A DNA stretch of 63,812 nucleotides, counting the filler, from Octopus bimaculoides (taxonomy: Eukaryota): NCBI RefSeq assembly GCF_001194135.2. It is 5 parts of 5 records of this genome, joined end to end, with 100 filler letters (N's around TTAATTAATTAA, not from the genome) between each part and the next. Parts side by side here need not be neighbours in the genome. Positions count along the whole stretch, not along the records: positions 21,624 to 37,280 come from NC_068984.1; 4 more parts are not named here. The stretch is one strand, 5' to 3'. Below, one piece after another: positions 1-63,812 of this stretch. How positions within the stretch are numbered: the first letter of the stretch is position 1; each line of letters begins with the position of its first letter. Below the pieces are notes generated by a model. That model was given only the letters and a program-made list of their open reading frames with translations, had not been told where the DNA came from and searched no databases. A program made the translations under genes and the position numbers.

Positions 1-31
<31 letters not shown>

Positions 32-474
32 GTACATATATATATACACACACACACATATATGCATACACACATATATATGTATACATATTTATGTCTG
101 TGTGCATATGTGCGTGTGCACATGAGTATGTGTGGTGTGCATGTGTATGTGTGTATACATGTGTGTGTGTGTGTGTGTATGTGCGTGTGTGTGCACGTCT
201 GTGTGTATGTGCACCTAAGCACAAATACAGACCATGAAACTTTATAAAAATAAAAGAAAAAGAAAATAAAAATAAAAGAAATGAATAAACCATTAAGAAT
301 ATTTAATTCCAAATATAAGTATAGCCTAGTTGACTGTGTTATACTATCATACCATGTTACTAAGATATGCATTAATTAGCAGTTGTAATGTTAATAAATA
401 GGAATAGCTAAGTGGACAATCAATTATCAAAATTTCTATGCCTGTTATGTATTTATGTATGTATACGTACATAC

Positions 475-523
<49 letters not shown>

Positions 524-606
524 TTTATACACAGACATACACACACACATTTATATGTATAAAGATAGATAGACACACATATATACACACCTAACATCTA
601 TCTATC

Positions 607-646
<40 letters not shown>

Positions 647-669
647 TATATATTTACTACATATATATA

Positions 670-746
<77 letters not shown>

Positions 747-756
747 NNNNNNNNNN

Positions 757-805
<49 letters not shown>

Positions 806-905
806 CCAAACACATACGCACAAACACATACATTCCTAACAAATATATGTTTATATATATATGTTAAGTATGTGTGGGTATGCGTATATATATATATATA
901 TATAT
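1..905. repeat. Compound (TA)n/(TG)n/(CA)n microsatellite field, representative of dozens across the window
   Basis: Directly visible dinucleotide runs. The ORFs here are YI/CV/TH dipeptide translations. Confidence 0.95.
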
Positions 906-907
906 AT

Positions 908-1236
908 TACTTTTCAGTTGTTTCAGTTATTGATTTGATACTTATTCTGTTAATCTCTTTTTGTCATACTACGAAGTTGCTTGGTCTTAAACAAACCAAC
1001 ACCAGCTGGCAAACAGTGGTAGGGTACAAACTGAAAGATGCGCAAATACATATATATATATATCCACACACACACAGACACATATTACATCAAGCGTCTA
1101 CATAGCTTCCATCTATCAAATACACTCATAACATGGTATTAGAAGACACTTGCTGAAGGTAGCATGCAGTGGAATTGAACTTGAGACCATGTGTTAGCAA
1201 AAGTTAACTTCTTAATAACACAGCTATACTTGCACC

Positions 1237-1238
<2 letters not shown>
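908..1238 (-). mobile_element. Diverged tRNA-derived CORE-type SINE (octopus OR-like family)
   Basis: Same two-part layout as the better-preserved copies at 38553-39087 and 43955-44270, with strong CpG decay. Confidence 0.7.
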
Positions 1239-1270
<32 letters not shown>

Positions 1271-2084
1271 NNNNNNNNNNNNNNNNNNNNNNNNNNNNNN
1301 NNNNNNNNNNNNNNNNNNNNNNNNNNNNNNNNNNNNNNNNNNNNNNNNNNNNNNNNNNNNNNNNNNNNNNNNNNNNNNNNNNNNNNNNNNNNNNNNNNNN
1401 NNNNNNNNNNNNNNNNNNNNNNNNNNNNNNNNNNNNNNNNNNNNNNNNNNNNNNNNNNNNNNNNNNNNNNNNNNNNNNNNNNNNNNNNNNNNNNNNNNNN
1501 NNNNNNNNNNNNNNNNNNNNNNNNNNNNNNNNNNNNNNNNNNNNNNNNNNNNNNNNNNNNNNNNNNNNNNNNNNNNNNNNNNNNNNNNNNNNNNNNNNNN
1601 NNNNNNNNNNNNNNNNNNNNNNNNNNNNNNNNNNNNNNNNNNNNNNNNNNNNNNNNNNNNNNNNNNNNNNNNNNNNNNNNNNNNNNNNNNNNNNNNNNNN
1701 NNNNNNNNNNNNNNNNNNNNNNNNNNNNNNNNNNNNNNNNNNNNNNNNNNNNNNNNNNNNNNNNNNNNNNNNNNNNNNNNNNNNNNNNNNNNNNNNNNNN
1801 NNNNNNNNNNNNNNNNNNNNNNNNNNNNNNNNNNNNNNNNNNNNNNNNNNNNNNNNNNNNNNNNNNNNNNNNNNNNNNNNNNNNNNNNNNNNNNNNNNNN
1901 NNNNNNNNNNNNNNNNNNNNNNNNNNNNNNNNNNNNNNNNNNNNNNNNNNNNNNNNNNNNNNNNNNNNNNNNNNNNNNNNNNNNNNNNNNNNNNNNNNNN
2001 NNNNNNNNNNNNNNNNNNNNNNNNNNNNNNNNNNNNNNNNNNNNNNNNNNNNNNNNNNNNNNNNNNNNNNNNNNNNNNNNNNNN

Positions 2085-2163
<79 letters not shown>

Positions 2164-2199
2164 TCTTTATGATGTTTAGGTTAGGTGATTACATATCTA

Positions 2200-2592
2200 T
2201 TTTTTGTTTCAGTCATTAGACTGTGGCCATGCTGGAGCAATGCCTTGGAGAATCTTAGTTGAGCAAATTGACCCTGGTTCATTATTGTTTTCAAGCAAAG
2301 TACTTATTCTATCAGTCTCTTTGCTGAACTGCTAAGTTACAGACTTGTAAACTCACTAATACTAGTTGCCAAGTAATTGTGAGAGACAAAGACACACATA
2401 CACATGCACACACAGACACACACTCACATACACATGTACATATACATATATTTATAGTGGGCTTCCTTCAGTTTCCATCTGCCAAATTTATTCACTAGGC
2501 CCTGGTCAACCCAAGGCTGTAATAGAATATATTCACCCAGTGGGACTGAACACAGAACCATGTGGCTGGAAAGCAAACTTATCACACACCCA
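2200..2592 (-). mobile_element. tRNA-derived CORE-type SINE, full length, with internal (CA)/(TA) microsatellite
   Basis: 3' part gtttcagtcattagactgtggccatgctggagc; 5' part gggcttccttcagtttcc...gtgggactgaacacagaaccatgtgg. Confidence 0.8.
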
Positions 2593-3968
2593 TACTTGTT
2601 TGCACACACACACACACACACTTTTACAAACATATGCGCACATATAGCATGCATATGTATTTCTGTATATGGGTATGTGTGGGTGTGACAGTATATATGT
2701 GTGTGTGGGTGGGTGTGACAGTGTACTTGTGTGTATGTGTGTGTATGATATTTTTTATATATTTGAAACTAAAATTTGTGTGACAATTTTACCAAAGACA
2801 GGATTTGAAAAATTCTAGTAAAATTAGTTGCCGTAAATATTTATCATTGACCCTATGAAACATTTAAGTAATGTTTTTAACAGCTACATGTGAAAGTATA
2901 AATATATTTGTAAGAAAGAATATAAACTGCCATCTCAGTGAAATGCTGAAGTTAAACTAATTTTACAGAAATAACAGAAATGAAGAATAAGACTCAGATA
3001 CCATACCCCCACCCAAAAAAATAACATGAAAATAACTGAATGCATTTAAGCCTTTCAATACCAATCTGTCCAAGACTACTCCTCCTTCCTTTTATGATCC
3101 AAACATTTTGATTTAAAGTGATCTATATCCTAACCATCCATCAGAATTTCATGTTAATTTATGTTCCAAACACCAGTTTAATAATGATGAAGTTATTTAA
3201 CTAAATTCTTCCTTATTTTCAAAATTTATTGAAACAAAACCAGTGAATTCCAAAAGACTTCTTATAGCAAAAGTGCTCCGTATAACTTGCATAAAATACC
3301 TGAAGAAAGTTACTTTGGAGTCGGTGATACGGAGTGAAAAATAAATACATAGAAAAGAAACATTAGAAAAAAAAATCAGAAAACACCACCAACAATAATA
3401 ATGACAAGAATAGCAGCAACAACGATAGCAACAAAAACAATGCTTAGTTATGAGATTCTTTAAGAAACAACAGAGAATAAACTTGGGTGATATGATAAAA
3501 GTTTTGCAGGAGTATCGAACAACATGCAAATACAGTTACACAGCTAGAAAAAAATTTTTCTTTAAAATATGAATAGACAAAATCATCAACCTTTACCTTA
3601 TTTCTTTTGATGCTATTCTGGGTAGTACAAAGTTTAACAAGTTCCAAGTTACAGGGAATAGTCACAAGAGAAATGAATGAATCAATCTGTGCAATGCCCA
3701 AACTATAATTTTTTTTTTTTCCAATTGTACCAAGATAGGATAAATGTTAGAAAGATCCTAACAAAATTATGTTCAACTCTGTAGTTGAGAGTTGATAAAA
3801 CTCCTTGTTTGTATGAAGCTGTTAAGATATTTTATCTCTTTTGAATTTCAAATCAGTATTAAATAAGGAAAATATTCAGTGAGGCAATGTTTCAAACTTC
3901 CTCTCAGGTAGTTTCTGTCAGTGTCGAGAAGAATTGACAAAAAGTAGGGGAACCAACCAGCTACTTAC

Positions 3969-4112
3969 TTGTAGAAATCTATCCTTATTCTGATGTGTGT
4001 ATCCTGCAGTCGATTTGTGTGATAGCTGCTGCGGCTGCGGCTGCTGCTGTTGCTGCTGTTGTGTGACAGCACAGCTATATGGCTGTGTTATGGGAATGCG
4101 AGTGAGATACAT
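3969..4112 (-). CDS. Candidate first exon of a leftward gene (48 codons, polyQ); may instead be 5' UTR
   Basis: Minus strand ATG at 4112 reads MYLTRIPITQPYSCAVTQQQQQQQPQPQQLSHKSTAGYTHQNKDRFLQ and ends in phase 0 at CAA|GTAAGT (donor 3968-3963). Locally GC-rich. No homology recognised. Confidence 0.3.
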
Positions 4113-5362
4113 AAAAAGAGAGTGAGAGAGAGTGAAAGTGATTGATTGAAAGAGTATGTATGTGCATGAGAGAGAGAGAGAGAGAAAGAGAGGCATACAT
4201 GTTCATTCACAGTGAGTTAGTGACAGTAAGAGAAATATAGAAACTGATGGATAGAAAGAAAGGCAGGTATACAGAGAGAGAAGAGGAGGGGGGAGAGTGG
4301 GGTGAAAGAGCAGGAGAGAAGATTTAGATGAAGAAAGCAATATAAAGAGATATAGGGAGACAAAATAGAGAGAAAGCAAGAGAAAATAGAGAGGTCTTCA
4401 GTTCTATGAAGTGTGATGTGTATATAATGTCTGCTGTAGCCACTGAGTCACTGATTAAACTTTACATGGGAAGAAAAACCAAAACCTTGCTTCTTCCATT
4501 CCTTGAAGCATGAAAACAAATTGTTTATTATGTTTGTTTTTCTGTTCATCAATTTGTGTTTGATTTGCTTACTATCTAGCTATTTGTGTATATTTGTATA
4601 TGTGTATATAACTGTTTATATATACATCTATGTCAAGGTATATGTTTAGAGATGTGTATATACATGATTATATATACNNNNNNNNNNNNNNNNNNNNNNN
4701 NNNNNNNNNNNNNNNNNNNNNNNNNNNNNNNNNNNNNNNNNNNNNNNNNNNNNNNNNNNNNNNNNNNNNNNNNNNNNNNNNNNNNNNNNNNNNNNNNNNN
4801 NNNNNNNNNNNNNNNNNNNNNNNNNNNNNNNNNNNNNNNNNNNNNNNNNNNNNNNNNNNNNNNNNNNNNNNNNNNNNNNNNNNNNNNNNNNNNNNNNNNN
4901 NNNNNNNNNNNNNNNNNNNNNNNNNNNNNNNNNNNNNNNNNNNNNNNNNNNNNNNNNNNNNNNNNNNNNNNNNNNNNNNNNNNNNNNNNNNNNNNNNNNN
5001 NNNNNNNNNNNNNNNNNNNNNNNNNNNNNNNNNNNNNNNNNNNNNNNNNNNNNNNNNNNNNNNNNNNNNNNNNNNNNNNNNNNNNNNNNNNNNNNNNNNN
5101 NNNNNNNNNNNNNNNNNNNNNNNNNNNNNNNNNNNNNNNNNNNNNNNNNNNNNNNNNNNNNNNNNNNNNNNNNNNNNNNNNNNNNNNNNNNNNNNNNNNN
5201 NNNNNNNNNNNNNNNNNNNNNNNNNNNNNNNNNNNNNNNNNNNNNNNNNNNNNNNNNNNNNNNNNNNNNNNNNNNNNNNNNNNNNNNNNNNNNNNNNNNN
5301 NNNNNNNNNNNNNNNNNNNNNNNNNNNNNNNNNNNNNNNNNNNNNNNNNNNNNNNNNNNNNN

Positions 5363-5395
<33 letters not shown>

Positions 5396-7744
5396 GCACT
5401 CACTCATATAAATACACATATATACATGTGAATGTATATACTTGCAAGTATGTATAAAAGTGAAAGTATGTGTAAGCTAAGTGTTTATGTGAACACAAGT
5501 GATTTATACATGTATATGCATACATTTTAAGCCTGTGGAGGTATATAAGGAATAATGCTTGAATGGGTGGGATGGGGTATTTTGAGGTGAGGATGGTGGG
5601 TTTTCTTTTAAAGAAATTTTAATACTTTCCTTGATGGTAATTATTTGATCCTAATTTTTGATTAGCATATATATACATAATTTTAATTAAGAAAAATTTA
5701 ACTTAAAATTTGGAAATACATGAAATCTAGGTTAATAGTTGCAATTTGATAGCTTGTGCCCATATTGAAGAAACACAAATTTTCTAAAACTCTATAAATA
5801 AACTACCAATACCATAAATGGAAAGTATTGATTTTTTTTTCTTGGTTTCAAAGATTACTTCAGTTTTAATTCTCACACCCTGAGTATTCTGAAGATTGTC
5901 AATGAATTTAACAACGTCTAATTGAATTAAGGGGAAAATCTTTCATGTTGAAAATTATCGTCTAATCAAGAATTAAGACTTGCATCAACGTGATTAAATT
6001 TCTAATGCGGTGTTAGGAAGTGTGGAGATCTTAAAGATATAAACAGGCGTAAACAATGATCTTCTATTGATTTCTCATAGAAAGCAATGTATTAAGAAAT
6101 GATTCTCACCAAGCAATTAGCATGATTAGTAATATTCAATTAAATTAAGTGTAGATGAAATATTTTCCGAATGAAAATTATTCCTTACTAAACAATTAGA
6201 ATGTTAAAAATTTTCAATTTGCTCTTCACAATCTCCCATCGTTTTCAGCTTTTCCCAACCCACTGCATTAGAGAAGAGAGAGGAAAAAAAGGATGAAAAG
6301 AAGACAAAATAAAACCAAAGAAAAATACACAGAATAAAATAAAGTTATATTTTTTTTTAAATATCTAATAAAATTGAAGAAATTTTTTTAAAAAATGAAC
6401 AAAATAGAAATGGTTTCTTTGCAAAATATTTTTGTGTTGGCCTCCAGCTAATTTTCTATCAAAATGATAAAATAAGAAACAAACTAATAATTGAACAAAC
6501 TATAGTCAGTTTAAGGGATTTTGAATTAAAAAAAAAAAATGGTTAAAAAAACACTAAAGTACAAAATTTGGTAAAGGAAGTTGTTTTTTTCCCTGAAGAC
6601 ATTATAAAGAAAGCAAAACTAAATGATAGTAAAAAGATGAAACCTGTCAGAAAAATATTGAGAAAATTACATTCTTTAATTTCTCATCAGTTGCATGGGA
6701 AGAATATTTTAAAGACATGTGCTGGTTTTGAATAGGGCTTGTATTTTGCACTCATTGGTCAATAAAAGACACATGAACCTCCAGTGTTAAATGGTTCTAA
6801 AAGGAACATAAAATGTCACATAAATAAATAAATAAATAAATAAATAAATACGCAAATGAATAAAATATATTTAAAAAAAACTCCAACAAACACCCTTTTT
6901 ACACTATTGGGAGTATGGGAAAATAGAAAGAAACAACATATTGGATTTCTTTGCCAATAATTGATAGCACTAAATCCATCTCTGAACTGCCAGTTTCAGC
7001 TGTGGCTACTAAGTGACCAGTTGTATAGGAAACAAAAAGAAAGAAATGTTGGTAATGTTTATCATATTACAAAACATACATACATACTATGTGTGTGTGT
7101 GTGTGTGTGTGTGTATACTCACATATGTACATACACACACATATATATATATACATACATATGAAAGAACAAAATGGATTTAGCATGTAAAAAAAAGCAA
7201 ACACAAACATGAAACCTCATAAAGAGTATATGCTAAAATATAAAGTAGTTGTCTCAAACCACACACAATAACACAGCGTTGCAAGTGAGCACTTGTAAAA
7301 TCTTAGCTTTTGTTGTTAAGCACAGAATATTTATCATGTCACACAGAACATGCAATATCAAGCTGGACAACTGATATTATCAAATATACCCATTCCAAGC
7401 CAAGATATTACACAAACACAAAATCCTTCTGCCAGTAACTTTACATCTTGTTGTGCTTTCAACATGAGTAAGTCATCAGTTCTAAGAACTATTCACATTT
7501 TTGAAGTACTGAAGAAGACCACTCACTGCTATAGCGATGTCTGATTGTCAGCTTTGACACCATTGTTGTCATTGACGTTGGCATCACCAATTCTAAGATG
7601 ATATTCACCAGAACTATTAAGGCTACCAGCAACATTGCAGTTGTTGTTGTTGTTGTGTTGTTGTTATTATTATTATCATTGTTGTTGTTGTTATTACTGA
7701 TGATGTTGTTACTGTTGTAATTATTATTATTATTATTATCATTC

Positions 7745-7955
7745 AAGGCAGAATTGTTAGCACACTGGATAAAATGCTGAGAAATATTTCATCCATCGCT
7801 ATGTTTTGAGTTCAAATTCTGCCGAGGTTGACTTTAGGTTTCATCCTTTCGTGGTCGATAAGTTGAGTACCAGTCAAATACTGGGGTTGATGTGATCGAC
7901 TTAAGCCCTCACCCAAAATTTCAGGCCTTATGCCTACAGTAGAAAGGATCATTAT
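7745..7955 (+). mobile_element. tRNA-derived SINE of a second family (Meta/Nin-like central domain)
   Basis: B-box gagttcaaattc followed by gaggttgactttaggtttcatcctttcgtggtcgataagttgagtaccag; flanked by (TTA)n. Other copies at about 9555-9750(+), 13560-13725(-), 19650-19860(+), 35737-35950(+), 36068-36270(+), 38330-38490(+), 62815-62975(+). The superfamily label is tentative. Confidence 0.75.
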
Positions 7956-7998
7956 TATCATTGTTGCTGTTGTTATTATTGTTGTTGTTACTGTTGTA

Positions 7999-8042
<44 letters not shown>

Positions 8043-8139
8043 CATCATCATTATTATTATTATTATTGTTATTATTATTATTATCAGTGAAAGCAGAGAG
8101 CTGGCAGAATCATTAACCTGCTGGATGAAATGTTGTTAA

Positions 8140-8330
8140 ATATTTGAAATACAAGAGTGGAAAAACAGCCAACAACTGATGAAGGGTCGTTCTTTGTGTT
8201 GTTTGTCTTGTTTTCCATTTGTGTCTTTAATGGTTTGAAAAAATAGTTCATATTTCATGTACTCATACTTCGTAATTTTTGTTGTACACGTTTTTGTGAT
8301 GTCCTGTGCCCACATATGCATATATATATA
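8140..8330. repeat. Unclassified interspersed repeat, second copy at about 53560-53790
   Basis: Shared block acagc...tga..aagggtcgttctttgtgtt..ttgtc.tg..ttccattt and a shared ..cctgt.c...atatgcatata end. Confidence 0.65.
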
Positions 8331-8493
8331 TATATATATANNNNNNNNNNNNNNNNNNNNNNNNNNNNNNNNNNNNNNNNNNNNNNNNNNNNNNNNNNNN
8401 NNNNNNNNNNNNNNNNNNNNNNNNNNNNNNNNNNNNNNNNNNNNNNNNNNNNNNNNNNNNNNNNNNNNNNNNNNNNNATATATTGTTATTAAA

Positions 8494-9343
8494 GTTATTA
8501 CTACAGAAATTATAGCCAACACCGTTTTTTTGCTACAACATTTCGTATTGAGAAGTCAGATGTAAAAAAGCAATGAGATCGGAGATAAAAATGGGTAATG
8601 AATGTATATGCCATATTTCAGACGTTTCTATTCCTTCATCTGCACCCATCTAATCTGCTCTTGCCTCCGAACACATTGCCTACATAGCCACTGCATACAG
8701 CGGTGTTAAGTTATTGCATATACCAATTTACATATTAAACACATTCCTAGGTGTAAATATTTATGACTTGTAGGCATGTAGTATTTCGTTATGCAACCAT
8801 AACATATTATAAAGTATATTAAATGTTTTTATGAATGAACACCATGTTCTACTGTGTTAGCAGTACTCTTTACATCATTTTGTTTAGGTTATTTCTACAG
8901 AAATTATAGCTAGCCCTGATATTTTGCGACAACATTTCATATCGAGACGTCAGATGTGGTTTACATGGTGTTGACCCATAACAAAGTACCACGTGTCTAT
9001 AAGTCATTAATATTTACATACCAGCTCCAGGAATGTGTTTAATATGTAAATTGGTATATCCAATAACTTAACACCGCTGTATGCAGTGGCTATATAAGCA
9101 ATGTGTTTGGAGACAAGAGTGGATTAGATGGGTGCTGATGAAGGGGCAAAACCTCCAAAATATGACATATAGACTCATTATCCATTTTTGTCTCTGATCT
9201 CATTGTTTCTTTACATCCGATGATGTCTCAATACAAAATGTTGTATTGCTAATGCAATAGAACATTCCTAAAAACATTTAATATTCTTTATAGTATATTA
9301 TGGCTGCATAACGAAATATCACATGCCTACAAGTCATTAATAT
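8494..9343. repeat. Fold-back of a 394-bp tandem unit carrying hammerhead-like motifs (Penelope pLTR/retrozyme-like)
   Basis: Direct repeat 8494/8888. Inverted pairs 8534-8748 vs 9029-9245 and 8755-8837 vs 9263-9343. Confidence 0.8.
9128..9178 (+). ncRNA. Degenerate type I hammerhead ribozyme (G12->A); sister copy on minus strand at 8593-8655
   Basis: ATGGGTG CTGATGA A GGGG caaaac CTCC AAAA TATG a CATA TA GACTCAT. Stems I, II and III can all be drawn. Confidence 0.55.
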
Positions 9344-10056
9344 ATATACATATGTATGTATATACACATAAATGTATAAGCACATGCACACACACACACA
9401 TATATATGCAAGCATATATATATATATATATATATATGCAGACATAACCATGTATGAATTTGTGCATGTCAAAATGATGTAATTTTTTGGGAAAAAGCCC
9501 CCCAAAAATGGTGTTCTTAAAATGAAGTTCCTTGCAATATTTGTTTTCCACTAAGGCAACAAGCTGGCAGAAATGTTAACATGCTGGGCGAAATGCTTAG
9601 CAGTATTTCATCTGTCTTTATGTTCTGAGTTCAAATTCTGCCAAGGTCGACTTTGCCTTTCATCCTTTTGGGGGTCGATAAATTAAGTACCAGTTGCATA
9701 GTCTCCACCTCAAAAATTTCGAACCTTGTGCCTAGAGTAGAAAAGAATATTTGTTCTCTACTGAATTACTGAAACTCCCATACTGTTTTGTTCTTCAAGA
9801 ACTGAAGCTGCAAATTAGCAATTTGTCTATTGGAAATCTGTAACAACAATTACAATATAGAATTAATATAAAAATAATAATGAACTTATAGTATATATTG
9901 CTCAGGTGCACTACAAGCTCAGAGCATCAACATCATTTTATTTAGCTGCTCTATATACAACTATCTCTGAGATTTTCATTATAAAATTTCGAAAAATATT
10001 TTATAAAATTTTATACATAGACAGATAACACCTATTTAATTTTATCTATGCTTTCA

Positions 10057-10223
10057 TCCTTTAGCATTTAAACTGGCCATATCTAGCTCAAATATTCTAC
10101 CTGTTTAATGTTAAAACTGGCTCAATCCATCCCCTCAGAGTTGCAAGATAATGCATGATTAGTTCAAAACAATGTCAATAAATAAGCATTACCTTTGACA
10201 GCATAATCTGAAAGCTAAAGAGT
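10057..10223. mobile_element. piggyBac-type MITE, diverged copy
   Basis: Ends cctttagcatttaaac...ctgaaagctaaagag|ttaa match the 18887-19092 element. Partial copy at about 36281-36328. Confidence 0.6.
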
Positions 10224-10589
10224 TAAGTGACCTTTTGTCTAAATGGGATGATTCATAATTATCTTAATCACAATCTACATTTTTCAGGTCAGAGACTTCT
10301 TTCATTCTACTTTTGGTCAAGCTCAAACAACTTGTCTTTGTTATTTAACTCAAAGTCAATACTTTGCATGAGCAAGCCTATGATCAAAGCATGCCATCAG
10401 GAACATCTCATCATTTTTGAGGACTGTTACCAAAGACTATATTACCCAATGTACTTTGTTCTTATAAAAGACAATAGGGCATAATTTTAGAGAGATTTGG
10501 CCACTGTTTCTAGAAAGTCAAGCGACTATGTTGGCTTGTATTAAAAAAACAGCCATTTTTATAAACAGAAAATTGTTTTCCTTCCCTAC

Positions 10590-10720
10590 ATATCATCATC
10601 ATCATCATCTCTTAACATCTACTTTTCTGGGTTTTCATGAGTTGGACAAGATTATGCTGAGACAGAGTTGACTTCAACCAGATATTTCTATCTTGATGTA
10701 ATAATCTCCCAATCCATCAA
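10590..10720 (-). mobile_element. 3' end of RTE-related repeat with (GAT)n tail; similar pieces at 18320-18500(+) and 21020-21130(-)
   Basis: Resembles the ccaacccatg..agcatggaaa..gga.gttaaa.gatgatgat terminus of the RTE at 61090-61980. Confidence 0.55.
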
Positions 10721-11449
10721 ACAACAAGCAATCTAAACATGTTTAAATGAAGAACTGGGAACAGATGATCCCATAGAAATGAGTCCTTTGTTTACAAAGA
10801 TTGTGCAACATATCAGACATACTAAGAAGCCCAGATGTGCTTTGTAGTGGACTACTAGCAAACAACACCATTAATAAAGCCATTGTTTATAATCACCTTC
10901 CTTTTACCATAACATGATATTTATAGATTATAATAATCAACACATAAGCACATTTTCAGGTTTAGTATTCTGAAAAAATATTTGTAAATTAAAGGAGAGT
11001 GATTAACAGTAGCAATTCTACTGCATAGCACCTTGGACAAGTTTCTTTTACTATAGTCCTGGGCCAACCAAAGCTTTGAGAGTGGATTTAACAGACAGAC
11101 ACTGAAATAAGCCCATTGTATATGTGTTTGTTGTTGTTCTTCACCAACACTTGACAACTTAGCTTCTTTACATCCTTGTAACTTAGCAGTTCACCAAAAG
11201 CTAACATTAGAATAAGTACCAGATTAAGAAGAACTAAGTACAGTAGTCAATTCGTTTCATTAAATCCTTTCTAGTGCCCCAGTGTGGCAGCAGTTCAAGT
11301 AAAAGATAAAAGATAACTAGTGGGACAACTCAATATTTTCTGGTGTAGTGAAGAAGCTTATTGACCTCTAATGGAAAGGAGCTCTTTTATCAATCTGCTT
11401 GGATTCCTATGCTTCTAAATTAGTGTTGCAATTTTACTCTGTCTCTACT

Positions 11450-12455
11450 CTGCCCAATGCTTTTTTAAGCATTGGCTATGTGGGGCCTTTTTTGCCAATG
11501 CTTTATCATGGCACTTCTTGTCCAACTTTAGCTTAGATTTTAGTCTTTCCATAATTTTTTTTCGCTCACTCACCTCCTTTCTTTTATTTTTCACAACTAA
11601 ATTTCTTTTCAATGTGTGTTTTGTTTTTGTTGGCTACCTTGAAGAGAGAAAACTTATTTCTGTTTACACTTGTATTTCACAACTATTTGTATTGACTTTC
11701 TAGTATTCTTTTCTAGATATTCTCGCAGTGTAATTTACTGCCTCATCTACAGACAAACACCGTCAACCACTTGCTTCCAGAATTCTCTCTTTTGTATTTC
11801 TCTTGGTAAATCACTCTTCAGTAGACCAAAGGTTTCAATTGGTTGGTTGATAATTTTTCTGATCGCCTTTCTATGAGCATTTGACTCATTACATCATCCT
11901 TGATATGAAAGCAGTGTCCACAGAATCTGTCTTCTTTCCTTTATGGTGGAGATAACTATTAGAGGATTACCCCAAAAGAACCTGGTTTGTTGCATGAGAC
12001 CACCATTTGATGTTTAAATGTAACTCTCAGAAGTCTTGTGCATGTTCCATCTAGTTTTCTTTCCAGTACCAAAGTTAGAGTCCATGTAGTGCTGCTGTAT
12101 AATAGTTTTCCAGCTACATACATAAAACCTCTAACTCTTTATATTCATGGTAAATATCTTTCTATATCAGACATTATTTTTCCTGTTATGCAATCTGGTC
12201 TTTCTTGGTTTCATTACCTTCCAATTGAGAATTTTGTAATTGTACAGTATTTTTCTGACAGTAAGAGTACTGATATCCATTACCTTATTATTTTTTCTTT
12301 TGCATTTGCATTTATTTTGCATTTAGTTCTGTTTTAAGTATTAATCTAATGCATCTACAATATTCCTTCCTAATCTTTGCTTTCATTTCTCTGTATTCCA
12401 CATTGTCTACTTCATTGATTCCTAAGTATTTGTATAACTTTGGTCTAATTCTCTT
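11450..12455 (-). pseudogene. Degenerate R4/Dong-clade LINE, RT thumb and downstream region, interrupted by an RTE-type piece
   Basis: Minus strand from 12434: YKYLGINEVDNVEYREMKAKIRKEYCRCIRLILKTELNAK, then SDIERYL. Many stops and frameshifts. Confidence 0.7.
11880..12110 (-). pseudogene. RTE/RTEX-type LINE RT C-terminal fragment
   Basis: KLLYSSTTWTLTLVLERKLDGTCTRLLR resembles the LLYGxExWTLTxxLExKLDGxYTRxLR motif. Confidence 0.6.
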
Positions 12456-13049
12456 ATCTTAGTGTTTTCTTTTTTTTTTATCTAGCATGTTATTAGTGTT
12501 TTTGATTAATTTTTATCCTCTTCAAGGTTACCTTCACACGTCATCACCATCATTGTCTTCATCGTTGTCATCATCTTCACTACTGCTATCACTATCAGCA
12601 TCATCATTCTTTCTTACTGTCATTGTCCACATCATTACCGTCATCATCATCGTCAATGTTATCATCATTGGTACTGTCATTGTCATCATCAGCATTATCA
12701 TCCTCATCAATATTGTCATCATCATAATCATCATCTGCTATAATAATATTCCATCACAACATGTGAATGAGAAAGGAAGGGGTGATAGATGAATAAGGCA
12801 GGAAGGAAGGAAGGGGTGATGGCAAACTGGTAGTAGGGGCGTTTCAACTCTGTGTTAGTATATGTGTGTGTAAAAGGGAGGCATGTGAATGTGTGTGTGT
12901 GTGTGTATGTGTGTGTGTGTGTGTGTATGCAAGTGTGTGTGTGTATGCGAGTGTGTGTGTGTATGTGTGTGTGGTTTGTGCAATGGAAGTGGAATGGTGA
13001 ACATTCAACGCTGAAAAGAAAAATCAAACAGTGTTTCAACTCTGTCTGA

Positions 13050-13125
<76 letters not shown>

Positions 13126-13724
13126 ATGTACAAGGGAAGTATGTGAATGTTTGTATCTGTGATTATTATGTACCTTATTTTGTACCTTATTTATATATAA
13201 AATACTACACTTAGCCATCACTTTTGAAGGCATGGGACCAACAAGTCATTTAATATTGAGCATTGCTAACTTATGGAGTTTTGCCAATCAGCTATTGTGA
13301 AATGCAAGATAAATCCAGTAATCAATCAACAGAGGATCATTTCACCACTTTCCTTTGACAAGAAAGGACAAGTAGTTCTCCTCTGTTGGCTGTGATGAAA
13401 AATAACATATGGTGGGCAAGACTGAAAAGACTAGAAATAGACATTTTCCTCTTCAGCCAAACTCTTACCAATGACTTCACATTCTATATGATAGTAGTGA
13501 TGGGAGTGGTGGTCGATGTACTAATAGTAGTAGTAGTAACAATAATAATTGTTACTAATTAAGGCACAAGACTTGATACTATTGGCCTTGCTGAATCCCC
13601 AGTACTAGATTAGCGCCATATTTTATCAATCCTGAAAGAATTTACGATAAAGTTAACCTCAGCAGAATTTGAACTCAGAACATAAAGAAGGACAAAAGCT
13701 AAGCGTTTTGCCTGGCTTGTTACC

Positions 13725-13766
<42 letters not shown>

Positions 13767-13815
13767 TTAATAATAATAAAAATTGTTGTTGTTGTTATTA
13801 TTATTATTATTATTA

Positions 13816-13863
<48 letters not shown>

Positions 13864-14790
13864 GCATGAATGTGTATTTTAGTCTAGTAGTTATGGAGTC
13901 ATTTCACTATTTATTGGTAATATGACACTTTTATTTATATTGCAACAAACACTTGAGTGATCTATCTGAAATTTAACATTACTCTCTCCTTTTTCCTTTC
14001 CATCTATTATTATTTTTGTGTGTTTATGTTTTTCACAAATGAACGAACAGGTAAAAAGGTGAAGAATAAATGAAACAAAAATATAGCAGTGAAAATAAAA
14101 TATATATAAAAAAAAAATACAAGACAGGATATTTTTGCAAGCAATCGCTAGAATGTTTATGTCATTTGAGAGAAGTGCGTGGAAAAAGATGAGAATGAAT
14201 TGATGCTATAAAAGAGCAGGAATATTAAAATGTAAACCGATCCTACAAAAGCAAGACAACCATTGCATCACGTGATCTTGCCCCTGGTTACCAAAATGTG
14301 AGAGGACAGCATAAAAGCAGGATTTTTAATGGAAAATGTGTGAAGAGAAAATATAGATAAAAACAGGCAATAAATGTAAATATATATAGGAATGTTTCTC
14401 TTTCTATCACTCATATTTATGATGTGGAATAATATTCTTCTCTTTCTTTTTTTTTCACTTTGCAGTTCTAATTGTTGTTTTTTTAATTTTTTTTTACCGT
14501 TTTGTAACTTTTAAACTAAAATACATACTAACCTATCATTAGTCATAACAACGACATCATCAATGATGATGAAGATGGCAACCACAACTGTAATATCAAT
14601 AACAATTTTTTTAATTGCCACAAGGGCATTGAGAAAATTAACTAATCGAAAAAAGTACAATTCAGATACGTGTGTGTAAATAAGAAGTGACTAGATTGTT
14701 AGACATGCTATGAAATCGACAGGCAGGAAAACAAGTAAACAGACAGAAAAACAGATAGATAGACATAGATGTATAGTTAGATAGACAGGC

Positions 14791-14853
<63 letters not shown>

Positions 14854-16275
14854 CAGAGAGAGGGGAATAGACAGATAGATAGATAAAGAGAATAGGCAAG
14901 AGAGAGAAGGGAAATGAGTGGGAAAGAAAGGGGGCGAGAAAGAAAGAGAGAGTGAGAGAGTCAGAGAGAGAGAGAGAAATGAAGGTCTCTCTCTGAAATT
15001 ACAAAAGTAAGTGTTATTTTAAAACAGTGGAAAATATCACTGAAAATCAGTGAAACAATGTGTGAAATGAAGGGAAAACAAAAAAGTGAGAAATGCTGAT
15101 TGAAAGAAACATAATTAAGAGATTAGCACATGAAGTTAAATCAAGAATTCCTACATAAGAAAGGAAAGGTATTTATGAACTCAAGTAGAACTCAAGAGAA
15201 TTCTGTGCTACATTTTACTGTTGTATACAAACTGAAGCAAAAATACAAACAAAAGAAATACAGTTTATCTTAATACATATATACACATTTTTGCTTTCTT
15301 TCATTCACTCTATCTCTCTCTCCACCTCAATCTCTCTATCTCTTCCCCTCTTTCTCTCTCTTCCCCTCTTTCTCCTTCTTTCTCTCTTCTCCTCTTTCTC
15401 CTTCTTTCTCTCTCTTCCTGTTGGAAGAGAAGTTGCAGTCGTCCCCATGGAAAATTAAATTTGAAGGCTAACAAATTAGTTAATGTAAAGTTAATCATAC
15501 ACAAAACTTAAAACAAGAAGCAAACATACAAATGGATGGTTAAAAGTATAAACTATGTGGAAACAAAATACATAGAACAAAGAAAATAAAAGCAAACATT
15601 AAAAGAAACACTAGCATCAAATATACAAATAAAAACTACAAAACTAAATAGAAAATTCTAAAAACAAAAGCATAAAAATACAAGCCAAAACACAGAAACA
15701 TTAATTTACTGCTTAGGTACAAAACCTACTGAAATGTCAATGGATCTGAACCTTCTATATTTCTGGAACTCAAGAGACCGACCCATGGAGAAAAGAAATA
15801 TAAAGATGACTGATGGAATTTGACTTCAGAACAAAATTTAATTTACTATGTCATTTAGCTATGTGTTTCTATTGTTTTTGCTAATTCCCTGACTCTTTGA
15901 AAACACAATATAAACATTAAAAGAATCTACAAAATACAATAACAGATTTCAGTATATCTAAAGAAAATATCGACAAACAAAAACTGCATAATGACAACTT
16001 ATGCTAAAATAAAATGACAAAAAACAAAACAAAAAAGAAAACAACTAATCAATGAATGGTGAAAAGGAAAAAGGAAAACAACAGCAATGAAAATAAAAAT
16101 TAAATTAATAAGTGTTCAGCTAGCTGAGTTTCAGAAGTTTTCTGGGCAACAATGTGATTCTGGATTCAATCGCAGAGGAAAATATCTTGAGAAAATGATT
16201 TTTTTCCAAATGCAGTATCACAATGAACAGTGTCTTGTGAGAGGAATTTAGTAGTTGGCAACTATACAAAAACCC

Positions 16276-16315
<40 letters not shown>

Positions 16316-17134
16316 AGTAGCACCCAAGGCACTTGGCTGGAATTACATTTATTTAATAATAATTTGACTCAGTTCCACATTACTTAAAGTTTTGAGGCTA
16401 GAGAACATGTCCACATCATCAGATTTTCAGAGAAGAAAGTGGAGAGAATCTCTTAAAAATTTTAAATGGCTTCTAGATGAAAATATTTAGGCTTCACTAT
16501 GACCACAAAATATTTAGGCTTTGCTATGACCACAAGCACACTGATACATTATGTATTCTATCTGTTTTTTTTTTTTATAACTTCTATAACAGTTCTTGCC
16601 CTTCTGAACTAGTAAACTGAAAATCCTTCTAATTCACAAACTTTTCTTCTTGTTATCCCTACTATATTTCATCCACAAATTCCTGCACCAAGATTGTTAC
16701 TGAAACTTCTGTCTAGATCTATTACCTATCTAACTCTGTCTCTACTTATGATTTCTATATATTTTACAAACTTAATATCGATAGCATTGACTTACTCCCA
16801 GCAGTTTAGAGGGGCTTGCTCTCCAGAGTGAATTTTAAAAAAAGAATCTAGAAAATAGCTAGGAACATAACAAAAATTATCTATCTTAAACTTGCAGCTA
16901 CATGAGATTGAGACTTACTTGGAATTTCAAGGTATTTAGGCTAAAGTACCTCTGAATAAGAGGCCAACCCTCACAGTCCTGAAAGAAGTTTTACATACAC
17001 AAGCACTGTGGGTCACAGCCATAAAAAGACTACCAGTGAGCTAGGTATGTTGTGAAGACTTGCTAATAGTAAATCTTCACAACAGCCCAAAGTACACACA
17101 CGGGTAGATAATGTTCTCTCTCTCACTCACTCAT

Positions 17135-17201
<67 letters not shown>

Positions 17202-17309
17202 CTCTCTATTTCTTCTATCACTGCCATAACAGTTACTCTTATTCCTCTGAACTAGCAAGCATTTGATCATCTGATTGACAAGATTCACTTTTCCTTGTTA
17301 TCCTTATAT

Positions 17310-17480
17310 TGTTATCATTACCCACTTGAAAATGAGCACTACTTATTCTCAATTTTAGTTGAATGTAATGGAGTAATGTAAGATGAAGTAGCTTGCTCCA
17401 GGACCCAGTCAGAAATTTGAACTCACAACCCAATGGTCTTAAGCCCAACACTCTATCCACTAGACTGCACACCTTTATGA
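17310..17480 (-). mobile_element. Old tRNA-derived SINE (CORE/Deu-like central region)
   Basis: Minus strand: gcagtctagtggatagagtgttgggc...gagttcaaattt (A/B boxes), then gtcctggagcaagctacttcatcttacattactcc. Confidence 0.5.
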
Positions 17481-17689
17481 GCATCATAGCCACCAGCAAT
17501 TGATTAATTTATGCAATATCTATAGCAGTTTCAATACAATGAAAAATCCTTTGTGGAGCAACATCCAAGCCAATACTAGCATGAGCAAAGAAAGACAGAA
17601 AATGAAATAGATTTCACAAATCTCAATGAAAGTGAAAGTGAAAATATAGTGATGAAAATAAAAGGAGACATTGTTTGGAAATATCAAAT

Positions 17690-17850
17690 AAAGAAATTCT
17701 GAAAACAAAAGAGTGCCTAAAGCAACAACTTCCAGTGAAGACACAAAGGATTTGAAGGTATGAAGAGCAGCTATGATTTTTTTCTGAGCAAACCAAATTC
17801 CTCATTCAACCCAAAGAAATTCTACCAAGGAATCAAGGAATCAGTAAAAA
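17690..17850 (+). pseudogene. R4/Dong-type LINE fragment, region N-terminal to RT
   Basis: TQRI*RYEEQL...FNPKKFYQGIKES resembles the QRIRRYE...QNKxFxxNPKKFY motif. Confidence 0.45.
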
Positions 17851-18886
17851 TATATAAGGGATCCATATATCAGCTACAAAATTAGAAACTGAAGAATACG
17901 AGGGGTAAAAGAAAGTAGGATAGCAAAACCAACAGAACTGTAAAACTAGAAATATACCAGAATTCACACTAGTGAATCACAGGTGTTGTGAACATACACC
18001 ATTTTGAGGGAGGGGGTGTTCTCTAATGATGCAAAACAACAGTTATTAGATATTCAAGCTTGAATCTGTCAGAATGTTTTAAGAATGTGATAGATGATGC
18101 TTGGATTCTCACTGCTCTGCATACTTTCTATAATTTATTATTGTTACTATTATCAATGTGTGTGTAGAAGAAATACATGGGTAACCATGTATGATGAGAG
18201 GTTAAAGTCTATCATATGTCCGTCTATCATATTTTAACCTCTCATCACCTGGTATAAAGCCACCTCTCTCAATATCACTCACTGTCTCTGTTAGAGTTGT
18301 TTGTGTTGCAAGTTACTTAGTGACCTCACTGGTGCTGCTGCTATGTAAAAAATGCCCAGTACACTCTGTAAAGGGATTGGTGCTAGGAAGGGCATCCAGC
18401 TGCAGAAACCATGTCAAAGTTGGCAGTAGAGCTTGACAGTTCCTGTCAAACTAACCAACCCATGCCATCATGGAAAATTAACATTAAATGACAATGATGA
18501 TACACACACAACCACACACCCCCAGCACACACATTTATACTCGCACATATGTATATTATTTATTAAATGCGTTTGTGTATGTGTGTGCCTGTGTTTGTGT
18601 AACCATATGTATGTGTGTTGTTTGCATGTGCATGTGTGTATCTATGTGTGTATGTATCACCATTATACATCAGTGAAGAATGTGAATATCATTGAGAGAA
18701 CTTTAAACAGAATGCTTTCTAATAAAAATATCCTACCTGGCATTTGTTCTGACTGACTGGCTGAGACAATTCCTTGTCTTTTTTTTAGCATCATACATTC
18801 AGTGAATCAATGATAAGCCAGTTATGTAGTTAAATGCTACATAAAACAAAATATAATTAAATAAACATTATCACAGTAATTGTTAA

Positions 18887-19092
18887 CCCTTTGGCATTCA
18901 GATTTATACTTATTTATTCACATTGTTTTGAATTAATCATAGCCAATCTCATAGCTTTGAGATTTTTATGATATAATTATCTATTGTTAAAGTAACCTTG
19001 TAGGGTAGGTGTGAGAAGCCAGATCTGGTCAGTTTGAACATAAAACAAGTAGAATATTTGGGCCGGATTTGGCTGGTTTAAATGCTAAAGGG
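18887..19092. mobile_element. piggyBac-type MITE with TTAA target-site duplication
   Basis: TTAA|CCCTTTGGCATT ... AATGCTAAAGGG|TTAA; TSDs at 18883-18886 and 19093-19096. Confidence 0.85.
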
Positions 19093-20059
19093 TTAAAGTA
19101 TTTATTACTTTCATGAAAGACTTAGAGACAGCACCTAAATGGTTCAGTGTAATACTACTGTGAGAACTTATATGTTATCATGCAATCTGTGAGAAACAGC
19201 AACTAAATTTTTCTCAGATCACATCTTATTCTCTTAAAAAAGAAGAATAATGTAGTCCTAGTTAATATGCTTAAAATATAGGTAGGATAGTCATAATTTA
19301 AATGCATTTCATTTTAACTCTCTTTGGTAGGAATGACCAGAAGTTATAACAGCAATAAATTGGTTAGAATGAAATTTATAGAAAATTCATGTCATGAAAA
19401 TGTGTTTACAATTGGCATTGTAATCAGATGATTCTAGTCTCAATACCACTGAGGGGGCGACTCAGGTGTGCATCATCAAACATAACCTAAAGCCTAGTAA
19501 GAGAAATTTTGTTGATAGAAACTGCACGTTTGTTGGATGTGTATGTATACAGATAAATCAGTATAGATATTTTGTGTATATAGGTGCAGGATGACAATAG
19601 ATGAATGGAATAAAAATAGGTCGTGATGTTTCAATTCATCTTTAAGGCAGTGAACAGGCAGAATTATTAGCATTCTGGGCAAAATGCTAAGTAGCATTTC
19701 ATCAGTCTTTATGCTTTGGTTTCAAATTGTACCAAAGTTGACTTTGCCATTTACCCTATGGGGAGCAATAAAATAAATACCAGTTGAGCACTGGGGTTGA
19801 TGTAATTGAATTACCCCTTCCTCTGGAATTGCTGGCCTTGTGCTAAAATTTGAGATCGAAATTTCAATCCATCTCAGTTATGTCCCTTTTAGTCAATGGT
19901 CAACTTTATTTTAATGTTCATCCAAGGCTGATAAAATAAACACTAAACAAAACACAAAGGCTACTATAACTAAAACCAGTAAAAGAATACATCTTAGTCC
20001 CCCAAACAGCTTTACGAAGGATGCTTTCTATCATAAATAAAAGGAGTCATTTTCAGCAT

Positions 20060-20700
20060 CTTTCAAATAGACCTACCATGCCCTCTTGTCTGCTATCTTG
20101 TGTTAATACTTTTTACAAATAAGGTAGAGGAAACTGGAAATAGCTAAGATTACTTAGAGGTGACAATAATTTCTCACCTGTATTTAAATAATTACAAGCA
20201 GCATGCTAAAGGTGACAAGCAACTTGGTATCCTGTAGCAGACAATATGCTAATTCTGTAGAAACATTGGCATGAAAAGGAATTTAGGCAAATATGTTAAA
20301 GCCATATTAAAAAGAGAAAATTTATATTTTATTTTAATCAAATCTTAATTGATAAAGAAACAGAGATAGAAGAATTAGACCAGGGTCAAACTTACAGATA
20401 TTTTGCCATCAATCAGCTAGATAGTGTACAATACTAACAAGAATGATGGAAAAGGTTAGGAAAGAATATTAAAGATATATTAAACTGAGAACAATAACAG
20501 AACTAAAAGCCAAAACTAATAGACATCAATAATGTAGCCATTCATATAATAACCATACTTCAGCTAGACATAAAAATAAATGATGAGAATGGATAGAATA
20601 AACAAAGAAAATAATTGCAGAATTTAGAGTGAACTAGTCAAAAAAACTGACATTGAGAGACGATGTTGAACATAAACAGAATAAAATACAGAGACTTCTG
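20060..20700 (+). pseudogene. Degenerate R4/Dong-clade LINE reverse transcriptase
   Basis: ISHLYLNNYKQHAKGDKQLGIL...NIGM...DKETEIEELDQGQTYRYFAINQ...DIER matches the SHLLYMDDLKLYAK...YKYLGI pattern. Confidence 0.75.
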
Positions 20701-21444
20701 TGACCAAAAACATTATAAAATGGTTACGGTAGGATTACAAAAGTATTTTATCATCATCATCAACATCATCATCACCACCACCATTATCATCACCACCACT
20801 ATCATCATCATCAACATCATCACCACCACCACTGCCACCATTATCATCATCAGTAGCAAGAGTGTAACATCATTATCAACATTGTCCTCATCCTTATGAT
20901 GATGATGATCATCATCACCACTACCAACACCACCACCACCAACCACCATGACCACCACCACTATTATCATAATCACCAAAACCACCACCACCACCACTAT
21001 CATAGCCACAGTCATCATCATCATCATTCAAGGTCTGGTTTCCATGCTGGCATGAGTTGGACAGGTGATGACTAGAAAGGTTACCACGCACTCCTAGTCA
21101 GGCCTGGTGTCTAGACCTCAGTTTCTATGGTTGGTTGTCTCTCCTTACACTAAACATTTTCTAAAGTGTATTATATTATATTTTATCCAGGCACCAATAT
21201 TTGAAACATTGTCTTGTTCTTCAGCCTGACTACAGGATCCTCTTAACCCTATGCCATCTTTGATAATTTTCTATTAATGAGAGACTATACATGAATTTTT
21301 ATAACAAACATAATTATTAGCTAAAGCATCCATGGATCATAGTAGAAAGTAAAGGATTCTTATATGTCATATTACATACATCTAACCAAGCTTTCTTACT
21401 GAAATCTGTTAAAGCAAAATAATAAATAATATCTTGCTTTTTCA

Positions 21445-21477
<33 letters not shown>

Positions 21478-21483
21478 CGTGTG

Positions 21484-21523
<40 letters not shown>

Positions 21524-21567
21524 NNNNNNNNNNNNNNNNNNNNNNNNNNNNNNNNNNNNNNNNNNNN

Positions 21568-21579
21568 TTAATTAATTAA
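21568..21579. other. Assembly gap marker TTAATTAATTAA (also 37325, 42865, 61052)
   Basis: Identical 12-mer centred in N runs (44N+12+44N = 100 bp at 21524-21623); gives stops in all six frames. Confidence 0.9.
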
Positions 21580-21689
21580 NNNNNNNNNNNNNNNNNNNNN
21601 NNNNNNNNNNNNNNNNNNNNNNNTGTATATATATGTGTATGTATATATATGTGTATGTATATATATGTGTATGTATATATATATATGTG

Positions 21690-21725
<36 letters not shown>

Positions 21726-21726
<1 letters not shown>

Positions 21727-22960
21727 TAGCAGAGCCACCCGGCGTTACCCGGGAATGAAATTGTTGCTTATTGGTACTTGGAGACTTTTACGAAAATTAA
21801 AATGAGGATTAAATGAAAAAAATTATTTACTTGAATATCCTCACAAAAGTAATTGAAATAAATGGCGATTGTGGAACTGAAGGAATTTTGGTGATACATT
21901 TGATAGAGGTAGTAGAGAGCCAATCTGATGATAAATCTGACCTTGGATCTTGAAAGTTTGCATGAATCCTGGCTCAGTTATATCTTTCTTTTGTGGCCCC
22001 AAATGATGTCATCTGTAGAGCAGCATTGTACTGTCTAATTTTGTTTTGAAAGTGCTTGGAATTTTGATCAGTTGATGATAACAGTTTCTTCAATGGCTCT
22101 GGAGGTTGGGGGACTGCAGGGAGTTTAACCTTTCCACCACTGCAGCACAGTGCAAGTGTCTCTCCAGGCCACTTCCTTGCTTTACAATGAATGCACTCAG
22201 TTGTCATTGCACCAATGGAAACTCTAGTGTCATCCGCATGATGAACTGCTGGATCATAANNNNNNNNNNNNNNNNNNNNNNNNNNNNNNNNNNNNNNNNN
22301 NNNNNNNNNNNNNNNNNNNNNNNNNNNNNNNNNNNNNNNNNNNNNNNNNNNNNNNNNNNNNNNNNNNNNNNNNNNNNNNNNNNNNNNNNNNNNNNNNNNN
22401 NNNNNNNNNNNNNNNNNNNNNNNNNNNNNNNNNNNNNNNNNNNNNNNNNNNNNNNNNNNNNNNNNNNNNNNNNNNNNNNNNNNNNNNNNNNNNNNNNNNN
22501 NNNNNNNNNNNNNNNNNNNNNNNNNNNNNNNNNNNNNNNNNNNNNNNNNNNNNNNNNNNNNNNNNNNNNNNNNNNNNNNNNNNNNNNNNNNNNNNNNNNN
22601 NNNNNNNNNNNNNNNNNNNNNNNNNNNNNNNNNNNNNNNNNNNNNNNNNNNNNCTTCTGTTAGTAAATTATGAAATTACTTACATCAGTAAATGTGAGTA
22701 AACTTTTAGTGAGAACAGTAACGATTGAAGTGAAGGTGAAAAAAAACTATGGCTACCGGAAGTTGACATTGAGGAACCTTTTTAAAGAAGTGAATCTTAA
22801 ATATAAAGCAATATTATTTATTTTTAATAAAAAAATCAAATGAAGAGCCTAACATTTATCCGAGGTCAAATTATTCATGCTTCACAAGTATGGAAGTAAA
22901 TGGTGAAGCCGTTTTCACGTGATAAGCGATTACACACACATCTCTATTTTATATATTAGA
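21726..22960 (-). mobile_element. Internally deleted Helitron with both termini, inserted in (TA)n
   Basis: Minus-strand 5' end A|TCTAATATATAAAATAGAG at 22960. 3' hairpin CCCGG-GTAACG-CCGGG (21753-21738), then CTAG|T (21729-21726). Gap at 22260-22653. Confidence 0.9.
21870..22207 (-). pseudogene. Helitron RepHel N-terminal fragment (frameshifted)
   Basis: CIHCKARKWPGETLALCCSGGKVKLPAVPQPPEPLKKLL...IRQYNAALQMTSFG, then after a frameshift PGFMQTFKIQGQIYHQIGSLLP...PKFLQF. Confidence 0.9.
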
Positions 22961-23189
22961 TATATATATATATATTGGAACATCCCATAAATGATGTAGC
23001 TTTTCAATTGCATGAACTAAAGGATGAAGGAAATAGAAGATAGATTTGTTACTATACCCCAACCATGGATGACACCAGGTAGCCCAAACTGTGAACGAGC
23101 TTTACTCAACACACTAATTAACATATTGACATATACTCATGAGTCCAAAAGATTACATATATATATATATAAATATATATATATATAAA

Positions 23190-23520
23190 ATTTTGGAAGT
23201 GTTGGTTGGATATTTGTTGTGCGATGACGCTCGATCGTGTACATATTTAACACTAGCACTTTCAAATTTTATATTGGGAATGCTACACTGATGATGAGAA
23301 GTAAGTAAACATGCTTCAATCTCGAAACACGTCTGTGGCTAATTGGAGTCGTGTGGATTCGTTATTTTACTCTTTGCCTGCGTAAAAAAGTGTGTTACTG
23401 TCTGGGAGATTCTTACAGTTGTAGAAAAGGAATTTTTAACTCTTATTTCTAAATTCAGTATGTGGTGAAGCAAATAACTGACCCCTAATTATAATTATGT
23501 TTACAATTATGGAATATTTA
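23190..23520 (+). repeat. Hammerhead-bearing non-coding repeat, homologous to 50165-50460 on the minus strand
   Basis: Shared downstream block ttcgttatttt...gtagaaaa...tatttctaaatt..gtatgtggtgaagcaa...aattatgttt and shared upstream gatg.cgc..gatcg. Confidence 0.8.
23282..23339 (+). ncRNA. Minimal type I hammerhead ribozyme, apparently intact; predicted cleavage after C23333 (GUC)
   Basis: GCTACA CTGATGA T GAGA (20 nt) TCTC GAAA CACG TC TGTGGC: 6-bp stem I, 4-bp stem II, 2-bp stem III, all conserved core positions present. Confidence 0.85.
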
Positions 23521-23872
23521 TATATATATGTGTATGTATGTATGTAGTCTATATACTCTCAAAAATTTTGTTAATCCTTCGTCACTATCTAGCTCATTCT
23601 GAACTTTTCTTAGAGCCCTTTTGTGACTCTGTGTGGTTGTTTGTGTGTGTGTGTAATATTATATAAATGATTGTAGTATGTACTTGTTTTTTGTTTCAGC
23701 ACACGATCTCAAATCCAGTCACTTGCTATGCAAGTATATCTCCCTAAAATACAAATAATATATTCAATATATTAACTAATATATGAATACCACATGCACA
23801 TGTATATATATATGTGTGTGTGTGTGTGTGTTTGTATACATACATAAATATATATTTATGAATATATATATG

Positions 23873-24051
23873 AAAAATAAGAAAATGGAGATATAGTATT
23901 TAATAAAGATTTATTATCAGGAAAAATCAAACATAATCCCTTACAGCTGTTTCAATTAAGCCCAATAAAGATTAAATAAATACTAAAATCATTTTGGGAC
24001 AAAATCTCTTCAGAGTAGTAGAAAAAAGATATACCCTTAGTTTTCTATGCA
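23873..24051 (+). repeat. About 180-bp repeat with an inverted copy at 25170-25353
   Basis: aaaataagaaaatggagat...cttacagctgtttca.ttaagc.caataaagattaa...gatatacccttagtttt.tatgca aligns to the reverse complement, roughly 85% by eye. Confidence 0.85.
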
Positions 24052-24065
24052 TATACACATATAAA

Positions 24066-24111
<46 letters not shown>

Positions 24112-24721
24112 AATATATGTGTGTATATATANNNNNNNNNNNNNNNNNNNNNNNNNNNNNNNNNNNNNNNNNNNNNNNNNNNNNNNNNNNNNNNNNNNNN
24201 NNNNNNNNNNNNNNNNNNNNNNNNNNNNNNNNNNNNNNNNNNNNNNNNNNNNNNNNNNNNNNNNNNNNNNNNNNNNNNNNNNNNNNNNNNNNNNNNNNNN
24301 NNNNNNNNNNNNNNNNNNNNNNNNNNNNNNNNNNNNNNNNNNNNNNNNNNNNNNNNNNNNNNNNNNNNNNNNNNNNNNNNNNNNNNNNNNNNNNNNNNNN
24401 NNNNNNNNNNNNNNNNNNNNNNNNNNNNNNNNNNNNNNNNNNNNNNNNNNNNNNNNNNNNNNNNNNNNNNNNNNNNNNNNNNNNNNNNNNNNNNNNNNNN
24501 NNNNNNNNNNNNNNNNNNNNNNNNNNNNNNNNNNNNNNNNNNNNNNNNNNNNNNNNNNNNNNNNNNNNNNNNNNNNNNNNNNNNNNNNNNNNNNNNNNNN
24601 NNNNNNNNNNNNNNNNNNNNNNNNNNNNNNNNNNNNNNNNNNNNNNNNNNNNNNNNNNNNNNNNNNNNNNNNNNNNNNNNNNNNNNNNNNNNNNNNNNNN
24701 NNNNNNNNNNNNNNNNNNNNN

Positions 24722-24783
<62 letters not shown>

Positions 24784-25554
24784 TGTATATATGGGTGTAT
24801 ATATTTATATATATACACGCATATATTTATATGTGTTTATGTATACAAACACACACACACTCACACACACACGCACACATATATATACACTGAATTAAAA
24901 GATGAATGTTAGACTTGTGTTAATATATGTTTCTGTATTAACTTTTTATAGGTTTTTCTCAATTTTATAAACAACCCACTAAAGTATTTTATTTATGATA
25001 CTTTTCTTCATTGTAATTTACTATTTAATCTCTATTTATTTACCCATTATTACCTTAATTATATCTACATATTATTCCTTGCCTATTAAAATAACCTGTA
25101 ACTTAGGAATATACCACTATTAGCCATGAATAATATTTTTCAGCCTGCTGTGATGATTCTATAATACAGTGCATAAAAAAACTAAGGGTATATCTTTTTC
25201 TAGTCCTCTGAAGAGATTTGTCCCCCAAAAATGATTTTAATAATTTTCATTTAATCTTTATTGAGCTTAACTGAAACAGCTGTAAGGAACTATGTTTGAT
25301 TTTTGCTGATAATAAATTTTTATTAAATGCTACATCTCCATTTTCTTATTTTCCAGTGGAATGATTATAAACCATTGGTTTATATACAAACCTATTATTT
25401 TATGAATATTATTATTCCCAATAAATATAATGTATTGAGCAGTAATTCATTGGATGATACCATCCATTAACGAGGCTAACTTAACCTCTAATTGAATTGT
25501 ATTTATGTATATATAAACTATTACATCAAGAAATATAATAACACTTGAACTAGA

Positions 25555-25895
25555 TATCACTGCACTGTTTCAAAGGTCCTGGTTATCCTCTCTAAAGTGA
25601 GGACCATGTACTGCAGTATCTTGGGATTCAAGGGCTCACAGCTATTTAATACCTTACCAAAATATCTGAGAGGTCTACATGGAACATGAATAGATATTTC
25701 CAAGAAACAACTTGATCTTTTGTTGTCTAGGGTCCCAAATGAACCTATAACTTGGCAGGAAACTCAAAAGAGAGCTGCAGTGTTGAACCCTCTCCTTCAC
25801 CAAAAGCCAATCACATAAGAATGGCCATTGAAAAGGGGATGTTAGCAGTGCCTCAGCATGGCCACAGCTTTTGAGCTGGAACCTATAAAAGAATG
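25555..25895 (+). mobile_element. CR1-clade LINE 3' end
   Basis: VRTMYCSILGFKGSQLFNTLPKYLRGLHG*...KKQLDLLLSRVPNEP...KRAA, followed by a 3' UTR and (AAGAATG)-like tail. Confidence 0.8.
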
Positions 25896-38825: not shown

Positions 38826-39087
38826 NNNNNNNNNNNNNNNNNNNNNNNNNNNNNNNNNNNNNNNNNNNNNNNNNNNATATATATATGTATGTATGTATGT
38901 ATGTATACATATATATATTTATGTATACGACGGGTTTCTTTCAGTTTCCGTCTACCAAATCCACTCACAAGGCTTTGGTCGGCCCGAGGCTATAGTAGAA
39001 GACACTTGCTCAAGGTGCCATGCAGTGGGACTGAACTCGGAACCATGTGTTTGGTAAGCAAGCTACTTACCACACAGCCATTCCTGC
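38553..39087 (-). mobile_element. Full-length CORE-type SINE with expanded internal microsatellite and gap
   Basis: Well-preserved, CpG-rich copy; both halves recognisable. Confidence 0.9.
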
Positions 39088-40301
39088 TCCTTTGATTTCT
39101 TTTTATTAACCAGAGGGCCATTGGTGAGGGGTACATCATGAACCCAGAGAACAATTTTTGTGGGAATTTACGTAAAGGATGAAAAAGTATAAAATGGAAA
39201 AGACGGTGAAATGTAATAAAAGTGTACGTACTATACAAAGAGGTAACATGAATTATGCAGTTCTCCTGATATAAGAGAAGCTCCAATATTGACCAATCAA
39301 TAAACCCCACAGATCCAGGATTACTTTGACCACAAAAGGCACGAGCCCTCACCGAAATGTTGCTCTACAATCTATTGGTGCATTCTTAGAGTATGGCCAT
39401 TCACTCTAACCATTTTTGCCGCAGTCGACCATCTTTTCCCAAATTCAGTTGGAGTCAACACTCTCCTCTTCACCTTCTCTTTCCTTTCGAAGTGAAAGTT
39501 TAAAAAAGTCGATGAGAGTTTGGCCGTAGAGGAAGATGTATCTCCTCAGCATCGTCCAACACACAATGGCCATCGTCATTGCTACTAAACAGAGGAACAC
39601 CACCTGCTTTGCCTTACTAAAGGTGAGTGGTAGGCGATCCTCACACTGGATTCGGCAAGAAGTCGGACTCGTCCTACACGCACATAATTTTTATGATATA
39701 AGTTACGATCTGCACTTTTCAAGTAAGGCAGCAGTAATTGATGCCTTTGATTCCAATACTTGACTGGTATTTTATTTCTTCAACTCCAAAAGGACGAGTG
39801 GAAAAGGATTTGAAATCGGAACATAGGGCGCCGAAAGAAATGCCACAAGGCATTTGGCTATACTGTAACATTTCAACTTATCCAACACCGTTTTATATAT
39901 AACAATAATCGTTATATTTAAAACTACACAATTTGCTACAACAAGAACGAGAACAACAACGGTAAATCCACCACCACCAACAACAACAATAATAATTCTG
40001 ACCACAACAATAACAACAGTTGAAATATTGTCACTTATGAAAGCAAGAGGTAAAAGGAGAAGAAAAAAAAGAGGCAGAAGAGGAAATTGCAGGAGAGGAA
40101 ATGGAAGAAGAAGAAGAAGAAGAAGAAGAAGAAGAAGAAGAAGAAGAAGAAGAAGAAGAAGAAATGACAAAGAAAAATTACACAACACGAGCAGCTAAAA
40201 CAATAATAAACGTATTCAACAAGAACAATGAAAACTGCTTACAAACACAAATGACACACATAATGGCCACCGCCACCACCATCACCACCACCACCACCAC
40301 C

Positions 40302-40334
<33 letters not shown>

Positions 40335-40923
40335 GCAACAACAACAACAACAGCAACAATGTTTATGAAAACAACAATAACGACAAAGAAATCACTGTAG
40401 CATCGACGGCGTCGTAATCCGTAAGGACATCTAATATATAGAGCCTAGAATAAAATATCTCTTGGCAATTGTACCACTTGAGGATATAATCTACAAATAA
40501 TCATATGATTTATTATATATCAATAAATAATGAATGGATCTCCATCAGTTCCAACGACGAGGGTCCCAGTTGTTTGATCAATGGAGTTATTTATTTGCTG
40601 AATTAGAGTATAAAGCAGATGAATTACTTGGTTGTATTCCAGTGTTAATTCTGACCTTAATATGTTTTTTACATGGAAAATCCCGCATGATACAGTCTAT
40701 AACAATGCGGGTTAGTCATGTAAATACAGGTGCAATTCATCTCCGACGGGTCCCTAAACAGATTCCTTTTCACCAATTTAATTCAGCAGAACATTGCGAG
40801 AAAATCGAAGATACGGGCGAAGGCACTTACCGAACTCCGAAAAAAACATTTTAACTGTTTAGATATTACTATTCTGAAAACAGCGGACAAGGCATGCACA
40901 GGAAGTAATATACCGTGTGTCTG

Positions 40924-40968
<45 letters not shown>

Positions 40969-41188
40969 NNNNNNNNNNNNNNNNNNNNNNNNNNNNNNNN
41001 NNNNNNNNNNNNNNNNNNNNNNNNNNNNNNNNNNNNNNNNNNNNNNNNNNNNNNNNNNNNNNNNNNNNNNNNNNNNNNNNNNNNNNNNNNNNNNNNNNNN
41101 NNNNNNNNNNNNNNNNNNNNNNNNNNNNNNNNNNNNNNNNNNNNNNNNNNNNNNNNNNNNNNNNNNNNNNNNNNNNNNNNNNNNNNNN

Positions 41189-42211
41189 GTTTTAGGGAAA
41201 ATAACCAAGTTTCAAGAACTCATCGATGAAAATCCACTATCACATATAGAAAAATCAATAATTAAAAGCACAATAAATGAGTATAATATAAAACAAAGTA
41301 AATATCATAAGATAAAGATAATAAAATGACTACACGTGTTTCATAACTAATTTTCAAATAGAAAGGAAATTTAAATCGATTAAAATCAATTGAAATTATC
41401 GAAAATAAATTCTATTCAAAAATATAGCTAATCGTCGTAATTAGAACAATAATTAAAATAAATAAATAAATATATTAACCAACAATAAGTACCAAATGAA
41501 TTTATATGAAATACTTATTTTATAAAGATAGAAAAATTATTAAAAATATCAAAATATCAAAATAATAAACATTCAATAATCATCCCTTCATCCATTATAA
41601 TATATGCTAACATGTATATTATATACAAAAACCAGCTTACATAAATTATCATTGTTTTAAATTATCATTGCTTTAAATACAATTTGAACGAAGTTTAAGT
41701 TTAAAATAATAATGAAGATAAAATTAGTACATATTTAACCGGTGTAATAGTTAAAGCTATACTATTTAAAACTAAAAACGTTTATTTAATTATCATTAAA
41801 AATCAATTGAATAATGAAAAATACAAGAATATTTATTTCTACAAACGTAGAAATAAAAATCAAAATATGAATGAAAAAATTATGAATGAAAAAATTAGGA
41901 AAGAAAAACATTATTAATAATATAAGATTAAACTTTATATATACATACAAAGTTTTAATTAAAAAACCTTTAACGATATTACAAACAATAAAGACTAATT
42001 ATTAATCAAGAATAATCGAAAATATATCAACACTATTCAAATCGAAGTTCTAATATGTTGAAATGAAACTATATTTTATTATCTTTATCTTATGATATTT
42101 ACTTTGTTTTATATTATACTCATTTATTGTGCTTTTAATTATTATTTTTTCTATATGTGATAGTGGATTTTCATCGATGAGTTCTTGAAACTTGGTTATT
42201 TTCCCTAAAAC
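41189..42211. repeat. 139-bp near-perfect inverted repeat around a 745-bp extremely AT-rich spacer
   Basis: 41189-41327 vs 42073-42211, about 2 mismatches; the left arm abuts a gap. Confidence 0.85.
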
Positions 42212-42486
42212 TATATATTTTATCTATAAAGCTTAATTTAATTTAATTTTTTTATAAATTGATTTTAATTGAGTTTTTACCTGTAATTTTGGATTTTGTC
42301 CCTAATATTATATATGTATATATATANNNNNNNNNNNNNNNNNNNNNNNNNNNNNNNNNNNNNNNNNNNNNNNNNNNNNNNNNNNNNNNNNNNNNNNNNN
42401 NNNNNNNNNNNNNNNNNNNNNNNNNNNNNNNNNNNNNNNNNNNNNNNNNNNNNNNNNNNNNNNNNNNNNNNNNNNNNNNNNNNNNA

Positions 42487-42820
42487 GTTGGATCCAAGTC
42501 TCACCCAGAGACCTCAAGATACAACAAGCTAGAAGTTCATGTAGGTGTTATGCCTAGGGTACCATATATTTGGATTTGTACATAGTGTTGTTCTAGAGAA
42601 TGTTTAAGAAACCGTAAGAAAATTATGTGTTTTTTGAAAATTTGAGATCACATAGACAGTATTTTACGTAGGATATGGGCAGTTCCCAAGAGCACTATCT
42701 TTTGAACTTCAGCCATTTTGGGGTTTCCTGGTATCTGAGCTAGGTAGTAATCAGCCCGTTTCGCTGTCATTCCCAGGGCACCTATGACAATAGGTATTGT
42801 TTTAGTCTTCAGGTTCCACA
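42487..42820 (-). mobile_element. R4/Dong-clade LINE 3' end
   Basis: WNLKTKTIPIVIGALGMTAKRADYYLAQIPGNPKMAEVQKIVLLGTAHILRKILSM* (stop 42650-42648), then 3' UTR. Confidence 0.9.
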
Positions 42821-42920
42821 NNNNNNNNNNNNNNNNNNNNNNNNNNNNNNNNNNNNNNNNNNNNTTAATTAATTAANNNNNNNNNNNNNNNNNNNNNNNN
42901 NNNNNNNNNNNNNNNNNNNN

Positions 42921-42960
<40 letters not shown>

Positions 42961-43220
42961 TATCTTATTTTATATCTTTTGTTTCAGTTGTTTGACTGCG
43001 GCCATGGTGAGACAGCATCTTGAATGTTTTAGACGAACGAATCGACCCAAGTACGTATTTTCGAACCCTGATACTTATTTAAAGGGCCACATAGTGTCTG
43101 TGTAAGTATGTATGTATATGTATGCATATATGTATGTATGTATCTAAGTATATATGTATGTATGTAGTTATGTATGTATATTTATATAGATTGTCGACCA
43201 TACATACTTGAGATACCAGC

Positions 43221-43397
43221 TGTGTATTTGCCAGCAGGCTGCGCTTTGACTAGGTGGAAATTACTGTCACAAAATGCCGGATACTGAAAGCCCTTAAACA
43301 GATGAGACAAATTCCAGACTATTAGGTATTTTAATAGCCGGTGCTTTGAGAGAGTAATCTCCACCATATCAAATCGCAGCCCAACGGCAAATACACG
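43221..43397. mobile_element. Palindromic MITE-like element with ~60-bp diverged arms
   Basis: gtgtatttgcc...ggctgcg.tttga...ggtgga.attact.tc.caaa on both arms in inverted orientation. Confidence 0.7.
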
Positions 43398-43464
43398 TAG
43401 CGTATAGGTAAGTATGTGTGATCGATTATAATTACTAGGCTAGCGTTGCTTCTATTTCATATTT

Positions 43465-43512
<48 letters not shown>

Positions 43513-43954
43513 TTGTAGCGCTCTACATATTACATCTATCAATTTTCTTTAAATATACATCAGAGACAGAAATATATAAAGAAGATTAAAATTGAAGTTA
43601 GAACAGTGATGGAACACGTTATGGAGACAAAAGAGGTATATATGTAAATATAACGACACTTCTCATTAAATCAATGTACTTAGTCTTCCGCTCATCGATC
43701 AATCAATGGCGACAGGGTGGAAAGCAATAATAGGGTTGGGGTGTAATTTTGAGCGATGATGCAACTTCTTCAAATATTAGTGTGGTTGAGTGATATGTGT
43801 TTGTATGTATGAGTGTCTGTGTGGGGGTGAGAGAGAGAGAGAGTGTGTATGTGTGAATCTCTGTGTGTATATACGTATAGATATATATGCATATATTACG
43901 TATTCATATATGTATACATGCACACACACATATATATATATGTATATATTTTCT

Positions 43955-44270
43955 CTCTTCATTTCTTTCAGTCATTTAACTGCGGTCATGCTGGAGCACC
44001 ACTTACGGGGACGTAAACACACCAACATCGGTTGCCAAGTGATGATGGGAGGGGGAGACAAACACACAAACTTACACACAAACGCATACATATATATATA
44101 TATATACGACGGGCTTCATTCGGTTTCCGTCTACCAAATCCACTCATAAGGCTTTAGTCGGCCCGAGGCTATAATAGAAAACACTTGCCCAAGGTGCCAC
44201 GCAGTGGGACTGAACCCGGAGCCGTGTAGTTGATAAGCAAGCTACTTACCACACAGCCACTCCTGCGCCT
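43955..44270 (-). mobile_element. Full-length CORE-type SINE
   Basis: CpG-rich copy with tRNA head ending cacacagccactcctgcgcc. Further copies at about 59623-60205(-), 58590-58750(-), 27600-27730(+), 11030-11310(+), 42970-43085(-). Confidence 0.9.
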
Positions 44271-44475
44271 ATATATATATATATATATATNNNNNNNNNN
44301 NNNNNNNNNNNNNNNNNNNNNNNNNNNNNNNNNNNNNNNNNNNNNNNNNNNNNNNNNNNNNNNNNNNNNNNNNNNNNNNNNNNNNNNNNNNNNNNNNNNN
44401 NNNNNNNNNNNNNNNNNNNNNNNNNNNNNNNNNNNNNNNNNNNNNNNNNNNNNNNNNNNNNNNNNNNNNNNNNNN

Positions 44476-44516
<41 letters not shown>

Positions 44517-44760
44517 ATATGTTTGTATGTATGCATGTATATGTATATGTGTATGTACATGACTATTATATATTACAAACACAGAAAGTGACACGTATCT
44601 CTATACACATACAAATAAACATACAATCACTTACACATACATAAACTCATACAAAAAATTTGGGAATGCACAAGCAGGAGAAAATATATTGAATATGTGC
44701 AGTTGAGTGTATGTACTTATTCTAACCCAACGTTTCATTCACACACACACACGTTTCACT

Positions 44761-44807
<47 letters not shown>

Positions 44808-44872
44808 ATATATATTGATAGTGGATCATATATCCGGAAGTGAAGCACACTCTTAAAGTTAAAGCAGTAATG

Positions 44873-45056
44873 TATTTACATGAAGTTAGATAAATGTCCG
44901 GTCCTAGATGACCAATGGTTTCGCATCCATAAAGCGCATATCTTTATGCCGGCGATCATTGAAGCCTAACTAGTCGACTATAAACTAAAATCGCTTTATG
45001 AATACAAAACCAGCGGTTGCTCTATGACCGAACATATATTTTATTTCATGTAAATA
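44873..45056. repeat. Palindromic element with ~65-bp diverged arms
   Basis: tatttacatgaa termini; ggtc.taga...acc..tggttt.g.at.cataaagcg on both arms. Confidence 0.7.
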
Positions 45057-45394
45057 TATATATAAATATAAATATAAATATATATATAAATATAAATATA
45101 AATATATATATATATANNNNNNNNNNNNNNNNNNNNNNNNNNNNNNNNNNNNNNNNNNNNNNNNNNNNNNNNNNNNNNNNNNNNNNNNNNNNNNNNNNNN
45201 NNNNNNNNNNNNNNNNNNNNNNNNNNNNNNNNNNNNNNNNNNNNNNNNNNNNNNNNNNNNNNNNNNNNNNNNNNNNNNNNNNNNNNNNNNNNNNNNNNNN
45301 NNNNNNNATCTATATATATATATATCTACACACATACACACATATAGATAGATAGAAATACGTATGTATGTATGTGTGTATGTATGTATGTATA

Positions 45395-46374
45395 AAGGGT
45401 TGAACAGAAAGAATACAAGAAGTTAGACGTAAGTAGAGCAAACGAGAAACTAGACGAAAACTTAACGGACACGAAATTAGACAAAGACACGCTACACAAA
45501 ATATTCGCAGCTGAGTTTTCTTCTTCAGTCAATGACGCAAAATATCGTAGCTGTTTCGCGCCAATTACCATTGATACTGCTCAATTTTTCAGGCGCCAAT
45601 GCTTTTTATTAAGCTCCTAGGAAAAAAACTAGCGAATGTGTACTAAGACTGAAACAAACGAAGCATTATATAAATTCAATAAAGAATTATGCATAAATAT
45701 CAGCATGAAACCAAGTAAGGACAAAATACAACGGAAAAAATAATTATACATATAACACAAATGCAACAAAAAGAGCATTTGCAACTATCGAACGACCTTA
45801 ATGGGTTTCGCACAAAGATGAAGCAGAGTAAGTCCTAGAGGACAGCGGGAGCAGAGGCCAGTAATGACCAGTCAGGTCAAAGGCTGGGCGAAAAAAGACA
45901 ACACCGCTTTCGCCGGACATCAGTTACATGGTAGTCAATGGAGGCAAGCGAGGGCGAAAAGAGAGGGTAAGAGTGGAAAAAGAAATAGAGTAAGAGTAGT
46001 GGTGCAAAAAGATTGAGTAAGAGGAAAAGAGCGAGAGACCGAGAGACAAAAGAAAGGTGGAAGGGAGGCAAACGATGGCAGAAAGGGAGAAAGAGTAAGA
46101 GGGGAGATAGCGATAGAGTAAGAATAGAGCTGGAAGGAGATAGAGTAAGAGTAGAGATAGTGTTACGAGTGGTGCAAGAATATTCAAGGAATACTTTTTT
46201 TACAATCAAGTACACAAACAGGGTGTGTGTTGCACTACATGTATGTATCAAGGGTTGAACAGAAAAAATACAGCAATGAGAAGAAGTAAGACGAATGCAG
46301 AGCAAACGGGAAAGTAGACGAAAACTTAACGGACGGGAAATTAAACAAAGAGACGATATACGAAATATTCGCAG
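45395..46374 (+). repeat. Diverged ~120-bp direct repeat (45395-45510 and 46250-46374)
   Basis: aagggttgaacagaaa.aataca...agagcaaacg.gaaa.tagacgaaaacttaacggac..gaaatta.acaaaga.acg.ta.ac.aaatattcgcag. Confidence 0.85.
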
Positions 46375-46705
46375 TGGTGATGAGGAATCAACAAACTCAC
46401 GAAGAATTAACAAACACATGAGGAATTAACAAACTCACAAGGAATTACGAAACCCACAACAAAAGATTTTGTGCGAATTTTACGGAAAACAAAATCGTAA
46501 AATTGTGGAAAATTTGTTGGCCGGTTTGTAGAAAAATAATAAACACATGATGCACATTCACACACAAGCATACATACTGACAGCCAGACATGCATACATA
46601 CGCACGTACGTACATACATTGGTCGTACAAAAAGGAGGAATAGAGCTCAATGTATGGATATCTGTGTGTTGTGGAGATAATAATGATAATGGTACACCCC
46701 TCCCA

Positions 46706-47152
46706 TGTAACGAGTGGTACGTGTTAGTCGCTGTAGATAGATGTCGTCGGTCAGTGTAGAAGAGAGAGTACGAGTACTTGAGTTGAGTTCTTCAGAGTTG
46801 GCGTTAGTGATTTTGGTTGGAAGGGAGCGTTGCGTGCGGTGAGTTGCATTATTTGAGTATAGTTGAAAATTGTTATAGAATATTATTATTATTATTATTA
46901 AACAGAAGATACAAAAACTACGTGGAGCGTTCCCGGAATTAATTAACCATACGGATATATATGTTCGATATGAGAATCTACCCAGTGTGATTGGGAGAGA
47001 GGATCTGTTTGAACATATAACAGAGGAGCGATAAAAAAAAGATAAGAGACTGTATAAAAGAACATTAAAATGGAACTGCGAGCTTTGGGGGCTCGTAAGC
47101 CATTTCATACTTTCATTGTAAATAATTCATTTCATACTCACCATTCGTTACA
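46706..47152 (+). mobile_element. Probable solo LTR (447 bp)
   Basis: TGTAACGAGTGGT ... ACCATTCGTTACA (13-bp inverted ends, 1 mismatch); internal GTATAAAAG and ATTAAA; no clear 4-6 bp TSD. Confidence 0.6.
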
Positions 47153-48041
47153 TGTACCCCACTTTTTGTGTTGTCTGTCCTTGTAATGTCCATTCTATGT
47201 TGAGACTTTATGCCTAAATAAAGATAGGAGAGAGTACGAAGTAGACGTTCCTAGATAGTCGTGTCTTTATTGGTCTAACAACTATACTGCTATACTGAAG
47301 TTGGCGTTATAGCAATCCGACATTAGGGATACAACACTTTGAAAGGTAAATGGCTTGGCAATGGAAAATACAGAATTATGTGGGTGAGATCTATAGATCT
47401 GACGCTTCAGTTGAATGTCCGTTACCAATTAACGTGGTCATCTATGCTGCACTTTAAACCAGTAATTTTCTGTGTTTGATACAACCAACTAAAAGAAAGT
47501 TGGTATCGTGCAAAATCGGTAGAAATTAATTTTATTTTATAATGACTTCTTTTCGCAGATATACTTCACAGCAACTTTTACATTGAGATAATCAACACTA
47601 AGGGTATCAGCTATTCATAACATGTAATTAGTTGCGCAAAAAAGCTGCGGTTATATCGTTCAATCAACGACAATATTGAAGTAAATCTTATTACAAAGTT
47701 GATGGATAGCCTACAAGTGAATACTATTGGAAAAAAAAAAACAATTTAATTTCTAAAGAATTCGTCAAATAGTGAGGCAATATTTTTTTCTTTCCATGAA
47801 AATAAAGAACACGGCGACTCAAAGCTCCTGAAATTACATGAATGGAAATATTCTATTTCTCATTCGTATTACCATCTGGAGAGCATTTTAAACAACTATT
47901 CTTGTCAAATCTCAATGTATGAAGACATGGCTGTTTATTTTCTAACGTAAACTTAATATCAGCCAGAAGTGCTTAGATCCTAATTTCACCAAACAATATT
48001 ATAAGCTCCAGAGAATACACCTTTGTAATATCCATGTAAAA

Positions 48042-48102
48042 GTGAAATGGCCGAGTAGGGAGGATATTGGAATATCAACACAAAGATCAACAGTTCGAAT
48101 CC
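48042..48102 (+). pseudogene. tRNA-like Pol III relic (tRNA pseudogene or SINE head)
   Basis: TGGCCGAGTAGG (A box) and GTTCGAATCC (B box) at tRNA-like spacing; no convincing cloverleaf. Confidence 0.4.
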
Positions 48103-50164
48103 AATTAATTAATTCCATACTTCTCAGGAATATGCAAGAGCCAGTCTGACAATGGTAAAAGATCTTAACTTGCGACAAAGATGTAGACTTAGCTGATATT
48201 TCACATATTTATAATATTTATGGGTAAATAACCATGAAACGTATAAAAAATCTCAAGACACGGAAGAGAAATTCGCAAGATGTTTCATTCTTATCACAAG
48301 CGTCTAATATAGAAAACCACAGATGCAGGAAATTGATGGACAGTATATTTCCAGAAATTTTGCTCCATTTTTTTTTTATGTGGTATAAGTCGAGACTAAC
48401 TCGACTAATTTGGGACGAATGGTGAGTTTATTCAAGAAAAATTGTTTAGTAAATCACAGATAATGGAATCAATAAGTCATTGGGTAAAACAAAGAGATTT
48501 GTCGCACAAAAATATATACAACGCGTTCAACACAGAACTAGAGAAAAAAGCCTACAAAATATTAAGTCACGTATTAACAATTGCTATATTTAATCAGTGT
48601 AAAGTAGACACCGAAACCGAACAAAGTTCACATCCGATGGCATGCACTTCATGAATTGTTCTGATCATATTGTCACTTCATTAGGATGCTAAATAATAAT
48701 TTGATCTGAAGTATAGAGTAATTTGTTACGTGATGGAGTCTGAGTTGTAGTTCAGGACGAAAGAAGATATCCAGATACATATAGAAACAAATGCACACAC
48801 GCACACACGCGCGCGCGCACAGGCATATATTTTCAGCATTATATCCGTTTATCCATATGCATGTAGATATATGTACTCACAAGTAATCTCTTACCTTCTC
48901 AGTCACATTCACCTGTGAACGCAAAAATATACACAGAAACACACATAAATACTTACATTTGTACATTCGTGTGTGCACGTATACATACATATATAGATCT
49001 ATATCTATATATGTACATGTATAAACGTATATGCATATGTAATGTATATGTATATATGTATGTATGTATATATATCTATATATGTATATATATATATAAG
49101 NNNNNNNNNNNNNNNNNNNNNNNNNNNNNNNNNNNNNNNNNNNNNNNNNNNNNNNNNNNNNNNNNNNNNNNNNNNNNNNNNNNNNNNNNNNNNNNNNNNN
49201 NNNNNNNNNNNNNNNNNNNNNNNNNNNNNNNNNNNNNNNNNNNNNNNNNNNNNNNNNNNNNNNNNNNNNNNNNNNNNNNNNNNNNNNNNNNNNNNNNNNN
49301 NNNNNNNNNNNNNNATATATATGCATATGTCTGTGTGTGTTGTGTGTTTGTGTGTACATGTCTTTCAAAATATGTATAGGATATACTTGGGTACTTATCT
49401 TTCTGTATGCCTTTGCACATATGTATGCATAATTGAAAGTTTATACTCCTGTTGAATACACACACACAAATACACACACAGAAACACAAATACTCACTCA
49501 CACACCCACTCATACACACACACACACAGACACACACACACACCATATGGCATCATCAGTCTCTTACTGCAGTGACCGAAGCCAATGCAATTGATTATAT
49601 ATCTATTCAACACACGCACACTGACACACAGCAAACACACAGAAAAGAAGTCAGCCGGTATGAATAATCATAACCAAATATGCTAAATAACATATTCAAG
49701 TTTTACTTCACTATACTTTAATTGCAGAAAGCAAAATTGAATAAATTATTAAGGCTTTGTTTTGGGCTGTATTATTCCCTCGAATTTTGGAATCAATCCA
49801 AGACGGAGATTGTTTCAGGCAAACGCTTGTTCTGGTTCCTGTTAAGTCTTATTCGGGTTCTATATTACAGAAATATGTACAACTTAATAGCTTATGTAAT
49901 ATTGGCATTTCACTGTGACAATATCGAAAGCTTTATTGAATAATGTCATTTATGTAAGTTTACGATTGTCATATGCATTCATAATTTCTGCGGTCATTGA
50001 TACTATTAATATATCCATACATGCGATTTCTATAAGGGTGTATATACATACATACATACACACACACACGAAGAAATCGTGATATATATAAAGCACGATA
50101 TCTTCGTGATCAGAGGTGTTCGAAAACCGAGGTACTATTGTGTGTGTATATATATATATATATA

Positions 50165-50880
50165 TAAACATAATTAAGGGATCACCAAAATTGCTTCACC
50201 ACATACCGAAATTTAGAAATAGTAATTAAAATACTAATTTTTCTACTACAATATGTCTCCACAGATAGCATTACTCGTAACTCACATAGGCGAAAAAGAA
50301 GAAAAAATAACGAAACCAACCAGCCTTAGTTAATCACGTACGCTTTTCGGGATTAGAATGGTATAAAATTCATTTCCTTCTTCAGCATGATATTCTAGAT
50401 TATATTTTTGAAAATTCTGACAAAAACCATGCATGCTCGATCAGGCGACATCGAACATCATATAAGAGAAACAGCATTTCCGAATTTATATAGACGAGTA
50501 AGTACGTATCCATCCTCAAGATTCACCATGTGCGTCAGAAGCAATACTGCAGAAAATCTGTAATTTACTACCAGGGAGTGAATAATAATTATAGATATAG
50601 GGTAAAGAATTATTAATCTATTAATAAAATAATAATTAATAATTTTACCAAGTAGTTCGGTATGGCAAAAAAACTATTATCGGTAAAAACTTATACAAAA
50701 TGTTATTTTTTATATAATTATAAACATAATTAAGGGATCAACAAAAGTTGCTTCACCACATACCGAAATTTAGAAATAGCAGTTAAAATACTTAGTCTTC
50801 TACTACAATATGTCTCCATAGATAGCATTACTCGTAACTCACATAGGCAAAAAAGAAGAAAAAAATAACGAAACCAACCA
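50165..50880 (-). repeat. Partial tandem (556-bp period) of a hammerhead-bearing repeat
   Basis: Direct repeats 50165-50321 and 50721-50880, about 90% identical by eye, flank the hammerhead. Confidence 0.85.
50333..50391 (-). ncRNA. Minimal type I hammerhead, near-intact (C15.2->A)
   Basis: ATCATG CTGAAGA A GG(aAATG..CATT..)CC GAAA AGCG TA CGTGAT: 6-bp stem I; GAAAAGCGUA is one change from GAAACGCGUA. Confidence 0.65.
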
Positions 50881-50899
50881 TCCATAATTTTCCCCGAAC

Positions 50900-51560
50900 G
50901 GGTTGATACATATCCTATTATTCCAATAATAATAGTTATAAAACTATAAGTGTATTTCGCGTAGGACCATATATTAATTTTTTTCTTTCTCCTGTATTTA
51001 TATGGCCCTATTTGTGTACAGTGGGTAGCTTATTTCCACCACAAATCATCTATTTTTCTCGTAGTTCCACATAGCAATATCTGTCCGGTTGTGTTTAACT
51101 TGGTGACAGTTTTAATTTCTATGTTCCACCAATATTCTTTTGACAATCTGTCTCAATATAGAAAACTTCGTCTGTTAACACTTTCTTTTATCTTATCCTG
51201 TTCCAGATTCTTCTGGTCACCGCATCACTGCATCATGCCTCTTTGAAAAATAATATCTAGAATACATGTTCTTGCAGTTGGCAATAATGTGTTTGATGGT
51301 AGTAGTAGGAGGTGATTTCTTGTTCTTAAACAGCATGGAGGTAATCTTCAAAGTGGGATGTCATGAAATTGTCGGCACTCTATACTAAGCTTTTGATATC
51401 ATCAATACCTTCTATGACTTGCGTCTTTCGTACCCAGTATGCATGCATTACACTCTCACTGAATTTTTCCATTTTTATATTTTGTTCTGCTGATAAATAA
51501 AATTTACCAATTATCCTTAGGGAAAGATCTGCATCAGTTCATATTTCATGCCTTTCCTTA
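50900..51560 (-). pseudogene. RLE-type (R4/Dong-like) LINE C-terminus: zinc knuckle and PD-(D/E)xK endonuclease remnant
   Basis: TIKHIIANCKNMYSRYYFSKRHDAV...KEYWWNIEIKTVTK...KHNRTDI...VVEISYP...EKE..YGP. Confidence 0.8.
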
Positions 51561-54500
51561 AGTTCACTAGCTATCCTAATTATGCTGTTGATTTCCTGCT
51601 CGAAATCTTGGCCAAGATATTTACTGGTCTCTTTCCTTTGCTGCAAATATTGCTTCAGTGTCATAACACCTGCTTCAAATGATATTAATACAGATTTAAG
51701 ACCACTGCCACCATCCTTGCATGGAAGATACAGCCCGTCTAATTTTCTATTGATGTTGAAGTTTCTAGTAATACCGAGCAGCTTGCGAGTTCGTACGTCT
51801 ATATATGAATGTTTATATATGTGTTCTCTGTTTTTAATTATTTAAATTCTTCCTTTGAAGGAGAAGCTGGTTTCTAACAAACATACAAAGCTCCATCGTT
51901 GGAAGGTAGATAACAAAAACAATGTCCCATTTTAAACCTGAGTATATCGCATGTATGTATGTATGTATGTGTGTATGTATAAATGAATGAATGAATGAAT
52001 GAATGCATCAGCGTGTATATGAATAAACGAGGAATTTTCTGAGAAGTGAAAATGCTATCCGTCTACCATTTAAATTGCACCCACGCCCGCATTGAACATA
52101 AAGTAGAGTAACGGTTGAGCAATGTATATTAGTATGAATTATCTTCATGTATTATACATTTCATTGTATTAAGTACTCGTTTATTCAAAACGTATATACG
52201 TTATGTGTGTGTGTATACACGTATATATCTGCATTTACATACATGTGTGTGTGTGAGTGTGTGTGTTTTGGAAATTTAGGGAACGAAGTAGATGAAATCA
52301 AGGCTAAATATGTTTCGTAGCTAACGGAACCTCGGAAGTCAGAGAAATAATAATCAAAACTTTATAAAATATTATGTATACATATATACAACCTACACAT
52401 CTATGCATATGTTTATGTACATATATGCGAATACATATATACATATATATGTATATATACATCTCTCTCTCTCTCTCTCTCTCTATCCATATATATATAT
52501 ATATATATNNNNNNNNNNNNNNNNNNNNNNNNNNNNNNNNNNNNNNNNNNNNNNNNNNNNNNNNNNNNNNNNNNNNNNNNNNNNNNNNNNNNNNNNNNNN
52601 NNNNNNNNNNNNNNNNNNNNNNNNNNNNNNNNNNNNNNNNNNNNNNNNNNNNNNNNNNNNNNNNNNNNNNNNNNNNNNNNNNNNNNNNNNNNNNNNNNNN
52701 NNNNNNNNNNNNNNNNNNNNNNNNNNNNNNNNNNNNNNNNNNNNNNNNNNNNNNNNNNNNNNNNNNNNNNNNNNNNNNNNNNNNNNNNNNNNNNNNNNNN
52801 NNNNNNNNNNNNNNNNNNNNNNNNNNNNNNNNNNNNNNNNNNNNNNNNNNNNNNNNNNNNNNNNNNNNNNNNNNNNNNNNNNNNNNNNNNNNNNNNNNNN
52901 NNNNNNNNNNNNNNNNNNNNNNNNNNNNNNNNNNNNNNNNNNNNNNNNNNNNNNNNNNNNNNNNNNNNNNNNNNNNNNNNNNNNNNNNNNNNNNNNNNNN
53001 NNNNNNNNNNNNNNNNNNNNNNNNNNNNNNNNNNNNNNNNNNNNNNNNNNNNNNNNNNNNNNNNNNNNNNNNNNNNNNNNNNNNNNNNNNNNNNNNNNNN
53101 NNNNNNNNNNNNNNNNNNNNNNNNNNNNNNNNNNNNNNNNNNNNNNNNNNNNNNNNNNNNNNNNNNNNNNNNNNNNNNNNNNNNNNNNNNNNNNNNNNNN
53201 NNNNNNNNNNNNNNNNNNNNNNNNNNNNNNNNNNNNNNNNNNNNNNNNNNNNNNNNNNNNNNNNNNNNNNNNNNNNNNNNNNNNNNNNNNNNNNNNNNNN
53301 NNNNNNNNNNNNNNNNNNNNNNNNNNNNNNNNNNNNNNNNNNNNNNNNNNNNNNNNNNNNNNNNNNNNNNNNNNNNNNNNNATGGTGAAGGGGAGAAAAA
53401 GGGAATATCTCTCTCTTTTCTCTTTTCAAAAAAGATATTTTTCCGGCTTTCGATATTTTACCCTCGTTCTGCTCTAACGACCCTCAATGTCAGTTTTCGT
53501 TCGGTTTCCTTGTATATTTCCATTGTCCTATTTTTGTTCCCAACTTTGACCCTCCATAAATCTAAAATTTTATTTTGGTATTTATGCAACTGTCTTCGAA
53601 GACTCATATTGTCGCTCAATGCTCAAAATGAGAAGTAGATAGACAGCAGCGAAATGATTAAGGGTCGTTCTTTGTGTTACTTGTCCTGTCTTCCATTTTT
53701 TCTCTCGTTGCTTGCGTATTTAATTCATTTGTTTTTAAATTTCATGTTGTTTAATGTTGATGACATCCTGTACTGATATATGCATATACATATATATATG
53801 TCTATATATATATATATATATTGTATTATTATTTAAATGAATGTATGTATGTATGTATGTATGTATGTATGTATGTATGTATGTATGTATGAACACAACC
53901 ACTCAGTCACACGCATTACATAATCAGAAATGTATGGGATGTGCTTGTGCATAGAATCGTAAAAGAACTTAAAGAAACAAATAGCGGGATTGCTAGGGTA
54001 ACCAAATGGAATGTAGGAAATCACACAGGAGAGCAGTTATGTTTGTGTGTGTGTGTGTGTGTATAAACATATATGTGTGTGTGTATGTGTGTATTATGTG
54101 CATATATATATATATACATGCACACGCTCATATTGAGAGAGAGGAGAACCATATTGTCTGTGCGTGTATGTGTGTGTGTATGCGTGTGTGTGTGTGTGTG
54201 AGTGTGCGTGCGTGCGTCTGTACGTCTACGTTTGAACGTGTGGTGTGAACGTGAGTGAGCGCACACGTTTGCATGTGCGTGAGTGTTCATGTTTCAGCAG
54301 AAAATAGGAAGTTGATTTATAAGTTTCGAGAATGTTTCTGTGGTACCCGACGGAAGTAATATTATTGTGAACATGAAAACTCACTATAGCAAAGTGTATT
54401 TTCCAAGTATGACATTCTAAATAGGCAAAATGTGTTCTTGTATATTATAAAAATATATACATGTATATTTCAATGCTATGTTGTTGCCTAGTAAATTTCT

Positions 54501-54655
54501 TATCGTTAAAGGGAAAGGAGTTTGTGTTATACCATTTAATTTTATTTTTTAATATGAACATAAGAAAATAATTATAATTACTCATACAGACATAGGGAAC
54601 TTACATACACGGATTTGCACACACGTATGTGTGTATATGTGTGTGTGTATATGTA

Positions 54656-54690
<35 letters not shown>

Positions 54691-55061
54691 ATTCGGCCAC
54701 CGACATTATATATTATATATATATATTAATATTATATATATATATATATTATATATATATTAATATTATATATATATATATATTATATATATATATTAAT
54801 ATTATATATATATATTATATATATATATTAATATTATATATATATATTATATATATATATTAATATTATNNNNNNNNNNNNNNNNNNNNNNNNNNNNNNN
54901 NNNNNNNNNNNNNNNNNNNNNNNNNNNNNNNNNNNNNNNNNNNNNNNNNNNNNNNNNNNNNNNNNNNNNNNNNNNNNNNNNNNNNNNNNNNNNNNNNNNN
55001 NNNNNNNNNNNNNNNNNNNNNNNNNNNNNNNNNNNNNNNNNNNNNNNNNNNNNNNNNNNNN

Positions 55062-55094
<33 letters not shown>

Positions 55095-55322
55095 CATATA
55101 TATTATATATGCATATTTATACATATATATGCATACATATATACTCACGCATACACACATACATATGCATTTGCGCTCGCAAACACACACACACGCACAC
55201 AGTGCAGAAGAAATTAATTTATGATGCCAATTCAATTTATTTGTCTGACAATAAATGTTTATGGTTATGTGAATGCTTCGTGCAACTTAGAGATGGGTGC
55301 GATGACGTGTGTATATATGTGC

Positions 55323-55375
<53 letters not shown>

Positions 55376-56089
55376 TGTGTGTGCGTGCATGTGTGTGAGT
55401 GTGTGTGTATATGTGCATGTTTGTACGTGCGTGTGTGTGTATCGCGGTTAATAATTTGAAACTAAATAATAAATTGATATTTCATGATCCTACTCCTGTT
55501 ATCATAATTTTTGCCAATCACAGATCCCTATTTCTATATGTTTTAGCGGATGATTTTAATTTTAATTGTTGATTTTGAAAATATATTGACAAAAACTCAC
55601 ATCAAATAGACATTTAATCTCTCCGATATACTCCTAACATTAATTTTTAAAGGCTAGGCAATACATGCAAATGCATGAAAATTTGAAATGTGTTTTGTTT
55701 CATAGTGTTTAATTATGTATCTATTTTCTCCTCTTATAAGCATTACCGGACACAAAATACAGTTCCTGCATTTGTTGTATGGACTTATTTAGTGTTGATT
55801 AGAGCTGTATCTGCTATTATTATTATTTGGTTGTCTACGTGTGATCTCTAAAGTGTATCGCTTCAAATAATATATTCAAATTATAAGTATTAAGGTTCTA
55901 TATATTAATATGTATATGCGAACATGCTAGTATTGTAGGAATATGACATTTAATTTAGGACTGAATATTTAATGTGTTTCCCGCGTTTACGAACAAAGAA
56001 AAAAAGCGTGCGCAGTAAGTTTTAATGGGATTTTAACTCTGCATGAACGACACACTTGACCAAACGGAAACAAATGATGTTTCCGTCAT

Positions 56090-56260
56090 ACATTTTTATG
56101 CATACTATTTCGTGGTTTGTAATAATTACTTCAACCGTTGAAAAGGATGTCCCGATTTATCTCACCAATATAGTCTTGATAAGTACTTCAAGGTAGACAG
56201 AGAAATGTTATACTGATACGGTACATCAAAAAGAAATGTGTGTGGACCAATATACTCAAC
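56090..56260 (+). pseudogene. Possible Penelope RT remnant
   Basis: DKYFKVDREMLY*YGTSKRNVCGPIYST resembles NNxFxFxxxxYxQxxGTxMGxxxxPxYAN; short and heavily decayed. Confidence 0.3.
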
Positions 56261-56559
56261 TTAGAGAAGGCACGAACATTTATGGAGGTAGTAAAGTTGC
56301 TCCCTTTACATTCTTCAATACACTTTCATGTGAAGCCTAAGGTACACGCATGGATGAACTCAAGATTCCATAGTCTGTGTTAGAAATTATAGGAGACCAG
56401 ATCTCGCCATCGCATTAAATTACAATCTCGCTTAGGTAGAAATTAAGGAAAAAGCATTTCGCAGCAAAGTCTACGGACTGATCGACAGGATATATTGGTC
56501 TGTCTTACTGGTTCAAGAAAAACCCATATTACTGCCTAGCATAATATGACATCTTCAGC

Positions 56560-57230
56560 CCTACAAGATATGTTGTTTACATCATAGAGTTCCAAAACAA
56601 AAAGTAGACGCTTTATCATACACGTGCTTTCGTCTGCCGAAAAATAAAATCATGTTCCAACTAAATAATTCATTCACATCAGTTGAAACAAGAACACATA
56701 GCCAACGTTGAAAAAAAAGAATCGTATGAGACATACACTGGGAGTCTTAATCTCTTCTTACCGAATCATTGTTCTAAAATTTTGTGAAACCTGGGAAAAG
56801 AGAAGAAATTAGGAATTATGGAGCTTTGTAGATCAAACAACTTCTAAGAAACGAAATGATTAAAGAAAAAATAGTAAGAACATATCAGGTTGTATTGATA
56901 CTTGACAATCACAAAGCTTTTGATTGAATACCAAATAGGTGGATCATCGCAATATGGTATATAGCCAAATTTCTGCAACCACTGGTAGCTGCTAGTCGAC
57001 AACAAGGACTTAGTGTACTGCATTACTTTTCAATAAGGAAACAAACCAATCAAATCTGATCATACGTTATCAAAAAAGTTCCCCACGGAGCGATGATTTT
57101 GCAGTAATGCATTTCTCCTCTCAATAAAACTGTTACAAAAGACAGAGGTCACTAAAGATAGTGCTGATAGAAATGAATACCCTGATTCGCACATTTTCTC
57201 TATAGATAAACTGAAACTATATTAGTTATT
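56560..57230 (+). pseudogene. Heavily degenerate R4/Dong-clade RT
   Basis: QLLRNEMIKE...LILDNHKAFD*IPNRWII...SHIFSIDKLKLY (57187-57222), matching DYKKAFDSVPHxWI and SHLLYMDDLKLY. Confidence 0.65.
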
Positions 57231-58081
57231 ACTAAAGAAAATGACGAATAACTTGAGGATTTTTGTTTGTTTTTAATCTCACCTTTTATTGATGAAATTT
57301 TAAACGCATAAAACAATTTAATCACATGATCCAATATTCCATTGACATAAGAATAAAAATTTAGTGAGTCCAAAGGATTGTTTTAATAGCAAGACGAGGA
57401 AAATTTGTACTGTTACCCCAAATCAAAACATGCAGATTGAAAATATAACCTGTACATTCAGATGAGAAATACAAATATTTTCGACAGAGAGCTCCAGATA
57501 TTATAGTCCCATCCACAATGACAAGGCAGTAAAATAAATGACTCAAGAGAACAAGGAAAATATGATCATCAAAAATGTCAGTCTAAAACAAATATATCAG
57601 TCATAATATCCTTGCAGAAGTTATCCTGATACATCTGGCTTTCAAAATTGGTTACTACGAGAAGTCAACGGGGGGAATTTAAGTAATCAGAAATCACCTA
57701 TTTTACCGTAATATTCAACATCAATATGAATGTTGACGTAGTTAAAATATTTAAGAAAATAAAGATCTGCAAGAATGTTGTTTTTTTTTTTTTATTTAAA
57801 AGGCAGAAAAACTTGTTTATTTAATTTTTTATTATAATAAATTTTCTTTACAACCTTGCTTGCAAACAGCACGTCAATCGAAATAAACTCTACAACACTG
57901 GTCAGAAAGCGGAGGCTTATATAAACTAACTCACAGCCTGGTTTAGTTTGCAGAGATGCTTGTGAATTCACGTGAATAAAGCATATATATATTTACATAT
58001 TCATTTATTTATTTATATGTATGTATATGCATATATACATAGATATGTATATGTATTTATATACATTTATGTGTTTAAATG

Positions 58082-58124
<43 letters not shown>

Positions 58125-58125
58125 G

Positions 58126-58198
<73 letters not shown>

Positions 58199-58843
58199 NN
58201 NNNNNNNNNNNNNNNNNNNNNNNNNNNNNNNNNNNNNNNNNNNNNNNNNNNNNNNNNNNNNNNNNNNNNNNNNNNNNNNNNNNNNNNNNNNNNNNNNNNN
58301 NNNNNNNNNNNNNNNNNNNNNNNNNNNNNNNNNNNNNNNNNNNNNNNNNNNNNNNNNNNNNNNNNNNNNNNNNNNNNNNNNNNNNNNNNNNNNNNNNNNN
58401 NNNNNNNNNNNNNNNNNNNNNNNNNNNNNNNNNNNNNNNNNNNNNNNNNNNNNNNNNNNNNNNNNNNNNNNNNNNNNNNNNNNNNNNNNNNNNNNNNNNN
58501 NNNNNNNNNNNNNNNNNNNNNNNNNNNNNNNNNNNNNNNNNNNNNNNNNNNNNNNNNNNNNNNNNNNNNNNNATATATATATGCCAGGCTTTTATGCAGT
58601 TTCCGTCCTCATCAAAATTTTGTTCGAAATGATTTCGTATATCCGAGGCTATAGTAGAAAGCACTTCTCCTAAGCCTCGTGTTGCGAAGTCGAACGCTGA
58701 ACGACTTAGTCATAAAACGAACTTGCAAACCTTACATTCCCGCTTGCATTCAGACAACCGCCTTAGTATGTGTGTTAGAATGACAGACTAACGATTGTCT
58801 AGGCTTTGCAGACGTAACGTTTAAGAGATTAATACGAATTGAG

Positions 58844-58942
58844 GTTTACAACCATAAGACGTTGAAAGCTGAAAAAATCATTTTGCGTCTGATCACCGAA
58901 GTTAAGCAACTTCGATTTCAGTTACTAGTTAGATGGGTGGCT
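58844..58942 (+). pseudogene. 5S rRNA-derived sequence (pseudogene or SINE3 head)
   Basis: gtttacaaccataagacgttgaaagc...gcgtctgatcaccgaagttaagcaac.tcg...cagtta.ta.ttagatgggtg aligns to metazoan 5S, including box A and box C regions; small insertion; 3' end lost. Confidence 0.75.
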
Positions 58943-59537
58943 GATCATTTCGAAAACTTAGGTGTTGTAAGAGATATGCTGTGAGCACTCGACCGCTTAA
59001 TCAGTTATTTATTGCTCAGTTTGTTTCTTTAGTACATAGTTTTATATCTAACTATTTACAGAAGATCTGTAGTTTTGTGCACAAACTGAGAACAGTTTTG
59101 GTGTTGTACACAAGACCGGAAACAATTTTGTCTGGAAGTTTTAATAAAATAGGAAAACAGAGAGTCACACATACATACTTTCATTCCTGTTTCTCTCCTC
59201 ACATTTCCTCTCTTCTGTGCTTTGATACAGAAGGGAAGGATGTGTACATACACGATATCTTGATACTGAGTGGACTAGGTTCCACAATGACTGGCCTCTG
59301 ATATTAAATAAAGTGTTAACTCTTATGGTATGCAAATTAGCAAATCCATTCCTCTCAAACTATTAGATCCGAATGTATATACGAACAGCCTCTCTATTTG
59401 CTTCACTGAAATAGGTCAAGTAATGTAGACAATTCCGATAAGACTCCAATTAAGGCTTAAAAATTGATTAAGAAGGTTCATCATCTTCTTCAATTTAATG
59501 AAAAAATAACTTTGACGTCTATCTGTCTACTCCGTAG

Positions 59538-59579
<42 letters not shown>

Positions 59580-60947
59580 GTGTGTATATCTATTTATCTA
59601 TATATATATACATGTACATATAGGTTCTTTTATTTGTTTCAGTCATTTGACTGCGGCCATGCTGGAGCATCGCCTTTAGTAGAACAAATCGACCCAAGGA
59701 TTTATTCTTTGTAAGCCTAGTACTTTTTCTATCGGTCACTTTTGCTGAACTGTTAAGTGAGGCAGACGTAAACTCACTGAAATCGGTTGTCAATTGTTNN
59801 NNNNNNNNNNNNNNNNNNNNNNNNNNNNNNNNNNNNNNNNNNNNNNNNNNNNNNNNNNNNNNNNNNNNNNNNNNNNNNNNNNNNNNNNNNNNNNNNNNNN
59901 NNNNNNNNNNNNNNNNNNNNNNNNNNNNNNNNNNNNNNNNNNNNNNNNNNNNNNNNNNNNNNNNNNNNNNNNNNNNNNNNNNNNNNNNNNNNNNNNNNNN
60001 NNNNNNNNNNNNNNNNNNNNNNNNNNNNNNNNNNNNNNNNNNTATATATGACGGGCTTCTTTCAGTTTCTGTCTACCAAATTAACTCACAAGGCTTTTGG
60101 TCTGCCCAAAGCTATAGTATAAAACAGTTGCCCAAGGTGCCACGCAGTGGGACTGAACCCGGAATCATGTGGTTGGTAAGCAAGCTATTTACCAGACTGC
60201 CACTCTTAAGATTCTGTTGAATTAGGTACTTAAATTGAGGCATCTTGTTAGATTGGAGTAACATTCATACCCGACAATATTAAGTGAATATCAGACTAAG
60301 TGCATAGGTGCCGGCCACATAATAGTCTTACAGTGTATGCAGATAACAAAACCCAGCTGAGCGAAGAAATCCGCTCTTAGCTATTCAGACATGTACTTCA
60401 TATTAGAAATACTGTCTATGATATCTACGAAGCGCAGATTCCAGGATAGGTGAATAAAATATGAGTAATAAAGACGTACAGGGATCAATCCATTACAGCC
60501 GTTTTCAACGACTCCTTTAATTGATTAATGAAAACATTCCATCATTGTAAAGAGATCGTTTTAATCAGATGAATTTATGAGCTTCATACATAAAGGACAA
60601 TTCGACTTCTTTAACATAGTTACAAATTCAGGGAGCAAAAATATTTACATTGATTCTACTACTATTCAGTTGGCAGAAAGAATTTACTACAATAGTGTAT
60701 ATTTGGTCTGAACCAAGAAAATAAAGGGGTTAGTAGAGTTTATAGTGGGGGGACGAAGTAATTTAGTCAATTACTTTGATTTGTTTTCCATTTTCCTTTA
60801 ATATATACCTGCTAACTCGGAAGCCTACTACGGATCTCTAGCTCCAGCCTTAGCTGTGAATTTGGAACCTAACGGATGACCAATTATAGCACTTACGCAG
60901 TGTACCTATTCGTTTAGATCATCAGTGAATTGCAGACACACAACAAC

Positions 60948-61007
<60 letters not shown>

Positions 61008-61089
61008 NNNNNNNNNNNNNNNNNNNNNNNNNNNNNNNNNNNNNNNNNNNNTTAATTAATTAANNNNNNNNNNNNNNNNNNNNNNNNNN

Positions 61090-61980
61090 NNNNNNNNNNN
61101 NNNNNNNATATATTGTATGGACATGTGACGAGAATGGATGAGGATAGCTGCGGGAAAAAGTGCCACACCCTAGTGGTTGAGGGAACCCATGGAAGAGGCA
61201 GGACTAGGAAGACTTGGGATGAGGTGGTGAAGCACGACCTCCAAACATTAGGCCTCACCGAGGCAATGACTTGTGACCGAGACCTTTGGTAATATGCTGT
61301 GCGTGAGAAGACCTGGCAAGCCAAGGGAGACCAAAATACAAGGCCTCTGCCAGGGATGTAGCCAGCTCACTTACGTGTAACATTCCTTCATTGGACACTA
61401 AACTCTGCTTGCGAAGACCTGTGAAATCAAAATCAAAATCGAATTAAATTCGACAACTTGCACCCATGCTAACGTCGTCTTCTTCATCGGAAATGAAACT
61501 TGGCTTGCGAAGACCTATTGGGGCAAGCGAAAGCGAAACCTTCAATGGCACCTGTGCCCAGTATCGCCTTCCTGGCACTTGTGCCAGTGGCACGTGAAAA
61601 GACATTCGAGCAAGATCATTGCCAGTGCCGATGGACTGGCTCCTGTGCAGGTGACACATAAAATACACCATTTTGAGCATGGCCGTTGCCAGTACTGCCT
61701 GACTGGCCTTCATGCCGATGGCACATAAAAGCACCCACTACACTCTCGAAGTGGTTGNNNNNNNNNNCCGTTGCCAGTACTGCCTGACTGGCCTTCATGC
61801 CGATGGCACATAAAAGCACCCACTACACTCTCGAAGTGGTTGGCATTAAGAAGGGCATCCATCTGTAGAAACTCTGCCAAATCAGATTGGAGCCTGGTGC
61901 AGCCATCTGGTTTGCCAGTCCTCAGTCAAATCATCCAACCCATGCAAGCATGGAAAGCGGATGTTAAACGATGATGATGA
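61090..61980 (+). mobile_element. RTE-clade LINE 3' portion (ORF end, long 3' UTR, (GAT)n tail)
   Basis: YGHVTRMDEDSCGKKCHTLVVEGTHGRGRTRKTWDEVVKHDLQTLGLTEAMTCDRDLW; ends catggaaagcggatgttaaacgatgatgatgat. Confidence 0.9.
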
Positions 61981-62189
61981 TTCCACCAAAGGAATTCACC
62001 TTCGTACAAATTTTAGCCCATTTGCAGGAATGGTGCCTGGGGTAAAATGCCTGGATTATCTGATCCCCACTCAATTACTGCATATTTATAAACACACCTG
62101 TACACATACTTGTGTCTATGTTGTCTATATCTATCACTCTGCTTACTTACATATCAACATTTCACATATCTATCGAAACATACACATGC

Positions 62190-62223
<34 letters not shown>

Positions 62224-62498
62224 NNNNNNNNNNNNNNNNNNNNNNNNNNNNNNNNNNNNNNNNNNNNNNNNNNNNNNNNNNNNNNNNNNNNNNNNNNNNN
62301 NNNNNNNNNNNNNNNNNNNNNNNATATGTATGTGTATATAATGATAGATAGATATACATACATACATGCACACACACTCATTCACACACCCATATACACA
62401 CATACAATATCTCTAAGCACATTTAAATACACGAGCATGAATGTACATGTGCATATAGATATGTATGTATTTAATATTCACATACATACATACATACA

Positions 62499-62534
<36 letters not shown>

Positions 62535-63107
62535 TATTTAGATTTATACCTTTATGCATATGTATGGCTGACAGAACAGGCATTTCAAATACATATCAAC
62601 GTGTACATGTGCATATGGAAATGCACATAAACGCCTGCAGGTATTTCCATAGAAATGGCCGATTCCATGGAAATAGGAATATATTGACCAATACCTGCTG
62701 AGTGAAATAAATTTGGTAGATAGGAGGTGTCAGTAAAATGTATTAATGTTACTGTTGTTATTGGTGGTGGTGGTGGTGGTGGTGGTGCTATTGTTGTTGC
62801 TGTTGTTATATTGTTATTAATATTATCATAATTGTTCAAATTCTGCTGAAGTCCACTTGGTCTTTCATCCTTTCAGAGTTCATAAGTACCAGTTAAGCAC
62901 TGAGGGGTCAATGTAATCAGCTTACCCCACACCCCCACGAAATTGCTGGCTTTATGTTAAACTTTGAAATCAATATTATTATTATTATTGTTGTTGTTGT
63001 ATTTGAGGATGGTCATGTTCCCAGTTTAGCCAATAAAAACACACGCACTATATATTTGGTGTTGATTTGCTTCAGCTTTATTTTATTTTTTACATTAATC
63101 GTATTTC

Positions 63108-63152
63108 GGCCAGAGTTCTTTCGTCACTCTTCTGTGACATCATCAGGGGTCC
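63108..63152 (-). ncRNA. Minimal type I hammerhead, left arm
   Basis: GGACCC CTGATGA T GTCAC agaaga GTGAC GAAA GAAC TC TGGCC; the 1.1-2.1 pair is mismatched. Confidence 0.6.
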
Positions 63153-63352
63153 TTTGCTTTCTTCTTTCTTATTCATGTGTCTTTCCTTACTAAAAATCAG
63201 CCATTTTGTATTTTGTATATATAATAGACCTCGTAGTTTGCTGGTAAATCATGTTTACTGGCTCAGAGTTCGTTGAATATGTAATTAATCAGAATACAAA
63301 ATGGCTGATCGTTAGTAAGGAAAGACACACAAATAAGAAAGAAGAAAGCAAA

Positions 63353-63396
63353 GGACCACTGATGAGGTCAGGGAAGTGTGACGAAAGAACTCTGGC
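63353..63396 (+). ncRNA. Minimal type I hammerhead, right arm; predicted cleavage after C63392 (CUC)
   Basis: GGACCA CTGATGA G GTCA gggaagtg TGAC GAAA GAAC TC TGGC; core intact, stem I only 3 contiguous bp. Confidence 0.6.
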
Positions 63397-63567
63397 GGAA
63401 ATATGATTAATGTAAAAAATAGAATAAAGCTGAAGCAAATTAACACCAAATATACAGTGCGTGTGTTTTTATTGGCTAAACTGACAATATGACCATCCAC
63501 AAATACAACAATATCTGTTTCAACACACGATTTCACATCAAGAATCATGCAAAACGAATATATAAAC

Positions 63568-63569
<2 letters not shown>

Positions 63570-63606
<37 letters not shown>

Positions 63607-63812
63607 GTTCAGTAGTTTTATTTTTATAACGTGCTTTCACTTCACTACCGAGCGCAGCTCTGTGCGCCTTGGGTATGTGCTGTGGTTTGCTTTGATGATC
63701 TTATGGTTACTGTATTGACAGTGTTTTGCGTAGGATGTGTGCTGTGCCCAGTAGTGCAATTTTCTCTATGTTATATATATTTGTAAGTCCTGGTGTTTTG
63801 TTATGTATTTGT
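63570..63812 (-). mobile_element. R4/Dong-clade LINE 3' end running into (TAA)n
   Basis: QIHNKTPGLTNIYNIEKIALLGTAHILRKTLSIQ*, then 3' UTR, then (AAT)n. TAA-repeat targeting is established for Dong elements. Confidence 0.9.

Follow-up and report, generated by a model that had tools for sequence, protein, structure and literature searches.

The window analysed here, a stretch of 63,812 nucleotides from Octopus bimaculoides (GCF_001194135.2) in which five parts are joined with filler, carries eight motifs shaped like type I hammerhead ribozymes. They form four related pairs (families A, B, C, and E, Table 1). The families share no sequence beyond the core in local alignments compared with shuffles, and the three that the first-pass annotation had named are indeed mutually unrelated. 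The full type I core (CUGANGA...GAAA...UH, three stems, open at stem I) is intact in the motifs with cores at 23288 and 63359; the other six have a type I core with defects, partly mended in the case of family A by its majority letters. Describing the six motifs of the named families as well formed was too generous, since only 23288 and 63359 pass a strict descriptor and 8642, 9135, 63146, and 50385 are defective.

Table 1. Hammerhead-bearing insertions in the window, with the start of each ribozyme core and the base inserted after A9.
Feature	Position	Strand	Core start	Extra base	Remarks
Family A minus arm	8486..8957	-			just over one unit; 394-nt period; adjoins assembly gap
Family A hammerhead, decayed	8597..8650	-	8642	A	U4 changed; 11.1 read as U
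Family A plus arm	8965..9343	+			head-to-head with minus arm
Family A hammerhead, decayed	9127..9179	+	9135	A	G12 (9157) and first stem I pair (9172) lost
Family B solo copy	23190..23520	+			flanked by TA-rich microsatellites
Family B hammerhead, best preserved	23282..23339	+	23288	U	passes strict descriptor; GUC triplet
Family E minus arm	23871..24051	-	24013		hammerhead-like motif
Family E plus arm	25170..25355	+	25208		score 32.6
Family B partial tandem	50155..50889	-			179-nt 3' piece (50711-50889) followed by about 556 nt (hammerhead, same 3' end) and (TA)n
Family B hammerhead, partly decayed	50333..50391	-	50385	A	mismatches in stems II and III
Family C minus arm	62994..63215	-	63146	U	ends in CAA/TAA microsatellite
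Family C plus arm	63290..63570	+	63359	G	arm to 63511 plus one-sided extension of about 55 nt

The two copies of family B are 78.3% identical over 180 aligned nt, and the partial tandem at 50 kb is a direct repeat at 91.6%. The motif at 23288 has the highest relaxed score in the window (37.3; 0 of 1000 shuffles), with 6 pairs in stem I, 4 pairs plus an outer segment in stem II, 2 pairs in stem III, and position 17 at 23333. The 50-kb motif likewise retains all 6 stem I pairs, three of them through double-sided, compensatory changes. The claim that all motifs lie in partial-tandem or inverted layouts holds for five of the six; the exception is the 23-kb copy, for which no partner was seen in the flanking DNA tested. 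Family C consists of head-to-head arms 74 nt apart (91.4% identity over 222 nt); stem I has a mismatched first pair at 63146 and 3 pairs at 63359. Family E likewise has head-to-head arms (87.8% identity with gaps), separated by a TA tract, by a gap and by AT-rich DNA of about 290 nt. Its motifs have a stem II region of 53-58 nt and a stem III that forms a perfect palindrome of 8 nt. We read them without an extra base after A9, although the best fit of the scan for 25208 used one. This inverted pair was overlooked in the first-pass annotation. A tiny stem III, proposed for all the named motifs, is found in families B and C (about 2 bp), not in family A, where it has 4-5 pairs. Its palindromy is perfect only in family E and one change off in each family B copy; in family A the stem is near-palindromic and longer, and in family C it is not palindromic.

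These features are largely those of the hammerheads of metazoan Penelope-like elements (PLEs). In the parts covered of Cervera and de la Pena (2014, PMC4209133), these ribozymes are likewise of type I, with an unpaired base between positions 9 and 10.1 and G10.1, and they likewise come as several unrelated families per genome, mostly as solitary copies with some opposite-strand pairs. Their stem III is short or palindromic, a trait seen here to varying degrees. Unlike the hammerheads described there, family B has a two-part stem II (28-29 nt). In family A, the 4-5-pair stem III sits on a long extension of stem I; family E lacks the extra base and has the stem II region of 53-58 nt; and the copy at 63359 departs from the H consensus with its extra G. 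The layouts in turn resemble PLE insertions as described in the parts of Craig et al. (2021, PMC8557442) covered, which include partial tandems, an inverted 5'-truncated copy, a one-sided tail and microsatellite targets. Arms placed head to head, a tail on one side and flanking microsatellites agree with this anatomy and favor PLE-style insertion. The earlier proposal that ORF-less repeats here carry hammerheads of PLE type and are arranged in the manner of PLEs is supported.

The elements of Craig et al. (2021, PMC8557442) encode a reverse transcriptase, whereas no RT or GIY-YIG sequence and no PLE ORF was seen beside the motifs here: the 138 frames scanned, chosen from 329, gave no Pfam match at E<=0.001. 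A possible PLE-like RT remnant (40.7-41.3 kb) found no confirmation and thus led to no local PLE protein. Elsewhere in the window, a Helitron remnant matches an Octopus protein at 60% and many other proteins too, and the frame at 51.5-51.8 kb has no match; the SINE repeats make an octopus genome probable.

Families B, C, and E might nevertheless be 5'-truncated 3' ends (pLTR pieces) of autonomous PLEs rather than independent small elements, a reading with only slightly less than an even chance. Ordinary autonomous PLEs commonly integrate in partially tandem form together with an inverted copy. The portion of PMC4209133 covered interprets most single min-HHRs as truncated PLEs and describes opposite-strand pairs 100-700 bp apart. 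The solo copy at 23 kb would fit, as would the arms of families C (222 nt) and E (about 180 nt), which lack a head-to-tail junction. What speaks against truncation is the AT-rich, stop-rich DNA upstream of the motif (about 310 nt in the 50-kb copy and 290 nt in the 25-kb copy), where the frames scanned have no Pfam match; nor does the reading fit family A.

Family A has an ORF-less unit of about 394 nt (330-nt period in the plus arm) with 33-34% GC and one motif. Its two arms are 87.3% identical over 245 aligned nt. Within the minus arm, 8486-8563 repeats 8880-8957 at 82%. The plus arm starts with about 50 nt from the end of the preceding unit, continues through the junction into a 330-nt unit with an internal deletion, and ends before (AT)n, with an identical end motif at 9001 and 9331; contig depth near zero at 9232-9260 marks a copy-specific part. 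The motif at 8642 has 8 pairs in stem I and 4-5 in stem III, with G12 at 8619 and cleavage position 17 at 8605. The motif at 9135 sits on the long stem I extension and folds with z = -5.06 (0 of 200 shuffles equally stable). Folded as a circle, the 332-nt plus-arm unit reaches z -4.5, and the 394-nt unit does not rise above shuffles (z -0.9). Each arm holds about 1.2 units and a single decayed motif, and no copy in the window has two intact tandem hammerheads.

At an identity of at least 80%, 2852 contigs of X1 (organism A) and 2069 of X14 (organism B) map to family A, summed contig depth not being taken as copy number. The head-to-tail junction, seen in the minus and the plus arm of the window, recurs in other copies of the two organisms: back-joints from 9319-9335 to 9004-9041 occur in 5 X1 rows and 1 X14 row among 12 of 84 rows, and loose ends before 9027 bear the junction linker in 41 and 47 contigs. 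At 8781, loose ends continue into (AT)n in 65 and 75 contigs (agreement 0.63-0.64). Majority letters restore U4 at 8641 (1161/1381 of the depth in X1 and 752/909 in X14), as do the RNA reads (6/6 and 5/5), and the first stem I pair at 9172 (2548/3090 and 1106/1322); the majority letter at 8602 converts a G-U pair to G-C. A majority G12 at 9157 is inferred from contigs and RNA reads that cross over to the sequence of the minus arm at 8618-8621. Family A is thus non-coding and high in copy number, and its head-to-tail junction is fixed, as would be expected of a non-autonomous element and as had been proposed.

Given the recurrent junction, the shared end ahead of (AT)n and the majority letters that restore U4 and stem I, family A fits a non-LTR retrozyme and, on its sequence, is likely a non-autonomous member of this type known in other animals. 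Published retrozymes are about 170-400 nt long and low in GC, and the unit lies within the 150-450 nt expected of non-LTR retrozymes. The resemblance to the animal elements in the parts covered of Cervera and de la Pena (2020, PMC7229834) and of the preprint by Li, Clavereau and Pollet (2026, bioRxiv 10.64898/2026.07.22.740005) extends to an ORF-less, GC-poor unit (330-394 nt here) that has one type I hammerhead, a head-to-tail junction and many copies. Published retrozymes are defined mainly by canonical type I hammerheads, form dimers to long arrays and have been shown to yield circRNA; family A differs in its PLE-type extra base, about 1.2 units per arm, an inverted 5' arm and an RNA circle that is predicted. 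A PLE-type hammerhead within a 450-bp tandem repeat appears for Drosophila willistoni in Fig. S5 of PMC4209133. Two successive units with complete hammerheads, which define an "active" retrozyme in the portion of Li et al. (2026) covered, are absent from the window arms.

It is unlikely that family A is instead a satellite-like dispersed repeat derived from a PLE end, in which the hammerhead is an inherited passenger and no circular RNA step occurs. Both window copies are broken, and depth falls over the core (e.g., 1757 at 8623-8651 in X1), showing that in many copies stem II varies or sequence is lost. The mapped RNA reads (550 and 477, of which 85-86% continue into unlike sequence) carry no signal of cleavage or circles: starts and ends show no pile-up at the predicted cleavage sites, an observation that is no test of cleavage, and there are no back-joints among 15 of 265 joints (about 6% of each run, library selection not stated). 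On the other hand, majority letters restore the core and stem I, and the common end before (AT)n together with the inverted 5' arm points to target-primed insertion, not unequal crossover.

The extra base after A9, claimed for all six named motifs, is present in 6 of 6 and is followed by G10.1, which pairs with C11.1 in five; in 8642 the pair is G-U. It had been presented as a convergence, a reading that the literature does not support: according to the parts of PMC4209133 covered, a base after A9 followed by G is the consensus of animal PLE hammerheads, present at >80% in 56 representative motifs from 40 animal species including molluscs (Fig. S3). The alignment includes the molluscs Lottia and Crassostrea, and no cephalopod in those parts. 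The chrysanthemum chlorotic mottle viroid plus hammerhead (extra A10, reviewed in PMC3705267) also has one extra base between A9 and G10.1, in a different, viroid context. There, in the parts covered, U at this position speeds cleavage, A is tolerated, and C or G is strongly detrimental. Because of this effect of an extra G, the copy at 63359 can be argued to be impaired as well. Independent origins of the base in each family, as a new ribozyme variant of this lineage, are very improbable. The lack of similarity between families outside the core and the varying identity of the base would agree with such origins, but the consensus across 40 animal species speaks against them, as does family E, which reads best without the base in the same window. 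Shared ancestry is the simpler explanation.

As for the reality of the motifs, the top eight matches of a relaxed window scan are the six named motifs and the two of family E. At scores of at least 31.3 the window, a selected one with 56,861 called bases, has 8 matches, where 1000 local dinucleotide shuffles average 0.026 per window and never exceed 1; the six named motifs score 32.1-37.3, and at 32.1 or more the shuffled mean is 0.020 per window, never above 1. The scoring was a hand-set scheme devised once the motifs were known, so this null is optimistic. The strict descriptor points in the same direction, with 2 matches against a mean of 0.017 and none of 300 shuffles reaching 2. The eight motifs are four related pairs and therefore represent four independent families, which is still far above chance. 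The proposal of six type I hammerhead-shaped motifs at a density above shuffled background is thereby confirmed, while the weaker cases at 16.4, 27.3, and 28.7 kb dissolve into background: 1.9, 5.3, and 21 matches per shuffled window are expected at the scores of 16422, 27268, and 28704, respectively, and the resemblance of the 27.3-kb site to family E is equalled by 37 of 100 shuffles. A U3-A8 core variant gave no match in the window. Chance matches in AT-rich repeats, which suffice for these weak cases, are refuted for the eight motifs by both scans and by the compensatory stem I changes of family B, even though seven of eight isolated motifs fold no better than shuffles (z -1.6 to +0.7).

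Taken together, we give a probability of about three in four to the following explanation: the window holds five insertions of four non-coding families with mostly decayed type I hammerheads, six of these motifs being of PLE pattern, and family A (8.5-9.3 kb) is probably a retrozyme of the non-autonomous kind, which PLE enzymes would copy. The observed part of this explanation comprises the motifs, the layouts and the stem I compensation of family B and, for family A, copies in two organisms, the junction and the common end. The remainder, drawn from published work, would proceed as follows. A transcript longer than one unit would be cut by its hammerheads, acting as dimers where stem III has about 2 bp, and a host ligase could close the monomer into a circle. 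Insertion would follow from a nick that a PLE reverse transcriptase/GIY-YIG protein makes in a TA or AAT microsatellite; priming at the fixed 3' end with copying beyond one round would give partially tandem units and, in inverted orientation, a 5' copy. The window copies decayed later, and loss of CpG at positions 11.1-12 probably contributed. Families B, C, and E may be units of this kind or simply 3' ends left by truncated PLEs. This explanation is weakened by the lack of a PLE ORF beside any motif in the frames scanned, by RNA that is mostly read-through with neither end pile-up nor back-joint in the reads covered, and by the 394-nt unit being no stabler than shuffles as a circle; moreover, 1 of 9 Xenopus retrozyme dimers was cleaved in vitro in the parts of the preprint covered (bioRxiv 10.64898/2026.07.22.740005).

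In keeping with the earlier suspicion of under-annotation, Rfam reports no hammerhead family at E<=10 in the three regions scanned closely (62900-63600, 23190-23500, and 8478-9335); for the whole window, the matches considered are the best 150 of 366 rows. Its microRNA matches are microsatellite or inverted-repeat artefacts, all below gathering score among the rows shown. Exact-pattern scans of metagenome contigs for family C and for family A returned no match each. For the giant squid, the genome paper reports no more on hammerheads than their number of Rfam hits, 235, and the word ribozyme is absent from the main text of the O. vulgaris repeat annotation, as far as covered. We found no description of cephalopod retrozymes, although the supplements of PMC7229834 and the bioRxiv preprint and Lunse et al. 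(cited in PMC6765202) may hold cephalopod cases. At the level of the window, the pattern adds little, because it was published for animal PLEs in 2014, opposite-strand pairs and several families per genome included (PMC4209133, in the parts covered).

The useful remainder is a high-copy retrozyme-like family common to at least two organisms, probably cephalopods. More tentatively, and with odds that fall somewhat short of even, the genome may be unusually dense in Rfam-invisible ribozyme-bearing PLE derivatives, with family A as an intermediate caught in the act, whose circular unit is of retrozyme type while its hammerhead and insertion anatomy are those of PLEs, and family E perhaps as a long-stem-II variant missed by published descriptors. 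If so, the window would provide invertebrate evidence for a PLE origin of retrozymes, whose derivation from PLE pLTRs was tested by sequence only in frogs, in the parts covered of Li, Clavereau and Pollet (2026). Should family A share its ends with a local PLE and make circles, the PLE-origin model would extend to an invertebrate, and repeats probably left unnamed by annotation would be classified.

The window is AT-rich, animal-type DNA with many microsatellites and interspersed repeats (56,861 called bases). The short ones among these repeats seem to be of the octopus type. All six hammerhead motifs named in the first-pass annotation, designated here by core start and strand, are recovered by a hammerhead core scan. 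Their description as well formed holds under a strict type I descriptor for 23288(+) and 63359(+) only (2 of 6), the other four failing a descriptor that matched on average 0.017 times, and never twice, in 300 local dinucleotide shuffles. A relaxed score, tolerating one core change and set by hand once the motifs had been seen, ranks the six together with 25208(+) and 24013(-) as its top eight (31.3-37.3). Within the window these lie far above the shuffled control (mean 0.026, maximum 1 match at or above 31.3, n = 1000 shuffles), a distance that is still large although the eight form four related pairs. The weaker cases at 16.4, 27.3, and 28.7 kb (16422, 27268, 28704) fall away, ranking 13, 24, and 38 with 1.9, 5.3, and 21 equal matches expected per shuffled window. 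Rfam hammerhead families are absent from the listing for the three regions scanned closely. A borderline hammerhead-like candidate lies at 6585-6660 (+) (core 6593), with no second copy seen; a shuffled window is expected to yield 0.19 matches at its score of 28.0.

The published pattern is matched throughout by 23288 alone. According to the pair table, U4 is missing from 8642(-), and both G12 and the first stem I pair from 9135(+); in 63146(-) the first pair of stem I is broken, and in 50385(-) stems II and III contain mismatches. The extra base, unpaired between A9 and G10.1, is a G in 63359, which a viroid review describes as detrimental (PMC3705267). Sharing of this base had been taken as a notable feature; it is already the known signature of hammerheads of Penelope-like elements (PLEs) (PMC4209133). 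Several of the defects affect the CpG made up by C11.1 and G12: 8642 and the two family E copies have a C to T change there, and 9135 a G to A change. The CpG ratio of the window is 0.51; we infer methylation-type decay at these sites. Between the two copies of family B (23 and 50 kb), 6 of 6 stem I pairs are kept through three double-sided and two single-sided changes, indicating selection on RNA structure.

Local alignments over aligned positions give identities of 87.3% for the arms of family A (8.5-9.3 kb), 78.3% for the B copies, 91.4% for the arms of family C (63 kb) and 92.7% for those of a fourth, hammerhead-like family, E; they reveal no similarity among the four families. The proposed partial-tandem or inverted layouts apply to A, C, and E (head-to-head inverted pairs) and to B at 50 kb (partial tandem), and not to B at 23 kb, where the flanks tested contain no partner. 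Microsatellites of TA or AAT/CAA form the surroundings in which the repeats end, and the C plus arm is extended on one side. The same features characterize PLE insertions in Craig et al. (PMC8557442). Family E probably lacks the extra base and would be invisible to short-stem-II descriptors; each copy has one stem intact and one damaged.

Positions of repeat families and other features in the window
Feature	Position (strand)	Character
Family E	23871-24051 (-), 25170-25355 (+)	Stem II region 53-58 nt; perfect 8-nt palindromic stem III
Helitron Rep/helicase remnants	21871-22258 (-), 56067-56492 (+)	
Further repeat family	8156-8220, 53634-53698	80-84% alike; copy at 8176 has first half of hammerhead core, background score as full motif
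Self-inverted repeats	25953-26034, 26058-26107, 27855-28020, 35125-35358, 43194-43425, 44870-45059	Lack a high-scoring hammerhead motif; may be MITE-like elements or further inverted insertions of PLE type
Direct copies	31800-33035	Several, diverged; unit ~200-240 nt, CA tracts between

The family A region has shares of 0.24-0.76 in organisms A and B (read index). Reads and contigs were aligned to 8478-9335 at 80% likeness, 2852 contigs fitting in X1 (organism A) and 2069 in X14 (organism B). Among 40 of 308 rows of differing letters, the majority brings back U4 (position 8641) and the first stem I pair (position 9172) and changes a stem I G-U to G-C at 8602; G12 is not among these rows, and contigs and RNA reads cross from plus arm 9151-9153 to minus arm 8618-8621, which has G12. 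Back-joints lead from 9319-9335 to 9004-9041 through letters resembling the linker found in the window itself (6 of the 12 rows listed, out of 84), the same linker is carried by loose ends before 9027 (41 and 47 contigs), and loose ends at 8781 continue into (AT)n (65 and 75 contigs, agreement 0.63-0.64). These joints and ends identify family A as a non-coding unit (~394 nt, with a deletion in the plus arm) whose head-to-tail junction is fixed and whose copies share an insertion end. Many copies with the 3′ end joined at one and the same position, ~115 nt upstream of the hammerhead, would be unexpected for a truncated autonomous PLE.

In the two RNA runs (~6% of each read), 550 records out of 12.9 million and 477 out of 12.0 million match family A; most are <95% alike and 85-86% continue into unlike sequence, which looks like read-through of embedded copies. 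They display no end pile-up and no back-joint among 15 of 265 joints and, because library selection is unstated and ~6% of each run was read, bear on circles neither way. At 9100-9205 (+) the family A hammerhead is borne by a long extension of stem I (fold z -5.06), in which it differs from minimal PLE hammerheads and which might permit monomer folding.

No reverse transcriptase or endonuclease domain was matched by Pfam in 138 stop-free frames of at least 329; a PLE helper is suggested by motif type, layouts, and literature. Broken frames at 50890-51900 (-) and 42651-42818 (-) resemble R4/NeSL-type non-LTR elements in their C-terminal endonuclease region; a homolog search with the frame at 51.5-51.8 kb returned no matches. 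The family B partial tandem starts right inside the former. A decayed frame at 40724-41329 (+), in which a TC tract and a gap break the reading, has a DKA-type motif and resembles a Naiad PLE reverse transcriptase in its N-terminal part, an identity that Pfam and two homology searches did not confirm. Naiads have a DKA-type motif and lack canonical hammerheads (PMC8557442). In O. vulgaris, 31 recently active Penelope-like families are reported, a figure that bears on the window only if its lineage is octopus.

Minimal motifs number ~2000 in Schistosoma, ~4000 in coelacanth, and ~9000 in Xenopus, in several families each and with opposite-strand pairs (PMC4209133). Non-LTR retrozymes, small non-coding hammerhead-bearing retroelements, are defined in PMC7229834 and include 350-390-bp repeats of a mussel that hold ~5000 hammerhead copies; a 2026 preprint argues for retrozymes as non-autonomous PLE derivatives and notes that its tests of this left out non-vertebrates (bioRxiv 10.64898/2026.07.22.740005). 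Given these accounts, the earlier inference of non-autonomous, ribozyme-processed elements dependent on Penelope-like enzymes is the published model. No descriptive paper on octopus or cephalopod hammerheads or retrozymes was found in a search whose coverage left out one directly relevant paper and two supplement sets. The first-pass annotation stands in part, both in its observation and in its interpretation. At the level of sequence, family A has the features of a non-LTR retrozyme, but differs in having no two intact tandem ribozymes in the window. For families B, C, and E, either retrozyme-like units or PLE ends left by truncation are possible identities, and the window's motifs are predicted to work like the PLE hammerhead/retrozyme system.

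What the first reader, a model, noticed from the sequence alone, without database searches (positions are those of the whole stretch)
23282..23339. Apparently intact minimal hammerhead ribozyme in non-coding repeat DNA
Seen: GCTACA-CUGAUGA-U-GAGA...UCUC-GAAA-CACG-UC|UGUGGC, with every conserved core base, a 6-bp stem I and a GUC site. Established: this minimal type I architecture, with a 2-bp stem III usually rescued by dimerisation, is typical of Penelope pLTRs and metazoan retrozymes. CACG is one CpG transition from the palindromic CGCG, and an extra base between A9 and G10.1 is known from natural hammerheads such as CChMVd. Inference: any plus-strand transcript here could self-cleave after 23333. 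No ORF is attached, so this is a non-autonomous ribozyme-bearing element.
Basis: partly seen in the sequence, partly recalled or inferred. Interest (0 to 1): 0.85.

Follow-up and report, generated by a model that had tools for sequence, protein, structure and literature searches.

The report
Lone minimal hammerhead motif, probably a retroelement relic
A complete small hammerhead-ribozyme motif really is present here and most likely descends from a Penelope-like or retrozyme retroelement, a kind already known in thousands of copies in animal genomes; as a lone copy with a weakened pairing site it probably no longer cuts itself.

Summary
It has all the conserved core bases, a 6-bp stem I, a 4-bp stem II starting G10.1-C11.1, an extra U after A9, a 2-bp helix III and a GUC site.

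In Markov sequence of the same composition, motifs of this quality are expected 3e-5 to 3e-3 times in this piece. A gigabase-scale genome would still hold tens to hundreds by chance.

The architecture matches the published minimal type I hammerheads of Penelope-like elements and animal retrozymes, including their signature unpaired base between A9 and G10.1. The motif also sits in the most CpG-rich 160 nt of a CpG-poor piece, in a 330-nt unique block bounded by (TA)n tracts. That suggests a fairly young insertion.

Against it:
- No Rfam hammerhead model matches, even at E<=10.
- There is no second copy, tandem array, or RT/GIY-YIG remnant in the piece.
- Loop 3 is not palindromic, which weakens the dimer helix.
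- I could not retrieve any family copies, so conservation and covariation remain untested.

Verdict: probably (about 0.6) a solo copy of a known element type, unlikely to self-cleave efficiently alone. A chance look-alike remains plausible (about 0.3). Interest is low to moderate.

The parts
23282..23287 (+). Stem I, 5' strand (GCUACA, positions 2.6-2.1)
   Evidence: Pairs with 23334-23339 as 6 bp including one U.G. Pair probabilities are 0.82-0.97.
23288..23294 (+). Core box CUGAUGA (C3 U4 G5 A6 U7 G8 A9)
   Evidence: Read directly from the sequence; matched by the descriptor.
23295..23295 (+). Unpaired extra U between A9 and G10.1
   Evidence: extra=1. This is a conserved hallmark of PLE minimal hammerheads according to PMC4209133.
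23296..23323 (+). Helix II. GAGA (23296-23299) pairs with UCUC (23320-23323), starting with G10.1-C11.1. It encloses a 20-nt loop 2 that can form a distal 5-bp helix (23303-23307 with 23312-23316) capped by AACA.
   Evidence: Predicted folds. Proximal pair probabilities are 0.89-0.94.
23324..23327 (+). Core GAA (G12 A13 A14) followed by A15.1
23328..23333 (+). C15.2, loop AC, G16.2, U16.1, C17. Helix III is only A-U and C-G around 2 nt. The GUC site predicts cleavage after 23333.
   Evidence: A 2-nt loop cannot close a hairpin, so helix III could form only between two copies. The ACACGU self-duplex is -2.9 kcal/mol with 4 of 6 pairs.
23334..23339 (+). Stem I, 3' strand (UGUGGC, positions 1.1-1.6)
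23190..23519 (+). Unique 330-nt block containing the motif; putative body of a solo element. Its boundaries are inferred only from the flanking microsatellites.
   Evidence: Single-copy in the piece. It holds the CpG-densest 160 nt of the piece, with 9 CpG at 23222-23381 and o/e 1.35 against 0.31 overall, top of 621 windows. The fold of the whole block is not unusual (z = -0.48).
23192..23266 (+). Plus-strand-specific RNA hairpin of about 30 bp (7 of them G.U), 15 nt upstream of the motif. Whether it belongs to the same element is uncertain.
   Evidence: -25.7 kcal/mol, z = -4.2, 0 of 200 shuffles on the + strand; z = -1.1 on the - strand. It ranks only in about the top 2-3% of windows in the piece. 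No Rfam match.
23157..23187 (.). (AT)n microsatellite at the 5' edge of the block. A (TA/TG)n tract lies at the 3' edge, about 23520-23555.
   Evidence: TRF and sequence. PLEs show an insertion bias for microsatellites, including (TA)n (PMC8557442). This is weak evidence, because such tracts make up roughly 10% of the piece.

Best explanation
The motif is a genuine descendant of a hammerhead-bearing retroelement. It is either the pseudo-LTR or 3' end of a 5'-truncated Penelope-like element, or a solo monomer of a PLE-derived non-LTR retrozyme, inserted into a (TA)n tract of an AT-rich, CpG-depleted animal genome.

In the parent element, type I minimal hammerheads of this kind lack a stable helix III. 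They are thought to work only when two copies on a multimeric transcript pair their short palindromic helix III segments, forming a double hammerhead that cuts after H17. That releases unit-length RNA, which can be circularised and reverse-transcribed.

This copy keeps the full core, stems I and II, the extra base after A9 and G10.1-C11.1. But it stands alone and its helix III segment (ACACGU) is not palindromic. As it stands it is most likely a non-cleaving or very poorly cleaving relic.

Shown: the motif, its rarity under a null model, the local CpG richness, and the absence of a partner copy and of coding remnants. Inferred: the retroelement origin, the dimer mechanism (taken from the literature) and the loss of activity.
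For: 1. All conserved core positions are present, with the canonical metazoan stem sizes of helix I 6 bp and helix II 4 bp (PMC4209133).
2. [quoted passage not shown] Helix III with a 2-nt insert is the layout described there for Drosophila, rotifer, shrimp and mosquito PLE hammerheads. A long or interrupted helix II is also typical of PLE hammerheads.
3. Chance expectation in this piece is 2.8e-3 (stems only) down to about 3e-5 (with short helix III and G10.1-C11.1).
4. The motif lies in the most CpG-dense 160 nt of the piece. Seven of the nine CpGs lie outside the motif, and o/e is 1.35 against 0.31 overall. The other CpG-rich spots are SINE copies. This is the signature of a relatively young insertion, and it fits with an undecayed core.
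5. The block is bounded by (TA)n-type tracts, which are preferred PLE targets.
6. Most genomic minimal hammerheads occur as single dispersed motifs, and solo retrozyme monomers are common and evenly dispersed. A lone copy is therefore the expected state.
7. A plus-strand-specific hairpin sits 15 nt upstream, on the same strand as the motif.
Against: - No Rfam hammerhead family matches, even at E<=10 when only 66 or 171 bases are searched, and nothing reaches gathering thresholds.
- There are no RT or GIY-YIG remnants, and no Pfam domain at all, in any frame of the piece.
- There is no tandem array or second hammerhead, even allowing 2 core mismatches.
- Loop 3 is not palindromic.
- Loop 2 is 20 nt, unlike canonical type I motifs, and I recognised no loop 1 / loop 2 tertiary-contact motif.
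- Nearest-neighbour folding favours a competing GAUG:CGUC pairing (probability 0.75-0.8).
- No family copies could be retrieved by any route, so core conservation and stem covariation are untested.
- Relaxed minimal-motif searches have historically yielded many false positives (PMC6155905).
Confidence: 0.6

Rival explanations
1. Chance look-alike. The conserved boxes and short stems arose by chance in AT-rich neutral DNA, or within an unrelated young repeat, and the site has never encoded a ribozyme.
For: - The motif's information content is modest. The Markov null gives 0.10 per Mb per strand at the stem level, which means hundreds per gigabase-scale genome, and about 0.001-0.01 at stricter levels, which still means 5-60 per genome.
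- No Rfam hammerhead hit.
- No partner copy, no family copies and no PLE coding remnant.
- Helix III is barely present and not palindromic.
- Loop 2 is atypically long.
- A review warns that relaxed minimal-motif hits are mostly false positives.
- I do not know how many windows the first-stage scan read.
Against: - For this one window the expectation is only 3e-5 to 3e-3.
- The candidate carries several features that are not needed for a match but are typical of real PLE hammerheads: the extra base, G10.1-C11.1, C15.2-G16.2 and a GUC site.
- It coincides with the CpG-richest spot of the piece.
Confidence: 0.3
2. Currently active ribozyme. The locus belongs to a live element whose transcripts do self-cleave after 23333. 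This would happen either with a partner copy hidden in an adjacent assembly gap (22260-22653 or 24132-24721), or by pairing in trans with transcripts of sister copies or with host factors.
For: - The core and stems I and II are intact.
- CpG retention suggests a young copy.
- The N gaps lie 630 and 790 nt away and could hide collapsed repeats.
- From my recollection of De la Pena & Flores 2001 (not re-read here), an extra U at this position did not harm catalysis and even improved it.
Against: - Monomeric minimal hammerheads gave no detectable cleavage, and dimers cleaved only weakly and mostly at non-physiological Mg2+ concentrations.
- The dimer helix III has two A.C mismatches (-2.9 kcal/mol).
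- No repeat unit is visible on the sequenced sides of the gaps.
- No expression data are available.
Confidence: 0.08
3. C/D-box small nucleolar RNA. The AUGAUGA at 23289-23295 would be a C box flanked by a terminal stem.
For: The sequence contains RUGAUGA next to a 6-bp terminal stem. The only Rfam matches on the 66-base search are C-box matches to archaeal sR20 and sR3.
Against: - Those matches have E-values of 2.7-4 and cover only the box.
- There is no CUGA D box next to the 3' strand of the terminal stem; the four bases there are CGUC.
- At 58 nt it is shorter than typical C/D RNAs.
- No snoRNA family reaches its threshold.
Confidence: 0.01

Closest known systems
Minimal type I hammerheads of Penelope-like elements (Cervera & de la Pena 2014, PMC4209133)
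   Same: Full catalytic core, an unpaired nucleotide between A9 and G10.1, G10.1-C11.1, and a vestigial helix III (2 bp plus a 2-nt insert, as in the Drosophila, rotifer, shrimp and mosquito variants). Helix II is long or interrupted and loop 1 is poorly defined. These motifs occur mostly as dispersed single copies, and their elements favour microsatellite targets.
   Different: Loop 3 (AC) is not palindromic. Stem I is 6 bp, compared with the 4-5 bp reported for the Schistosoma min-HHR families. No pseudo-LTR, RT or GIY-YIG ORF is detectable nearby. No family alignment is available to show covariation.
Metazoan non-LTR retrozymes with type I hammerheads (Cervera & de la Pena 2020, PMC7229834; Li et al. 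2026 preprint, 10.64898/2026.07.22.740005)
   Same: A small non-coding unit (about 330 nt between microsatellites, within the range of small retrozyme units as I recall it) carrying one type I hammerhead with a weak helix III. Solo monomers are a recognised, evenly dispersed state.
   Different: Retrozymes are defined by tandem units that each carry a hammerhead, and there is no tandem here. The whole-block RNA is not unusually structured (z = -0.48). No expression or circular-RNA evidence is available.
Canonical dimer-dependent type I hammerheads of newt/axolotl satellite DNA and Schistosoma Sm-alpha
   Same: Helix I of 6 bp, helix II of 4 bp, helix III of 1-2 bp, a GUC site, and dimer-dependent cleavage when helix III is very short.
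   Different: Those motifs have short loops with conserved loop 1 / loop 2 tertiary contacts and a palindromic loop 3, and they are matched by Rfam hammerhead models. This motif has a 20-nt loop 2, no recognisable tertiary-contact motif and no Rfam match.
CChMVd (+) hammerhead with an extra core nucleotide (De la Pena & Flores 2001, as cited in PMC4209133 and PMC6155905)
   Same: One extra unpaired base between A9 and G10.1 is tolerated in a natural, active hammerhead.
   Different: That is a viroid type III hammerhead with stable helices and an extra A. Here the topology is type I, the host is an animal genome, and the extra base is U.

Membership tests
Hammerhead ribozyme (any type) | Conserved catalytic core: C3 U4 G5 A6 N7 G8 A9, G12 A13 A14, A15.1-U16.1, H17 | tested here: met
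   All positions are present at 23288-23294 and 23324-23333.
Hammerhead ribozyme (any type) | Three helices (I, II, III) radiating from the core | tested here: inconclusive
   Helices I (6 bp) and II (4 bp plus a distal 5 bp) are predicted with probability 0.82-0.97. Helix III is only 2 bp around a 2-nt loop, so it cannot form within one molecule.
Hammerhead ribozyme (any type) | Match to a curated covariance model (the Rfam hammerhead families) | tested here: not met
   No hammerhead family reaches E<=10 on 171 or 66 bases, and none reaches gathering score. PLE minimal variants also escaped earlier canonical searches, so this counts only weakly against membership.
Hammerhead ribozyme (any type) | Site-specific self-cleavage after H17 | not testable with these tools
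   Needs in vitro transcription and cleavage assays, or RNA-end mapping at 23333/23334.
PLE-type minimal / dimeric type I hammerhead | [quoted passage not shown] | tested here: met
   U at 23295; the feature is defined in PMC4209133.
PLE-type minimal / dimeric type I hammerhead | Conserved G10.1-C11.1 base pair | tested here: met
   G23296 pairs with C23323.
PLE-type minimal / dimeric type I hammerhead | Palindromic 15.2-16.2 and loop 3, allowing an intermolecular helix III | tested here: not met
   C15.2-G16.2 is complementary, but loop 3 is AC, so the hexamer ACACGU gives 4 of 6 pairs. The self-duplex is -2.9 kcal/mol against -8.9 for ACGCGU.
PLE-type minimal / dimeric type I hammerhead | Location in a pseudo-LTR flanking an RT plus GIY-YIG ORF (full elements), or in a truncated copy of one | tested here: not met
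   No RT, GIY-YIG or any other Pfam domain in six-frame scans of 22654-24131, or in the stop-free, non-microsatellite stretches of at least 45 aa elsewhere in the piece. A truncated solo copy would pass this test only through homology to a full element, which I could not check.
PLE-type minimal / dimeric type I hammerhead | Membership of a genomic consensus family with covariation and compensatory changes | not testable with these tools
   No other copy exists in the piece, and none was retrievable from the collections.
Non-LTR retrozyme | Tandem repeats of a few-hundred-nt unit, each carrying a type I hammerhead (at least 2 consecutive units) | tested here: not met
   TRF and repeat searches show no tandem around the motif. 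At best it is a solo monomer (definition).
Non-LTR retrozyme | Expression as self-cleaved, circularised RNA | not testable with these tools
   No transcriptome data are available here.
C/D-box snoRNA | C box (RUGAUGA) and D box (CUGA) brought together by a terminal stem | tested here: not met
   A C-box-like AUGAUGA is present, but the bases preceding the 3' stem strand are CGUC, not CUGA. Rfam gives only box-level matches with E>1.

The most novel reading that the evidence does not exclude
The CpG-rich 330-nt block, with its plus-strand hairpin and minimal hammerhead, is a recent copy of a still-active and so far undescribed small hammerhead-bearing retroelement family in this host. From memory of the SINE sequences, the host is possibly a cephalopod. 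In a literature search for octopus plus hammerhead ribozyme I found no description of hammerheads or retrozymes in octopus. The family's multimeric transcripts would self-cleave and circularise.
Probability: 0.12. Interest if true: 0.5.

Novelty: new member of a known kind. Interest (0 to 1): 0.3.

Why it matters
If genuine, this adds one more dispersed copy, and possibly one more host lineage, to the already very large catalogue of minimal type I hammerheads carried by Penelope-like elements and their retrozyme derivatives. It changes no concept. Such motifs are known in the thousands per genome, mostly as solo copies with little or no activity of their own. Its practical value would be as a seed to find the family in the source genome, and to ask whether that host expresses hammerhead-derived circular RNAs. 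If it is a chance motif, it is a useful calibration point: a perfect core with 6-bp and 4-bp stems is expected tens to hundreds of times in a gigabase-scale AT-rich genome.

Tried and rejected
- Rfam searches: whole piece at E<=10 (swamped by microsatellite 'miRNA' hits), 171 bases, 66 bases, and gathering thresholds. No hammerhead family was found.
- Search for a partner or decayed sibling motif on both strands. With an exact core there is only the candidate. With up to 2 core mismatches there are 8 hits against a null of 3.9 +/- 2.1, and none is convincing.
- Self-BLAST of 23190-23500 against the piece: single-copy.
- Search for PLE coding remnants with Pfam, on six frames of 22654-24131 and on the filtered stop-free segments of at least 45 aa elsewhere: nothing.
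- Attempts to retrieve other copies or orthologues:
  - exact look-ups of the two flanking small ORFs;
  - a metagenome pattern scan with CTGATGANGAGAN{16,24}TCTCGAAACRYGTC;
  - a chimeric six-frame protein search of the block;
  - a SINE-peptide search;
  - a SINE 22-mer metagenome scan.
  All were empty. The collections evidently do not cover this eukaryote.
- Literal sequence strings in the paper library gave only irrelevant hits.
- Rod-like or retrozyme-like global structure of the block: rejected (z = -0.48).
- The upstream hairpin as a known RNA family: no Rfam match. It is also not exceptional within the piece.
- tRNA genes: none.
- C/D snoRNA reading: rejected because there is no D box.
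- Protein-coding NUMT origin for the CpG-rich block: no mitochondrial protein domain in the standard-code six-frame scan, which is a weak test. An rRNA-derived NUMT cannot be excluded.
- Organism identification: only one distant Helitron-like homologue, from a Logan run. The octopus attribution rests on my memory of the SINE sequences and is untested.

Full report
**What is in the sequence**

The piece (21624-37280) is draft eukaryotic DNA with 13,517 real bases, 32.5% G+C and a CpG observed/expected ratio of 0.31. It has six N gaps and very abundant (TA)n, (TG)n and related microsatellites.

At 23282-23339 on the plus strand the sequence reads GCUACA-CUGAUGA-U-GAGA-[20 nt]-UCUC-GAA-A-C-AC-G-U-C-UGUGGC. 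In hammerhead numbering this gives:
- stem I of 6 bp, one of them U.G;
- C3-A9;
- one extra U;
- G10.1-C11.1 opening a 4-bp stem II;
- G12-A14;
- A15.1-U16.1 and C15.2-G16.2 around a 2-nt loop;
- C17, with predicted cleavage after 23333.

A descriptor I wrote for type I hammerheads allows an optional extra base, stems I>=4 and II>=3, and any helix III. It finds exactly this one site on either strand of the piece. The one exception is the phrase 'repeat DNA': the 330-nt block holding the motif (23190-23519) is single-copy in the piece, and only its flanks are microsatellites.

**Is it more than chance?**

I scanned 960 Mb of first-order Markov sequence built from this piece's dinucleotide frequencies.

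| Requirement | Per Mb per strand | Expected in this piece |
|---|---|---|
| Stem I>=6 and stem II>=4 | 0.10 | 2.8e-3 |
| Plus helix III span of at most 8 nt | 0.010 | 2.8e-4 |
| Plus G10.1-C11.1 | about 0.001-0.002 | about 3e-5 to 6e-5 |

For one window that is rare. For a genome of a few gigabases it still means roughly 5 to 560 chance motifs. The motif alone therefore cannot prove function. A review of the field makes the same warning about relaxed minimal-motif searches (PMC6155905).

**Comparison with described hammerheads**

Cervera & de la Pena 2014 (PMC4209133) describe most metazoan hammerheads as type I, with helix I of 6 bp, helix II of 4 bp, and helix III of 1-2 bp capped by a 2-4 nt palindromic loop. 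These cleave efficiently only as dimers.

For the minimal hammerheads of Penelope-like elements (PLEs), they list features that emerged beyond their search descriptor and argue against randomness:
- consensus families with covariation;
- G10.1-C11.1;
- palindromic 15.2-16.2 and loop 3.

The candidate has the second and third features and the 15.2-16.2 pair. Its helix III layout, GAAAC-NN-GUC, is the one they describe for Drosophila, rotifer, shrimp and mosquito PLEs. Their PLE hammerheads also have long or bulged helix II. Here helix II can be read as 4 bp, a 3x3 internal loop, 5 bp and a tetraloop.

The same paper reports that most such motifs occur as dispersed single copies, probably from truncated PLEs. 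A 2026 preprint finds solo retrozyme monomers common and evenly dispersed. PLEs carry their hammerheads in pseudo-LTRs near the 3' end and insert preferentially into microsatellites, including (TA)n (PMC8557442). The block here is bounded by (AT)n at 23157-23187 and by (TA/TG)n at about 23520-23555. That is weak evidence in DNA this rich in such tracts.

**Independent signals at the locus**

The 160 nt around the motif are the most CpG-dense of the whole piece. There are nine CpGs at 23222-23381, with o/e 1.35, ranking top of 621 windows. Seven of the nine lie outside the motif. The other CpG-rich spots are SINE copies. In a genome that has lost two thirds of its CpGs, this marks a comparatively young or unmethylated insertion. 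That fits with an undecayed ribozyme core.

Fifteen nucleotides upstream, on the same strand, lies a hairpin of about 30 bp at 23192-23266. It is strongly favoured on the plus strand (-25.7 kcal/mol, z = -4.2, 0 of 200 shuffles) but not on the minus strand (z = -1.1), because 7 of its pairs are G.U. It ranks only in the top 2-3% of windows in this G/T-rich piece and matches no Rfam family. I treat it as suggestive only.

**Evidence against**

- No Rfam hammerhead model matches, even at E<=10 with only 171 or 66 bases searched, and nothing in the piece reaches a gathering score. This is weakened by the fact that PLE minimal hammerheads were themselves missed by canonical searches, but it shows the motif is not a canonical type I hammerhead.
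- No RT, GIY-YIG or other protein domain was found in any frame of the piece.
- There is no tandem array and no second or decayed hammerhead beyond chance.
- The whole block does not fold better than shuffles (z = -0.48).
- Every attempt to obtain paralogues or orthologues failed. The decisive test, conservation of the core and covariation of the stems among family copies, could not be run.

**How it would work, and whether it still does**

The mechanism comes from the literature; it is inferred for this locus and not shown. On a multimeric transcript, two copies pair their short helix III segments into one extended helix. Each core then adopts the active fold and cleaves after H17, giving unit-length RNA that can be ligated into circles and reverse-transcribed.

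For this copy, thermodynamic modelling gives the following:
- Stems I and II form with probability 0.82-0.97.
- Helix III cannot close within one molecule.
- The segment ACACGU pairs with itself at only 4 of 6 positions, at -2.9 kcal/mol. The palindromic ACGCGU would give -8.9 and ACAUGU -6.0.
- A competing GAUG:CGUC pairing is predicted in about 75-80% of the ensemble. That kind of competitor is expected for any CUGAUGA/GUC hammerhead and says little.

Published assays found no detectable cleavage for single minimal hammerheads and only weak cleavage for dimers. With no partner in the sequenced DNA, efficient self-cleavage of 'any plus-strand transcript' is unlikely. A partner hidden in the N gaps 630 nt upstream or 790 nt downstream cannot be excluded.

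**Host and prior**

The SINE copies in the piece resemble, from my memory, the abundant tRNA-derived SINEs of octopus genomes. I could not test this, because the SINE-based searches were empty. If it is right, the prior is favourable. Octopus vulgaris has 31 recently active Penelope-like families and a PLE expansion at about 56 My (PMC13282606), and canonical PLEs universally carry hammerheads. A search for octopus plus hammerhead ribozyme returned nothing relevant.

**Verdict**

I put the explanations as follows:
- about 0.6: a solo, probably inactive copy derived from a PLE or retrozyme hammerhead;
- about 0.3: a chance look-alike;
- about 0.08: a still-active ribozyme;
- about 0.01: a C/D snoRNA, since it has no D box.

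If genuine, it is a new member of a well-known kind. Interest is low to moderate.

Noticed in passing
21800-22258 (-): Frameshifted relic resembling the N-terminal region of a Helitron Rep/helicase protein. It reads CIHCKARKWPGE..CCSGGKVKLP..IRQYNAALQMTSFGA, then continues in another frame as FKIQGQIYHQIGSLLP, and is cut by the N gap at 22260. There is no Pfam hit. The one homologue has 61% identity and comes from a Logan run, SRR11869394. The Helitron attribution is from my knowledge of the motif pattern.
   Followed up: partly
23192-23266 (+): A hairpin of about 30 bp that is stable only on the plus strand (-25.7 kcal/mol, z = -4.2; minus strand z = -1.1) because 7 of its pairs are G.U. Its loop region holds four CpGs. 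It has pre-miRNA-like dimensions, matches no Rfam family, and ranks in the top 2-3% of windows in the piece.
   Followed up: partly
31384-31560 (+), 35549-35740 (-), 36486-36900 (+): At least three copies of one tRNA-related SINE family, sharing the core CCAAAGCCTTGTGAGTGGATTT (alignment A1). The copy at 36595-36900 carries an extra internal segment of about 160 nt that is absent from the others.
   Followed up: partly
36540-36640: The 45 bases before the 10-N gap (36585-36594) are repeated exactly after it: ttcattcccactgtgtgtcttctactgtagcctcggaccgaccaa. This looks like a scaffolding or gap-closing artefact and not biology.
   Followed up: no
35735-35900 and 36060-36250 (+): Two copies of a second SINE-like repeat (gagctggcagaatc...gagttcaaattc...tttcatcctttt/tcattctttc...gtcaataaaa/gtcagtaaaa) with tRNA-like box motifs. 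From memory these resemble octopus SINEs. The organism was not verified.
   Followed up: no
31800-33070 (+): A head-to-tail array of at least four units, with copies spaced about 240-285 nt apart where uninterrupted. Units are 64-93% identical and each ends in a (CA)n tract. One unit is interrupted at about 32130-32410 by another tRNA-like insertion. No hammerhead motif occurs in these units.
   Followed up: partly
35130-35202 / 35280-35352: An inverted repeat with 73-nt arms, 97% complementary, and a 77-nt spacer, next to a 53-N gap. It is foldback- or MITE-like. It produces twin ORFs that both begin MIQHLFLAYRSPLLLVIPLIF.
   Followed up: partly
22260-22653, 24132-24721, 26284-27030, 28070-28415, 35058-35110: Four of these five assembly gaps (24132, 26284, 28070, 35058) abut (TA)n-rich tracts. 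The apparent long 'repeats' and 'inverted repeats' reported between these regions are just runs of N plus microsatellite. The many Rfam 'mir-297/mir-466' matches below threshold are microsatellite artefacts.
   Followed up: yes
21624-37280: Strong CpG depletion (o/e 0.31) at 32.5% G+C, with CpG-rich islands confined to repeat insertions. This points to a heavily methylated animal genome.
   Followed up: partly
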